From Bdellovibrionota bacterium (lineage in GTDB: Bacteria > Bdellovibrionota > UBA1018 > CAIPTA01 > JAALKR01): a stretch of 64,000 nt of DNA. Every line of letters begins with the position of its first letter. The stretch's first letter is position 1. The position numbers and the translations under genes were made by a program. Shown piece after piece: positions 1 through 64,000 of this stretch. The stretch is from the NCBI GenBank assembly GCA_965207455.1, contig CBDBMJ010000003.1, positions 439,973 to 503,972 on the forward strand, read 5' to 3'. The notes under the pieces are model-generated. The model saw only the letters and a program-made list of their open reading frames with translations. It searched no databases and was not told the origin of the DNA.

Positions 1-1485
1 CCTCTCATTCGTCCCGTAAAAATTACTATTTCAGAAACATTCGAAAACAACAGAGAACACACAACAATTACTCGAGGACTACTCGCTCTGAAAAACGACG
101 ACAGGCCACGCCCAATGGTTGTGATAAAAACAGGGATTTTTTCCTCCACCTCGTCAGAAAAGGCTTTTTTACTTCCCATGTTTCTTATGCACCTCTTTGA
201 TGAAACTCCATTCAATGTGCTTTTACTCAACAGCGATACAGGAAATGAGTACCATATGGATAATAGGCGCCTGTCCATGGGAGGATTTAATGAGGGAAGA
301 CAAGTGGAGCAAGTGGCACGGTGGTTGCGAACCCCTCAATCAGGAGTAAGCGATCGTATTTCCAGTCTCCACTTAGTGGGGATGAGTAATGGAGGTCATG
401 CTGTTTTGTACGCAGCTGCCTACAGCGAACGGAAAGAGATGGGAGTGTTTGCAACAAACCCCATAGACAGTGTGATGGCCCTTTGTTCGGTCGTAAATCT
501 CCAAAGATCCATGGAATATGCTTTGCAACACTCCGGTTTTTTCATCTCCGGATATTTTCGCGCTCAAACAAAAAACTATTTGAGAAGAGCTGCCGGATAT
601 GTGCCGGGGCTTAGAGAGAGAATCGCGCGCAGTGGCGGTTTAGGTGGAGCTAGGAACCTCATCAATATTTCAATGGGACAGTTATTGAGCTACTACAAAA
701 CGCTTACTCCAGAATGGTACTTCTTCCCTTTTCAGAACGATCAAATTTCTCATACGAATAAGCTATGGAGTATAAACAATTTTATTGGAAAAAGCTCGCT
801 AGTGAAAGTTCCCACCCTCGTGTGGAGTTCTCAAAACGACAAAATCATTGAATACTTTAGGAATGCTGGACAACTAAAAACAGAGAGCCAAGAGCAGGAC
901 TCCAACATAGCTGTATTGGGAACAAGATACGGAAACCACTGCATGCATTTACCCGCCTTTGGTTGGGGCCTGACTAGCAGAATACTTAAATCCTATATAC
1001 TATCCCATAGCCCAGAGTTTTCCGTGGAAAAAAATACTATGCCCGTGAACTTCTCATCTTTGCCGTCATTAGTAGGAGGCGTAAAACATACTGTTCAGGA
1101 GTGGCGAGCTGCTAAAAACAGCTCGGGCCTAAAGCTAACTTTTTATACCACTAAGATGTCTGAATTCAGGGCTCTAGACGTAGAAGCACAAGCCAAGACC
1201 ATAGTGAAGCACTTTGAGGAGGAATTAGAATCCAATGTAGCGGTCAATGTAATGGTGAGTATGGACTACTCCTTTATCCGCGACAATCTTTATAAACCAT
1301 TGGCAACGATTGCTATTCCCTATACAAAACTACTCCCTCTTAACATTACAGTTCCAACTTCAGATGCAGAAGCCGAGTCTCTTACTCGATGGCTCAATAC
1401 AAACGTGGAACTCCTAACTTTGGATAAATTCCGATTGCACGACTCTTCTGAAAAACCCATGTATATTCGTTGGCAGACCCGATAA
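1..1485 (+). CDS. Alpha/beta-hydrolase fold protein, paralog 1 (5'-truncated by the window edge)
   Basis: Frame is open from base 1 (PLIRPVKITISETF..., matching paralogs 2 and 3). Nucleophile elbow GMSNGG; candidate Asp (SQND) and His (YGNHC). Confidence 0.75.
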   Translation, partial: PLIRPVKITISETFENNREHTTITRGLLALKNDDRPRPMVVIKTGIFSSTSSEKAFLLPMFLMHLFDETPFNVLLLNSDTGNEYHMDNRRLSMGGFNEGRQVEQVARWLRTPQSGVSDRISSLHLVGMSNGGHAVLYAAAYSERKEMGVFATNPIDSVMALCSVVNLQRSMEYALQHSGFFISGYFRAQTKNYLRRAAGYVPGLRERIARSGGLGGARNLINISMGQLLSYYKTLTPEWYFFPFQNDQISHTNKLWSINNFIGKSSLVKVPTLVWSSQNDKIIEYFRNAGQLKTESQEQDSNIAVLGTRYGNHCMHLPAFGWGLTSRILKSYILSHSPEFSVEKNTMPVNFSSLPSLVGGVKHTVQEWRAAKNSSGLKLTFYTTKMSEFRALDVEAQAKTIVKHFEEELESNVAVNVMVSMDYSFIRDNLYKPLATIAIPYTKLLPLNITVPTSDAEAESLTRWLNTNVELLTLDKFRLHDSSEKPMYIRWQTR

Positions 1486-1499
1486 AACCTATCTCAGCC

Positions 1500-3179
1500 A
1501 GGCCCCTTAGAGCCAAAAGAATCGTGGGCGGGAGTTCTATACCGAACGAACAATGGAGAGTGCCACAGGGGCTATGATGCTAAAAAAATTCAAAGTCTGG
1601 GGGGCAAGCCCCATCGCCAGGTCCAAGAAATGGAGAAATTTTTTAAGCAATGTAGTGGTATACACAGTAAATCAATAGCACTGATTCCCTCGCTCCCTTG
1701 ACAGAATACAGCATTTTTGCAGCTATGCGCTATAACTTCTTTAAAAATCCCCTCATTCGTCCCATAAAAATTACTATTTCGGAAACATTCAATAACAATG
1801 GAGGACACAAAGCGATTGTTCGCGGCCTACTCGCCTTAAAAGATGACAACAGGTCACGCCCACTTGTTGGTTTCATCTGATCGGGCTGCCCTGCTTCCCA
1901 TGTTTCTTATGCATTTTTTTGATGAAACTCCCTTCAACGTGCTTTTACTAAACAGCAGCACAGCACCTGAGTACTTTATAGATAACAGGCGCCTGTCCAT
2001 AGGAGGCTTTGAGGCGGGAAGGGAGTTAATACAAATTGTAGAGTGGCTACGAACTGCTCAATCGGGACTAAGTGACCGTATTTCCAGCCTCCACGTGGTG
2101 GGGCTAAGCAATGGAGGGCATGCTGCTTTGTATGCGGCTGCCTACAATGGATATAGAGAGGTTGGATCGTCTGATAAAAACCCTTTGGACAGCGTAACCG
2201 CCCTTTGTCCTGTTGTAGATCTTCGGATATCCTTGAAAAATTCTTTACGAGGTGGCGAAGTACCGGATTATCCTGATTCTAAGCTCTTTAGTTTTCAACG
2301 TGCTGACGATCTTGAAATAAGTCATTGGACCTCCATTTTTTTTCAGTTTGCAATACGCCAATATTTATATGGAGCCGCTAAATTTATACCAAACTTAGCG
2401 AAATCACTGAACGACTTTAACAAACTCCCTGAAAGAAAATATGTTGATGGGCTTTATATTAAACAGGCATTAAGTCAATATAAAAACCTGCCCACAGAGT
2501 GGTTCCTTTCCCCCCTTAAGAATGAAAAAATTTCCAATGTACGTGATCTATGGCGCGTGAATAATTTTGTTGGAAAAAGCTCGTCGGTAAAGGTGCCTAC
2601 TTTAGTATGGGGTTCTCAAAACGACTTTATTATTAAATACAGTAAAAATAGCGGAGCCTTGAAGGCGGAAAGCCAGAATTCCAACATCGCTGTATTGGGA
2701 ACAAGATATGGAAAACACTGTATGTACTCCACCGTTTTTGGCTGGAGCCTCACCAGCAGAATACTCAGATCCTATATACTATCCAATAGCCCAGAGTTTT
2801 TAGTAGAAGAACGTACCATGCCCTTAGATTTCTTGCCTATAGCGGATCTGAGAGAGGGCGAAAAATATTTTCTCAGAAGTGGCAAGCTAGTAAAGATGAG
2901 ATAGAGCTAGAATTTTATACCGCTGGGAAAGATTATTTTTCCAGCGGCCGGTCTCCCCATATCTTTCCTCCACCACCAAAAAAGCCTATACATCAGGGTT
3001 TACAACGACTATTTCTTACAAGGAACTATCACCGCTTGGAATTATACCCCCAACCCAGATGTGGAAGCACGGGCCCTCACTCGATGGCTCAAACAAATGT
3101 GGAGTTCCTAACCCAGGATAAACATCGATTGCATAACTCTTCTGAAAACCCCATGTATATTCGTTGGCAGACCCGGTAA
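1500..3179 (+). pseudogene. Alpha/beta-hydrolase paralog 2, fragmented
   Basis: Homologous segments are split across frames: GECHRGYDAKKIQ..., ORF 1698-1880, ORF 1843-2904 with GLSNGG, and the conserved C-terminus MYIRWQTR* ending at 3179. No signal peptide or start is visible. Confidence 0.7.
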
Positions 3180-3253
3180 ATTATTTCCCTATTATTTGAC
3201 AACGGCAGGAACTCAATGTATCGTGTCAAAAACTAAAGAAAGGGAACGTTTTT

Positions 3254-4962
3254 ATGATTATGGGTCGCTATATCTGGATTTTCTGCCTTCTGCTTCTTCC
3301 CACGAATACGCTACAAGCTGCAAGTATTTCCTTGGAATATACTCCCATCCCTACAGGGAAGAAAGAAAATCCATGGATCCCAACGGGTGCTTCCAGCAAA
3401 GTGGGAGAGTGCCACAGGGGCTATGCCCTTCCGAAAAAATTCAAGGTTTGGGGGGAGAGCCCCATCGCCAAGCCCAAGAAATGGAGAAATTTTTTGAGCA
3501 ATGTAGTGAGATACACCATAAATCTAGACACCATAGCCGCAGCCAGCAACATAATATCTATTATGGCCTCTTTGAAAATCCCCTCATTCGTTCCGTAAAA
3601 ATTACTATTTCGGAAACGTTCAGCGATAATAGTAAGCACAAAACAATTGTTCGCGGTCTACTTGCCTTGAAAGACGATAAAAAACCACGTCCACTTGTTA
3701 TAATAAAAGTGGGACTTTTTTCTTCCCTTTCGTCAACCCCCCCTCCCATACTTTTTTTCATGCACCTCTTTGATGAAGCTCCATTCAATGTGCTGTTACT
3801 CAATAGCGACACAGGAGACGAGTACTATATCGATAATAAGCGCCTGTCTCTAGGAGGGCTTGGCGAGGGAAGGCAGTTAATACAAATTGCCCAGTGGTTA
3901 CGGACTACCCAATCAGGATTAAGCAACCGTATTTCCAGTCTCCATATGCTGGGGATGAGTAATGGAGGGCACGCTGTCTTGTATGCGGCTGCCTACAATG
4001 GGCACAGCAAGGCTGGAGCATCGTCTAATAAAGGCCCCTTAGATAGTGTAACTGCCCTTTGTCCTATGATAAATTTTCAACGATCCACAGAATATATTCT
4101 GCGAGATGCTAGCGTATTCCTTTCCGCCTATTTTCGTCGCACGATGAAAAAATATTTAAACCGAGCTGCTCAGTATGTGCCAAGTCTTGAGGAAAGAATC
4201 CGTCTTGCCGGACGCTTAGATAGAGCTAAGGATATCATTGGCGTTTATACTGGACAGTTATTAGGTGAGTACAAAGGATTTTCTCCAGAATGGTACCTCC
4301 CTCCCTTTAAAGACGGCCAAATCTCCACAGCAAACCAACTATATAATGTAAATAATTTTATTGAAAAAAGCTCGTTAGTAAAGATCCCCACTCTAGTATG
4401 GAGCACTAAAAACGACTCTGTTATTGAGTATAGTAAAAATGCTGGACCCCTGAAAGCAAAAAACCAGAACTCCAAAGTTGCTGTACTAGGAACAAAATAT
4501 GGAAACCACTGCGAGTATTCTGCCAGATTTGGCTGGAGCCTCACCAGCAGAGTGCTCACATCCTATATACTATCCAATAGCCCGGAGTTTTCCGTAGAGA
4601 AAGGCCTTGCACCCATAGAACTAGATACACCAACTCTTCGAAAGGGCGAAAGGCACACCACTCAAGAGTGGTCCGCTAGTAAAAATTCTCCAGATCTACG
4701 GGTCACCTTTTATACCTACAGGAAGTTTAATTCTCCCTTTATTCCCTTTGGCAGTGGTGAAAAAGCCCATATATCACAATTCACTGTTACTGTTCCCTAC
4801 ACAAAGCTACTTCCCCTTGGTATTACAGTTCCAGCATCAGATGCGGAAGCGCAGTCTCTTACTCGATGGTTAAATATAAATGTGGAGCTACTAACCCAAG
4901 GTAAACTCCGGTTGCCTGGTTCTTCTGAAAGCCCCAAGTATATTCGTTGGCAGAGTCGATAA
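3254..4962 (+). CDS. Secreted alpha/beta-hydrolase paralog 3, with a frameshift near 3425-3432
   Basis: The signal peptide (MGRYIWIFCLLLLPTNTLQA) and GECHRGY lie in the 3254 frame. The continuation SEKIQGLGG...GMSNGG...YIRWQSR lies in the 3196 frame. Paralog 2 reads through this point in one frame. Confidence 0.65.
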
Positions 4963-4982
4963 AATCTATTCCTCCTCTGAGC

Positions 4983-5034
4983 AAAAAAAAATGCCGACTC
5001 GCTAGGGTTAGCAAATCGGCATTGATTGTTTTTA
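4983..5034. terminator. Probable bidirectional intrinsic terminator
   Basis: A-run, ATGCCGA...TCGGCAT inverted repeat, then T-rich tract, between convergent genes. Confidence 0.6.
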
Positions 5035-5049
5035 TATTATATCGAGATA

Positions 5050-5847
5050 TTAGAGATTCTTTTCAAGGTAGTTTTTAAGACCTTCTTCTATGTTCTCCAC
5101 GTCAGTGTTTTTGAAGTTGCCATTTTGAACTAGGTTTTTAGCACCAACACTTGCAGCAAGAGTGAAGTCGTTAGTGGCTACACCAGCTCCCAGAGCAGCG
5201 GCAAATTTTTGAATAGCGTTTTCACTAAACCCTAAAGATGCAAGAAATATTGTTGAATCCTGCTCTGTAAGGCTATTGTCGTCCATTTTCTGTTGGAAGT
5301 TATCTACGGCAATAGCGAGGTCTCTTGCGTCCTGTGTACTAAAGCCAATATTTTCCAGTCTGCCTGCACTTCGCAATAGCGACGCTTCTTGGTTGAAAGC
5401 TGCTGCTGTTGCAAGATCCTTCATATAAGTACCCCCTGCTACATTGGAGCGTAGGTTATATACAACACCACTGCGGTCAATGTAGGTGCTACCAGTTCGG
5501 CTAACGCGATACCTGTCAGCATTATCCCAAAACCTGAAAATATTTCCACCTTTTCTGTAGTCATCCAAGTCTACAGCAAAATACTCTTCACCAATGTGGT
5601 CGTAAATAACAACATAGTCATATTGATGTGTTTTTTCTTTTACTAGTTCCACTTCATATCGTGTGTCGCTATTCGTTCTTTTTACAAAATCCCTTGCCAA
5701 TTGGCTATGAGTATAGCAAGAGTGTCGATTACAGCTACCGCTGCCACCACCACCACCACAGGCACTTATTCCAATGACGAGAGCCAGCCCCAAAAGACCA
5801 AGCATTGTTTTTTTGTTGTATGTTTTCATTTTTAATTTCCCTTTCAT
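5050..5847 (-). CDS. Hypothetical lipoprotein
   Basis: Basic N-terminus, hydrophobic stretch, lipobox ISA-C, then a poly-Gly linker. Start may be 5829. Confidence 0.7.
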   Translation of the reverse strand: MKGKLKMKTYNKKTMLGLLGLALVIGISACGGGGGSGSCNRHSCYTHSQLARDFVKRTNSDTRYEVELVKEKTHQYDYVVIYDHIGEEYFAVDLDDYRKGGNIFRFWDNADRYRVSRTGSTYIDRSGVVYNLRSNVAGGTYMKDLATAAAFNQEASLLRSAGRLENIGFSTQDARDLAIAVDNFQQKMDDNSLTEQDSTIFLASLGFSENAIQKFAAALGAGVATNDFTLAASVGAKNLVQNGNFKNTDVENIEEGLKNYLEKNL

Positions 5848-5948
5848 TTGTTTAGTTTATTTATTGTTCCACATGTTAAACATGTATCGTCATGACTAAC
5901 GCAGCAGGCGACCCACGTCAACAAAAAAATGCCTAAATATTCATTTTT

Positions 5949-8900
5949 TTATCGAATAGGGAGGATTTTTAGTATTTTTTCTCGACCATACGCGCAATAA
6001 AAGACAAAAGCCATGCTTTTTTCCCATGCCGCCGTAACTAATGCGGAGCAGCTTTTTGGGATATGAAGATTAAACTTAGTAGGGAGATATAATTTTTTGT
6101 TTCTATCTATTGTTAAAAGGAATAGGTGTTTTTTCGTAATGGGGGAATAGTTCACTATAAGGGCTGGGCGCAGCGGTCTGCCCTTTCCTCCAAAAAAAGA
6201 TGGAGTAATCGTTGAATGGAAAAAAATGCCGGGTAAGAGAGAGGACTTCACCAAAGAAAAGCGGCTATAGACCGGTTCTCTTGAACCAGAGGCAGCCACA
6301 AGAACAAGTCCATCTGTTTCTTCAAAGAAGGTATAGGTTGACTCTTTAGAGGCGAATGAAACAAGAGAGGAATTAACGCTTCGAATTTGCATGTCTTCGA
6401 AGATCCTAAGGAGTGCACTACCTGGGCGCAAATTATAGTTGGAGTCCCATATAGAGGCAAAGGCTAGTGCTGGGCCTTGGATTTGGTACATTGCTAATGG
6501 CACGCCAGATTCAAAACTTCTATCCGTAAATTCAAAAACAGGTCTACCGAAAGATGCGTAAGAGCATAAATCAGGGGAGACGGCCTTGATGTTCTCTGCC
6601 TTTCGGTTTAGCAGATCATAATAGCTTACGCTCAGTACATAGCAATCGCCATTACTAACTTTAAATAATAGTTCCGTAGTTCCCGTATAAAAATGTTTGT
6701 TGGATTGTGGGAGTATTTGTAGAATGGTACCGTTTTTATGAAAATCTAGATTTAATTTTTTATCAATATGCTGTTTAAATAAGAAATTTTCAAAAGCATA
6801 AAAATTCATCCATCCATGTTTAGTGGGATGGAAGTCTGCATAATAAACTCGCATTTGAGGTGATTCGGGATTTTCAGTGGAGAAAATAGAAGAATCCTTA
6901 TCTGATTCTACTAGTGACCCGTTTGCATAAAATACGGGAAAAGCAACTTGCTTGCCATTCTTTAATTCTTTTTTATAAAAAGAAGAAATTTCGCCAGGGT
7001 ATTCCATCCCAAATGGTAATTGATAGGTTTGCTGATCCAGTAGAGGTGAGAAATCATGCTTTACGAAACTGTATTGTACTATGACTTTTGGTTTTTTTTG
7101 ATCTTTAACCTTTGTTTCATAAGAGGAAATTATGAGGTAATCGAGCTCACTGTCATAGTTTAAATCTATGCGGATAGTTCTAATGAGGTTAGATGCGCCA
7201 GAAACCTCAATGATACCAGCCTTTTTTATTCCATGATCCATCGATCGAAAAACATGAAGCTCTAAATATTTTCTATCCTCTCTCAGAGGACTTAGAAACA
7301 TATATTCAGGTTTAGTGTGAATATTTTCTGAATGAGTGCTAATAGTTATTGGCGTTATGTTTTTTATGTCTTCTCTTGCTTCCCAACCAACTGGGAATAT
7401 AAATGGAAGGGAAATGAGGCCTGCATCTTTTTCAATGTTTCGAGATATATTTATTCGATGGATGAAATTCCCTTGAAATACATCGTTTGCCCAGACGGAA
7501 AGCTCAAAAGAAAAATGGCTCTCTCTTCCAATTTTTCTGATATCTACAGAAACAGGAAAAGTTTCCAGGGCTTCCGGATGTGAAAAATTAAATTCTTTTT
7601 GAGCGAATGTGTAGTTAGGTGTATTGCTTTTTAGCTTCACTCGAATATTTTTTGTTTTTTTCCATAGGCTTTTAATTTTTATATTTAATGGAGAAGTTTC
7701 TACCAAGTGATCATCTTTCATAAAAAAGACTAATGTGTTTAGCCCTTTAAAATCTGGGCGAACCACTGTTTGTTCTTTTGCCGTTACAGCGTGCCATATT
7801 CTTGGCGTTCCATCCAATATGGGCCTGTTCTTGTTCACCAGTCTATTGGCTGAGACAATTAAGCGAGCCTGTAGTTCATCGGGAGAAATATCTGGATAAA
7901 TACTTATGAGCGTGGCTGCCATGCCGGAAACAATAGCCGTAGATTGAGAGGTTCCAGACAGGCTATTATAGTTTCTCTGTGTTTTGAAAAATCTAGGACT
8001 GCGGGAGTGCTCTGGATAGGTACTTAAAATCTCCACACCAGGGGCAGTTAAATCCACATGCCCGCCGTAGTTGGAAAATTTGGCAATAGCGCCTGTTATA
8101 GATGTGGCTCCCACACAAATCACACCGTTGTATGCACAGGGGAGTATTTGGGTATCATGGGCGCTGTTGCCAGCGGCTGCCACAACAATAATGCCCTTCT
8201 TGATTACTTCTGCAAAGGCTTTTCGTAGAGTCTCGGTTTCCAATACAGAGGGCCATCCAAAACTGAGATTAATTACATCCACATTACGATGAATGGCATA
8301 GTACATGGCTTGAATAAATCGGCTGGTGAGTAGTACTTTTGGCTCGCTTTTTTCTTTGCTCGAAGAGGGTTTTGGTTCAAATACCTTAATGGGAAGTATT
8401 TTAATTTTGTTTGAAATTCCAGCCATACCCTCACCGTTGTTTGTTTGGGCAGCAATAATACCGGCGAGATGAGTTCCGTGCCCTTCATTGTCGAAAACTT
8501 TATTTTTTCTCTGGTTGTTTTTAGTAACAAAGTTCCAGCCCATGCAATCACCTGGATAGTCTTTTCCATATTTTTTTGGGTCGGGTTTGGTGGGAATATT
8601 TCCATCGCGAGTGCATTCTTTCTTATTTTTCAGGATCGACCCTTTTAGATCAGGATGATTCACATCTACTCCACCATCGACAACAGCAACAACAACATCT
8701 CTTTTGCTAAGTGCCTCCAATTTTTCTCTTTGCTTCCACCAATCATTTAGGTCTGGACCAAAAGATATGCCCACATCCTCTGGATTTTCACACGTCTTGC
8801 TGTCCGTTTTTTTGCATGTTTCTGTATAAAAATTAATGTCGTTAATATCTCGATTAAGTGTTTGACCTATATTTTTCAGATACCACTGGTAACGAAAGAA

Positions 8901-9251
8901 AGGATCGGATATGGGATACTTCACCCCCTCTACAGGATTGATGGTAGAAAACGTTACGGGCAATTCTATATCTGGGGTTACAAGTTCTATCTTGTCTAGA
9001 CTTTTGAACTTATTTATAGAATTTTTATGGTTAGGACTTAAATGAAGCAACGCTATTCGACTAAAATAGGGATGATCGGGGTCATGAGGAAATAGTTTTT
9101 CTATGCTTTTAACAAATGGAAGCGATTGGATTTCTAAGAGAGTTTTCTCTGATGGGTTAGAATTAAATAAAACAATATAACCTGGATTTGTGGATGCCAC
9201 ACTTAATTGAATTTGGCAGAAGAAGATAACTATAAAAACAATTCTTATCAT
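5949..9251 (-). CDS. Secreted S8 (subtilisin-like) serine peptidase with a long C-terminal extension
   Basis: Signal peptide; catalytic motifs VAVVDGG, GHGTHLAG, AAAGN and SGTSQS. Confidence 0.9.
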   Translation of the reverse strand: MIRIVFIVIFFCQIQLSVASTNPGYIVLFNSNPSEKTLLEIQSLPFVKSIEKLFPHDPDHPYFSRIALLHLSPNHKNSINKFKSLDKIELVTPDIELPVTFSTINPVEGVKYPISDPFFRYQWYLKNIGQTLNRDINDINFYTETCKKTDSKTCENPEDVGISFGPDLNDWWKQREKLEALSKRDVVVAVVDGGVDVNHPDLKGSILKNKKECTRDGNIPTKPDPKKYGKDYPGDCMGWNFVTKNNQRKNKVFDNEGHGTHLAGIIAAQTNNGEGMAGISNKIKILPIKVFEPKPSSSKEKSEPKVLLTSRFIQAMYYAIHRNVDVINLSFGWPSVLETETLRKAFAEVIKKGIIVVAAAGNSAHDTQILPCAYNGVICVGATSITGAIAKFSNYGGHVDLTAPGVEILSTYPEHSRSPRFFKTQRNYNSLSGTSQSTAIVSGMAATLISIYPDISPDELQARLIVSANRLVNKNRPILDGTPRIWHAVTAKEQTVVRPDFKGLNTLVFFMKDDHLVETSPLNIKIKSLWKKTKNIRVKLKSNTPNYTFAQKEFNFSHPEALETFPVSVDIRKIGRESHFSFELSVWANDVFQGNFIHRINISRNIEKDAGLISLPFIFPVGWEAREDIKNITPITISTHSENIHTKPEYMFLSPLREDRKYLELHVFRSMDHGIKKAGIIEVSGASNLIRTIRIDLNYDSELDYLIISSYETKVKDQKKPKVIVQYSFVKHDFSPLLDQQTYQLPFGMEYPGEISSFYKKELKNGKQVAFPVFYANGSLVESDKDSSIFSTENPESPQMRVYYADFHPTKHGWMNFYAFENFLFKQHIDKKLNLDFHKNGTILQILPQSNKHFYTGTTELLFKVSNGDCYVLSVSYYDLLNRKAENIKAVSPDLCSYASFGRPVFEFTDRSFESGVPLAMYQIQGPALAFASIWDSNYNLRPGSALLRIFEDMQIRSVNSSLVSFASKESTYTFFEETDGLVLVAASGSREPVYSRFSLVKSSLLPGIFFHSTITPSFFGGKGRPLRPALIVNYSPITKKHLFLLTIDRNKKLYLPTKFNLHIPKSCSALVTAAWEKSMAFVFYCAYGREKILKILPIR

Positions 9252-12200
9252 TTATAAAAAATCCAATAACCAAAGAGCAAAAAATTCTCCGTAAGACATT
9301 TCTGATATTCCCAATAAAAAGTCGGTAGGCCCTCGAACCATCTTGGAAGAAACACGACCCCTAGAATTGCCGAGAATAGTGTGCTTACGGGTATTATACT
9401 CCTCTCCTTCTCGAAAACCTGTGATTACAGATTGAACATAAAGGTTTTCCATGCCTCCTGCAAAAACAGCAAGTCCATCTAGTCTCATGTGTCCTGATAA
9501 GAAATCAATTGCCCTGATAGCGTAATTGCTGGCAGCTTCAAAGTCTCCAGACAATATGCTGTGGTGGTATTTCCTTTGCATTATTCGAAAACTCTCTGCT
9601 GGTCTTATTCCTCTACCTTTTCCTGCAATCATGTTGCCAGCAGGATTTGGATTACAAACATATTGAATGTTGTTCCAGCAGTTCTTATGAGCCTTGAATA
9701 GTCGCTGCGTATCTAGCCAAGAAGTATTCATGATATTATGGATAGCTTTTTCATAAAGATTCACCTCCACAACAAAACTGTATAGTTGCATAGCACTCAC
9801 ATCGTTGAATTTTTTCGGATCAAAAACAGTATAGCCAAATTGCTTATTAATTTCTTTAATTCTCCTTAATATATTTTCTTTATCTATCTCCCATCCTCTC
9901 CAGCGGTGCTCCAGCCTAACATAGGGTAAAATACTCTCACCACTTTGTTCCTCATCAATGATTGCTTCCAGAATACTTTGGTGGGCTTCTGATCTTCCAT
10001 AAAAAGTATTCCCTGGGTCGCTATTATTTTGGATTTTCAACGAAATATCTGACTTCAGCCATTCATTTAAGAGACTGGTAGCTGTATTGAGCACTAGTGT
10101 GGTGGGGTCTTTACCCACACGACCCCCCATATTTGCTCGTATAATCTTCCCTTTTTTACCGTCAGGTTTTTCCACGTTTATTACGGATTGGCTCTTTAAT
10201 CTTTTAGAAGTGATATGTAAAAGATTAAAAGTATTTACTTTTTCAGATAGTTTGTGTCGAATTTTCCATGGATTTTGCCAAGTACGAAGCAATTCTAAAG
10301 ATCCGCCAAAAAGAGCGGATCGTAGAGCATGGATATTGTCCATAATCTTTTCATTCTTCTCCATATCTGGATCAATATTTAATTTATAGTGGTCTATGGA
10401 GGCGCTTCCATGGACCATGTTTCTAAAACTAATTTGAAGAATACTTACATCAAGAAGATTAATACCAAAACCAAAACTGAATCGTAGGGCGTTTCCGAAA
10501 TCATCGTAAATATGAATGGATTCTTTATTTTCTTTATAAATATGGAAGCGGGAAATAATGGTCTCTGTGGCTCGTATCTCCCCATAGATCCTAAGCAATT
10601 CCCCCGGGGTCAATGAAGCGTTTAATCGGCCATAAGCCCCGAAACGGTTGGAAACAATAAAAGATTCTCCGTTCTCCATGTTTTCATGAAAAATAGACAT
10701 CACCTCCTTGATTTTCTTTTGTTTTTCCTCAATATCTATTTCGCTAAAATCTCCATCAAGGAGCTCGTCAAATAGTGCAGAATATTTGTTTTGAATCATG
10801 GGCACCAAAAGATTTTTAAAAGGAGTTTCCAGGGATTTCTTAATGCTCTGAACAGGAGTCAAATGGGTATATACCCTAGAATAAAATGCATTTGCGCCAG
10901 CACTGAAACTCGTATCTTTCGGTAAATCCCCATAGGATCCTATGAAAACTCCAGCTTCTAGAGCAAAGCCAATGGAATCAGCTAGCTGAATACGATTGTT
11001 TGTGCCTAAATATTGTCCCACTACTATATTCCTAGAAGCAATGATATTGGCAGAATAATTAAAGGCAGACCAAGTGCCGAAAGGAACCTCTTTAACCTGT
11101 CCTGTTTTAAAATTTTCAACTAAGGTGTCTAAAGTTTTATTATAGGCAGCCTCTTGACCTTTTGATAAAACATCTGCGATGGGTAGGGATTCATTTATTT
11201 CTGTCACAAGTGAAGAAAGGACATTGCTAATAAATTCTGATTTAAAATAAGCTTTAACTTCACTTCTGGATAGGGGAGAGTCGGGGTCGCCAAAAGCAAA
11301 TCGGCTAGCATACCCAGGCCAATTCTCCTTCAGTAATTTCCCCTTTTTTAAGTCTTTTCCTAAGCTGATTTTAGGGAAGAAAGGTATATACTCTTGTTTT
11401 ACAGAAGATTGGAGCTCTAATTTTTTCACAAGATCGTTACGCCGAGAGATAAGCTTTTCCACCAGAACAGCACTTACTGCTTTAGGAAAATAAGCCTCTT
11501 GAACAATTTCTTCAAAATCTTTTCTTGTGAGCGCAGCAACTCTTCGAGCCATCCAATGAATATCAGCTAAGTCTGGTTTGAGATTACTCGCCTCTAAATA
11601 GGGCAAATGCAAATGAGCATCCACAATTCTCCCTAAATTCCAAGAAAAAATATTCACACTTTCTGGGACGTCAGTAAGTGCATAGGGCACCTTAAGGGAG
11701 CGAAAAATTCTTCGTCCCTGGTCCATTCTGGGAGGTGTAATTCCTAGAGCAAGATTATATTGCGGTTCCTTAGCTATAATAATTGCATCTTGCATTTCCA
11801 AATAAGTGGCATCATCTTTTGCTTTCCAATAAAATGTATCCTCTCCCGAAGCTACATTTTTGGTTACACCCTGTTCAATATTTTTAATCCAACGCTTTGG
11901 ATCTCCCACCGTATCCTGAGGTATTTTTCTTCCTATATAGTCGGTCAGTTGAAAACGGTGATCTGTAAAATCCAAACGAAAGGATTTCAAGTAGCCTATG
12001 GGAGGAACACTATAGCCTAGCTTTTTTAAAATCGCTGCTCGAAGCAAAATATTGTGAACCCTTTTACCTAAGAAAACAGTAAATATTTTTTCTGAACCAT
12101 CCGGTTGACGTTGCTTTACGGAGAGCTGATGGAGGTCAGGGGGGTTAGGCGTGGCAGTATCTAAATAGGCGAACGTTTCTCCTGTTTGCCTCACATCCAG

Positions 12201-12470
12201 ATCTGGGGGTGGGGGAAAGCCCTCGTCGCGCCATATTTGGGAAGGCTGGGGTTCTAGTTCGGAAATATCCCATGACTCCTGAGACTCCCCCTGTCTGATC
12301 TCCTGAATAGTTAGGAGTTTGTTATTATAGATGAGGTCTGTAGCGGGTGGACGGAATACATGCTGTTTATCTTCAAGAGGGATATAGTCGGGTATTTGGG
12401 AAAGGGGAGACGCACCAGCACTGTATGCATAGAGAAGGCTAAGTAATAGACTGGTAATTATATTCTGCAC
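9252..12470 (-). CDS. Large secreted hypothetical protein (1072 aa), directly upstream of the S8 gene
   Basis: Long ORF with an N-terminal signal peptide; its stop abuts the S8 start. Confidence 0.75.
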   Translation of the reverse strand: MQNIITSLLLSLLYAYSAGASPLSQIPDYIPLEDKQHVFRPPATDLIYNNKLLTIQEIRQGESQESWDISELEPQPSQIWRDEGFPPPPDLDVRQTGETFAYLDTATPNPPDLHQLSVKQRQPDGSEKIFTVFLGKRVHNILLRAAILKKLGYSVPPIGYLKSFRLDFTDHRFQLTDYIGRKIPQDTVGDPKRWIKNIEQGVTKNVASGEDTFYWKAKDDATYLEMQDAIIIAKEPQYNLALGITPPRMDQGRRIFRSLKVPYALTDVPESVNIFSWNLGRIVDAHLHLPYLEASNLKPDLADIHWMARRVAALTRKDFEEIVQEAYFPKAVSAVLVEKLISRRNDLVKKLELQSSVKQEYIPFFPKISLGKDLKKGKLLKENWPGYASRFAFGDPDSPLSRSEVKAYFKSEFISNVLSSLVTEINESLPIADVLSKGQEAAYNKTLDTLVENFKTGQVKEVPFGTWSAFNYSANIIASRNIVVGQYLGTNNRIQLADSIGFALEAGVFIGSYGDLPKDTSFSAGANAFYSRVYTHLTPVQSIKKSLETPFKNLLVPMIQNKYSALFDELLDGDFSEIDIEEKQKKIKEVMSIFHENMENGESFIVSNRFGAYGRLNASLTPGELLRIYGEIRATETIISRFHIYKENKESIHIYDDFGNALRFSFGFGINLLDVSILQISFRNMVHGSASIDHYKLNIDPDMEKNEKIMDNIHALRSALFGGSLELLRTWQNPWKIRHKLSEKVNTFNLLHITSKRLKSQSVINVEKPDGKKGKIIRANMGGRVGKDPTTLVLNTATSLLNEWLKSDISLKIQNNSDPGNTFYGRSEAHQSILEAIIDEEQSGESILPYVRLEHRWRGWEIDKENILRRIKEINKQFGYTVFDPKKFNDVSAMQLYSFVVEVNLYEKAIHNIMNTSWLDTQRLFKAHKNCWNNIQYVCNPNPAGNMIAGKGRGIRPAESFRIMQRKYHHSILSGDFEAASNYAIRAIDFLSGHMRLDGLAVFAGGMENLYVQSVITGFREGEEYNTRKHTILGNSRGRVSSKMVRGPTDFLLGISEMSYGEFFALWLLDFL

Positions 12471-12590
12471 TTTATCCTATTGCTCGTGAAGTTTATGACA
12501 GTATTGTCGCCTCGCATCCTTTTAGCAAAGGTTTTATGTTTTTGCAAGGCGTTTATTGCGATGCATTGAACGGCCTATTGTTGACTGTTT

Positions 12591-14285
12591 TTATTTATTT
12601 TTTAAAGCACGTAAGCCCTGCCAAGAAAAAACATCCTGGTAAGAAATAGCCTCTTCTGCACTTTTACCAAACATGGTGTGGTTCACTTGCTCTATGGCAT
12701 CCATATGCTCGGTTAGGGGAGTATGGAGAGCTAGCATTGTTCTCCTCCGAAAAAAATCCTCTAAAGACAAGGCCATCTCTTCTTTAACAGCAAATGCAGC
12801 TTCACCTAAAATGTCGGCCTGAGATGGGATAATTTTTTTTGTCCATTCCTCATTTTGCATACTCAGATCCGCAACGGTTCTCCAGCGCAAACCATAACGA
12901 GCTTGCAGGTGCATCACCACGTCCTCTCCCAAAGCTTGCGTATACTTTTCCAGCACGTCCATACGAAAACTTTCTTTGTGAGCCTCCACAATGGGGCGCT
13001 TGTGGGTTATGGATCGGGAAAGGTTCCCATAAGAGGAGTATTGCCTGTTGAGGTGTTCCACCACCTTATTCACCATCTGCTTTGCCATAACCCGGTAAGT
13101 GGTATACTTTCCACCGACGATGGAAAACAAACCTCCATTACTTTTTAAAATTTTATGCTCTCTGGATATGTTGTAGGAAATAGCATCTTTAGAACCCTCA
13201 GCCAATGGTCGTAGGCCCGCAAAGGCAGAGAGTATATCCGTATGACCCACGTTCGATTGGGGAAACGCCTTTTGCACTCTACTTAAGAGGTAGTCAATAT
13301 CATTTCCTGTGGGAGAAATATTATTTATATCACCATCCACACGAGGGTCGTACTCCGTATCTGTGGTGCCCACCAATGTTTTTCCATACCAAGGGATGGC
13401 AAAAAATATACGGTTATTTTCTTTTTCAGTGAGAACACAAGCGCGTCTGTTTCCTAAGGCCTGGTTGTCAAAAATTAAATGCACCCCCTTTGATGGCTTT
13501 AGCACAGAGGCAGTGTTCACGTTATCCAATCGACGGACATAATCGGACCAAGGGCCAGTGGCATTGATCACTGCCTTTCCTCGAATGAGAATGTCCTTTC
13601 CCGAACCTAAATTTTCTTTCTTTAACCGACGTACAATCGGGGAAACGTCCCGGACCCAAACGCCAAGTATTTCTCCATTGCTATTCTTTTCAAAACCACG
13701 GACTATCATGTAATTGACAGCCACAGCACCATAATGAATAGCAGATTTAATATTCTCTAATACAATACGAGAATCATCCATCACCGTATCGGTATACATA
13801 ACGCCACCTCGAATATTTTCCTGCTCTAGTGCTGGCTCCTTCTCCTGCATCTTGTCCCGACCATAAATTTTTAAACGATTCATATTGGATAAGGAAAGGG
13901 CGCTATACAGACAAGCACCCGCCGAGACAGTCGCTAACGAGTGAGGACTCCAATTATAAATTGGTATCATGAAGGGAATGGACTGTGTTAAGTGAGGACT
14001 TAAAAAATTACAATGCATTTTTCGCTCCCGATTAGCTTCAAGCACTAAACCCAATTGCATTCTTTCCAAATATCGAATTCCTCCATGAAGCATTTTTGAA
14101 CTACGGGAACTGGTGCCTGAGCTAAAGTCGCCCTTCTCCACCAGAGCAACGGAAAGTCCTCGCATGGAAGCATCCCTTGCAATGCCCGCTCCCGTGATTC
14201 CTCCACCAATCACAACCACATCGAAAGATTCTTTTTCTAAAGAAAAAATATTGCCACTTCGAGATGGGCGACCCTTCTCATACAT
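12591..14285 (-). CDS. glpD: FAD-dependent glycerol-3-phosphate dehydrogenase
   Basis: DVVVIGGGITGAG, GTSSRSSKMLHGGIRYL, AGLRPL and GGKYTTYR motifs. Confidence 0.92.
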   Translation of the reverse strand: MYEKGRPSRSGNIFSLEKESFDVVVIGGGITGAGIARDASMRGLSVALVEKGDFSSGTSSRSSKMLHGGIRYLERMQLGLVLEANRERKMHCNFLSPHLTQSIPFMIPIYNWSPHSLATVSAGACLYSALSLSNMNRLKIYGRDKMQEKEPALEQENIRGGVMYTDTVMDDSRIVLENIKSAIHYGAVAVNYMIVRGFEKNSNGEILGVWVRDVSPIVRRLKKENLGSGKDILIRGKAVINATGPWSDYVRRLDNVNTASVLKPSKGVHLIFDNQALGNRRACVLTEKENNRIFFAIPWYGKTLVGTTDTEYDPRVDGDINNISPTGNDIDYLLSRVQKAFPQSNVGHTDILSAFAGLRPLAEGSKDAISYNISREHKILKSNGGLFSIVGGKYTTYRVMAKQMVNKVVEHLNRQYSSYGNLSRSITHKRPIVEAHKESFRMDVLEKYTQALGEDVVMHLQARYGLRWRTVADLSMQNEEWTKKIIPSQADILGEAAFAVKEEMALSLEDFFRRRTMLALHTPLTEHMDAIEQVNHTMFGKSAEEAISYQDVFSWQGLRALKNK

Positions 14286-15294
14286 ACAGTTGTAACTCGA
14301 CAAGAAGATTGGGCATCATAAGCTTAATATTTACATTGGCGTTGAGGCGATGCAGAGCCTGTTCTAAGAAAACATTTTTTTTGCTAATCCCAGGCTCTTT
14401 TTCCATGGATTGTATTTTTTGAACGATACTCAACAAATCTTTTTCCTTATGGGGATAGTACAAAGGAAGACTAATCGAGGGTGGGCTTGAATTTGGGGGT
14501 GGGCTTGAATTTTTTTTGCTAGCATAAATAATATTTAAATCCCTCAATAAACCCATCCACGCTTGGATTACTACACGCACGTCTTGGGCATTTTTCAACT
14601 CATCTATAAATTGTATGGCAGAAACGGGAATTTCTGGAGCAGATTCCCAAGTTTTTAATAATATATTCACACTGTACTCCACCATCTCTCGGAGCTCAGA
14701 ATTTTCTAAGTAATCGGTAGCACGACCCAAAGAACCTTCTGCCCAACAAGCGGCTGTCATATACAACTCATTCTCCTCATTGGATGTGGAGTAATTGTGT
14801 CGCAAAATTTGGATCAACTCTTTTCTGGGAATAAGAGGAAATCGAAAAATTTGACAGCGAGATACAATCGTCGGCAATAAAAGAGAAGCGTCAGCACATA
14901 AAAGTATAAACACGGCGTGGGGTGGTGGCTCTTCTAATTTTCTCAATAAAGCGTTGGAAGCGGAAGGATTCATCCGGTCCGCAGATTCCAGAATAAATAT
15001 ACAGTGCTTGCCCTCCAAGGGAGGATAGGCGAGGTCCCTTGCCATCTTGCGTACGGATTCCACCTTTAACACGTTCCCCTGGGGTGAAATTATCTTCACA
15101 TCTGGGTGCTGGCCGCGATCAGCCCGGTCCATTATTTTCTTTTGCTTCTCCTCTTCCTTGGAAAAAAGACTCGCAGCCAAGGAAAGTGCTGCCTTTCGCT
15201 TGCCCACACCATCGGGGCCAGAAAAAATATAAGCTTGATGAAGACGACCTTCCATGGTTTTTATAATAGAACTGTGGTCTAGGAAGTGTTTCAT
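14278..15294 (-). CDS. holB: DNA polymerase III delta' subunit
   Basis: AYIFSGPDGVGK, HPDV, ASNALLRKLEEPP, TIVSRCQ; follows tmk. Confidence 0.88.
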   Translation of the reverse strand: MKHFLDHSSIIKTMEGRLHQAYIFSGPDGVGKRKAALSLAASLFSKEEEKQKKIMDRADRGQHPDVKIISPQGNVLKVESVRKMARDLAYPPLEGKHCIFILESADRMNPSASNALLRKLEEPPPHAVFILLCADASLLLPTIVSRCQIFRFPLIPRKELIQILRHNYSTSNEENELYMTAACWAEGSLGRATDYLENSELREMVEYSVNILLKTWESAPEIPVSAIQFIDELKNAQDVRVVIQAWMGLLRDLNIIYASKKNSSPPPNSSPPSISLPLYYPHKEKDLLSIVQKIQSMEKEPGISKKNVFLEQALHRLNANVNIKLMMPNLLVELQLYV

Positions 15295-15295
15295 G

Positions 15296-15943
15296 TCACA
15301 ATAAAAACTTTCTTTTCCTAAGGACCACACAAATTTCTTCATGTATTTTCTCAGGGCTTTGATTGGCATCCAGTTTATGACAACGCAAAGGCTCCTCTTG
15401 GGCTAACTTTTGATAACCCTTGCGCACGTCTTGGTGAAACTGTAAACGCTCCTGTTCCATACGATCAAGGGAACGGGAAGCTAGTCGCTTGAGCCCTAGA
15501 AGAGGGTCTAGGTCGAAGATAAACGTAAGATCTGGCTTTAGGTTGTCGGTGGCAATGGTATTTAATCGATCCACAAGCTCTTCACCTAGGTTTCGTGCTA
15601 TTCCCTGGTAGACAAGGGAAGAGTCGGAAAAACGATCACACAACACGAGAGTTTTTGCCTGTAGGGCAGGTACAATAACGGCAGCCACATGTTGCGCTCT
15701 ACTGGCTTCATATAAAAATAATTCTGCTAGCGCTACCATTCCCTTCATCTCCACACTTAACAGTAAGGAGCGAATTTTATCCGCATGGGGACCACCACCA
15801 GGTTCTCGGGTAACCAGAACACTGCGCCCTTGGCTTTTGTACAACTCTTCAAGCTTGCAAATTTGAGTGGTTTTTCCTGCGCCCTCGCCCCCCTCAAAAC
15901 TAATAAAGGGTTCTGTTTTTTCTTTTTGCACTGTTTTTTGCAC
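15296..15943 (-). CDS. tmk: Thymidylate kinase
   Basis: FISFEGGEGAGKTT, TREPGG, LCDRFSDSSLVYQG. Start GTG 15943 inferred from a GAGG RBS. Confidence 0.92.
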   Translation of the reverse strand: MQKTVQKEKTEPFISFEGGEGAGKTTQICKLEELYKSQGRSVLVTREPGGGPHADKIRSLLLSVEMKGMVALAELFLYEASRAQHVAAVIVPALQAKTLVLCDRFSDSSLVYQGIARNLGEELVDRLNTIATDNLKPDLTFIFDLDPLLGLKRLASRSLDRMEQERLQFHQDVRKGYQKLAQEEPLRCHKLDANQSPEKIHEEICVVLRKRKFLL

Positions 15944-15983
15944 TGTCAAGGCCACCTCTAGGCATGGTATATATTGTATTCCC

Positions 15984-17030
15984 ATGGTTGTACCACAGAA
16001 AAAAGACTGCGACGTATACGATATCACTATCGTTGGTGCAGGCCCCACGGGCCTATTTGCCACCTTTTACGCTGGAATGCGAAAAATGAAAACCTGCATT
16101 ATCGACAGCCTTCCACAAGTAGGAGGACAACTAAATGCCCTATACCCAGAAAAATATATCTACGACATGCCCGGCTTCCCTGCCATACAATCCAAAAAAC
16201 TAGTGGAGGAACTATGGGAACAAGCGCAGCTTGCCAAGCCGACCCTCCACCTTAATCAAAATGTGGTGGACATCGAGTCCTATCCCAATAAAGAAAATCG
16301 AGAGTATTTTATCCTCCATACGAAAACACAGAAACAGGTTGCCTCCAAAACGGTACTCCTCGCACTGGGCATGGGAGCCTTTCATCCACGACCCCTCAAG
16401 GTCAGTGGCATGGAACCTTTTATGGGCAAGAACGTTCGCTATGCACCCAAGCCGCTGCATGAATATGCGGGAAAAAATGTGCTTATCGTGGGAGGAGGGG
16501 ATTCTGCTTTGGACTGGACCTTGGCCCTAGGTAAAAAAGAAAACAAAAAACCTTGCTCTGCCCTCACTCTTATTCACCGGGGAGGACGATTCTCTGCCCA
16601 TGAAGCTACCGTGGAGGCTGTTCACAACACCCCTGCCAACATATGGATGAACCACGAGTTAAAATCACTGGCCTCGGATAATACAAAACTAAAAGCCCAC
16701 CTTAAGCAGAACCTCACAGGGGAAACAAAAGATATTATAGTGGATGAAGTTCTCATTTGCGTGGGCTATATTGCCCGACTTTCACTGGCAAAAGATATGG
16801 AAATTACCATGAATAAAAATTCCATCCAGGTGGATGATCGCATGGAAACAAATATCCCAGGTATCTTTTCCGCAGGAGATGTGGTGAACCATCCATCCAA
16901 GTTAAAACTGATCGCCACAGGAGTAGGAGAAGCAGCGATTGCAGTTAATTTAGCAAAAACCCTAGTCGATCCCAAAGCACGAGCTTTCCCCGGGCATAGC
17001 ACTGATGTTTTAAAAAAAGAGAAATCATAG
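15984..17030 (+). CDS. Thioredoxin-reductase-like ferredoxin--NADP(+) reductase (YumC type)
   Basis: GAGPTGL, GGQLNALYPEKYIYD, GGGDSALD and a C-terminal FPGHS; no CxxC. Confidence 0.85.
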   Translation: MVVPQKKDCDVYDITIVGAGPTGLFATFYAGMRKMKTCIIDSLPQVGGQLNALYPEKYIYDMPGFPAIQSKKLVEELWEQAQLAKPTLHLNQNVVDIESYPNKENREYFILHTKTQKQVASKTVLLALGMGAFHPRPLKVSGMEPFMGKNVRYAPKPLHEYAGKNVLIVGGGDSALDWTLALGKKENKKPCSALTLIHRGGRFSAHEATVEAVHNTPANIWMNHELKSLASDNTKLKAHLKQNLTGETKDIIVDEVLICVGYIARLSLAKDMEITMNKNSIQVDDRMETNIPGIFSAGDVVNHPSKLKLIATGVGEAAIAVNLAKTLVDPKARAFPGHSTDVLKKEKS

Positions 17031-17211
17031 TGATTTTTTTCTTTTAATTACCTCACTCCAATCAGCTATAGAAACTCACGGGATCGACTGGAAACTCTTT
17101 CAACACTCTCTATTTTTTAGTCAGTTCAGAAGCCCCCTCCTGTGTGGGTTTTGCATATGCAGGTCCCGAGATTAATGTGTAAATAACTGAAAATACCTTT
17201 ATTGGTGTATT

Positions 17212-17228
17212 TTGGCACATCCCTTGCA
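17212..17228 (+). promoter_or_regulatory. Sigma54 -24/-12 promoter
   Basis: TTGGCACATCCCTTGCA fits TGGCAC-N5-TTGC with exact GG-N10-GC spacing. Confidence 0.7.
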
Positions 17229-17279
17229 TTAACAAATACATATGACAATTAAACTTAAAATTAGAAAGGAAATATACTA

Positions 17280-17378
17280 ATGACCCTAGCACTGGCACTT
17301 GCCATAACCCTATCAACAACTGAATACTCATACGCAGTTGATAATGCTTGTCCTGTGATTGTCGGCGATGCGGCTTAG
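17280..17378 (+). CDS. Putative 32-aa small peptide MTLALALAITLSTTEYSYAVDNACPVIVGDAA (not in ORF track)
   Basis: AGAAAGGA RBS, downstream of the sigma54 motif, hydrophobic signal-like N-terminus. Confidence 0.35.
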   Translation: MTLALALAITLSTTEYSYAVDNACPVIVGDAA

Positions 17379-17432
17379 CTTGCTCTAAATATTTATGGAC
17401 TTATTAATATCAAACTTTTTGTGTCCAAAGAT

Positions 17433-18425
17433 TTATTTCTGCGATCGTGGTTGATGAATTCCATGGAGTACGAGCTTTTGATGGAGGTGGGAGCGGTCTA
17501 CCTTTAAGTTGCGAGCCATGGAACTAATATTACCTAGAGATTTCTCATAGGCTTGTCGTAGGTACTTCTCCTCCATTTTGTTTTTTTCTTGGCGCATTTC
17601 TTTTATACTCGGAGTTTGGACTGCAAGGGAATCTAAGTGTAATGGATTAGAACATAGGGAGGATGGTGAGAGTAGTTTTTTATATACGGATTCTGGAATA
17701 TCTTCTAAGCAAATAGGATTCTCTCCCGGTGAAAATACACTCATGCTTTCCAGCATGTTTCTTAATTCCCTAACATTTCCCGGCCAGGAGTATTGTTTCA
17801 ATAGATATACTATATCTTCGCGAACTTGCCTGTGGGGCAGTATCGCTTTTATGAGTGCTTCCATGTCTCCCATCCTACTCCGAAGAGCAGGTACGTTTAT
17901 GGTAAACCCATTAATACGAAAGAACAGATCCATGGAAAAAATTCCTTGGTTTACTAAAGATTCAAGGGATACGTTGCTGGCGGAGAGAAGATGAAAATTT
18001 ACAGGAACGGTTCTTTTACTTCCCAGGGGACGCACCTCCTTTGTTTCCAGTGCGCGAAGAAATTGTTTTTGTATATGCATGGGAAGGCTGGCTAGCTCAT
18101 CTAAAAAAAGAGTTCCCCCTGAGGCCTGTTCCAACATACCGGGGAATCGCTGATCCGCTCCTGTAAATGCGCCTCGCTCATGACCAAAGAGAAAACTCTC
18201 AGTTAAATTGCTGGGAATACTGGCACAATTAATAGCAATGAAAGGAGCGTTTCCATTTCCTTGGGCATGGATATTCTGAGCCACGAGTTCTTTTCCAGAT
18301 CCCGTTTCTCCTTCAATCAGCACGGATAGCTTGCTACTACCCAGCCGTTGGATTTGCTTTTTTAACGCTATTATAGAAGGTGCGTTTCCAATAATAGTAT
18401 ATTTCTTTTGCTTTGTTATATTCAT
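17433..18425 (-). CDS. Sigma54-dependent activator (AAA+ and HTH) lacking an N-terminal sensor domain
   Basis: GETGSGKE, GAFTGA, LFLDE, WPGNVREL and a C-terminal Fis-type HTH. Confidence 0.88.
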   Translation of the reverse strand: MNITKQKKYTIIGNAPSIIALKKQIQRLGSSKLSVLIEGETGSGKELVAQNIHAQGNGNAPFIAINCASIPSNLTESFLFGHERGAFTGADQRFPGMLEQASGGTLFLDELASLPMHIQKQFLRALETKEVRPLGSKRTVPVNFHLLSASNVSLESLVNQGIFSMDLFFRINGFTINVPALRSRMGDMEALIKAILPHRQVREDIVYLLKQYSWPGNVRELRNMLESMSVFSPGENPICLEDIPESVYKKLLSPSSLCSNPLHLDSLAVQTPSIKEMRQEKNKMEEKYLRQAYEKSLGNISSMARNLKVDRSHLHQKLVLHGIHQPRSQK

Positions 18426-18578
18426 GTGTAATGGGACTATAACAAAAAACGCCATAATTTTCGACCCAATGCGAAAAATAAATTTTACAAAAGTTTTGTT
18501 TTTCGTTGTGTTGCGGGAAAGCCACAACAACGGAGAGAAAAAATAAATAGAAAGTATTAAATATTAAACACTTAGAGG

Positions 18579-18594
18579 TGGCATTCTTTTTGCA
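18579..18594 (+). promoter_or_regulatory. Sigma54 -24/-12 promoter upstream of the second activator
   Basis: TGGCATTCTTTTTGCA with GG-N10-GC spacing, ~26 nt before ATG 18620. Confidence 0.6.
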
Positions 18595-18619
18595 GTATGT
18601 AGAAAGGAAGGAAGAAAAT

Positions 18620-19588
18620 ATGTATAGCAGCGTATACAGCACATTGAAAAGCATTTCTCAAACCGATTGCACCATCTTGCTTTCTGGAGAAACGGGAACG
18701 GGCAAAACCCACCTAGCTGAAGAAATTCATCGAAATAGCCCTAGGAGAAATAAGCGTTTTGTTGCTATCAACTTAGCCACTCTCAATGAAAATCTAATGG
18801 AAAGTGAATTATTTGGACATGAGAGGGGAGCGTTCTCAGGTGCGTCCCACAGGCGTATGGGTAAGTTAGAGTTTGCCCAAGGAGGGACGGTTTTACTGGA
18901 CGAAATTGGTGAATTGCCTTTAACCATGCAGGCCCGTCTTTTAGAAATACTAAGTAGCAAGACCGCTTGTCCTGTTGGTTCCAATCATTCCATCAATTTG
19001 GATATTCGTTTTATCGTTGCGACGAATAGAAAATTACCTGAGATGGTGCGCTTAAAAGAGTTCCGTGAGGATTTATTCTATAGAATTAATATCTTTGAAT
19101 ACAAGCTGGTGTCACTAGTTGAAAAAAAGGAAGAAATTCCTGAACTTATGAAAAAATTTATTGGTGAAAGAACCACGGAACCCATCACGCTTATGGATTG
19201 CTTTTTATCTAAAATAAATGCACACTCATGGCCGGGAAATATTAGAGAATTGAAAAATGTTCTGGAGTATTCCCTAGCGGTACGGAAAGAAAACACATTA
19301 TTTGCTAGCGATCTTCCTGCCTATTTCATGGAAAGCACAGAACCCGATAGAAACTCTGTGAGTTTAGATACCTCATGCCTGCCCACAGACTTTTACACGG
19401 CAAAAGCTTCTTTTGAAAAGCTCTATATAAAAGCCATGCTCAAGCAGTTTAATGGGAAAATTAATCAGACTGCGCGGGAAATCCAATTATCAAAAGTAAC
19501 GCTTCTGTGTAAAATACGAAAATACGATATCAACCCGGAGTTCTACCGCGGGCATCAGGTTCCCCAGACTACCAGCAAAAGGGGGTAA
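18620..19588 (+). CDS. Sigma54-dependent activator (AAA+ and HTH) lacking a sensor domain
   Basis: [39 protein letters not shown]. Confidence 0.88.
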
Positions 19589-19835
19589 AGGGGTTTTTTC
19601 ATTTTTTTTTAGGAAGCTGTAATTTAATTATTAAAAAAAATTAATTCTTTTGAGTTTTATCACTGAAAATTACCATGTAAACAAGGCTTAAAGCGTTTAA
19701 AAAGTGAAATAATATCCGGTTTTATCGGTCCAACTGTACAAGGTGTTGAAAACACTAGTATTGAAAAAACTAAAGGAAAGCACTCTTACAGCCGAAGGGA
19801 GATACAAGTGCAGAATAACTTTTGAGGATAATATA

Positions 19836-22271
19836 GTGTTAACAAATTACGAAGGTGAGCAAATAGAGATAGCAGATAACCTACCCATGCTTCCAGTACG
19901 AGACATTGTTGTGTTTCCTTTCATGATACTCCCACTATTCGTAGGTAGAGAGAGTTCCATAAAGGCGGTTGAAGAGGCATTGGCTTCCAAAGACAGGCTT
20001 ATATTTTTGTCTTCTCAGAAGGATACAAAAGATGAGTTTCCGCAGCCGGGGAATATCTATACTACAGGTACTGTGGCTATTATCATGCGTATGAGAAAAC
20101 TTCCAGATGGTAGAGTGAAGGTGCTTGCCCAAGGCATAACAAAGGCAAAAATTAAAGAGTTTAGCCAAACCGAACCGTTCTTGGAAGTATCCATTGAAAA
20201 GTCTGTAATTAAGGAAATTACTAGTGAGGAAATGGTAGAAGCCGAAGCAATTATGCGTAATGTGCGAGAGAATTTGGAGAAAATTATCTCCCTTGGCAAA
20301 ATGCTTTCACCCGACATTTTAATGGTTTTAGATGATATCAAAGATCCGGGGCGATTAGCTGATCTTGTTTCCTCCAACCTTGGACTAAAAATAGAAGAAG
20401 CTCAGGCGCTATTGGAAAAAGAAGATGCATTGGAACGAATTAGAAGCGTGAACGATATTTTAGTAAGAGAGATGGAAGTGCTTTCCATACAAGCTAAAAT
20501 TCGATGCCAGGCTAAAGATGAAATGAGTAAATCCCAGAAAGAGTATTTCTTAAGAGAGCAGATTCGGGCAATAAAAACAGAGCTAGGGGATGAAGAGGGT
20601 AAGCAAGGAGAGTTTGAAGAACTTCGTCAGAAAACCTTAGCATGTAAAATGAGTCAAGAGGCAGAGCAAGAGACATTAAAGCAACTTTCTCGCCTGGAGC
20701 GTATGCACCCTGATTCCTCGGAAGCCTCCATTATTAGAACCTATTTGGAATGGATGGTGGATTTACCTTGGAGTAAAAGCACAGAAGATAATTTAGATCT
20801 AAAGCACGCTAAAGAGATATTGGATGAAGATCATTTTGATTTAGAAAAAATTAAAGAGCGTTGTTTAGAGTACTTAGCTGTTCGAAAGCTTAATAAGAAC
20901 ATGAAGGGACCAATACTTTGTTTTGTGGGCCCACCGGGTGTAGGAAAAACCAGCTTAGGGAAATCTATTGCTCGTGCACTGGATAGAAAATTCTATCGAA
21001 TTTCTTTAGGTGGTGTAAAGGATGAAGCTGAAATTCGAGGCCATAGAAGAACCTATGTGGGAGCGTTGCCGGGAAAAATTATCCAAGGCTTGAAATTAAC
21101 AAAAGTAAATAATCCTGTTTTCATGTTGGATGAAGTGGATAAATTGGGCCGTGATTTCCATGGAGATCCATCGAGCGCTCTCCTTGAGGTGCTGGATCCC
21201 GAACAAAACGTATCATTTCGTGATCATTATCTTAATCTTCCTTTTGATCTTTCTAATATTATTTTTCTAGCAACGGCAAACGTTATGGAAACAATGTCTT
21301 CTGCTCTAAGAGATAGAATGGAAATAATTCATCTTTCGGGATATACGGAAGAAGATAAATTAAAAATTGCACACCAGTATTTAGTGCCAAAACAAATGAA
21401 AGAAAATGGCATAACAGACAAACATATAAAATTTAAAGACAGTGGCATTAGGAATCTCATTGAATCTCACACTAAGGAGGCGGGCTTACGAGAACTGGAA
21501 CGGGTTATTGGTAGTATGTGCCGTAAGGTGGCTCGATTGGTTGCGGACAATCTAGAGGGCAAATTAAGCGTAGTAACTCCAGAACTTATCAACAAGCAAC
21601 TGGGTCCTCCAATATATTCTAGGGAAGATCTCCAGGAAAGCGATTCCATTGGCATAGCCACGGGCCTTGCTTGGACACAGTTTGGTGGTGAAATTCTTTA
21701 TGTGGAGTCTTGCTTAAGTAAGGGCAAGAGTGGTATTACTCTCACAGGACAGATGGGAGATGTTATGAAAGAAAGCGCGCATGCTGCTCTTGGCTTTATT
21801 CGCAGCCATGCCAAGGAGTTGGGGATTGATCAAGAAGTATTCTCTGAAAATGAAATACATCTCCATATTCCAGCGGGCGCCATACCGAAAGATGGTCCTT
21901 CGGCAGGTATTTCCATGGCCACAGCCATGGTTTCTTCCATCAATGGAATACCTATTCGAAGAGATATAGCCATGACAGGAGAAATTACCTTAACCGGGAG
22001 AGTGCTCCCCATCGGAGGTTTGAAGGAAAAATCACTCGCAGCCATGCGTATGGGCATTCACAATATTATCATACCAGCAAGGAACGAAAGGGATCTGGAG
22101 GACATACCTGCCGAGTACCGGGACAAACTTAACTTTATCCCTGTGAGGCATATTTCAGATGTTTTCTCCCAAGCTTTTACAAAAGAATTTTCTCCTAAGA
22201 CAGGGAAAAGTTCAGCAAAAAGAAAAACAAAGCTGGACAAGAGAAGAAGGCCAGCTAAGGATGTTGCGTAA
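19836..22271 (+). CDS. lon: ATP-dependent Lon protease
   Basis: LON N-domain, [17 protein letters not shown] catalytic Ser, GGLKEK. Start GTG 19836 inferred from a GAGG RBS. Confidence 0.95.
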
Positions 22272-22285
22272 GAAATAGGTAAAAA

Positions 22286-23290
22286 ATGGAACAATTCCCC
22301 ACTTTAGGGATTTTAGCTTTACTTATCTTTTCCGGTTTTTTTTCTGCAACAGAAACATCCATCCTAAGTCTAAGCAGCTCAAATCTCAAAGAATTAAAAG
22401 AAAAATGGCAGGCTTCGTTTCAGCGTATTCGCCACCTGCTGGAGCGCCCCAGTTCTCTTGTGGCTACTATTATGATTGGGAACGAATCGGCCAATGTGAT
22501 GTTGTCCAATGTCCTTGCGGATTATTATAATATTCACTTCCAATCTTGGGGCACTATTGTGGCTCTGAACTTGCTCACAGCCGTGCCTTTGATTATTTTA
22601 TTTGGAGAAATTACCCCTAGAGTATTTGCTGCTCAAGCAAATGTGACTACAATTAGAAAGGTCATTCCATTCGTTTGGGTTTTCTATAAAATTACATTTC
22701 CGTTGCGATTTATATTGGAATTATTTATGAGTATTTTTACGAAAATTTTCAAAGTAAAGAAATATACGATCCCTAATGTAAATGAAGATGATTTTCTGAG
22801 TATTGTGGAGGAAAGTAAAAGTAAGGGCGCTATACATGAGTCAGAAAAAGAGTTGATCGAGAATGTTTTTGAGTTCGATGATGATAAGATATCTGATATA
22901 TCGATACCCATAAAAGATTTCCCAACAGTTCATAAAGATACCTATATATCCGCAATATTGAAAGACATCACTCCAGAATTTGCCCCTCGAGTGCCCGTTA
23001 TTGGTGATTTCCCCAATGAGATTGTTGGCGTGCTTTACACAAAAGATCTATTGGCTCACAGCCATCGACCGGAAAGCAAAATGAAAGTACGGCATATAAT
23101 GAAAGAGCCTGTTTTTGTGGAACCCCAGACTCCAGTGGAAAGTATATTTAAACGCTTACGTCAACTTCGTGTGCATATAGCTTTTGTACAGGAAGAGGAC
23201 AATACGGTTTCTGGTGTAATCACTATGAATCAGATATTAGAACAAATATTTGGCGATTTTTTAGAGGAGGGTCATAAAAATCATGAGTAG
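22286..23290 (+). CDS. CNNM/DUF21-CBS (hemolysin/CorC-family) membrane protein
   Basis: FSGFFSATETS, FGEITPR, CBS pair. Confidence 0.85.
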   Translation: MEQFPTLGILALLIFSGFFSATETSILSLSSSNLKELKEKWQASFQRIRHLLERPSSLVATIMIGNESANVMLSNVLADYYNIHFQSWGTIVALNLLTAVPLIILFGEITPRVFAAQANVTTIRKVIPFVWVFYKITFPLRFILELFMSIFTKIFKVKKYTIPNVNEDDFLSIVEESKSKGAIHESEKELIENVFEFDDDKISDISIPIKDFPTVHKDTYISAILKDITPEFAPRVPVIGDFPNEIVGVLYTKDLLAHSHRPESKMKVRHIMKEPVFVEPQTPVESIFKRLRQLRVHIAFVQEEDNTVSGVITMNQILEQIFGDFLEEGHKNHE

Positions 23291-24536
23291 TTTTTTATTA
23301 TTCTTTAGCAATAATGCGCTCATCTTCCTTGCTTTGATCTTTCTCGTAAGCGCTGCCTTTTTTACTTCATCGGAGGTGGCTTTGATTAGCGCTAGTCGCA
23401 GTCGATTAAAAAAATTAAGAAAAGAGGGTAATGCTGGTGCCTCCATAGCGCTTATTTTGCTGGATAATGTGGAGTCCTTACTCATAACCACACAATTTGG
23501 CACGAATCTATCCATCGCGAGTGCCACCACTGTGCTCACCCTTTATAGCATTATTCACATAGGTAGTTCTGGGGAATGGTATGTGGTGGCTATTATTACA
23601 CCGTTCGTTCTACTATTCTGTGATAGCCTTCCCAAAATTCTTGCCCGTAGTTACCCTGAGGAAATTGGATTGCGATTCGCCTACCCGTTGTTTTTTATCC
23701 GTGGATTTCTTAAGCCCATAACCGGTGTGCTTTCCTTCTATACCAAAAGAATTTCCCGTCTCGCTGGAGGTCAAGAGGATAGCCTTACTCTTCGTAGAAA
23801 AACCCGGGAGCAACTTAACACTCTCCTAAGCGGAAGCGAAGGAGAGATGAAATTAACACAAAAAAGAATGGTTCGTAATATTTTGGAATTTTCTCAACAG
23901 TCGGTTCGGAATGCAATGCTTCCGCTGGTAAAGGTGGATGCTATTGAAAGTGAGGCTTCCATAAAAGAGGCCATCGAATTGTTTGAGAATTTGCGCCACT
24001 CTCGCATACCTATTTATAGTAATCGAATAGATAATATTGTGGGAATTTTAAATTTTATGGATTTATTTAACCAATGCGACTTAGATGACAACGTTACAGA
24101 TCATATGAGTAGCTGTATCTATGCTCCAGAACACCAGCGCTTGGAAGCACTGCTGATGAGCATGGAAGAAAAACAAGAATCCATGGCCATTGTGGTGGAT
24201 GAATATGGAGGTGCTGTTGGTATTATTACCAAAGAAGATGTGCTCGAAGAGGTTGTGGGCAATCTTTCCGATGAGTTTGATGAAAACACATTATTTTTCC
24301 ATCAAATTTCAGAAAACACATTTCTAGTAAATGTAAATATTGAAATATCTAACTTCAATGAACGCATGGGTGATGAGATTCCCAAAGGCGATTATGAAAC
24401 CTTATCCGGTTTTCTACTGCAACAGTTTAACTGCATCCCCAGCCTTGGTTCTGAACTCCACTATGGTAATTTAAAGTTTAAAGTGTACCGGGCCACCTCT
24501 AGGGCGGTACAATTTGTTATTGTTTCCAAGCGATAA
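23283..24536 (+). CDS. CNNM/DUF21-CBS-CorC membrane protein
   Basis: FFTSSEVAL, HSRIPIY, VVDEYGGAVGIITKEDVLEEVVG, CorC C-terminus. Confidence 0.88.
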   Translation: MSSFLLFFSNNALIFLALIFLVSAAFFTSSEVALISASRSRLKKLRKEGNAGASIALILLDNVESLLITTQFGTNLSIASATTVLTLYSIIHIGSSGEWYVVAIITPFVLLFCDSLPKILARSYPEEIGLRFAYPLFFIRGFLKPITGVLSFYTKRISRLAGGQEDSLTLRRKTREQLNTLLSGSEGEMKLTQKRMVRNILEFSQQSVRNAMLPLVKVDAIESEASIKEAIELFENLRHSRIPIYSNRIDNIVGILNFMDLFNQCDLDDNVTDHMSSCIYAPEHQRLEALLMSMEEKQESMAIVVDEYGGAVGIITKEDVLEEVVGNLSDEFDENTLFFHQISENTFLVNVNIEISNFNERMGDEIPKGDYETLSGFLLQQFNCIPSLGSELHYGNLKFKVYRATSRAVQFVIVSKR

Positions 24537-24554
24537 GGCTCCTACAATAGCTTT

Positions 24555-24935
24555 ATGGCTAACCCATCGAATAGTGCGCTATTGGTTACCCGGAGTGCGT
24601 ACTACCGAAAGCATTTAAAGAATCTCCTAGAGACATTAAAAATTCAGGTCTTAGCAGAAGCCATGGATGGTGCCCGCGCCTACCTATACTACCAATTCCA
24701 TAAACCAGCCTTGGTGGTGATTGATGTTCTGCTGAAGGAAAAATCGGGGCTACTGCTAGCTAAGGCCATTATTGCTAAAAATGCTGAAGCCCGGATACTC
24801 CTAGTCTCTTCTCTGGATACAAGAAAAATACGGGAGGAGGCGTTGTTTTCTGGTGCTAGCGACTTGCTCATCAAGCCCTTTTCTGATACAGAGTTTATGA
24901 GTAGTGTACAATACCTAATAGGGGATGGAAAATGA
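24555..24935 (+). CDS. Single-domain response regulator (atypical receiver)
   Basis: VVIDVLL, LVSS and KPF motifs; the beta1 acidic pair is replaced (LLVTRS). Confidence 0.75.
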   Translation: MANPSNSALLVTRSAYYRKHLKNLLETLKIQVLAEAMDGARAYLYYQFHKPALVVIDVLLKEKSGLLLAKAIIAKNAEARILLVSSLDTRKIREEALFSGASDLLIKPFSDTEFMSSVQYLIGDGK

Positions 24936-25177
24936 TCGTAATACGTCTATTGAGATTGATTAAAACTATTTGTTTTGTTGCTATTGTAGCACTGGCCACG
25001 GTTTATATTAGTCGCCAGGAATGGCGAGGGAAAACTATTGGGGAGCACGTAGTGGAGCAGGTAGAGGACTCTCCACTGCAAGAGATCTATGAGAAGGTCC
25101 GCAAGGAACTTTCAGAGAAGTATATGAAAACCCGGGATCGGGTAAATAATTGGATAGCGGAATTCGGTAAATCCTAG
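24932..25177 (+). CDS. Small membrane-anchored hypothetical protein
   Basis: Overlapping ATGA coupling to the receiver gene; N-terminal TM segment. Confidence 0.55.
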   Translation: MIVIRLLRLIKTICFVAIVALATVYISRQEWRGKTIGEHVVEQVEDSPLQEIYEKVRKELSEKYMKTRDRVNNWIAEFGKS

Positions 25178-25186
25178 ATCTACCTA

Positions 25187-25417
25187 TTAATAGCCAGGCT
25201 TGCCAAGATTACCACTTCCTGCATTCTTCTTGATTGCTAGTAGAATTTTGCCAGCATCGCCTAGGTTACAAACCACACCACAGGTGCCACTCTGCTGGCA
25301 GGCCCTATTTACGGAACTCATGCTTTGCATGCCCAAAGGGTCACTTGCAAATACATTTGCACTGGGAGCCAATATCGCTAATCCTATTGCTATTGCTATT
25401 AGACTTTGTTTCTTCAT
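25187..25417 (-). CDS. Small secreted Cys-containing protein (76 aa)
   Basis: AAAGGAG RBS, Sec signal peptide (..ANVFA), own sigma54 promoter. Confidence 0.7.
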   Translation of the reverse strand: MKKQSLIAIAIGLAILAPSANVFASDPLGMQSMSSVNRACQQSGTCGVVCNLGDAGKILLAIKKNAGSGNLGKPGY

Positions 25418-25448
25418 GTCGTATTTCTCCTTTCTATATAATATCTAA

Positions 25449-25465
25449 TGCAAGTATCTTGCCAA
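25449..25465 (-). promoter_or_regulatory. Sigma54 -24/-12 promoter
   Basis: Minus strand reads TTGGCAAGATACTTGCA (GG-N10-GC), ~30 nt upstream of ATG 25417. Confidence 0.7.
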
Positions 25466-25631
25466 CAGGGGGGAAATAAAGAATTTCCTTTTATTTCAAC
25501 TACTTATGATGAATTTGAGCAGAATCTGCCCATGGCTGATGAGAGGTATTTTGTCTATTTTGTTTACAGGTGTAAAAAAAAGGGACTATTTGCCCCTTTT
25601 CGACGCTATTTTAGCAGAATGGCAAGCTCTA

Positions 25632-25853
25632 TTATTGGCCTGTCCCGCTCTCCTCTTGTTTTTTATTCATGATTTCTCGCATTTTCTTGTTAATGGTTTC
25701 CTGAGTACAGTGCGCAGCGTGGCTGCCCTCTTCGCAGCAAGCAGCAATTAACGCTTCCAGATCCAGTTGACCAATATCCTGCGCTGCTGCCACGTTCAGT
25801 GCAGATGGGGTAGCGGTAAACATAAGTACAGAAACAATAAATATTTTTAACAT
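25632..25853 (-). CDS. Small secreted protein (73 aa) downstream of the RHS gene; positional analogue of hit/Bd0108
   Basis: AGGAGG RBS, signal peptide, charged C-terminus. The analogy rests on synteny only. Confidence 0.65.
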   Translation of the reverse strand: MLKIFIVSVLMFTATPSALNVAAAQDIGQLDLEALIAACCEEGSHAAHCTQETINKKMREIMNKKQEESGTGQ

Positions 25854-25895
25854 AACTAAGAACCTCCTATTATAAACTCTAGCCCACTCATACTT

Positions 25896-27539
25896 CTATA
25901 TCGGCTGGACACCTGCGGGCCTAATGATTTCCAGCAAACCTTGAAACGTTCTCGTGATAGTGGATACAATTGCCCGCTTCCCTTGGGTGCTATTAGCGAG
26001 GGATCGTTTGGAACCACCACGAGCAACAGCCTTAGCAGAGTTCATCTTGCCTGCCTTATCATAGCCTATATCAATAGCGCCCACATTTTCTTGTTCTATC
26101 CTTGTAAGTCTAGAGGATTTTCTAAAATAGTTGAATTTCACTTTCTGACCTTTCCCGTTCACAAAAGTAGCCAGTCGTCCTTGGCGGTCGTAGACAATCT
26201 TTATTTCTTTGCCGCCTGGTCCAGCAGCTTTTTTCAGGAGACCATTAAGAGCATACCCATAGGTATAGGTGGTTGTTCTTTTCTCCTTTTTATAAAATGT
26301 GGTAACTTTCGTGGGCTTTCCAGGAAATTTCCTACTATATTGCCAAATAGTTTTCTTTTTAGGAGAGTCTTTCATTTTTAGGCTGCCACTGGGATAATAC
26401 TCATATGTGGTTACGTCCTTACCGGAGAGGATTTTTAATGGCTGACTACAACAGCCATTGTATGTGGTTGTTGTCTTTTTTCCGTTAACAGTGCTGGAAA
26501 ATTTTTTCTTATAAAGAGAGCCATCCTCTCTTTTCCCATACCAATACTCGTACTCTCTTTTTGTTACTTTTTTACCTGATGTTGTTGTGATTGAGGTTTT
26601 GAAGTGGGTATTTTTAGGGTTCGACCAATACGTATATCTCTGAGCAAGATTTCCGACCTTCAATTCTTTCACCATGCCTCCCTTGCCTTTTTGAGAACTA
26701 GGAGACCAGTAGGTAATGGTTTCCTGCCTGCTGCTCGGATAGGTAATTTTTGTGAGATTATGAGCCGCATCGTACTCGTATTTGAAGGTATTCCCTATGG
26801 CATCTTTGGAGGTGATCAAATCTCCCTTTCCACACTTATGTTTAATACTGTATTTTTTACTGGGGCAGTATGTATAGCGTACTTCCTTTTTGTCGCTATT
26901 TCTTATGGCTTTGACTTTTCCATTGGGACCAATGGTGAAGCTCAAGTACCCAGAGCGATTGCTTATTTTTTTCAAATTATTGTTGCTATATTTTATAGTG
27001 ATAGTATCTTTAGTGGGTCTAACTTTTACAATTTTTGTAACTCTATAGCCTGTTTTTTGACCCACAAACCGCTGTTTCGTAGGCAGGATTACTCGATGGG
27101 TGAAATAAATTTTTTCTCCATTTGCTAAAGTTCGTACAAAACCCTTGCCACCAGGAAGAACCTCAAGGTGTTGCTTTTTTCCTCTATTGGAGCTGGTGAG
27201 TTTCATTCCTGCCTTTAATTGTCTATTAGATGAACTGCTATTATGTTCAAATTTAGTTCTTGTGCCACCGCCACTCTCTATAACAGATACCGTGTTTTTA
27301 TTGGAAACTAACAGGATGGATTCAAACTCCGTACCCCAGCCATAACCTAGCATGCCGTTGTATTCAGTTTGGCTATTATAGATACGTTTTATCTGTAAAA
27401 AATTTGCTCTTTCATTGGTGCTCTTTATATCCACAAAGCCCGTGAAATAATTTCCATTGGCACTGGCCACCAGTGCGTATGCCTTTGGCATAAACAAAAG
27501 ACTAACAAGTAAAAAAGCAGATTGTATTGTTCGAGTCAT
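25896..27539 (-). CDS. Secreted RHS/YD-repeat protein without a toxin tip (Bd0109-like)
   Basis: Signal peptide; RIYNSQ..GMLGYGW (RHS-associated N-domain); YEYDAAHNLTKITYP and YDRQGRL repeats. Confidence 0.8.
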   Translation of the reverse strand: MTRTIQSAFLLVSLLFMPKAYALVASANGNYFTGFVDIKSTNERANFLQIKRIYNSQTEYNGMLGYGWGTEFESILLVSNKNTVSVIESGGGTRTKFEHNSSSSNRQLKAGMKLTSSNRGKKQHLEVLPGGKGFVRTLANGEKIYFTHRVILPTKQRFVGQKTGYRVTKIVKVRPTKDTITIKYSNNNLKKISNRSGYLSFTIGPNGKVKAIRNSDKKEVRYTYCPSKKYSIKHKCGKGDLITSKDAIGNTFKYEYDAAHNLTKITYPSSRQETITYWSPSSQKGKGGMVKELKVGNLAQRYTYWSNPKNTHFKTSITTTSGKKVTKREYEYWYGKREDGSLYKKKFSSTVNGKKTTTTYNGCCSQPLKILSGKDVTTYEYYPSGSLKMKDSPKKKTIWQYSRKFPGKPTKVTTFYKKEKRTTTYTYGYALNGLLKKAAGPGGKEIKIVYDRQGRLATFVNGKGQKVKFNYFRKSSRLTRIEQENVGAIDIGYDKAGKMNSAKAVARGGSKRSLANSTQGKRAIVSTITRTFQGLLEIIRPAGVQPI

Positions 27540-27593
27540 GATTTATTCGTCCCCCATATTTAATTTTATTCTAGTTCCTATCTTTTAGAAACC

Positions 27594-28469
27594 CTAAACT
27601 TTAATTTGAATCACTTTAATAATAACAAAACCACCCACAAACTGTAAGGTAAGGATTAGTCCTGTGAGGAGCCATCCTAGAGGAGTTGTGAATAGCGGAG
27701 TAATAAAGTTGGGATCACTTAAGTAGAACATCACCCCTAGGCCAAAGGGCATACAGAAGACAATAACCCCCTGACTCACTCCCTGAGATACCATTGCGGA
27801 GATCTTCTGTTCCACCTTTATGCGCTCTCGAATGGTATATACAATTGTTTCAAATGTTTCGGCAAGATTTCCCCCCGTTTCTTTAAGAATAATTACTGAG
27901 GTTACAAACATGTTGACGTCCTCTGAGGGAATTCTCTTTGCTAGATTTTGAAAGGATTCTTCTACCGTCACCCCCAGTTGGTTCTGCTTAAGAATATAGT
28001 CGAATTCCTTCGACATAGGGTCGGGCATTTCTTTTTTCACCATTCCAATAGCTTGTATAATAGATAGACCAGACTTCATGCCATTTGCCATTAAACTTAA
28101 GCCATCGATCATCTGTATGTTAAATTTCTGAATCCGTTGGTTCACGATGCGGTTCACTACCATCCTGGGCACAAACCACATAACTGCGAACACAAGAAAG
28201 CTAAAAATAATGGCAGGCCAGAGTTGGGGTAATATGAGAAGAAAGATGAGTAGGGCAGGAATACCAGGGGTTAGGATCAGAATGAGTAGAACGCGATTGG
28301 GAGAGACCTCTATGAACATTTTGGCCATGGCATCCACAATATAATCCCGTGTACCAATGGATTGCCAACGAAGCCATTCTAAGAGTCGACCAATATTTTT
28401 CACAGAGACATAAAATATCATTAGGCCGACTAATAAGGAAATTCCTAATGGACTAAAGTAATCGACCAC
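27594..28469 (-). CDS. tadB: Tad pilus inner-membrane platform protein TadB
   Basis: T2SSF-type domain: LSLMANGMKSGLS...ETGGNLAE. Confidence 0.85.
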   Translation of the reverse strand: MVDYFSPLGISLLVGLMIFYVSVKNIGRLLEWLRWQSIGTRDYIVDAMAKMFIEVSPNRVLLILILTPGIPALLIFLLILPQLWPAIIFSFLVFAVMWFVPRMVVNRIVNQRIQKFNIQMIDGLSLMANGMKSGLSIIQAIGMVKKEMPDPMSKEFDYILKQNQLGVTVEESFQNLAKRIPSEDVNMFVTSVIILKETGGNLAETFETIVYTIRERIKVEQKISAMVSQGVSQGVIVFCMPFGLGVMFYLSDPNFITPLFTTPLGWLLTGLILTLQFVGGFVIIKVIQIKV

Positions 28470-28472
28470 GGC

Positions 28473-30695
28473 TTAACTGACCTTCCTTGTTGGGAGGACA
28501 GGTTTTACGGTGGGTCGAGCGACCTTGCTTTGTATGAATAAGGATCGAGGTATTTTTATTCCTCGATTCTCCATGGTTTCCACAAATTTTGGTATAAAAC
28601 CCGTGGGTAGAATCTCACCAATTACCTTTCGCCGTTTATCTAAACCGGACTGCTTAAACAAAAATATATCCTGCAAGCTTACTGTGTCTCCTTGCATCCC
28701 AACCACCTCTGTAATATGGGTGATCTTTCGAGAACCGTCCGAGAGTCGAGATTGCTGTACAATCAAGTTTACTGCGCTGGTGATTTGCTCGCGAATGGCT
28801 TTTACGGGAAGGTTCATACCCGCCATCATCACCAGAGTTTCTAGACGGGAAATGGAGTCTCTTGGATTATTAGCGTGTACCGTAGTTAAACTCCCATCGT
28901 GTCCCGTGTTCATGGCTTGCAACATATCTAGAGCTTCCCCCGCTCTACACTCACCCACTATCACCCGGTCAGGTTTCATTCTTAGGGATTGTTTCACTAG
29001 ATCTCGAATGGATACTTCTCCCTCCCCTTCAATGTTTTTTGGACGAGTCTCCAAGCGAACCACATGATCTTGGGCTAAGTCCAGCTCGGCTGCATCCTCA
29101 CAGGTAATAATTCGCTCAGTACTAGGAATAAAATTGGAAAGCACATTCAGGAGTGTGGTCTTACCAGAACCGGTGCCTCCAGACACAACCATGTTGAGCC
29201 TACCCTCCACACAAATACGGAGAAAATCGGCAATTTCTTGGGTCATGGAATTTTTATCCACCAGGTCTCTCCAGGTCATGCGCTCGTCGGGAAACTTACG
29301 AATAGTAACGGTGGGTCCCTTGATAGCCAAGGGAGGAATAATGGCATGGACCCGGGAACCATCGGCAAGACGAGCATCCACATAGGGAGATTTCTCGTCA
29401 ATACGACGACCTAAAGGCATTACAATTCTTTCTATAATGTTGATGAGCTGCTGATCGCTAGAAAAGGTGGTGGGGGATAAGATATTTTTACCTGCTTGCT
29501 CAATATAAATTCTGTCTCTAGCAATTACCATAATTTCTGATACGGTTGGATCGGCTAAAAGATCTTCCAAAGGCCCCAGCCCAAGAGCTTCATCTAAAAT
29601 TTCTTTCACCAAAGATTGCATAGCATCCCGACCCTGACCTATGGAAGATAGATCTTCATTATTTAAAATAGATACAATCGAACTTTTACATTTATTTCTT
29701 AAAGCATCGTCGTGTATATTCGTTCCTTCTTTTTTTAAATCCACCTGCACTACTAATTCCTTATGCACACGAAGCTTAAGAGTGGAGCGAGCATCCGTGG
29801 GTTTACCAGCGCTACGCGCTTTACCGGCGCCCTCTTTTTGAGCCATGGGCCTCTTTATTGATGGCCGAGATACTTTTTTCACTGTGGAAAGTTTATACAG
29901 GAGTTTGGTTTGTTGTATCTTCCTTACCAACTCATGGTAAGCCCGAGTACTTGGAGATCGGAGCGCTGATAGAAGGAGGGGACTTCCGGCAGAGAGTGCT
30001 GCGGCATTAGATGCGGCATCCTCAGGTATCATGGCGTACACCGGATGGCCGATATTTTTTTCTACTGTGGCAGCATTTACGGGTGCATTTGGTGTAAACC
30101 GGTTTAATATCACTTGGATCATCTCTTTGGGAAATAAATTATCAGCAATTCCTTTTATCAATCGACGGCTCTGATGAACTGCTAATAGTTCTGGAATGGT
30201 GACGAGAAAAATTCCTGTGGAGCATTCCATGGCTTTTATGGTGTGGACGCTCATGCTGGCACCACAGTCCACAACTATTATGGGGTAGACCTGTGTGATA
30301 GATTTATAGAATTTTGCTAACGTATCTGCCTGTAGGGAATTTGATGCATCAGCATCCGTGGGAGCAGCAAGAAAATGCAGGCCACTGGGATGCTGGTTTA
30401 CCAGTTTTACCATGGCACTCGTATCGTAATTACCCACATGGTTGAGTGCTTCTTTCAAACCTTTGGGATTCTTCATGCCTAGAATGAGATTTTGGTCACC
30501 ACAGGCCACTAAATCCTGATCCACTAAAAGTGTGCGCATTCCAAATTCTTTATGAAAACCTAAAGCAAGGTTAGCAGCGAAAACACTTTTGCCAACACCT
30601 CCCTTACCTCCAACAACAGATATTATATAACCAGCCAATGTATATTTCCCTCCTTTTTTATCTATAGCGACGCTTGCTTCGCCTCTTACTGCCAA
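28473..30695 (-). CDS. tadA: CpaE/TadZ (MinD-like) fused to the CpaF/TadA assembly ATPase
   Basis: N-terminal deviant Walker A GGKGGVGKS; C-terminal GGTGSGKTT, LRMKPDRVIVGECR, AMNTGHDG. Confidence 0.9.
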   Translation of the reverse strand: MAVRGEASVAIDKKGGKYTLAGYIISVVGGKGGVGKSVFAANLALGFHKEFGMRTLLVDQDLVACGDQNLILGMKNPKGLKEALNHVGNYDTSAMVKLVNQHPSGLHFLAAPTDADASNSLQADTLAKFYKSITQVYPIIVVDCGASMSVHTIKAMECSTGIFLVTIPELLAVHQSRRLIKGIADNLFPKEMIQVILNRFTPNAPVNAATVEKNIGHPVYAMIPEDAASNAAALSAGSPLLLSALRSPSTRAYHELVRKIQQTKLLYKLSTVKKVSRPSIKRPMAQKEGAGKARSAGKPTDARSTLKLRVHKELVVQVDLKKEGTNIHDDALRNKCKSSIVSILNNEDLSSIGQGRDAMQSLVKEILDEALGLGPLEDLLADPTVSEIMVIARDRIYIEQAGKNILSPTTFSSDQQLINIIERIVMPLGRRIDEKSPYVDARLADGSRVHAIIPPLAIKGPTVTIRKFPDERMTWRDLVDKNSMTQEIADFLRICVEGRLNMVVSGGTGSGKTTLLNVLSNFIPSTERIITCEDAAELDLAQDHVVRLETRPKNIEGEGEVSIRDLVKQSLRMKPDRVIVGECRAGEALDMLQAMNTGHDGSLTTVHANNPRDSISRLETLVMMAGMNLPVKAIREQITSAVNLIVQQSRLSDGSRKITHITEVVGMQGDTVSLQDIFLFKQSGLDKRRKVIGEILPTGFIPKFVETMENRGIKIPRSLFIQSKVARPTVKPVLPTRKVS

Positions 30696-32223
30696 TAATT
30701 TTACGTTTAATATCTGCTGTACCCTTTGCTGCGTCCTGAATAATTTTGGGAGTAAGAAATACTAAAAATTGGGTTTTATTTGTTCGGAAAGCTCGAGATC
30801 GGAGAAGGGTAAGTATGGGATTTCCTCCACCCCCGCTCCCACCCGGATCCTTATCCACATCAATAGCCATATTGTTGGAGATCAAGCCGCCTAGAACAGC
30901 GCTATCTCCCGATCGAATAAGAATGGAGTTTTTTAAGGAAGTTCTAGTAGTTCTAGGAGCGCCGGCACCACTTGCACCAGAAGGGGCGGAGAAATTAAAT
31001 TCTGTATCTTTTAGTTCCAGCATATCTTTACCCTTTACTGTAGGTTTTAAACTAATGGAAAGACCAATATTGATAAGAGAGGTAATGGGAACTCCATCCT
31101 GCACTCCGGAAATATAAGGAACAGAATCCTGACGGTCTAAGGAGATCAAACTTCCCGATATACCGATTGCTACAGCAGAATGCAGTACTCTCGAATAACC
31201 TCCATTTTTCCCCGATTGCAATTTCGGGAAAAGATCTCTAATCGTGCCAGAAAAAGTGCCTCCTGAGGAAGCGCCAATCCCACCAGTTTCGGATTGACCA
31301 AAATTTAAACCTGCATCTGTGCTTAAAGTTGGGGCCCATTTAAAAAGAGCAGTCTTTGCATATTCTTTACCGATCTCCACAAAATGAAATGTAACACGAA
31401 CCATTTTTGGTGCTGGCGGTGGAGGCCGTTGAGTTATGGTAATTAAATTTCGAATAGCTTGTTTTTTAACAGTCTGTAATATTCCATCCGCCACAGACTG
31501 AGAAGATATTATTTCTGGCACGTATGTTCTAGCAATATCTTCTGCCTTTGCTTTACTGATACCATTGCTCACAGTGCCCTCTAGAAAAAGTGTGTTGTTC
31601 GCTAGGCGAACTGTTATATTTACTCCCCAAGGATTTCGATTGATCTCGTCCTGTATTCGCCGTGCCGACTCCCGTTTAGATACTCTGCTAAGTCCGACTA
31701 AATTTAAAATGCCTCCCTTGGCACCACCGAAAGCATTGGCCACATTTATTATTCTATCCAAATCTTTTGGAACAATGAGATCTCCATCAATAATGATTTT
31801 TTCTCCCACACTGGTGATAGTAATGCCTTCCACGTTATCTAATAGCTGACGCATTTGTCGTACCCGTTCAGATAAATCTGTTGTGCGTACGTTGTAGTTT
31901 ATAATTTTCGCTACATTGTTGTTCAAATCTCGAATTAATATATTTGTGCTCCCCTTTTCTTGGGGAAATATATAAAGTTTTGTGGAGCCCGGAATTGGTT
32001 GCACCTTTAAAATCTTAGGATCTCCTATATCCACACCACCGGGTTGGAATGTTAGTTCTAAAATTTCCACAGTGCCGGCAATAATGTTTCGTTGCTCGGG
32101 TGCCTCTTTTTTCTTTTCACCCGTTAGCGAAGCTTTATTTTGAGAGTACACGGCAACAGGGATATACAATACTGTGAGACACAGTCCAATCACAAGATTC
32201 TGTTTTTTAAAAAAATAATTCAT
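30658..32223 (-). CDS. CpaC/RcpA-like secretin with BON domains
   Basis: Signal peptide, pilus-secretin N-domain (VDIGDPKIL), BON-like repeats, C-terminal SGDSAVLGGL...FLVFLTPKII. Confidence 0.75.
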   Translation of the reverse strand: MNYFFKKQNLVIGLCLTVLYIPVAVYSQNKASLTGEKKKEAPEQRNIIAGTVEILELTFQPGGVDIGDPKILKVQPIPGSTKLYIFPQEKGSTNILIRDLNNNVAKIINYNVRTTDLSERVRQMRQLLDNVEGITITSVGEKIIIDGDLIVPKDLDRIINVANAFGGAKGGILNLVGLSRVSKRESARRIQDEINRNPWGVNITVRLANNTLFLEGTVSNGISKAKAEDIARTYVPEIISSQSVADGILQTVKKQAIRNLITITQRPPPPAPKMVRVTFHFVEIGKEYAKTALFKWAPTLSTDAGLNFGQSETGGIGASSGGTFSGTIRDLFPKLQSGKNGGYSRVLHSAVAIGISGSLISLDRQDSVPYISGVQDGVPITSLINIGLSISLKPTVKGKDMLELKDTEFNFSAPSGASGAGAPRTTRTSLKNSILIRSGDSAVLGGLISNNMAIDVDKDPGGSGGGGNPILTLLRSRAFRTNKTQFLVFLTPKIIQDAAKGTADIKRKIIGSKRRSKRRYR

Positions 32224-32295
32224 TCCTAGTATTTAGAGTAACAGAATCCAGAGATAAGCGGCAAGGAACGAAAGCTCAACAAACAATAATAGGGT

Positions 32296-33099
32296 TTATC
32301 TCCTGCCACCCCCGGAGGAAACGTTGCGTTTACTATTGGGTCCCAGCACATCGCTTACGGAAGTAGTTTTTACGATGTTCTCGCCATTATCATCGTTGTG
32401 GCGAAGTATAAGGTAAACTCCTCCTAGCTTACTTTCCGTGAGAACTAATTTTTGGGCATTTACGGGAGTAGCCTCTAATGTAACACTATTAAAGGTCGTG
32501 TATCGAGTAAGGTTTACTGTTTTGTTTTTTCTTGTATCACTGGAGGCTTGTTCTATAATACCCGGAACTGTGTTAGCAATTAATTTCCCTGTGGCCAAGA
32601 CTAAAACATCTTGAAGTATGGTTTTCACCTCGATGAAATCTATATTTCCTTTTCCATAATCAATGACTGCTAACACATCTACTCTATCTCCAGGCTTAAT
32701 AAGACGTGAAACTCCACGAGAATCATTCACTCGAACAGTGACGGCACGCTTGCCTAGACTTATTTGGCGAGATAATCCCGTACGAACACCTAAAAAAGTT
32801 ACCTTTGTGCGTGTAATTTGCTCACCTTTAGATACGGGTGCGATGGCTAGACCACCCACAAAGTCTCCAATTCGTCCACTGGTACCGGGCTGTATGAATT
32901 TTTTGGGCATTGTTTGAACTGTAAGGTTCGTTTCGTCTAAAGGATCCAGCTCACCTATATTTTTTCCAGCCACAACAACCGTGGTTTCCTCTTTAAAATC
33001 TTTACGGTAGCTTTCTTCCGTGCTCGTAACATAAGAATGCACCATCAGTACAGCCAAGAGGGCAATGACAAGAGAGATGGTAAAGGATCGATTATTCAT
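32296..33099 (-). CDS. cpaB: Flp pilus assembly protein CpaB/RcpC
   Basis: SAF domain, GKRAVTVRV, IKPGDRVDV, TILQDVLVLA. Confidence 0.88.
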   Translation of the reverse strand: MNNRSFTISLVIALLAVLMVHSYVTSTEESYRKDFKEETTVVVAGKNIGELDPLDETNLTVQTMPKKFIQPGTSGRIGDFVGGLAIAPVSKGEQITRTKVTFLGVRTGLSRQISLGKRAVTVRVNDSRGVSRLIKPGDRVDVLAVIDYGKGNIDFIEVKTILQDVLVLATGKLIANTVPGIIEQASSDTRKNKTVNLTRYTTFNSVTLEATPVNAQKLVLTESKLGGVYLILRHNDDNGENIVKTTSVSDVLGPNSKRNVSSGGGRR

Positions 33100-33100
33100 T

Positions 33101-33613
33101 TTATTGCTCTACCCTTCCACAGTATGCGCCTAGAGTGTTACCAATCGAAGGTTTTCGGGATGTGCAAATACCAAGGGCAGTACGAATACGAATATGTTGT
33201 CGTTGAAAGTTAGATTCTGCTTCATATGGGTCATTTCTGGCGCCTGGAATATCTCTGGGTTCAACACCTGCACCAAGGCTCACTACGGGAGCAGGCTTAG
33301 TGGCACCTCCATCACCGTCATCATAATAATCATCGCCCCCTCCTGCATTTGCAGAAACATACAAAAAAAAGGCAGACCGGCTAGATGGACTTTCTTCATA
33401 TTCTTTCTTTCCAGGGCCGTCTCTATGATTTAGCATTTTTAAAAATACATAGGCCCGTGTACTCTTCTGGCCTACAATCGAAGTATTGATTGCCATATTT
33501 ACCTTAATCAAATGCCAGGTAAACAGCATTACAAAAGGAAGCACTACGATAAATTCCATGAGCGCTTGCCCGGAGTGATTTTCGATTATTTTTCGTTTAG
33601 CAGCCATTATCAA
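33101..33613 (-). CDS. TadE-like pseudopilin
   Basis: Prepilin motif SG|QALMEF followed by a TM segment. Confidence 0.75.
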   Translation of the reverse strand: MIMAAKRKIIENHSGQALMEFIVVLPFVMLFTWHLIKVNMAINTSIVGQKSTRAYVFLKMLNHRDGPGKKEYEESPSSRSAFFLYVSANAGGGDDYYDDGDGGATKPAPVVSLGAGVEPRDIPGARNDPYEAESNFQRQHIRIRTALGICTSRKPSIGNTLGAYCGRVEQ

Positions 33614-34280
33614 ACAAGAACTCCTTTCTTTCTACTCCTTGTCTCCATCCACCCACACCATACGTATCGTACAATTTTTTTAAAAACTTACGACATTCTT
33701 TCATAGTTTTCTCACGGCCAAGGAAAGCGTCGCTGGCGAGAGCGATTTTACCGTCCCAAGGTAAGGAGGTCTGCTCCCCCCTTGGCCCTATCGTAATAGA
33801 TTTACCCTCCCCCGCTGTCAGGAAGCGAGCAAACGGCAATAGGAAGAGGCGAAATTCAAAGTTATACTGTACGCCCTCTGCCCAAGCAAAAATACGGGTG
33901 GTGCGTCTTTTGTCCTTTGTGTAGGGATGAATTCCGATAAAAGCCCCCGGTATGGGTTCATCCCCTTCAGCGATATCTCTTTTGTCATCATCTCTGGGAG
34001 AAACAACGGGCGCCAATAGATCCTTTATTCCATCGGGCCTTTTTATTAAAGCACGCAGGGTTTCTACAGCATGTTCTCTTTGCTCACTTTGCTCTTCCGT
34101 TGCGGAAAGGTAAGCTCTTGCAGCCATATAGGTGCTGTAATGAACATAGTGACCCCATGCAAGTCCCCAAGCCAGCTGTATAAAAACAAAGAGCAGAGTT
34201 AAAATAACCATTATAACGAGCATAAACTCTATTAGGGTTTGCCCCTGCTCCCAATTATTTTTTTTTTGCTGTCCTATCAT
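33597..34280 (-). CDS. TadE-like pseudopilin
   Basis: QG|QTLIEF, TM segment, YMAARAY. Confidence 0.75.
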   Translation of the reverse strand: MIGQQKKNNWEQGQTLIEFMLVIMVILTLLFVFIQLAWGLAWGHYVHYSTYMAARAYLSATEEQSEQREHAVETLRALIKRPDGIKDLLAPVVSPRDDDKRDIAEGDEPIPGAFIGIHPYTKDKRRTTRIFAWAEGVQYNFEFRLFLLPFARFLTAGEGKSITIGPRGEQTSLPWDGKIALASDAFLGREKTMKECRKFLKKLYDTYGVGGWRQGVERKEFLFDNGC

Positions 34281-34288
34281 CTTATTTT

Positions 34289-34573
34289 TTACTTGTCCGA
34301 AGGTTTGTATAGATGGAAATTTCTGGAGTCGGCAGTTCCCGTTGTTTGCAATATATTCTTTCTGGGTCCACCTAGATCCACTTCGTCCCAACCCAAAGCA
34401 TCCCTGTGCCCATATTTATAATTAAATTTTAAATAATATACCGCTGGGCTCGTTAGTTCATTAAAGAAGTATTCCCGATCCCGAAACAATTGGAAAAGAG
34501 CAAGAATAGCTATAACAATTACCCCAGAAACTAATATGTACTCGACTATGGTTTGTCCAGACTCACCCTTCAT
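34289..34573 (-). CDS. Flp/TadE-like minor pilin
   Basis: SG|QTIVEYIL followed by a TM segment. Confidence 0.7.
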   Translation of the reverse strand: MKGESGQTIVEYILVSGVIVIAILALFQLFRDREYFFNELTSPAVYYLKFNYKYGHRDALGWDEVDLGGPRKNILQTTGTADSRNFHLYKPSDK

Positions 34574-35095
34574 TTAAAACAAGCCTCCATTCTGGTCCAA
34601 CCAAATTATGGCGACAGTAGCAAGGGTAATGGAAACACCAAAACTAAACTTATGATTCTTATTCACATCCAGTGTTGCGGGAGGAAAACCATGCACAATT
34701 TTTGATAGAACAAAGTGGAAGCTACTTCGCATAAGAGGCAGGAGCCTCCCTGAAAAAAGAGTAATGAAAAATGCATAAACTCCCCCGATAGCAATGGATG
34801 CTAGAGCTACTTGGAGTGTAAAAGCAACGCCTCCCCAGGCACCAATGCTCATGAGAAGCTTCACATCTCCTGCTCCCATAATATTTAAAATATATAGAGG
34901 CAAGAATAAAGAAAGGCCCAACAATAAACCTAAAAAAGAGTGCCCCAAGCCATCCCAACCTTGCCACCAAAAATGGAAGCCTAGAGCAAGCAGCATTGTT
35001 GGAAAGGTCCACCAGTTGGGGATTTTTTTTGTAAAAAGATCGTAGACGCCCCCTAGGAGAGCTACCCCAAAAATGATTGTGCTTAGTTGTTCCAA
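34574..35095 (-). CDS. cpaA: A24 prepilin peptidase (CpaA/TadV)
   Basis: YDLFTKKIPN and MGAGDVKL aspartate motifs; multi-TM. Confidence 0.88.
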   Translation of the reverse strand: MEQLSTIIFGVALLGGVYDLFTKKIPNWWTFPTMLLALGFHFWWQGWDGLGHSFLGLLLGLSLFLPLYILNIMGAGDVKLLMSIGAWGGVAFTLQVALASIAIGGVYAFFITLFSGRLLPLMRSSFHFVLSKIVHGFPPATLDVNKNHKFSFGVSITLATVAIIWLDQNGGLF

Positions 35096-35343
35096 TTTCC
35101 CCCTGCTCCTGCGTATGGATCTTTTGATTGAGTTCCCTGGCCAGCAGAGCCGGTGCCGCTTTTCAAATTTTGTTCTAAATGAGTTCCTAAACGAAGCATT
35201 GTTTTATTAATTATGCCGCTAAAACCAATGTCTTCATTAAAAAATAATGTGGTGGTGAAACCAAGGAGTAGGAAAAGCAGGAGTAAATACTCTATAAGGG
35301 CTTGCCCTGAGTTCTTCTTTTTCTGTTTTCCTGCTTCTTCCAT
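35083..35343 (-). CDS. Flp-like minor pilin
   Basis: SG|QALIEYLL followed by a TM segment. Confidence 0.7.
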   Translation of the reverse strand: MEEAGKQKKKNSGQALIEYLLLLFLLLGFTTTLFFNEDIGFSGIINKTMLRLGTHLEQNLKSGTGSAGQGTQSKDPYAGAGGNWNN

Positions 35344-35394
35344 GATGCAGCCTCCATGTTTCTTTCCTAGAGTGGAATAGGTTTTGTGTTTTTG

Positions 35395-35574
35395 CTATTC
35401 AGCAAAAACATCGTCTCTTCTCTCATTTAATCCTTCAAATAGCTTTTCCATAAAGGTTTTAAGCTTATTTTTAAATTGCATAATGAGAGTTACCACCACG
35501 GCTAGTATAAGGATATACTCGGTGGTCGTTTGCCCCGATTCCTCAAAGATAAACTTTCTTATTCTCAAACCCAT
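35395..35574 (-). CDS. flp: Flp major pilin, 59 aa (missing from ORF track)
   Basis: Hand translation gives MGLRIRKFIFEESG|QTTTEYILILAVVVTLIMQFKNKLKTFMEKLFEGLNERRDDVFAE*, with the Flp G|xxxxEY motif. Confidence 0.85.
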   Translation of the reverse strand: MGLRIRKFIFEESGQTTTEYILILAVVVTLIMQFKNKLKTFMEKLFEGLNERRDDVFAE

Positions 35575-35822
35575 TGATATAGCCTATAACTTTTTCCTCT
35601 TCTCCCTACCTTTTCGGCATATACGGAAAAAGCTTGAGAAGAATTTCTCTCCCTCTTATTATTTTAACAGAAAACAGCGTTTCGCGTCAACCGCAGATCG
35701 AGTAAAAAATCAAATAAATTCAATTGTTTACAAGTTTTCTTCTCAGCCATGCTAAATCTCCCGAAATAACAAAAAAACCCTTTTTCGTGGCTAATTCCTA
35801 CCTGCTTTCCTGTGCCCCCCCC

Positions 35823-37802
35823 CTAGTTCTCCTCCTTTGGAAAAGCCTCATACTTGGTGAGCTTATTCCTGCAGCGGCGTTTATAGTTGTCTCCCTCTGG
35901 TGCCACCTTTAAGCATAATTCAAATTTCTGGCGTGCCTCATCCAGAGAACTAATACTCTCTGCTAGCACAGCTTGTGCATAGATCTGCTTTGCCCTAAGG
36001 TGGAGGGCCGATCGTATAGAGCCCAAGCCGCTTAAAGCACGTTGATTGCTGGACTCCAGTTTAAGCACTTTCCGGTACAGTTCACCACTTTTTACCATGC
36101 TCTCAGATCTAACTTTTAGTTTATCCGCTTCCTCCAATAGGGGATTTATCAAGGCATCGAGCTTGTCTCTAGCTTCTTTCTTTTTCTCCGTCACACGCTC
36201 CATATATCGATTTTCCGAGTATTGGAATCTGGATAATGTGTTTGCAAAAGCCATGGCTTTAATAAATTCTTCTTTTTGAACAAGCTCTTCTAATACCTTG
36301 AATTCGCCTTCCGCTTCTTCCTCCAGTTTCTTTCTCTGTATCTCTAAAATTTTTGCTTTCCGTTCTTCCAATATCTTTTCTTGTATTTTTTCCTGCCACA
36401 CTTGGACGGTTTGATTGTTAGGGTCTTTTACAAAGACTGCTTCTATACCTCTTTCCAATTCTGATCGAAGACTGGGGTCTTTCAAGGCTCTTTGAAATAA
36501 TTTCTCCAATTTTTTCACCGTTTTTTCCACTTCTTTTTGAATCCTAATTTTAATTCTCTCTCTTCGACGCTGGTCTAATTCTTCCTCTCGTCGCTCAATT
36601 CCAAGTCTGGCCTCCTCCTGATAAATTCTAGCGTCTTTAAAGGTGCTAATCAGGCGAAAAATCTTAGATAAATTATCCTGCATTTTTTCATAATTACTTT
36701 TTTCACGCGCTAAGATAATTCTCTTATAGGCATTGAGTACTATTTTTTTATTTTCTTTGTTAAGCGTTTCGTATGTTCGAATAATTTTCCCTGATTTATC
36801 TTTGTATACTTTCACTGTCTTTTTTTGTTTCTCGTTTACCTCCTCATCATTATTGAATAGAAAGATACTCAATAAAGCGGCAATAAAAATAATTAGCAAG
36901 CGTTTATTTTTAGGAAGTCCCTTGAACTGTTGCCAACGTCTTTTTAAAAGGCTTTTCTCTTGTATTCCTGCCGGGAGATTTCCTTCTTGGCTTACACCGG
37001 GAACAACTGGTCTATCCCAAGCTTGAAGGTCGCCCCTTTGTTGTGAAATCAATTCGGAAGGAGATTGAGGTCTCGAAACAGCAGCTTCTTCTGGAACAGG
37101 TGAAAACCCGCCTTCTTTTTCAAAAAATTCCTTGCTTTCTCCTGTGAATTCTATTTTTATATCTCCAACTTGAATAATGTCTCCAGTTACAAGCTCTTTT
37201 TTTGTTATAGGATTATCATTCACAAATGTTTTATTAGCACTGTCCAAGTCTTTTATATAGAAATGGATTCCTTCACGCCAAACCTCAAAATGTTTGCGAG
37301 ATGCTTTTTTCTCATTGATGATGATGTTGCATGTGCTGGCTCGCCCAATTAAGATTTTCTCCTCATTTACTTCGTATCTTTCCCTATTGGCAACGCCTGC
37401 CTCGAAACGCAAGCATCCCACAATAGGAACGGCCATGACTTTTGTTTCTGAGTCTTCTTCATTAGACTCAGATTCGGCGGGAGATTCTGGAGAATCTTCC
37501 ATGTTCTTTTCGTCGATAATATTTATCCGTAAAGAATAGGCACCAACAACGATTTCTTCTCCTCCATGCAATATGGCGTTTTCCACTTCAGTGCCATTTA
37601 CAGCAAGGGAACCCGAGGTGCTCTCCTTTTCTATTTTCCATCCTTCTTCCAATAATCGCAGGGTGGCATGGAGGCGGCTGATAGATACATCGGGTAGACG
37701 AATAATGCAACCAGGAGCACGTCCTATACTGATCTCTCTAGCTCCTTCTTCTTCTATCTCAGAGACTTGAGCGCCATCCATGAATATGGATATGGTAAGC
37801 AT
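35823..37802 (-). CDS. Double-FHA, TM, coiled-coil/TPR-like protein
   Basis: Two FHA motifs (IGRAP..SISRLH; IGRAS..ASRKH..SANKTFVN), one TM, helical C-terminus. Confidence 0.8.
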   Translation of the reverse strand: MLTISIFMDGAQVSEIEEEGAREISIGRAPGCIIRLPDVSISRLHATLRLLEEGWKIEKESTSGSLAVNGTEVENAILHGGEEIVVGAYSLRINIIDEKNMEDSPESPAESESNEEDSETKVMAVPIVGCLRFEAGVANRERYEVNEEKILIGRASTCNIIINEKKASRKHFEVWREGIHFYIKDLDSANKTFVNDNPITKKELVTGDIIQVGDIKIEFTGESKEFFEKEGGFSPVPEEAAVSRPQSPSELISQQRGDLQAWDRPVVPGVSQEGNLPAGIQEKSLLKRRWQQFKGLPKNKRLLIIFIAALLSIFLFNNDEEVNEKQKKTVKVYKDKSGKIIRTYETLNKENKKIVLNAYKRIILAREKSNYEKMQDNLSKIFRLISTFKDARIYQEEARLGIERREEELDQRRRERIKIRIQKEVEKTVKKLEKLFQRALKDPSLRSELERGIEAVFVKDPNNQTVQVWQEKIQEKILEERKAKILEIQRKKLEEEAEGEFKVLEELVQKEEFIKAMAFANTLSRFQYSENRYMERVTEKKKEARDKLDALINPLLEEADKLKVRSESMVKSGELYRKVLKLESSNQRALSGLGSIRSALHLRAKQIYAQAVLAESISSLDEARQKFELCLKVAPEGDNYKRRCRNKLTKYEAFPKEEN

Positions 37803-37803
37803 C

Positions 37804-38787
37804 CTATGGGCTCTCCTGATTTTCTTGTTTGTCTATTATTCTTAATGCTTCCTTTGAATCTATGTATAGTTTATTCTCAGGATCTTTTTTTAATAAACCC
37901 ATCACACGCATGTAATGCATCTTTGCTTCATTGGTGCGCAAAGAGCGTCGCGCCCGGATCGCAGCTTGATAGGAGATTTCTATTTCTTTCTCTAAACGAA
38001 CGTTGGCTAAGGAAAGGTAGGTTTGGGCTATTCTATGATTTTGATCTATGGTAACTGCTGTTTTGAAAGCAGAAATAGCGCGACGGAAGTTCCTGTTCTC
38101 TAGCTCTCTCCTGCCTTGACGATAAAATTTTTCAGCTGATTTATATGTGGGGCTGTTCGTATCCGAAACACCGAGAACATCTTTTATGGCCTCCAGCCCT
38201 TCTTGCTTAGAAATTTTCTTTTTTGGTTTCTCCTCATCCACAAAGCTTACTTTTCCTCTCTCTCGCAATGTTAATATCTTTTCTCCAGAAGAAAAAGCAA
38301 TAACAAGGAGAATGATTACGCCCAAGAAAACAACATTTTTCTTTTTCTTTAGTTCTTTTTCTTCCGTCTCTTCTGCTCTCGTGGAGGAAGAGACCTTGGA
38401 TGGAGAAACAATGCCAGCCACCTGAGATTGACTGCCGGGAGCAATAACTTCCATGGTAGTCCCTCCTATGGTCATAATATCTCCTGGTTCGAGTTTAGCA
38501 GATTCCACCAATCTTTGATTTACCGAGAGGCCATTAATGCTATCCATATCTTTTGCGATATATGTGTTTTCCGCCCAAGATAGTTCCACGTGTTGTCGTG
38601 ATATTTGAGTATCAATTAAAATGATGGAGCAAGAATCATCTCGACCAATTAGGATATTATCGCTTAATAGACAAAATCCCTCACCAAGATTCTCCCCTTG
38701 CACAATCTTTAAGCGCAGGCGCTCTCCAAATTGAAATCTGCTGGGCATTTTTCCTTTGAAGTGCAATATGGAAGGACTACGAGCCAT
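37804..38787 (-). CDS. FHA, TM, TPR protein
   Basis: IGRDD..ISRQH..SING, one TM, TPR-like C-terminus. Confidence 0.8.
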   Translation of the reverse strand: MARSPSILHFKGKMPSRFQFGERLRLKIVQGENLGEGFCLLSDNILIGRDDSCSIILIDTQISRQHVELSWAENTYIAKDMDSINGLSVNQRLVESAKLEPGDIMTIGGTTMEVIAPGSQSQVAGIVSPSKVSSSTRAEETEEKELKKKKNVVFLGVIILLVIAFSSGEKILTLRERGKVSFVDEEKPKKKISKQEGLEAIKDVLGVSDTNSPTYKSAEKFYRQGRRELENRNFRRAISAFKTAVTIDQNHRIAQTYLSLANVRLEKEIEISYQAAIRARRSLRTNEAKMHYMRVMGLLKKDPENKLYIDSKEALRIIDKQENQESP

Positions 38788-40396
38788 ACTCGCCTTCTCC
38801 ACCAGCCGGGTTAGCAATAAACAAGTAAGCTTCTATTTTTTCTGGAAGAGAATGAATGGCTAAACATTGTACTCGATGCAGTCCAGAACCAAATTCATAA
38901 TCCTCCTGAACGTCATCCATACTGCCAGCGGCACCTTTTTCCATCATATCCACAAATAGAGACATAAGCGCATCATCGCTGATTAAATTTTGAACCGGCA
39001 GGGGATTATCTGGATCCCCATGAATGCCAGAAATATCTTCAAAACTATGACTGACAGCAATTACCTCAGAATTGGAATTTAGTAAAAGCATAGATTGCAG
39101 AGAATTGGTAACTAAAAATTGCAAGGGAGCCATAAAACTCTCCACAATTTGCTGTTCATTATCCGTTGTTGCAACTTCTTCTGGAGAATCTTGGGGGCGC
39201 AGATCGGGGATACGGCTAAGAACGCCATTGATAGACTCAATTAAACTATCCAGTACTTCAAATTTATACCGTCTGGGAACGACGGCTTCGTTGCCTTTAA
39301 GAACCTCATCAATATCGTCACCTAGCCTGCCGATCATGTTGGTGGTAAGCATACTCATGATATAAATAAAAACCACACCCAGAAGAAGTGAGATCATAAA
39401 AGTCTCTAGATAGATGACGCTGATAGTACCAACATCTAGAGCGATTCTATTCAGTGAAAAATCCAAAACAGCTAATGCTTTGGGCACATTTATATCTCGC
39501 TTGAGAGAACGCACCATTATAGGCACGGTAACAAGAACCCTTTCTCCATCTTCCGAACGAACCCTATTAAGACTCCAATACTTCTGGTCTCCTGTTTTCA
39601 TACGCTTTAACATTTTCACCACAAATGCTTGGGTTACTTCTTCATTTAATTTAAGGGCAGGAGCTTGGATTCGTCCATTAAGATCCGTGATGAAAGCATC
39701 CCTTACGGCACGGTCTTTATAGGCAAAATCCACGTCTAAACGTTCTCGTTTTCCTTTCGCAATATGTATTTGATTACTCTCGGCCATTTGTCGAGCTATG
39801 TAAAATGCTCGTCTCTCCGCTTCGCGAGTTACGGATTCTTTAGCTGATTCTAGAAGAGGGTAAACGGACATTCCCAAGTGCAGGATAGTGTAGGTAAGAA
39901 ATAAGCCAGAAAAAATAAAAACCCAGGTATGGCGACTATGGAGATCGTAGAAAACAGGCAGCACCAATTCATTGAAACGATAAAATAATTTTTTTACAAA
40001 ACTCTTTTCTGTCTGGGATTTTAGTACATTGGGAGTCTCTTCAGAAAAATCACCCCCTACATTTTGATTATTACTAGAAGAACTATGGGAAGAGGCGCCG
40101 GCAGCAACTACCCCAATGATTTCTAAAACAAAAGGGCCTATGGAAATGCGCTCATTCGATTCTAGTTCTTTTTTCTTTATCAAGAGACCATTAATAAAAG
40201 TGCCGTTGCGAGCACCAGCGTCCACTAACTCTGCTCGACCATTGCTTATGTTGATGATACAGTGCTTTTTGGAGACTTGTCGATGATCCAGTATGATGTC
40301 GGAGCTATTGTCTCTACCAATGGAGTTCGCCCCTTCTTTTAGAAAATAAACTGCACCAAGATTTGGACCAGAAATAACAGCTAGACGTGCACCCAT
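38777..40396 (-). CDS. FHA-domain membrane protein with two TMs and a periplasmic domain
   Basis: IGRDN..VSKKH..RNGTFING; TM-periplasmic-TM; cytoplasmic C-terminus. Confidence 0.8.
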   Translation of the reverse strand: MGARLAVISGPNLGAVYFLKEGANSIGRDNSSDIILDHRQVSKKHCIINISNGRAELVDAGARNGTFINGLLIKKKELESNERISIGPFVLEIIGVVAAGASSHSSSSNNQNVGGDFSEETPNVLKSQTEKSFVKKLFYRFNELVLPVFYDLHSRHTWVFIFSGLFLTYTILHLGMSVYPLLESAKESVTREAERRAFYIARQMAESNQIHIAKGKRERLDVDFAYKDRAVRDAFITDLNGRIQAPALKLNEEVTQAFVVKMLKRMKTGDQKYWSLNRVRSEDGERVLVTVPIMVRSLKRDINVPKALAVLDFSLNRIALDVGTISVIYLETFMISLLLGVVFIYIMSMLTTNMIGRLGDDIDEVLKGNEAVVPRRYKFEVLDSLIESINGVLSRIPDLRPQDSPEEVATTDNEQQIVESFMAPLQFLVTNSLQSMLLLNSNSEVIAVSHSFEDISGIHGDPDNPLPVQNLISDDALMSLFVDMMEKGAAGSMDDVQEDYEFGSGLHRVQCLAIHSLPEKIEAYLFIANPAGGEGEYGS

Positions 40397-40405
40397 TTTG
40401 TTCTC

Positions 40406-40765
40406 CTATGAGGGGTCTACTATTTCTAGTATATCCCCTTTTTTTAGCATCAATCGTTCAATGGAACCTTCGGGTAATTCTAATACTGCTTTTGCATTAT
40501 ATTGAATGCCAGTCATGCGCCAAGGCACTAGATTTTGGTAAAGGGCCACTACCTCAAATTTTTTGGAAAGGTAAAGAATATCGATAGTAAATCGCATGAA
40601 AAATGTATGCACACAATTACAAGGAGTAATCAACATGGCCTCTCCCGTGGGTAAGGAAGCTCTACCCAAAAGCCCCTTCATCCTAGATAGAATGGAATCT
40701 GCCACCCAACAATTACCCACAAGCTCTGTTCGATTTTTTTTCTCAATTATTTTTACTCTCCTCAT
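40406..40765 (-). CDS. DUF192 family protein
   Basis: ADSILSRMKGLLGR, CNCVHTFFMRFTID, AVLELPEG. Confidence 0.85.
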   Translation of the reverse strand: MRRVKIIEKKNRTELVGNCWVADSILSRMKGLLGRASLPTGEAMLITPCNCVHTFFMRFTIDILYLSKKFEVVALYQNLVPWRMTGIQYNAKAVLELPEGSIERLMLKKGDILEIVDPS

Positions 40766-40789
40766 ATACCTTATCCAGCCTTATCTGCC

Positions 40790-41680
40790 CTATCCACCAC
40801 CCCAGAACTGCAATAGGAATGGACCGAAAACCATAATAAGAATAGCAGGTACAATAAAAAATATCATGGGGAATAAGACTTTTTGAGATGCCTTACCTCC
40901 CGCTTTTTCCGCTCGAATAAAGCGCTCATGGCGAATTTGCTCACTCTGTTGTCGAAGAATTTTACCAATGCTAGCACCCATTTCATCGGCACTGATAAGA
41001 ACTGCAATAAATGAATTCATCTGAGTCATGTTAATTCGCCAAGACATGCTTCTCATGGCCTCTGCACGGGAAGCACCCACTTGAATCTCCCTCAATAAAG
41101 CATCAAGCTCCTGTATTAAAGGACCCGGCTTGGATTTTTCCACAACTTTTGCAATAGCACCCATAAAATCGAGACCTGCCTCTGTGGATAGAGCTAACAA
41201 ATCCACAACAAAAGGCATGGCAAGGAGTATGTCTTCTTGTCGTTTTTTAATCTCTGATTTTAACCAAATCTGATCCGGGTAAAAAAATCCTCCTATCATG
41301 GAAAGGGGAAAAATATACCAAGCAACGTCCACTTCCCAAGCAAATTTTACAAATAACAAAACAACGGGAAAGCCCAAAATTAGAAACAGCTTAAAACTGA
41401 ATAACTCATCGGGTGTGAGTATATCAGTAAGACCTGCAGTGGCTAGCTTTCGCTTAAGTACTTTTCTGGTATTATCAATTTTCATACCTTGAACAACGGG
41501 TACAACATAACGAGCAAAAAAGGGTCGGGAAAAACGTAAAATAGGGTTTCCTGCATCGGGAGAGTCTTTGCGTTCCGTACCCAAGGCACGGCTCGCACTC
41601 CGGCGCTCCTCATCGGAAAATATAATCCGAGCCATGAAAAAAACAGCGGCACCTAGGGCAATGTATGCGAGAAGAAACAT
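40790..41680 (-). CDS. tadC: Tad pilus platform protein TadC
   Basis: DLLALSTEAGLDF, MGASIGKILRQQSEQIR, AEKAGGKASQKVLFP. Confidence 0.85.
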   Translation of the reverse strand: MFLLAYIALGAAVFFMARIIFSDEERRSASRALGTERKDSPDAGNPILRFSRPFFARYVVPVVQGMKIDNTRKVLKRKLATAGLTDILTPDELFSFKLFLILGFPVVLLFVKFAWEVDVAWYIFPLSMIGGFFYPDQIWLKSEIKKRQEDILLAMPFVVDLLALSTEAGLDFMGAIAKVVEKSKPGPLIQELDALLREIQVGASRAEAMRSMSWRINMTQMNSFIAVLISADEMGASIGKILRQQSEQIRHERFIRAEKAGGKASQKVLFPMIFFIVPAILIMVFGPFLLQFWGGG

Positions 41681-41847
41681 ATAGTTTATTTTAAATTAAT
41701 TGCTCTGATCCCTCAATCGACTATGTTCACTTGTGTGTATAAAAACAACAAAGCTCCACGGAACCGTGTTGATTGAGGGCAAAAAAGTCATATTTATGGG
41801 GAATTTTCCTCGATAGTGGGCCTCGTGCTAGAATAAAGGCTGTTATT

Positions 41848-42768
41848 ATGATGACTTTTCTTTGTCGTAGAATACTTCAATTGATACCCGTATTGTGGGG
41901 AGTGGCCACTTTGGTATTCTTTTTGCTCCACCTTGTTCCAGGCGATCCCGTGGATATTATGCTGGGAGATAGCGCTTTACCCGCAAGCAAGGAAATCCTA
42001 AGAGAGCAACTCAACTTGAATAAGCCCCTTGGAGAACAATATATATTATATTGGAAGGGGTTGCTGAAAGGGGATTTAGGAAAATCTCTGCTTTCTCATC
42101 AACCCGTAAGTCAACTCCTCTGGGAGAGGATACCCGCCACGATGGAGTTAGCACTATGTAGCCTTTTCCTTGCTATTATCTTTTCCATTCCTCTAGGAGT
42201 ACTCATGGCTGTTTTTAAGAATTCTATTTTTGATTCCGTCGCCACAGTATTCTCTCTACTCTTTGTTTCCATGCCTAACTTCTGGTTGGGCCCACTACTT
42301 GTGCTTTTCTTTTCTTTCCAACTGGGATGGTTTCCCATATCGGAACGAACGGGAATCTTAAGTTATGTTTTGCCTTCCATTACTTTGGGCCTATCCATGG
42401 CAGCTATTCTATCGAGAATGACAAGAGCCAGCTTCCTCGATGTACTCTCCCAAGAATATATCACCACGGCCCACGCCAAAGGACTTCATCCCATAAAGGT
42501 ATATATGAAACACGGACTGAGAAATGGACTCATACCTGTTATCACCATACTTGGCTTGCAACTAGGTAGTCTCCTAGCCGGTACAATAATAACGGAAACT
42601 ATTTTTGACTGGCCAGGGGTTGGTGAACTCCTCTACCGGGGAATACAATCCAGGGACTACCCCACAGTACAGGGTTGCGTCCTATTCATTGCTTTTTTAT
42701 TTGTAATGGCAAACACATTGGCAGACATTGCCTATACAGTAGTAAACCCTAAAATTCGCCTGGAATGA
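41848..42768 (+). CDS. dppB: Dipeptide/oligopeptide/nickel ABC permease (DppB/OppB type)
   Basis: PGDPV, GDLGKS, EAA loop YITTAHAKGL, ETIFDWPGVG. Confidence 0.85.
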   Translation: MMTFLCRRILQLIPVLWGVATLVFFLLHLVPGDPVDIMLGDSALPASKEILREQLNLNKPLGEQYILYWKGLLKGDLGKSLLSHQPVSQLLWERIPATMELALCSLFLAIIFSIPLGVLMAVFKNSIFDSVATVFSLLFVSMPNFWLGPLLVLFFSFQLGWFPISERTGILSYVLPSITLGLSMAAILSRMTRASFLDVLSQEYITTAHAKGLHPIKVYMKHGLRNGLIPVITILGLQLGSLLAGTIITETIFDWPGVGELLYRGIQSRDYPTVQGCVLFIAFLFVMANTLADIAYTVVNPKIRLE

Positions 42769-43598
42769 AAGAGAAAAAAATGGCACGAACACATTGGTAT
42801 AAAGAAAGAAATTTTTTAATTGGAGGGCCCATTGTGGCTACCCTCTTTATTTTAGCTTTTTTTGCCCCACTGCTCGCTTCCCCAGAATCTCTGCAAGTGT
42901 CCCTAGAGCATAATCTGGCTTCCCCATCCAAAGAGTTTCCCCTCGGTTGCGATATCAATGGACGAAATATTCTATCCATCCTCATATACGGCGCCAGACT
43001 CTCCCTAGAAATTGGAATCCTTTCCACAGCCCTATGTCTGCTCATCGGCTTAATTCTAGGCAGCCTCGCCGGGTATGCAGGAGGCTGGATCGATACAATC
43101 TTGATGCGAATTCTCGATATTGTGTTTGCCTTCCCAGGCATACTCCTAGCCATTGCCATTGCCACTGTTATGGGTGCCAGCAAAACCAATATTATTATCG
43201 CACTTGTAGCAACGGGCTGGGCAGGATATGCCCGGCTTGTTCGAGGAGAAATACGAGCCCTAAAGGAAACAGAGTTTGTGCAGTCTGCAAGAGCATTGGG
43301 TCTTCATCCCGTGCGCATCGTGTTTCGCCACCTATGGCCAAATATCGTATCCCCATTAGCCGTTGCTGCAACATTCGGTGTGGCAGGAACGATTTTAGCC
43401 GAAGCGAGCCTGTCCTTCCTAGGCGTGGGCGTTTCGTCAGACACACCCAGCTGGGGCATACTCATCAACCAAGGAAAAGATTTACTTATAGAAGCACCAC
43501 ATATTGCAACTTTTCCCGGACTCGCTATTATGATCACAATTCTAGGTTTTAACTTCCTCGGCGAAGGGCTAAGGGAAAAACTAGACCCTAAAGGTTAA
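42765..43598 (+). CDS. dppC: Dipeptide/oligopeptide ABC permease (DppC/OppC type)
   Basis: [43 protein letters not shown]. Confidence 0.88.
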   Translation: MKEKKMARTHWYKERNFLIGGPIVATLFILAFFAPLLASPESLQVSLEHNLASPSKEFPLGCDINGRNILSILIYGARLSLEIGILSTALCLLIGLILGSLAGYAGGWIDTILMRILDIVFAFPGILLAIAIATVMGASKTNIIIALVATGWAGYARLVRGEIRALKETEFVQSARALGLHPVRIVFRHLWPNIVSPLAVAATFGVAGTILAEASLSFLGVGVSSDTPSWGILINQGKDLLIEAPHIATFPGLAIMITILGFNFLGEGLREKLDPKG

Positions 43599-43634
43599 GA
43601 CCAAAGGGGGCAATAAAAGGGCAACACTAGTTTT

Positions 43635-45518
43635 TCATTGTTTTTTCAAGCAAAGTCTTTGTGCGGAATCCGAATTAAGAGTTCCACAAGCTTTAGTGAC
43701 TTCAGGTTTTGGTTTATTTTGTAAGCAAACCTCGTGAAGGGAATAACTAAGAGCACCACAAGCTTTAGTAACTTCAGGTTTTGGTTTATTTTGTAAGCAA
43801 ATATTTTGAAAGGAATAACTAAGAGTACCACAAGCTTTAGTAACTTCAGGTTTTGGTTTATTTTGTAAGCAAATCTTTTGAAAGGAATAACCAAGAGTAC
43901 CACAAGCTTTAGTGACTTCAGGTTTTGGTTTATTTTGTAAGCAAATCTTTTGAAAGGAATAACCAAGAGTACCACAAGCTTTAGTGACTTCAGGTTTTGG
44001 TTTATTTTGTAAGCAAATATTTTGAAAGGAATAACTAAGAGTACCACAAGCTTTAGTGACTTCAGGTTTTGGTTTATTTTGTAAGCAAATATTTTGAAAG
44101 GAATAACCAAGAGTACCACAAGCTTTAGTGACTTCAGGTTTTGGTTTATTTTGTAAGCAAATCTTTTGAAAGGAATAACCAAGAGTACCACAAGCTTTAG
44201 TGACTTCAGGTTTTGGTTTATTTTGTAAGCAAATCTTTTGAAAGGAATAACCAAGAGCACCACAAGCGCTAATGACTTCAGGCTTCAGTTGTTTTTGTAA
44301 GCAAAGCTCTTCCAATGAATGAGTAAAAGTACCGCAAGCTTTAGTAACAGCAGGGTCTGACCTTATCGATAGGCAAAGCTTTCCTGTAGAACCCCAACCA
44401 AGAGCATTACAGGCTTTAGTAACTTCTGCCTGATATCGCTCATCTGCTGTGGGTTCGACTGGCTCTTGTTTCGTTTCCATCACGACATCCGGTTGAACCT
44501 GAGGTTGAATAACGGCTCTTATGTTTTTTGAAACATATTTGCCGTTAGATTCCTTTATGCAAATGCCTGTTAAAAATTTTATCTTATCATTAGAAAGCGC
44601 ATTAAGGGTACTAATAATTTCGGTACAGTCAAGGTGAGCTTGAAAGTCATTATTAGCTTCAAAGATAAGGGAAGTCCAAATAATTCTATTAGGCACATCT
44701 TCGTCATCAGAGTATGGAATAACCGCTCGTACATTCGTCAAAATATAATTGTAATGTCTTGCTTCACATTCGTCCGTTAAAAATTTGATATTGTCATTGG
44801 AAAGGTTATCTAGAGCCACACGGGTGCGCTCACATCGATTATAACTAAAAGAGGTATCATTTTGGTCGTTTTCAAAGGAAACACCATTCAGGAGAATGTG
44901 TTCCATATTTTTTGCGCTATTATCATTTTTCTTTGTATTTGTGGCAACTTCTGCTTGAACTCGCTGCTCATCTGCTGTGGGCTCGACTGGCTCTTGTTTC
45001 GTTTCTACCACAACACTCACACCTGCCTGATCTTGCTTTTTTGGTGTAGGTAGTGCAGATGCCAAAACCATTTGCAGTATCTTCTCATCTGATACTTGTT
45101 CTGTTGGATTCTCTTGAGACGCACAATAAAGACTATTGCTTATGCTATTAATGCCTGATTTTCTCTGAGATGAAGAGCTTGCATTATCAGCAAGCGAAGT
45201 AAAGTTAACTGATACTGACGCCAATGATGCTTCATTTACAATACAACTTGCCTTATGAAGAGGTGTACCACCTTCTTTATAAGTAATATCGCAATCACTT
45301 AATTTTGAAATTCCTGGATTTGTCCTGCGATACTTTCTTGAATTATACGCAACTGCTCTTTTTACTCTCTCACCGTCAGCGACCGTATCACTATAGAGTC
45401 TAATAATGTAATCCGTGTCTTTCATTTTGATATCACAAAAATACGTGTTCTTTTCTGCCAGTACTGTGCTTGAACATAGGACTCCCAATCCTATAATTAT
45501 AATATTTTTTATACTCAT
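43635..45518 (-). CDS. Secreted Cys-rich repeat protein A, cassette 1 (627 aa)
   Basis: Signal peptide, GGGGAG RBS, two Cys-containing internal domains, 24-aa repeats KPEVTKACGTLxYSFQxICLQNKP. Confidence 0.8.
   Translation of the reverse strand: MSIKNIIIIGLGVLCSSTVLAEKNTYFCDIKMKDTDYIIRLYSDTVADGERVKRAVAYNSRKYRRTNPGISKLSDCDITYKEGGTPLHKASCIVNEASLASVSVNFTSLADNASSSSQRKSGINSISNSLYCASQENPTEQVSDEKILQMVLASALPTPKKQDQAGVSVVVETKQEPVEPTADEQRVQAEVATNTKKNDNSAKNMEHILLNGVSFENDQNDTSFSYNRCERTRVALDNLSNDNIKFLTDECEARHYNYILTNVRAVIPYSDDEDVPNRIIWTSLIFEANNDFQAHLDCTEIISTLNALSNDKIKFLTGICIKESNGKYVSKNIRAVIQPQVQPDVVMETKQEPVEPTADERYQAEVTKACNALGWGSTGKLCLSIRSDPAVTKACGTFTHSLEELCLQKQLKPEVISACGALGYSFQKICLQNKPKPEVTKACGTLGYSFQKICLQNKPKPEVTKACGTLGYSFQNICLQNKPKPEVTKACGTLSYSFQNICLQNKPKPEVTKACGTLGYSFQKICLQNKPKPEVTKACGTLGYSFQKICLQNKPKPEVTKACGTLSYSFQNICLQNKPKPEVTKACGALSYSLHEVCLQNKPKPEVTKACGTLNSDSAQRLCLKKQ
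43685..44345 (-). repeat. 72-bp coding tandem repeat (about 9 well-conserved units)
   Basis: CACAAGCTTTAGTRACTTCAGGTTTTGGTTTATTTTGTAAGCAAA... recurs with a 72-bp period. Confidence 0.95.
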
Positions 45519-45758
45519 TTACTTCTCCCCTTACACCACAAAAACGTAGCGCAATGCACAGCATAGTGCAGATAACGAATAGCGTCAAGTTTTTTAAATT
45601 ATTTATAATACTCATTTTAATCAGTCAGCGAATAGCTTAGATGACTGTTTTTATCGGAATATGTGAGTCACCCATATACTATTAAAATCTAATAATTTCA
45701 GTAGGTTCACACTCCATTAAACTTTGGAGAAGAGGTATGTGTATTTTTTAAATAATGC

Positions 45759-45787
45759 TTGAAAAATGATGCGCCGCCTTGTATAGT
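45759..45787 (+). promoter_or_regulatory. Sigma70-type promoter of gene B (copy at 50423-50451; homolog at 56537-56565 on minus strand)
   Basis: TTGAAA-17-TATAGT; the paralog has TTGAAA-17-TATATT. Confidence 0.55.
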
Positions 45788-45849
45788 TGCCCTGTTGCTG
45801 CCAGTCTTTTAAGTAAAGCAACAAAAAAAGAGCAAAGGAGCTTACTACT

Positions 45850-47283
45850 ATGAAGAAAATAATATACCTGTATTTCTGTTACGCAATTTTTCTGCCTCAC
45901 ATGGCATCTGCTACAGACCTGTACCTATTCTTTATTCACGGCGATGCTGAATATAAACATCGCAGTTGTGAGAATGGAGAAACCCGGTGTAAAAAAAAGA
46001 GGCGAATAGACGCTAGCAAAACTGTTTTCTATAAAGCAAAAAAACTTTCTGAATCTTGTGATAACTGTGATGTGGTTATCTTTTATATAAAGCCCGGCAA
46101 AAAGAAAGTAAAAGTCTCTCCCCTGAGGGAGTCCTACTCTTCAAATATTTTTGCAAATGCTCCAGCTCTTTCTAGAAAAGATGAGATAAAGCTTGATGTG
46201 AAAACTACCATCTTCTTTTCAGAGGATGGAGAAGATATAATAGGTCAAACTACAGAAAAAACTAATTTTAAGGAAGTTAGTCGCTCCGGTCGGCTTCTTC
46301 TCTATTCGGATGGTTCTCTTCTAAACGAAGAATCAATAGTTCTATCTGGAACAATTCCACCGTTCATTCCCATAATTAGTGGCTTAGCGTGGCTTATGAG
46401 ACAACCTGAGAGTTTTTCTGAAGAGCTAAAATTTTTAGCTGAAAGTACATCTTCACGAGGAAAAAATTATAAAAAGCAATTTGCTTTTTACTTTGGTCAT
46501 AAAATTCCAGATGAAAATAGCCCCGGATTTTTTAAAAGCAATGAAGATGTGGAATTTTCTATCGTTGCTTTTTTAGATCTTGCTAAAAAGGTTTCCAATA
46601 CAATGAATCGAAGAAACAGACGCCCATTTGACGCTTTTTTCTTCCTTAATTGTGCTACTAGTGTAAACACAGTTTATGAGACATATAAAAAAAATGTTAC
46701 AAACTTACTGGTGGCACATCCCGCACTGGTGCCGCTAATAAGTATAACTTCGTGGGATTTTCTTTCTTTAAGAGAGCACCTTTCTAGTAATAATAAAACT
46801 CACGAGAGTATCAAGGCTTTTTTAGAGAAATCTTTTTCTCCTGAAGAGGAGGGTGAAAGAGAAAGCCTTGTTCCTGTTTTACGATCAGATTATTTGCTTT
46901 CTCTTTATGATTTAAAACGGATCAAAAATAGTGTATCCATGGAAAAAGCGCTGAAGAAGGGAGCAAAAATATCAAAAGTCGTTAGCGAAGAAATAGGAGA
47001 CAAAATAAAAAAATGGGCTGCTGGTGTTGCTGCGCTTGACGGTGAGTCTGTGAGTATCGAAAGTGCGATAGCGAGTTTAGCGGACACCTCTTGGAAGGAC
47101 ATTGATTGTCGTCACTATTCAAAAATGCGGCCTATTCTTGAGAAACTAAAGCCTGCTGTACTAGCTAAGTATAGCTTTAAATACGGTTCTGCTTTGAGGC
47201 GCGCCTTTAAATCAAAAGAAGAAAAGTCATCCATATCAGAAGAAGAAAAAGTAGCAAATTTTTCTGGATGGGCCTGTTTCTAA
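45850..47283 (+). CDS. Secreted protein B, putative clan-CD-like (His/Cys) peptidase, cassette 1
   Basis: AAGGAG RBS, signal peptide. FYFGHKIP and FDAFFFLNCA are conserved in the diverged paralog at 55116-56498. Function is inferred. Confidence 0.6.
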   Translation: MKKIIYLYFCYAIFLPHMASATDLYLFFIHGDAEYKHRSCENGETRCKKKRRIDASKTVFYKAKKLSESCDNCDVVIFYIKPGKKKVKVSPLRESYSSNIFANAPALSRKDEIKLDVKTTIFFSEDGEDIIGQTTEKTNFKEVSRSGRLLLYSDGSLLNEESIVLSGTIPPFIPIISGLAWLMRQPESFSEELKFLAESTSSRGKNYKKQFAFYFGHKIPDENSPGFFKSNEDVEFSIVAFLDLAKKVSNTMNRRNRRPFDAFFFLNCATSVNTVYETYKKNVTNLLVAHPALVPLISITSWDFLSLREHLSSNNKTHESIKAFLEKSFSPEEEGERESLVPVLRSDYLLSLYDLKRIKNSVSMEKALKKGAKISKVVSEEIGDKIKKWAAGVAALDGESVSIESAIASLADTSWKDIDCRHYSKMRPILEKLKPAVLAKYSFKYGSALRRAFKSKEEKSSISEEEKVANFSGWACF

Positions 47284-47629
47284 AAAAAACGACTCTATTC
47301 CTCAGTAATTACTTTAATACTCAAGCAAACACCTTCAAATTATTAACAACACTATAATATTGCATTGCAATATATCAAATAATGTCTTTCTAGAAAAGAC
47401 TAAGTTCTTGAAATAATAGATTTTTCAGTCGGTAGGTAGTATTTTTCAAAAAAATGTCTTTTTTAGTAATATTTTCTATTGAAAAACTATTGCTTTGTGT
47501 TAGAAGTACTGAGTCAAAGGTTGAGGAGGTTTCTTCAACAGGGAAAAGGGTGCTCTCCAATAAGTAGTGCTTTAATTAAAACAACGAAGGGTGGATGGTC
47601 TATCCTTCAAAAATAAAAAGGAGTAAATA

Positions 47630-47989
47630 ATGAGAAATATAATTATAACAACGCTAGTAATTTTACTAGGCATGCAAACACCTCTATCCGCATCTGCAGC
47701 TGTATCTACAAAAGCACCTGCAACTATGGAGGAGATACATACTGGGGCAGACCTAGCTAATCTGTTTGAACAGAGTGAGAAAGCCTTGGCTTTTGTCACT
47801 ACTGCAACTGGAAAAAGTGGGGAAGAGGTTATTGCACTAGCAAACGCCATGACCCCTGAAGATGTTGAGGAGTTCAAAGACAGTGCTGCTCAAGAGCAAG
47901 AGGTGGCTATTTTCGGGTTAGCAATTGGTCTCGGATTGACTGTTGCTTATCTTGCTGTTATCGTCGCATTTATTTCGTGGGTTCTGTAG
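47630..47989 (+). CDS. Small protein C with signal peptide and C-terminal TM (PA2779-like), cassette 1
   Basis: AAGGAG RBS, signal peptide, LANAMTPEDV helix, hydrophobic C-terminus. Confidence 0.7.
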   Translation: MRNIIITTLVILLGMQTPLSASAAVSTKAPATMEEIHTGADLANLFEQSEKALAFVTTATGKSGEEVIALANAMTPEDVEEFKDSAAQEQEVAIFGLAIGLGLTVAYLAVIVAFISWVL

Positions 47990-48014
47990 AAAAATATTCT
48001 ATACAATAATGTTA

Positions 48015-48062
48015 TAAAAAAGCACTTGAGAGAATTCATCTTTTGAGTGCTTTTTTATTTTT
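48015..48062 (+). terminator. Intrinsic terminator at the cassette end (copies at ~52679 and ~62678)
   Basis: AAAAAAGCACTT...GAGTGCTTTTTT hairpin followed by a T-tract. Confidence 0.8.
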
Positions 48063-48226
48063 GAGCATTAAGATTCCTTATGGAAGCGCCACATATTGCA
48101 ACTTTTCCCGGACTCGCTATTATGATCACAATTCTAGGTTTTAACTTCCTCGGCGAAGGGCTAAGGGAAAAACTAGACCCTAAAGGTTAAGACCAAAGGG
48201 GGCAATAAAAGGGCAACACTAGTTTT

Positions 48227-50182
48227 TCATTGTTTTTTCAAGCAAAGTCTTTGTGCGGAATCCGAATTAAGAGTTCCACAAGCTTTAGTGACTTCAGGTT
48301 TTGGTTTATTTTGTAAGCAAACCTCGTGAAGGGAATAACTAAGAGCACCACAAGCTTTAGTAACTTCAGGTTTTGGTTTATTTTGTAAGCAAATATTTTG
48401 AAAGGAATAACTAAGAGTACCACAAGCTTTAGTAACTTCAGGTTTTGGTTTATTTTGTAAGCAAATATTTTGAAAGGAATAACTAAGAGTACCACAAGCT
48501 TTAGTAACTTCAGGTTTTGGTTTATTTTGTAAGCAAATATTTTGAAAGGAATAACTAAGAGTACCACAAGCTTTAGTAACTTCAGGTTTTGGTTTATTTT
48601 GTAAGCAAATCTTTTGAAAGGAATAACCAAGAGTACCACAAGCTTTAGTGACTTCAGGTTTTGGTTTATTTTGTAAGCAAATCTTTTGAAAGGAATAACC
48701 AAGAGTACCACAAGCTTTAGTGACTTCAGGTTTTGGTTTATTTTGTAAGCAAATATTTTGAAAGGAATAACTAAGAGTACCACAAGCTTTAGTGACTTCA
48801 GGTTTTGGTTTATTTTGTAAGCAAATATTTTGAAAGGAATAACCAAGAGTACCACAAGCTTTAGTGACTTCAGGTTTTGGTTTATTTTGTAAGCAAATCT
48901 TTTGAAAGGAATAACCAAGAGCACCACAAGCGCTAATGACTTCAGGCTTCAGTTGTTTTTGTAAGCAAAGCTCTTCCAATGAATGAGTAAAAGTACCGCA
49001 AGCTTTAGTAACAGCAGGGTCTGACCTTATCGATAGGCAAAGCTTTCCTGTAGAACCCCAACCAAGAGCATTACAGGCTTTAGTAACTTCTGCCTGATAT
49101 CGCTCATCTGCTGTGGGTTCGACTGGCTCTTGTTTCGTTTCCATCACGACATCCGGTTGAACCTGAGGTTGAATAACGGCTCTTATGTTTTTTGAAACAT
49201 ATTTGCCGTTAGATTCCTTTATGCAAATGCCTGTTAAAAATTTTATCTTATCATTAGAAAGCGCATTAAGGGTACTAATAATTTCGGTACAGTCAAGGTG
49301 AGCTTGAAAGTCATTATTAGCTTCAAAGATAAGGGAAGTCCAAATAATTCTATTAGGCACATCTTCGTCATCAGAGTATGGAATAACCGCTCGTACATTC
49401 GTCAAAATATAATTGTAATGTCTTGCTTCACATTCGTCCGTTAAAAATTTGATATTGTCATTGGAAAGGTTATCTAGAGCCACACGGGTGCGCTCACATC
49501 GATTATAACTAAAAGAGGTATCATTTTGGTCGTTTTCAAAGGAAACACCATTCAGGAGAATGTGTTCCATATTTTTTGCGCTATTATCATTTTTCTTTGT
49601 ATTTGTGGCAACTTCTGCTTGAACTCGCTGCTCATCTGCTGTGGGATCGACTGGCTCTTGTTTCGTTTCTAGCACAACACTCACACCTGCCTGATCTTGC
49701 TTTTTTGGTGTAGGTAGTGCAGATGCCAAAACCATTTGCAGTATCTTCTCATCTGATACTTGTTCTGTTGGATTCTCTTGAGACGCACAATAAAGACTAT
49801 TGCTTATGCTATTAATGCCTGATTTTCTCTGAGATGAAGAGCTTGCATTATCAGCAAGCGAAGTAAAGTTAACTGATACTGACGCCAATGATGCTTCATT
49901 TACAATACAACTTGCCTTATGAAGAGGTGTACCACCTTCTTTATAAGTAATATCGCAATCACTTAATTTTGAAATTCCTGGATTTGTCCTGCGATACTTT
50001 CTTGAATTATACGCAACTGCTCTTTTTACTCTCTCACCGTCAGCGACCGTATCACTATAGAGTCTAATAATGTAATCCGTGTCTTTCATTTTGATATCAC
50101 AAAAATACGTGTTCTTTTCTGCCAGTACTGTGCTTGAACATAGGACTCCCAATCCTATAATTATAATATTTTTTATACTCAT
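48227..50182 (-). CDS. Repeat protein A, cassette 2 (651 aa)
   Basis: Near-identical to 43635-45518, with one net extra repeat and two aa changes in the linker. Confidence 0.8.
   Translation of the reverse strand: MSIKNIIIIGLGVLCSSTVLAEKNTYFCDIKMKDTDYIIRLYSDTVADGERVKRAVAYNSRKYRRTNPGISKLSDCDITYKEGGTPLHKASCIVNEASLASVSVNFTSLADNASSSSQRKSGINSISNSLYCASQENPTEQVSDEKILQMVLASALPTPKKQDQAGVSVVLETKQEPVDPTADEQRVQAEVATNTKKNDNSAKNMEHILLNGVSFENDQNDTSFSYNRCERTRVALDNLSNDNIKFLTDECEARHYNYILTNVRAVIPYSDDEDVPNRIIWTSLIFEANNDFQAHLDCTEIISTLNALSNDKIKFLTGICIKESNGKYVSKNIRAVIQPQVQPDVVMETKQEPVEPTADERYQAEVTKACNALGWGSTGKLCLSIRSDPAVTKACGTFTHSLEELCLQKQLKPEVISACGALGYSFQKICLQNKPKPEVTKACGTLGYSFQNICLQNKPKPEVTKACGTLSYSFQNICLQNKPKPEVTKACGTLGYSFQKICLQNKPKPEVTKACGTLGYSFQKICLQNKPKPEVTKACGTLSYSFQNICLQNKPKPEVTKACGTLSYSFQNICLQNKPKPEVTKACGTLSYSFQNICLQNKPKPEVTKACGALSYSLHEVCLQNKPKPEVTKACGTLNSDSAQRLCLKKQ
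48277..49010 (-). repeat. 72-bp coding tandem repeat (about 10 units)
   Basis: Same unit as in cassette 1. Confidence 0.95.
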
Positions 50183-50513
50183 TTACTTCTCCCCTTACAC
50201 CACAAAAACGTAGCGCAATGCACAGCATAGTGCAGATAACGAATAGCGTCAAGTTTTTTAAATTATTTATAATACTCATTTTAATCAGTCAGCGAATAGC
50301 TTAGATGACTGTTTTTATCGGAATATGTGAGTCACCCATATACTATTAAAATCTAATAATTTCAGTAGGTTCACACTCCATTAAACTTTGGAGAAGAGGT
50401 ATGTGTATTTTTTAAATAATGCTTGAAAAATGATGCGCCGCCTTGTATAGTTGCCCTGTTGCTGCCAGTCTTTTAAGTAAAGCAACAAAAAAAGAGCAAA
50501 GGAGCTTACTACT

Positions 50514-51947
50514 ATGAAGAAAATAATATACCTGTATTTCTGTTACGCAATTTTTCTGCCTCACATGGCATCTGCTACAGACCTGTACCTATTCTTTATT
50601 CACGGCGATGCTGAATATAAACATCGCAGTTGTGAGAATGGAGAAACCCGGTGTAAAAAAAAGAGGCGAATAGACGCTAGCAAAACTGTTTTCTATAAAG
50701 CAAAAAAACTTTCTGAATCTTGTGATAACTGTGATGTGGTTATCTTTTATATAAAGCCCGGCAAAAAGAAAGTAAAAGTCTCTCCCCTGAGGGAGTCCTA
50801 CTCTTCAAATATTTTTGCAAATGCTCCAGCTCTTTCTAGAAAAGATGAGATAAAGCTTGATGTGAAAACTACCATCTTCTTTTCAGAGGATGGAGAAGAT
50901 ATAATAGGTCAAACTACAGAAAAAACTAATTTTAAGGAAGTTAGTCGCTCCGGTCGGCTTCTTCTCTATTCGGATGGTTCTCTTCTAAACGAAGAATCAA
51001 TAGTTCTATCTGGAACAATTCCACCGTTCATTCCCATAATTAGTGGCTTAGCGTGGCTTATGAGACAACCTGAGAGTTTTTCTGAAGAGCTAAAATTTTT
51101 AGCTGAAAGTACATCTTCACGAGGAAAAAATTATAAAAAGCAATTTGCTTTTTACTTTGGTCATAAAATTCCAGATGAAAATAGCCCCGGATTTTTTAAA
51201 AGCAATGAAGATGTGGAATTTTCTATCGTTGCTTTTTTAGATCTTGCTAAAAAGGTTTCCAATACAATGAATCGAAGAAACAGACGCCCATTTGACGCTT
51301 TTTTCTTCCTTAATTGTGCTACTAGTGTAAACACAGTTTATGAGACATATAAAAAAAATGTTACAAACTTACTGGTGGCACATCCCGCACTGGTGCCGCT
51401 AATAAGTATAACTTCGTGGGATTTTCTTTCTTTAAGAGAGCACCTTTCTAGTAATAATAAAACTCACGAGAGTATCAAGGCTTTTTTAGAGAAATCTTTT
51501 TCTCCTGAAGAGGAGGGTGAAAGAGAAAGCCTTGTTCCTGTTTTACGATCAGATTATTTGCTTTCTCTTTATGATTTAAAACGGATCAAAAATAGTGTAT
51601 CCATGGAAAAAGCGCTGAAGAAGGGAGCAAAAATATCAAAAGTCGTTAGCGAAGAAATAGGAGACAAAATAAAAAAATGGGCTGCTGGTGTTGCTGCGCT
51701 TGACGGTGAGTCTGTGAGTATCGAAAGTGCGATAGCGAGTTTAGCGGACACCTCTTGGAAGGACATTGATTGTCGTCACTATTCAAAAATGCGGCCTATT
51801 CTTGAGAAACTAAAGCCTGCTGTACTAGCTAAGTATAGCTTTAAATACGGTTCTGCTTTGAGGCGCGCCTTTAAATCAAAAGAAGAAAAGTCATCCATAT
51901 CAGAAGAAGAAAAAGTAGCAAATTTTTCTGGATGGGCCTGTTTCTAA
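50514..51947 (+). CDS. Protein B, cassette 2 (same protein as cassette 1)
   Basis: Translation identical to 45850-47283. Confidence 0.6.
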   Translation: MKKIIYLYFCYAIFLPHMASATDLYLFFIHGDAEYKHRSCENGETRCKKKRRIDASKTVFYKAKKLSESCDNCDVVIFYIKPGKKKVKVSPLRESYSSNIFANAPALSRKDEIKLDVKTTIFFSEDGEDIIGQTTEKTNFKEVSRSGRLLLYSDGSLLNEESIVLSGTIPPFIPIISGLAWLMRQPESFSEELKFLAESTSSRGKNYKKQFAFYFGHKIPDENSPGFFKSNEDVEFSIVAFLDLAKKVSNTMNRRNRRPFDAFFFLNCATSVNTVYETYKKNVTNLLVAHPALVPLISITSWDFLSLREHLSSNNKTHESIKAFLEKSFSPEEEGERESLVPVLRSDYLLSLYDLKRIKNSVSMEKALKKGAKISKVVSEEIGDKIKKWAAGVAALDGESVSIESAIASLADTSWKDIDCRHYSKMRPILEKLKPAVLAKYSFKYGSALRRAFKSKEEKSSISEEEKVANFSGWACF

Positions 51948-52293
51948 AAAAAACGACTCTATTCCTCAGTAATTACTTTAATACTCAAGCAAACACCTTC
52001 AAATTATTAACAACACTATAATATTGCATTGCAATATATCAAATAATGTCTTTCTAGAAAAGACTAAGTTCTTGAAATAATAGATTTTTCAGTCGGTAGG
52101 TAGTATTTTTCAAAAAAATGTCTTTTTTAGTAATATTTTCTATTGAAAAACTATTGCTTTGTGTTAGAAGTACTGAGTCAAAGGTTGAGGAGGTTTCTTC
52201 AACAGGGAAAAGGGTGCTCTCCAATAAGTAGTGCTTTAATTAAAACAACGAAGGGTGGATGGTCTATCCTTCAAAAATAAAAAGGAGTAAATA

Positions 52294-52653
52294 ATGAGAA
52301 ATATAATTATAACAACGCTAGTAATTTTACTAGGCATGCAAACACCTCTATCCGCATCTGCAGCTGTATCTACAAAAGCACCTGCAACTATGGAGGAGAT
52401 ACATACTGGGGCAGACCTAGCTAATCTGTTTGAACAGAGTGAGAAAGCCTTGGCTTTTGTCACTACTGCAACTGGAAAAAGTGGGGAAGAGGTTATTGCA
52501 CTAGCAAACGCCATGACCCCTGAAGATGTTGAGGAGTTCAAAGACAGTGCTGCTCAAGAGCAAGAGGTGGCTATTTTCGGGTTAGCAATTGGTCTCGGAT
52601 TGACTGTTGCTTGTCTTGCTGTTATCGTCGCATTTATTTCGTGGGTTCTGTAG
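52294..52653 (+). CDS. Protein C, cassette 2
   Basis: Identical to 47630-47989 except for a Y-to-C change in the TM. Confidence 0.7.
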   Translation: MRNIIITTLVILLGMQTPLSASAAVSTKAPATMEEIHTGADLANLFEQSEKALAFVTTATGKSGEEVIALANAMTPEDVEEFKDSAAQEQEVAIFGLAIGLGLTVACLAVIVAFISWVL

Positions 52654-52890
52654 AAAAATATTCTATACAATAATGTTATAAAAAAGCACTTGAGAGAATT
52701 CATCTTTTGAGTGCTTTTTTATTTTTGAGCATTAAGATTCCTTATGGAAGCGCCACATATTGCAACTTTTCCCGGACTCGCTATTATGATCACAATTCTA
52801 GGTTTTAACTTCCTCGGCGAAGGGCTAAGGGAAAAACTAGACCCTAAAGGTTAAGACCAAAGGGGGCAATAAAAGGGCAACACTAGTTTT

Positions 52891-54870
52891 TCATTGTTTT
52901 TTCAAGCAAAGTCTTTGTGCGGAATCCGAATTAAGAGTTCCACAAGCTTTAGTGACTTCAGGTTTTGGTTTATTTTGTAAGCAAACCTCGTGAAGGGAAT
53001 AACTAAGAGCACCACAAGCTTTAGTAACTTCAGGTTTTGGTTTATTTTGTAAGCAAATATTTTGAAAGGAATAACTAAGAGTACCACAAGCTTTAGTAAC
53101 TTCAGGTTTTGGTTTATTTTGTAAGCAAATATTTTGAAAGGAATAACTAAGAGTACCACAAGCTTTAGTAACTTCAGGTTTTGGTTTATTTTGTAAGCAA
53201 ATATTTTGAAAGGAATAACTAAGAGTACCACAAGCTTTAGTAACTTCAGGTTTTGGTTTATTTTGTAAGCAAATCTTTTGAAAGGAATAACCAAGAGTAC
53301 CACAAGCTTTAGTGACTTCAGGTTTTGGTTTATTTTGTAAGCAAATCTTTTGAAAGGAATAACCAAGAGTACCACAAGCTTTAGTGACTTCAGGTTTTGG
53401 TTTATTTTGTAAGCAAATATTTTGAAAGGAATAACTAAGAGTACCACAAGCTTTAGTGACTTCAGGTTTTGGTTTATTTTGTAAGCAAATATTTTGAAAG
53501 GAATAACCAAGAGTACCACAAGCTTTAGTGACTTCAGGTTTTGGTTTATTTTGTAAGCAAATCTTTTGAAAGGAATAACCAAGAGCACCACAAGCGCTAA
53601 TGACTTCAGGCTTCAGTTGTTTTTGTAAGCAAAGCTCTTCCAATGAATGAGTAAAAGTACCGCAAGCTTTAGTAACAGCAGGGTCTGACCTTATCGATAG
53701 GCAAAGCTTTCCTGTAGAACCCCAACCAAGAGCATTACAGGCTTTAGTAACTTCTGCCTGATATCGCTCATCTGCTGTGGGTTCGACTGGCTCTTGTTTC
53801 GTTTCCATCACGACATCCGGTTGAACCTGAGGTTGAATAACGGCTCTTATGTTTTTTGAAACATATTTGCCGTTAGATTCCTTTATGCAAATGCCTGTTA
53901 AAAATTTTATCTTATCATTAGAAAGCGCATTAAGGGTACTAATAATTTCGGTACAGTCAAGGTGAGCTTGAAAGTCATTATTAGCTTCAAAGATAAGGGA
54001 AGTCCAAATAATTCTATTAGGCACATCTTCGTCATCAGAGTATGGAATAACCGCTCGTACATTCGTCAAAATATAATTGTAATGTCTTGCTTCACATTCG
54101 TCCGTTAAAAATTTGATATTGTCATTGGAAAGGTTATCTAGAGCCACACGGGTGCGCTCACATCGATTATAACTAAAAGAGGTATCATTTTGGTCGTTTT
54201 CAAAGGAAACACCATTCAGGAGAATGTGTTCCATATTTTTTGCGCTATTATCATTTTTCTTTGTATTTGTGGCAACTTCTGCTTGAACTCGCTGCTCATC
54301 TGTTGCATTGATGATGTTAAAGCTTAATTTTGTCAATAGACAAGCTTCTTGTAAATTAGGCTTACTATCATAGCGCTTACAAAATTTGATGCTTTCTATC
54401 TTAGCTGCCTCCGTCTGCACCAGATGATCGAGCATTTGCAATATTTTTTTATTCGATATTTTTTTTCTTGGATTTCTGTAATATGCACAACGATATGATT
54501 CGTCAATATCTGATGGATTCTGAGATAAAGTATTTACATTATCGGGAAACACATTAAAATCGACTATTAATGATACCTTATTCACAGTACAGCCTATTTC
54601 AACAAGATTCGGGTCATTATTTCTATGGGTAACATGGCAATTATCAGATTTTAAAATTTTTGAATCTCTCCTGCCAAATCCATATTGCCAAATGTTATAC
54701 GCGACTACTTTTTTTACTTCCTCACGGCCAGCAACATTATGCCCATAGAGCCTAATAGCGTGACTGTTATCTGTTTTGATATCACAAAAATATGTTTTAT
54801 TTTTCGCTAATGCTACATTTGAACATAAGGCTGCTAAACCAAATCCTATAATTATATTTTTTATGCTCAT
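52891..54870 (-). CDS. Repeat protein A', cassette 3, with a swapped N-terminal domain (659 aa)
   Basis: Identical to cassette 2 from DEQRVQAEV to the C-terminus; N-terminal ~190 aa are diverged. Confidence 0.8.
   Translation of the reverse strand: MSIKNIIIGFGLAALCSNVALAKNKTYFCDIKTDNSHAIRLYGHNVAGREEVKKVVAYNIWQYGFGRRDSKILKSDNCHVTHRNNDPNLVEIGCTVNKVSLIVDFNVFPDNVNTLSQNPSDIDESYRCAYYRNPRKKISNKKILQMLDHLVQTEAAKIESIKFCKRYDSKPNLQEACLLTKLSFNIINATDEQRVQAEVATNTKKNDNSAKNMEHILLNGVSFENDQNDTSFSYNRCERTRVALDNLSNDNIKFLTDECEARHYNYILTNVRAVIPYSDDEDVPNRIIWTSLIFEANNDFQAHLDCTEIISTLNALSNDKIKFLTGICIKESNGKYVSKNIRAVIQPQVQPDVVMETKQEPVEPTADERYQAEVTKACNALGWGSTGKLCLSIRSDPAVTKACGTFTHSLEELCLQKQLKPEVISACGALGYSFQKICLQNKPKPEVTKACGTLGYSFQNICLQNKPKPEVTKACGTLSYSFQNICLQNKPKPEVTKACGTLGYSFQKICLQNKPKPEVTKACGTLGYSFQKICLQNKPKPEVTKACGTLSYSFQNICLQNKPKPEVTKACGTLSYSFQNICLQNKPKPEVTKACGTLSYSFQNICLQNKPKPEVTKACGALSYSLHEVCLQNKPKPEVTKACGTLNSDSAQRLCLKKQ
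52941..53670 (-). repeat. 72-bp coding tandem repeat (about 10 units)
   Basis: Same unit order as cassette 2. Confidence 0.95.
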
Positions 54871-55115
54871 CTATTCCTTCCTTACAAAGTCACATATTGG
54901 AATTATATTATAAATGAAATAATGCGGCATGTCAACATTTTTCTTGAGTTTTAATCAATACAATACATACGATATAGAGCCAAATTAAGTCTATGAGAGC
55001 CTCTCATGCTCTCTAGGGCCCGCTTGATGCAAAAAATCTATGCTATATAATATGCTTGATATTGTTGTGCGGAGTTATTGATTCTGTTATCTAGAGGGTT
55101 AGAGCAGAAATGTTT

Positions 55116-56498
55116 TTAGAGACAACTCCAGCCAGAAAAATCTACTGTCTTTCCATCCCTTGGTTTGAAGGATAGCTTCCAAGTAGCTGGAGCTTTAAAA
55201 TAATGTTTATATCGTAAAGAGGGCGCGAGCTTCTCAAGAATAGGATGAATTTCCGGGTAAAGAGCACAATCAACGTTTTTCCAAGATTCATCTCTTAAAT
55301 GCTTTAGCTCAACTCCACCACTAGATTTATCATTAGCAATACCAGAAGCCCACTTTTTTATATCTTCTCCTATTTTTTTGCCAATTCGCTTTGATATTTT
55401 TGCACCCTCTTCTAAAGCTTTTTCTAGTGATCTTTCGTTTTTGATCTGATCTAGATCATAAAGGGAAACAGCATAACTTGTGTGCAAGATGTAAGAAAGG
55501 CTTTCTTTTTTGTGCTGATCTTCCGGAGAAAAAGAATTATTGAAGAAAGTCTTAATGCTTTCGTGAGTTTCATTATTGCTAGAAAGATGTTCTCCTAAAG
55601 AAAGAAGATCCCATGAGGCCATAGTTCCCAATGCCACAAATGGTGGGTGAGCTAGCAATAAACTTGTAATATCTTTTTTATAAATTTCATAAACTGTGCT
55701 CATACCAGTAGCACAATTAAGAAGAAAAAGAGCATCAAACAGGCGATTTTTCCCATTACTGACTTTAGAAAATTCTTTTGCAAAAGTTAAAAAAGCATTC
55801 ATAGAGAACTCAGCAACTTCATTACTATGAAAAAATCCAGTATGAGTATCATCTGGAATTTTATGACCAAAGTAAAAAGCGAACTGCTTATTATAATTCC
55901 TACCTTGGGAAAATGCATTTTTATCTAAAATTTTCAACTCACGAGAAAATTCCTCAGGACCTCTTGTTATCCATGCTAAGTTGCCAATTACAGGTACAAA
56001 CCTCGGGATCTTTTTAGATATAACTATCGGTGTTTTTTCTAAAAGAGCTCCATTTGAATAGAAAAGCATTTGGCCGGAATGGATGGCTTCCTCAGAACCA
56101 AATCGAGTTGTATTTTGAGCCATTATATGCTTTTTATCTTTTGAAACGAAGATAGTAGTTTGGACCAAACTAAGCGTACCACCTGTTTTTTTAGAAGAAA
56201 ATGAAAAAGAGCCTGTCTCTTCAGAAGAGATTTTTACTTTCTCACTATAGGGTTTTACATAAAAAATAGCCACATCACAGTCACTACAGGATTCAGAAAG
56301 TTCTTTTGCTTTATTGAATATAGTGTTGCTAGAGTCTAGCAATGGGTTCTTTTCTTTACAATGGGTTGCCCCATTCTCACAGCCGCGATAGTGATATTTA
56401 GCATCACCATGAATAAAGAATAGATATAGGTCTGTAGCAGATGCTACTTGAGATAGAAAAATAGCGTAACCAAAATACAGATATATTAATTTTTTCAT
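55116..56498 (-). CDS. Protein B', diverged paralog of B in inverted orientation, cassette 3
   Basis: Shares ATDLYLFFIHGDA, FYFGHKIPD, FDxxFxLNCAT and a C-terminal FSGWxC with B. Confidence 0.7.
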   Translation of the reverse strand: MKKLIYLYFGYAIFLSQVASATDLYLFFIHGDAKYHYRGCENGATHCKEKNPLLDSSNTIFNKAKELSESCSDCDVAIFYVKPYSEKVKISSEETGSFSFSSKKTGGTLSLVQTTIFVSKDKKHIMAQNTTRFGSEEAIHSGQMLFYSNGALLEKTPIVISKKIPRFVPVIGNLAWITRGPEEFSRELKILDKNAFSQGRNYNKQFAFYFGHKIPDDTHTGFFHSNEVAEFSMNAFLTFAKEFSKVSNGKNRLFDALFLLNCATGMSTVYEIYKKDITSLLLAHPPFVALGTMASWDLLSLGEHLSSNNETHESIKTFFNNSFSPEDQHKKESLSYILHTSYAVSLYDLDQIKNERSLEKALEEGAKISKRIGKKIGEDIKKWASGIANDKSSGGVELKHLRDESWKNVDCALYPEIHPILEKLAPSLRYKHYFKAPATWKLSFKPRDGKTVDFSGWSCL

Positions 56499-56895
56499 AA
56501 TCTTGACCTCTTTAGTTCCTCTCTTCTCTCACAGGCAATATACATTGCATTGCGTTATTTTTCAAGCTTTATTTAAAAAAAATCATCCGAATTGACTCAC
56601 AAAAAACGTCAGCAAAATGGCTTTGAGAACAGTAAGTTAGGGGGGGTTGATTCTGGGGTTGTTGTATAATTGCCTGAAAACTTATTATATTGCACTTGAG
56701 GGAAGCTGAAATCTTTCAATTCAAAAATATGGGTAGTACAGGGTATTTATGCAACAGTGTCCGTGATCCCTCGCATAAACTCTGCCACTATAACTAAGTA
56801 GCATCAAGCGTATATGCACAGAGTTAATTCTTAAGTTGTTAATAATAAAGAAGATTCCTCGCCATGGTGCTATGACCACAAAATACCGTTGGATT

Positions 56896-57502
56896 TCACC
56901 ATGCTGCATTCCGCATATTCGCAAATCGGGCTAGTTTTGATGGAAGGTTCGCTATCTTGCACGCCTTTTTCATTTTGCCCGGAAGAAGTTGCTGCAACTT
57001 CTGCTGCTCCTTCAACTCTTGATGGACCAGCTTAATATCGATTTCAGCAAAACGTTCTGCCAAATCCTTTTTTCCATTCAAAATAATTTCCATGTATTGA
57101 GGATTCTCCAAGTTTTTAACTAAGGGGGTGCCAACAAGCATCGCCTTTAAGGTTTTGCTCAAAGATTTGTTCCCTCCCTTTTTTCTATAACCTCTTTTTA
57201 AGTGTCTAAAAAATCTCTCCAAAACATTATTTGTTCGTTGAGGCCATATCTTAACCATGCCTGTTGGAGTACGAACAGTGATGGGATCAGCGAATAGTTT
57301 CTCCCAATATTTATCAATCTGCTTAATCATCTTTTTATATGCAGTATCAGTTGAAGCAAGTTCCTTTATTTTTTTGGAATTACGAAACTTGGTAACTTCT
57401 TCTTTGATGGTTTTCATGTCAGCATTTTTGTTTCCGTCATCATTCAGTCCTTTTTGGCCATCCGGTAATGCTATTCTCATTGCCTCTCTTAACTGATCAA
57501 AA
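56896..57502 (-). pseudogene. C-terminal part of the interrupted transposase
   Basis: PQRTNNVLERFFR (candidate catalytic E). Rejoins in frame (KVFD-QLREAMRIAL) when IS66 and one TSD copy are removed. Confidence 0.85.
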
Positions 57503-57602
57503 GTAAGCGGTCGGTGAACGGCAGGCTTTGAGATAAGGCAATTCTGTGCTATAGTATTTGCCCCATTCTATAGGTCAGTCAGTTTCATTTGGCAGAGATT
57601 TT

Positions 57603-59226
57603 TCAGCAGTCCACATTGGCTGCTGCATAGTCGGCTGGACTTATTCTTGTTGGCAGGAGCTTTTCAAAGTCTTCTACCGTATTCCCTTTGGGTATTTCTT
57701 GTAAGATGTATCGAAAATAAGCAAACGGCTCATGTCCATTAGCCGTAGCCGTTGCCATAATACTGTAAATTATTGCTGATGCGTTGGCTCCCTTAACAGA
57801 TTGTGAAAATAACCAATTTTTTCTACCAATAGCAAACGGGCGTATCTTATTCTCAACGAATTGGTTGCTGATATTTAAATTCCCATCCCTTATATACACT
57901 TTTAGATATTTCCATTCATTTAAAGCATAACTAATAGCTTTGCCGAGTGGGCTTTCAGGAGCAACGGTTATTCGAGTTTTCTCTAACCATTCATGGAAGC
58001 TGTCTAGTATCATCTTAGATTTTTCTTGCCTTATTTTATATTTTTCCTCTGCACCTAGCTTAGACTCCCTCATATATTTTTCTAATTTATACAGCTTTTC
58101 AATATAGCTTAGAGCTTTTCCTGTTTTACCCTGCTTTTTAGTGATTTTATGTGCTTCAAAGAACTTCCTTCTTGCATGATCCCAGCACCCCAAGCGAATT
58201 ATTTCCGGATTCTCTCGGCATAATGCATTGTAACCACGATAGGCATCTGTCTGCAGGTATCCTTTAAAACCAGGCAATAGTTTCTTTGGAACATCTCCAC
58301 TTCTCGTAGGGTCATATTCATAGAGGATAATTGGTTTAACACCATCTCTTCCTCTTACCCACATGTAGGATTTTGACTCTGCTTTTTTTCCTGGCTCTGA
58401 TAAAACCTGCAATGGAGTCTCATCCATTTGCACATACTTGCTAGATAATAACTCATCTTGCAATAGATTAAATAAAGGCATCATTAAATCGGCACTTTTT
58501 ATCATCCAATCACTCATCATACCTCTAGATATATCTACTCCAGCGTTCACAAACATGCCTTCCATACGATACAGGGGAATATGATTGCAATATTTATTTA
58601 CTATTATTTGCGCAAGAAGCCCTGGACCTGCAATCGACTTAGGAATTGGCATAGGATTAGACGCTATCTTTGATTTTCCACATTTTTTGCACTTATATTG
58701 TTTTCTTATAATTTTGATCGCCTTTATAATTTGTGGCAAAGCATCCATATATTCTGATACTTTATCTCCATTTTCTTTCATAATAACACGGCAATCTGAG
58801 CAGACTCTTTCCTTCTCTGAAAGTGCAATCTTCTTAGGCTCTCGAGGAATATTTGCTGGTATGGGCTTGCGCTTGGGTTTAGATTTGGAGCTGTTCTGCC
58901 CAACTAGATCCTCTCTTCTTTTTTCTACTGCTTGTTCATCAGAATCGCAACTTTCCTCTGGCTTTTCCTCATTAAAAAGAGGATCTTGTTCGTGGCATTC
59001 TCCATGCTTCTGCTTTTTCCTTTTCTCTGTAGATTGACCAAATAATTCTTCACTTAACAATCTAATTCTTTCGCCTTGGCGTAATATTCTTGTTTCGGCA
59101 GATATTAGTTTCTGATTTAATTTATTTTTTTCTTCTCTTAATTTAGTTATTGATGTATTTGCAGAAATGAGTTTTTTTATTTAATTGCAAGGCAAGCTTT
59201 TTGATACTGGCGATATCTTTAGGCAT
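57603..59226 (-). CDS. tnpC: IS66 transposase TnpC, with a 1-nt frameshift in an A7 tract near 59172-59178
   Basis: Zn-finger CSDC/CKKC, QMDETP, LQTDAY, CWDHARRKF, ENKIRPFAIGRKNWLF. ATG 59226 is out of frame by one base. Confidence 0.85.
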
Positions 59227-59286
59227 GTTATTCTTATCAATAAGCATAAAAATATAATAACAAGCAATTTCCTATCTCTCAATACT

Positions 59287-59640
59287 TTATTGAGAATAAC
59301 TTAATTTTTTATGTGGCTTATACTCCCAAAAATTATAACCATCTAACAACAAACGAAGCTTTTCTTCATCTATTTCAAATACAGCCTGATCTTTATCCTT
59401 TGGTAAAAAAAACCTTTCTTTCTCCAAGCGCTTATACCAAAGAGCAAATCCTGAACGATCCCAATATAAAATTTTTATGCGACTCTTGTTTCGATTCACA
59501 AATACGAACAGAAATGAACCAAATGGATCCATCTCCATCTCATCTGCCACTATCTGACTCAAACCATTAATGCTTTTACGAAAATCTACAATCTCTCGGT
59601 ATAAATAGATATTTGAAAATTGACTCAAATCAATCATCAT
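59287..59640 (-). CDS. tnpB: IS66 accessory protein TnpB
   Basis: VDFRKSINGL, KILYWDRSGFALWYKRLEKERF. Confidence 0.92.
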   Translation of the reverse strand: MMIDLSQFSNIYLYREIVDFRKSINGLSQIVADEMEMDPFGSFLFVFVNRNKSRIKILYWDRSGFALWYKRLEKERFFLPKDKDQAVFEIDEEKLRLLLDGYNFWEYKPHKKLSYSQ

Positions 59641-59948
59641 TTACCTCTGAACCAATCAATTGGAGGTAACTTTTTGAGCTTTATGCGTACTCCACAGGGC
59701 AAAAATATTTCTATGAAGTCATTTTCATTGTTTATGGACCTAAGCTCCATAAATCTATTTTTCTTTATTTTCTGAGCAAAATTTTTTCTCTTCCAGTAAG
59801 ATAGCGCTGGCGCACTTAATTTGTTCTGTCTGCAATACTCAGCTGCTATCAATCCGCTTGTTTTCTGCTCTTCGATTTTCTTTCGCCAATAGCTCTCTTT
59901 CAGACCTTTATTTGGCTTTTCTGTTTCCTTTTCTTTCATGAGCGGCAT
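59637..59948 (-). CDS. tnpA: IS66 TnpA (HTH)
   Basis: W..SGL..AEYCRQ..LSYWKRK and IEIFLPCG motifs. Confidence 0.85.
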   Translation of the reverse strand: MPLMKEKETEKPNKGLKESYWRKKIEEQKTSGLIAAEYCRQNKLSAPALSYWKRKNFAQKIKKNRFMELRSINNENDFIEIFLPCGVRIKLKKLPPIDWFRGK

Positions 59949-59997
59949 TATAACAGAATTTCTCTAGATCAGAGACTGCCGATCACCGACCGCTTAC

Positions 59998-61204
59998 GAT
60001 CAAAAACCTTTATCTTCTCCTGCATTTTTGTAAAAATCCGTTTGAGATCGCGATCATTAACCACTTCAGAAAGAGTTGTTGTTAAAGACTCAAGCTTTTT
60101 TTTTAGATCTCTTCCTGATTCTAGATTCTGAATTATCCTATAAACCTCCTTTAATCGTACATAGAAAACAAGATGAGCACGATCGAAAGGAAACCCGAAT
60201 CCTTTTAACTCACTATTCGATTCAAGAGCCCAAATAACGAGAATGTAAACCATCACTTCAGGGAGCAATTTAATATCAGGCAGATCGAGTTGGTTGCTTT
60301 CAAGATATGAGTTAAAACAACTTATTAAAGCAGGGTCATCATCAATCATTTTTTTCAATTTCTTTTTTGTTTCTCTTAACTTGGCACGTACTCTATATCC
60401 CTTAAGACTTTTAAGAAGCATGCTGTATTCATACCCAAATAAATCTTTGCCGATATCTCGGGCGAAGTGATAGTGGCAAATAAAATCTAGAACACCAGGG
60501 AAAACTTCTTTGACCGATTTTAAAATACCCACTCCCATATCATGAACCAAGGCTAGGGGGTTGCCATACAACTTCTTGATCTCTTTCAGGAATGGAATAA
60601 TTTGGTCTTTGTTTTTAGAAGGAAGTTTAATATTGCTCAAAACAATTTCAGAAAGTCCATCAATTGCGCTCATCAAGTGAGGACTGTCCCCTTCACATGT
60701 AGCATCCAAGTGAATTATGCATCCGCCATTTTTATTCATTAAATTTTTCAACTTGCTATGAGAATCTTTGTGAATCAATGCCAAATAAACAATAAATCTT
60801 TTTCCCAAATGACTAATTTCGCTGATTGAGATGGTGATATTTTGTTTAAGCAATTCACCCTTGATTTGCTCTTCTCCTTTAGAGTGAAAAAATAATGCCA
60901 TTCCAATTTCAACGATTACATCAAATCCAAAATTACCATTTGTAGGAACAAGATTTTTAAGTTCACTGGAACGATAAGTTATAGCGCATGGAGCACAATG
61001 CATATGCCATTCCCGTGCATTAAATTCACCAACGGCCAAAGTTACCACTCTTTTTCTGTCACTTTTCTTTATTTTAAGCTTGCCTCCACATTGGCAATAG
61101 GATTCAACTGGATAAAAATCTACTGTTGGGATTTCAGGAAAAAGTCTCTTAGGAGAGAACGCTGATTTTAGTTCATCCAATAGAGCTTTTAAAACAACAA
61201 TCAC
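59998..61204 (-). pseudogene. N-terminal part of the interrupted DDE transposase
   Basis: Cys motifs, IHLDAT (D1), VHDMG (D2), CHYH motif; truncated by IS66. Confidence 0.82.
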
Positions 61205-61869
61205 TTCATATGCAGTTTTTTTTTAATCTCATAGAATTCTAAAACTTTCTTTACTTGATTAAATGAAATCTTTTTTCCTCTCGAGCTAAGTCTGAAGGCT
61301 ATCTTCAAAGGTGCTGCTTCTACTGAACTTTCTTTGATAACTTCAGTTAATACTTCAATCGCCATCCATGTTGGGATGTTTTCAGAAGGAAGGTTAATCT
61401 CTAACTTTTGTCTTTTTCTTGTCGCATCGATTTGAAGCTTTGATATAGATAATTTATTACTAACGTAAAGATAGTTGCCATCAAGGTTAACTCGAGCAAT
61501 TTCTCCAGAGTTGACTAAATTCAACAGCGTACCGTGAACTGGAATTTTAAGGCGATCTTTTAAATCTAAATGCTTCATCCCGTGTTTGGAGCAATTTATA
61601 AAATGGGTAATGGTATCCCTTAAGTTGCCGTGCTTTGAGAAACCTATGTCTTTAAAATGCCAAAGACCGTATGAATCAAAGGTCGGAGTTATTTTGAGAG
61701 TATAGAATTTACCCATATGACTGTAGCTTGAAAAATAATCGACATTCATTAAATCTCTAAACAAGCTAGCACGAGACCGACCATTTAAATTTTTTTGAAG
61801 TGATTTTAGATCCATAACTCGATTTCGTTGCAAAAGATGAATAAGTTTCATTTTAGTATTTTCGGACAT
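61201..61869 (-). CDS. Transposon ORF1 (putative DNA-binding accessory protein), probably fused to the transposase by -1 frameshift
   Basis: Lies inside the TIRs and ends just after an A9 tract, overlapping ORF2. Confidence 0.75.
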   Translation of the reverse strand: MSENTKMKLIHLLQRNRVMDLKSLQKNLNGRSRASLFRDLMNVDYFSSYSHMGKFYTLKITPTFDSYGLWHFKDIGFSKHGNLRDTITHFINCSKHGMKHLDLKDRLKIPVHGTLLNLVNSGEIARVNLDGNYLYVSNKLSISKLQIDATRKRQKLEINLPSENIPTWMAIEVLTEVIKESSVEAAPLKIAFRLSSRGKKISFNQVKKVLEFYEIKKKLHMK

Positions 61870-62268
61870 TTTCCCCCCTTTGATTCATGCTTGAGACTAT
61901 TACAGCACAGGCAATTAGTATTCGCCTTAATAGTCTCGCTATTGCTTAAAAATAGCAAGCCTTTTTTCGACATTTCATGGGGTTACGGAGATAGCGCTTT
62001 GCGCATTTGATGCAGTTATGATTGATCATGGAAAAATAGGTGAATAATTTTAAATAGTTATAAAATCCAACGGTATTTTGTGGTCATAGCCATGGTGTAA
62101 GGATTTGGTTTTGCCCCTACTAATAATATTTCCTGTTGACAGTTTAATGCATCGCTGCTAATGTGCCAAGTCAATGGGGAAAGGGTGCCCTCCCAATAAA
62201 AGTAGTGCCTTTAATGAAAGTAATGAATGATAGATGGTCTATCTTTCAAAAATAAAAAGGAGTAAATA

Positions 62269-62643
62269 ATGAAAAAAATAATCATAACAACACTAGTAAT
62301 TTTACTAGGCATGCAAACATCTCTATCTGCATCTGCAGTTGTGTCGCCAGGGGCAACTACGATAAATCTAGAGACGGACATAAAAACTGGGAAAGATATA
62401 GCTGATCTACTATCCCTAGAAGTGAACAAGGAGCAGTTAGCTAATGCCGCTTCGCAAAATGGGATAACCGAAGAGCAATTTCTCGCTGATCTTGCAGCTC
62501 TAACCCCTGGAGAGGTGGACCAACTGAAATATCGCATTTTTCAGTCAAAGAATATAGCAGTATCAGCTATGGTGGAGGACGCTGTAGTGTTTATAACCAC
62601 GGTTACTCTTGCTGCCGCTCTTTTTATTGTTGTTGTTTTTTAG
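62269..62643 (+). CDS. Protein C', diverged paralog of C, cassette 3
   Basis: Same leader/RBS and signal peptide (IIITTLVILLGMQT.LSASA.VS); different mature region; C-terminal TM. Confidence 0.72.
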   Translation: MKKIIITTLVILLGMQTSLSASAVVSPGATTINLETDIKTGKDIADLLSLEVNKEQLANAASQNGITEEQFLADLAALTPGEVDQLKYRIFQSKNIAVSAMVEDAVVFITTVTLAAALFIVVVF

Positions 62644-62826
62644 CAATTATAAAAAGCACTTTATATAAATAATGTCATAAAAAAGCACTTTAAGAGAGTT
62701 CGATCTTTTGAGTGCTTTTTTATTTTTGAGCATTAAGATTCCTTATGGAAGCGCCACATATTGCAACTTTTCCCGGACTCGCTATTATGATCACAATTCT
62801 AGAGAGCGAACAAAGAAGGAGAACAC

Positions 62827-63303
62827 ATGCAAATAAGTACAAATGATACGACCATGCGCAATACGAACATACAAATTAAAAAACTTCCTCATTTTCTAGG
62901 CAACCTCCCCGCCTATGAAACTCCCCACTCTTCCGGCATGGACGTGCGAGCTCAAATAGAAAAACCCATGATTATAGAGCCTGGAAAAAGAGAGTTTGTT
63001 CCCACAGGCCTAGCCATAGCAATACCTGAAGGCTTTGAGGTACAAATTCGTCCACGCAGTGGACTCGCCTTCAAGAAAGGTATCTCTGTACTCAACTCCC
63101 CAGGCACCATCGATAGCGACTATCGAGGAGAAATAAAACTCATCCTTATTAATCATGGCAACGAACCTGTAACAATAGCATCCGGAGATAGGGTAGCTCA
63201 AATGGTGGTTTGCCCAGTGATACGTGCCACCTTTCAAGAGGTCGACGAACTATCCACTACCCAAAGAGGCGCAGGAGGGTTTGGTAGCACAGGCGTGGAA
63301 TAA
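62827..63303 (+). CDS. dut: dUTP diphosphatase
   Basis: [32 protein letters not shown]. Confidence 0.95.
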
Positions 63304-63329
63304 ACGGGTACATATCCCTCCCCCCACGC

Positions 63330-63860
63330 TCAATCGGAATCTAAATGAAACGCCTGGTACTCTTCTATAAAAGCAAGTTTACTTTTATCCTCAATACGAT
63401 CAATAAAAAGAACACCGTTTAAGTGATCAAACTCATGCTGAAGAACAATGGCAGAAAAACCCTCCACTTCCAAAGTATGCTCCTGAGCTTTTTCGTCCCA
63501 GTAGTGCACGGATATTTTTCGAGGTCGCTCCACGTATCCCCGTATACCAGGAATAGAAAGGCAACCCTCCCACATACCCTGCACTGTATGATCCAGAACC
63601 GTAACCCTGGGATTGATATAAATTCCACTTGTTTTTTCGGACTGGGGATAACGATCTGAGGATTCGGGAGATTCTACAATGGCAAGCTGTATGGATACAC
63701 CCACCTGTGGTGCAGCTAAACCAATGCCGTCGGCACTGGCCATGGTATTATACATATCCTCAATAAGGGCTTGTACTTCCGACGACTGAATTTTGGAAAT
63801 GTCTAAAGGCTGAGCCACCAGTCGAAGTGTGGGATGACCCATGCGCAGGATGCTTGCCAT
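63330..63860 (-). CDS. def: Peptide deformylase
   Basis: GIGLAAPQVG, EGCLS, QHEFDHLNG. Confidence 0.95.
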   Translation of the reverse strand: MASILRMGHPTLRLVAQPLDISKIQSSEVQALIEDMYNTMASADGIGLAAPQVGVSIQLAIVESPESSDRYPQSEKTSGIYINPRVTVLDHTVQGMWEGCLSIPGIRGYVERPRKISVHYWDEKAQEHTLEVEGFSAIVLQHEFDHLNGVLFIDRIEDKSKLAFIEEYQAFHLDSD

Positions 63861-64000
63861 TTAGGCTTTGGATCCTAGTCTTGATTTTGCTTTTTTTCGG
63901 TAGATGATTTTTGTTTTTGTCGAGGGGGTGGGGTTGTTTCTTTGAGCCGCACTCTTTCTGGCTGATTTTTTGGCTTTTCTTTTTGGGGCTTTTGCTGCTG
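63861..64000 (-). CDS. 3' end of an upstream gene with a Lys/Ala-rich tail (partial)
   Basis: Open frame AAKAPKRKAKKSARKS...GSKA* ending directly before the def ATG. Confidence 0.45.
   Translation of the reverse strand, partial: AAKAPKRKAKKSARKSAAQRNNPTPSTKTKIIYRKKAKSRLGSKA

Follow-up and report, generated by a model that had tools for sequence, protein, structure and literature searches.

In a 64,000-nucleotide window from a Bdellovibrionota bacterium, a short piece of a permease gene recurs four times and delimits three copies of one gene trio, which raises the question of how such copies came to be stacked at a single chromosomal site. A first-pass annotation of the window had described an expandable locus of interchangeable modules, formed either as a gene accordion or from att-like cassettes mobilised in trans. 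Coordinates below are window positions, on the forward strand unless stated otherwise.

Four copies of a dppC piece

The array lies between an intact dppC-type ABC permease gene (42765-43598; Pfam BPD_transp_1, E 2e-27) and dut, which encodes dUTPase (62827-63303; Pfam dUTPase, E 2e-30). It consists of a three-gene cassette, A-B-C, repeated three times head to tail, and the whole insert measures 19.2 kb. The cassettes are bounded by a 61-bp core, of which dppC is the source, at 43485-43545, 48077-48137, 52741-52801 and 62742-62802, with spacings of 4592, 4664 and 10001 bp. Removal of two nested insertion sequences (IS) from the third unit (10001-5222-6) leaves 4773 bp, and the four copies of about 60 bp and the unit lengths of 4592, 4664 and 4773 bp in the first-pass annotation are confirmed. 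The repeat is not a chance likeness, since the best other match to the core in the whole 2.38-Mb assembly (94.7% complete) spans only 13 bp, and no second site was found.

Copy 1 has the native dppC sequence and continues into the final 53 bp of the gene, which the core excludes. The other three copies, termed right-type, are mutually identical across a 100-bp stretch, made up of the core and the 39 bp before it, and differ from dppC at 43490 and 43496. Each of the two internal junctions, with core and tail at 48077-48190 and 52741-52854, is composed of a hairpin, a right-type core and the 53-bp dppC tail, and the hybrid composition noted earlier, with right-type variants upstream and the dppC tail downstream, is found at both; the right-hand core lacks the tail. 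Terminator-like hairpins close unit 1 (48014-48058; -22.1 kcal/mol, z -5.4; missed by a consensus terminator scan), unit 2 (52678-52722) and unit 3 (62677-62723; -20.5 kcal/mol, z -4.8), and none was found behind dppC (z 0.5). A sigma-70-like match of 9 of 12 positions (62761-62788) in the right-hand core precedes dut; such a match alone is not above chance (58 sites against 54.4 expected), and a dut promoter there is kept only as an idea.

The absence of an integrase from the window holds for the whole of contig C3, on which a profile search returned no PF00589 or PF07508 match; genome-wide there are nine PF00589 matches and one serine recombinase. In a same-family relative, dppC is full-length (its product 63% identical) and stands 44 bp from dut with the cassette absent, so that an empty dppC-dut site does exist, in the only one of 10 other genomes of the order in which the two genes adjoin.

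Three predicted exported proteins and the units that carry them

The module comprises a Cys-repeat protein, a putative C11 peptidase and a small protein that is probably membrane-anchored, and export is predicted for all three. A1 (627 aa; 43635-45518, reverse strand) runs from a signal-peptide-like start through an N-domain, a linker, a two-repeat middle domain and a further linker to nine 24-aa Cys repeats. A2 (651 aa; 48227-50182, reverse) has ten such repeats, and the two proteins differ in repeat order as well as number. A3 (659 aa; 52891-54870, reverse) is a chimera, with a 3' part the same as that of A2, a diverged 5' part and a switch at 54305 in a linker. No Pfam or NCBIfam family was matched above cut-off, Atlas gave no match, no shorter relative of the repeat part was found among 8000 candidates, and the sole match in an alignment search was a paralog in the same genome. 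With matches in 0 of 126 other genomes of the class, A is, judged by its sequence, a modular Cys-repeat protein family so far restricted to this genome among those searched.

B1 (477 aa; 45850-47283) is predicted to be an exported cysteine peptidase of the clostripain-like type (C11, clan CD), with His217 and Cys268. The protein B2 (50514-51947) is identical to it, and B3 (460 aa; 55116-56498, reverse), encoded in inverted orientation, is 53% identical. With a B model of pLDDT 81.6, all seven Foldseek matches at E <= 0.001 were C11 peptidases; among 24 B sequences C268 is invariant and H217 at least 90% conserved, and the Cys motif aligns to 6mzo (E 0.049). B resembles clostripain C11 structures (PDB 6n9j, 6mzo, 6nag, 9cip) in fold and in the conserved His followed by Cys, whereas identity is only 8-12%, the TM-score 0.30-0.38 by query length, and the Pfam C11 family gave no match at E <= 0.1 for B1 or B3. 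The putative peptidase of the first-pass annotation is supported by this modelled fold and His-then-Cys dyad, which predict a clostripain-like (C11) cysteine peptidase; B would add a divergent branch to these enzymes.

B is found in 0 of 10 other genomes of the order. Among 400 other genomes of the phylum it has one strong match, with no A- or C-like neighbour by eye, and two more at E about 5e-4, and a metagenome scan confirmed none of 65 pattern matches. Linkage of B to C was seen within this genome only, at four places and in three versions; the third pair follows htpG, at 42-46% (B) and 38% (C) on the amino-acid level.

Protein C1 (119 aa; 47630-47989) has a signal-peptide-like start and a hydrophobic C-terminus. 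Protein C2 (52294-52653) is one residue off, and protein C3 (124 aa; 62269-62643) is 44% identical to C1 over 98 aa. Near full-length matches to the PA2779 family (NF033919) reach 16.5 bits for C1 (E 0.007) and 17 bits for C3, below the cut-off of 40, and the copy beside htpG shows none; C weakly resembles this family in sequence.

Units 1 and 2 are near-identical, as first described, being separated by one 72-bp repeat, seven substitutions within repeats, two core substitutions and three other SNPs (44982, 45008 and 47949). Unit 3 had been credited with near-identical ends, a strongly diverged middle and an inverted B. The left end (52741-54305) indeed matches unit 2 over 1565 bp with one mismatch, nucleotide identity beyond 54305 drops to 63% (5' part of A), 69% (B) and 62% (C), and B3 is inverted together with its own upstream region. 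For the right end the description needs qualifying, with identity before the core extending for just 39 bp (82 bp at 91%). The switch between unit-2 and unit-3 sequence is located inside the gene A linker, at 54305, and not at the core.

To the left of B3 lies a short element (54974-55018, no strand assigned) that recurs elsewhere in front of a repeated transposase-like gene, and to the right lie multi-copy short elements (56587-56756, no strand assigned) that elsewhere are mostly beside transposase-like genes. The outer IS (56869-62090, reverse; 28-bp inverted repeats, 6-bp target duplication CATGGT) gave weak IS256/ISKra4-type matches only. Its transposase gene is interrupted by a nested IS66 (57503-59997, reverse; 8-bp duplication GATCAAAA), a second copy of which, 99% identical, lies on contig C1.

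Short-read run X1, which carries the locus and may come from the source sample of the assembly, contains, at the two A linkers, three loose ends that have no match in the assembly. Two of them have a depth of about 19, and the one translated reads as another Cys-repeat start. Allele variation at the locus is seen in this run in the form of extra A variants. Runs X2 and X3 yielded no contigs matching 44400-48260.

Comparable arrays elsewhere in the genome

A gene fragment joined to variable cargo, predicted to encode exported proteins, likewise occurs at no fewer than five further, unrelated host genes of this small genome, with anchors of about 180-1400 bp. The lipB/fabI array has three copies, a 1239-bp anchor and a junction with one shared base; the epmA-like array also has three, and its outer copy, too, is an inner piece of the gene, without the last 111 bp. 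The ppdK array, which starts 1.2 kb from one end of contig C3, has four copies and a 1369-bp anchor, and the PfkB kinase and ABC permease/pilD arrays have two copies each. Additionally, a HEAT gene supplies a 133-bp repeat around a methylase pair (C3:124285-126735). The fabI and epmA arrays each contain two near-identical cargos (96-99%) and one distant cargo (56-64%), the same two-plus-one composition as at dppC. DDE transposases adjoin junctions in the ppdK and epmA arrays. The single fabI locus and the three epmA-like loci checked in relatives showed no conservation of neighbouring genes. A single junction motif for all arrays was considered and rejected, because both cargo ends are common to the fabI and epmA arrays and the dppC units match neither end.

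Comparison of truncated copies with the intact genes revealed 15, 6 and 39 differences at codon positions 1, 2 and 3 (8 fragments, p 5e-7). The split is 3/0/22 for the ABC permease, 0/0/3 for dppC and 7/4/7, without bias, for PfkB, and two of the eight fragments have no differences. Such a third-position bias is as expected if the fragments derived from functional alleles; it could also mirror change in the intact gene, and it rests mostly on the ABC permease fragment.

Amplification and exchange as the probable origin

The array is best explained by RecA-type amplification and exchange of cassette middles between strains, for which no integrase would be needed, with a probability of about 0.6. 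An A-B-C cassette would have entered the ancestral dppC-dut gap, with the 61-bp dppC piece at its right border, as the present layout suggests. Subsequently, a crossover within the 49 identical bases of the outer copies would produce the observed junction of hairpin, core and tail; an order in which the junction came first and the last unit was deleted later fits equally well. Forty-nine identical bases are short for a RecA-type crossover. Once two units were present, 1.5-4.6 kb of homology would allow copy number to rise and fall. Crossovers in the A linker and in the 100 bp around the core, where the breakpoints are observed, then likely swapped unit middles (the 5' half of A together with B and C) between strains, which would leave two copies of one version and one deeply different version. 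The donors are inferred to have been other strains. The genome has recA, comEC and dprA; the presence of the latter two says little, because 10 of 14 control genomes likewise have them above the cut-off. The likely function would be to hold several versions of a predicted cell-surface or exported module at once. Hybrid junctions, the empty site and the A variants in run X1 together support the expandable, exchangeable locus of predicted exported proteins first proposed.

A broader extension of this reading is offered tentatively, as less probable than not by a clear margin: genome-wide allele collecting, in which exported-protein variants acquired from other strains are stacked behind housekeeping genes at six or more loci, the resident is kept and no dedicated recombinase acts. 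The anchors would be duplicated pieces of host genes, and the swap points shared linkers, hairpins and leader regions. If true, a single chromosome would serve as a working library of surface variants. Parts of the mechanism have precedents (multi-cagA, lpl, merodiploids), and the dppC locus alone is of modest weight, which the recurrence of its layout raises. A literature search, with most subscription journals outside it, returned no report of such arrays in this phylum; confirmation by long reads would make this a compact natural system in which to study how several deeply different surface-module versions are kept together.

Among the alternatives, an assembly that strung together single-unit alleles from different cells, each chromosome having one unit or fewer than three, is unlikely but survives best. 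In its favour, contig C3 ends 1.2 kb away from the array, at the opposite end to the ppdK array, and X1 contains A variants that the assembly lacks. Depth in X1 depends on how the 49-bp core contig, which the contigs cannot bridge, is treated: left uncounted, the dppC-side depth of 45-68 about equals the junction depth of 54.5, in favour of concatenation, but counted, it is at most 18 against 54.5, which implies at least three units. Contig depths of 13.5, 23-25 and 43 run as 1:2:3, against concatenation, although three tandem units and a mixture of single-unit strains would each account for the depth sums. A contig of 1.87 Mb points to long-read sequencing, for which a 61-bp repeat should be no obstacle, and arrays in mid-contig, like the homology-free fabI junction, need real junction molecules.

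Less probable again are decayed integrative elements resembling CIMEs, with att sites in dppC and tandem accretion by an integrase acting in trans. As described in PMC5704250, CIME accretion likewise gives integrase-less units that stand in tandem in the 3' region of a gene, their internal sites being chimeric, and its att repeats of 8-60 bp are of about the core's size. The order of element end, core and gene tail at the junctions resembles attI, most differences are grouped towards the 5' end of the core, and paralogs of the A middle domain adjoin two of the genome's recombinase matches, all of which lie off contig C3. In that account, however, the att repeats extend over the gene end and are served by a cognate integrase. 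Neither was found here: the right core copy ends 53 bp short of the dppC stop codon, and no other site of the core was found in the assembly. Moreover, no dyad with arms of at least 5 bp was found within the core, and the units share 1.5 kb within gene A and switch there. An att-type origin is poorly supported, since similar arrangements occur at unrelated host genes whose anchors are too long (up to 1.4 kb) and too variable for att sites, or whose junction is free of homology. The proposal of att-like cassettes mobilised in trans thus finds little support, and the locus cautions against taking every short host-gene repeat around a cassette for an att site.

The weakest alternative, improbable to a similar degree, is an old tandem duplication in a single lineage that diverged slowly without strain exchange, B3 having been inverted by IS activity and the ends made alike by recent gene conversion. 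For this, old paralogs (the htpG-side pair), the repeated elements flanking B3, the two IS in unit 3 and the transposases at the ppdK and epmA junctions could be cited, but the htpG pair is too distant to have donated either version, and the X1 variants and third-position bias point to an allele pool.

Amplification with exchange between strains has parts in common with several known systems. In Helicobacter pylori multi-cagA (CHA-ud), by the accounts in PMC5358911 and PMC6672019, a gene for an exported protein is likewise tandem between direct repeats with no integrase, the repeat being needed and sufficient for the array. There the cagA copies do not differ from one another and the repeat measures 462 bp, whereas here, in the assembled sequence, a 61-bp host-gene piece bounds a three-gene unit, one unit has B and C proteins just 44-53% identical to the others, and its middle is 62-69% identical in nucleotides; the direct repeats and hybrid junctions of a gene accordion are shared. 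The lpl cluster of Staphylococcus aureus nuSa-alpha, as presented in PMC2568036, has a conserved stretch within its open reading frames as the likely crossover site and exchange that spans gene borders, modelled by unequal crossing-over, re-integration of circles and strain-to-strain transfer; the A2/A3 switch and the X1 loose ends at A linkers conform to this pattern. That cluster is described as a single gene family on an island with an integrase remnant, unlike the three-gene units with host-gene fragment borders at many loci found here. Transformation merodiploids of Streptococcus pneumoniae, in the description of PMC3784515, share the tandem duplication, the hybrid repeat at the junction and the possibility of two alleles, but arise between IS repeats, exceed 100 kb and were obtained in the laboratory.

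Finally, insertion with long target duplication, as characterised by Furuta 2010 (PMC2853133), concerns inserts without mobility genes bounded by host-gene repeats above 30 bp, which can amplify. The 61-bp repeat and the 19.2-kb insert, under 20 kb, agree with this class, which that source defines for restriction-modification genes and not for cargo such as A, B and C. Unlike in those inserts, the native gene tail is missing behind the right copy here, and loss of one repeat with the insert would not restore the empty site, since it would remove the final 53 bp from dppC. A direct fit to the layout of this class is seen in the methylase pair at C3:124285-126735.

Layout of the array between dppC and dut

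Every feature listed by the first-pass annotation is present in the sequence. In the 2.38-Mb Bdellovibrionota assembly G000 (three contigs, C1 to C3; 94.7% complete), a 61-bp dppC piece, termed the core, occurs four times, starting at window positions 43485, 48077, 52741 and 62742 on contig C3, whose terminal 64 kb make up the window, and the core-to-core distances of 4592, 4664 and 10001 bp delimit three units. The third unit measures 4773 bp, as had been claimed, once its outer IS of 5222 bp, which harbours a nested IS66, and the 6-bp target duplication are subtracted. Each unit carries gene A (a Cys-repeat protein), gene B (a putative peptidase), gene C (a small membrane protein) and a closing hairpin. 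The internal junctions lead, as described earlier, from the hairpin through the right-type core, the version found in the three right-hand copies, into a tail formed by the last 53 bp of dppC, and the right-hand core enters the dut leader directly, without this tail. Units 1 and 2 are near-identical, differing by one 72-bp repeat, an altered repeat order, and three SNPs beyond the repeats and core, while unit 3 matches unit 2 over 1565 bp and thereafter shows 62-69% nucleotide identity.

The empty site sought in relatives was found in G001, the one same-family genome, where 44 bp separate dppC from dut; the two genes are neighbours in 1 of 10 other genomes of the order. Stretches 43599-43630, past the dppC stop, and 62808-62826, ahead of the dut start, look loosely alike by eye. 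Upstream of dppB (window 37804-41680) lie genes labelled by eye as FHA-domain and Tad-like, in the same order as in G001.

Recombination as the probable source of the array

The array is real in the assembly and probably in the chromosome, and known processes explain it. The best reading, with a probability of about 0.6, is stacking by homologous recombination, with cassette middles exchanged between strains. A cassette bounded by the short dppC repeat would have been duplicated via this repeat, the array would have expanded via kilobase homology, and the middles would have been exchanged between strains. What is observed is the structure of the junctions, the breakpoints, the empty site and the sister arrays; we infer both these recombination events and an outside source of the variants. 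The genes recA, comEC, and dprA are all found in G000, which permits DNA uptake but does not demonstrate it.

Multi-cagA arrays change copy number through repeats without an integrase, their copies being identical (PMC5358911, PMC6672019), and the S. aureus lpl cluster is shuffled at a conserved stretch within the ORF (PMC2568036). The remaining steps are covered by insertion with long target duplication (PMC2853133), transformation-made merodiploids (PMC3784515), CIME accretion (PMC5704250), and T6SS modules, whose stacking is facilitated by homology (PMC5361080). Among the literature found, such arrays are unreported for this phylum.

Units 2 and 3 stop being identical and begin to diverge at 54305/49641, within a linker occurring twice in A, and identity resumes just 39 bp ahead of the right core, so the exchanged block would comprise the 5' half of A together with B and C. 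Judged from these breakpoints, its limits appear to be set by homology rather than by the core on both sides. The short-read run X1, which may represent the source sample, contains 0.98 of the words of window 54300-64000. Among its contigs are three loose ends located at A linkers (window 44406, 44438, and 45041), two of them at a depth of about 19, whose letters gave 0 matches in the assembly with up to 2 mismatches allowed; A versions therefore outnumber those assembled, and the extra ones, with other modules, belong either to other cells or to DNA missing from the assembly.

That the assembler concatenated alleles is improbable, even though X1 contigs are unable to bridge 49 identical bases of the core; depth sums from X1 point either to 3 or more units or to about 1, according to how one contig record is treated. 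The first-pass annotation had also offered att-like cassettes moved in trans, and 10 recombinase matches do occur, on contigs other than C3; this proposal fails to fit a repeat that lacks the dppC gene end, a genome with no second core site (best further match in G000, 13 bp), and a switch point inside A, which leaves it very unlikely. Divergence of the units within one lineage is about as unlikely.

Predicted products of the cassette genes

The reading of B as a putative peptidase holds up, and its product is predicted to be clostripain-like. All seven Foldseek matches of its model (pLDDT 81.6) at E <= 0.001 are C11 proteases, at low TM-scores of 0.30-0.38; in an alignment of 24 sequences Cys268 never varies and His217 hardly does, and the top PDB sequence match is the C11 protease 6mzo (E 0.049). 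The Atlas feature search pointed to C11 clusters (0.90; recognition value low), and Pfam made no C11 assignment. A is modular: stand-alone genes for its N-domain recur within the fabI array, and others encode its middle domain at four places, three of them adjoining recombinase genes. A search of 126 other genomes of the class recovered no A. C resembles the PA2779 family weakly, over nearly its full length and at a score under the cut-off. A third B-C pair, without A, lies after htpG (L017:6745-10849 = contig C1:670744-674848) and is split by a transposase-like insert. Signal-peptide-like N-termini, judged by eye, suggest that the cassette products are exported.

Sister arrays and shared hairpins

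A census of local direct repeats, seeking a partial copy within 30 kb of each of 1707 ORFs of at least 150 aa, flagged 33, many of them cargo paralogs or IS. Among the 15 flagged ORFs scanned with Pfam, six conserved host genes have their 3' part repeated downstream around cargo: dppC itself; lipB, whose repeat includes all of fabI (L016:3497-11030 = contig C1:28496-36029); a class II tRNA-synthetase-like gene, presumably epmA (contig C1:1174033-1181523; L032, L056, L060); ppdK, at the contig start (contig C3:1207-31970; L033, L057, L058); a PfkB kinase, which we take to be hldE-like (contig C1:1364768-1370642; L034, L059); and an ABC permease with pilD (contig C1:1818976-1824447; L035, L054, L055). 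Anchors range from 61 to about 1400 bp across arrays.

The lipB/fabI array consists of three units, each with the lipB 3' part, a whole fabI, and a cargo gene related to the A N-domain; its junction, which shares a single base, is without homology, and its cargos are 96% and 56-57% alike. The epmA-like array, a structural twin of the dppC array, comprises an intact gene, an inner junction that retains the complete 3' part, and an outer copy consisting of a 181-bp internal piece without the last 111 bp, around three related, predicted exported proteins and a DDE transposase. In each of these two arrays, two cargos are near-identical and the third is 56-64% alike. In the ppdK array, four versions of a DUF285/Ig-like surface protein (1193-1563 aa, 81-91% alike) are spaced by the ppdK 3' half and a DDE transposase. 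Two versions of a predicted exported protein pair of 660-690 aa, 67% alike at the amino-acid level, flank the PfkB 3' piece, and the ABC permease 3' part and pilD are duplicated around two cargo genes. At contig C3:124285-126735 (L051-L053), a cytosine methylase and its partner gene lie between 133-bp repeats of a HEAT-repeat gene's 3' end, the classic arrangement for insertion with long target duplication.

Eight truncated fragments differ from the intact genes at 15, 6, and 39 sites in codon positions 1, 2, and 3, and this third-position excess suggests that they derive from functional alleles. One fragment, the truncated ABC permease copy, with 22 of its 25 differences at third positions, contributes 22 of the 39, and the PfkB fragment shows no codon-position bias. 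Genome-wide collecting of alleles behind housekeeping genes is a bolder, tentative reading.

Beyond the fabI and epmA arrays, a shared hairpin-like sequence occurs at 13 places in G000 (for example, contig C1:206864, 232662, and 468983; C3:68857 and 212203). At 12 of them the sequence lies after a small gene whose start is signal-peptide-like and similar from place to place; often these genes converge on a host gene. The pattern points to a family of single-gene cassettes that is spread across the genome and shares its ends. Contig C2 (5588 bp) carries a tyrosine-integrase match and a predicted exported cargo gene bearing the shared hairpin, and is 74% alike to an element adjoining tRNA-Leu on contig C1.
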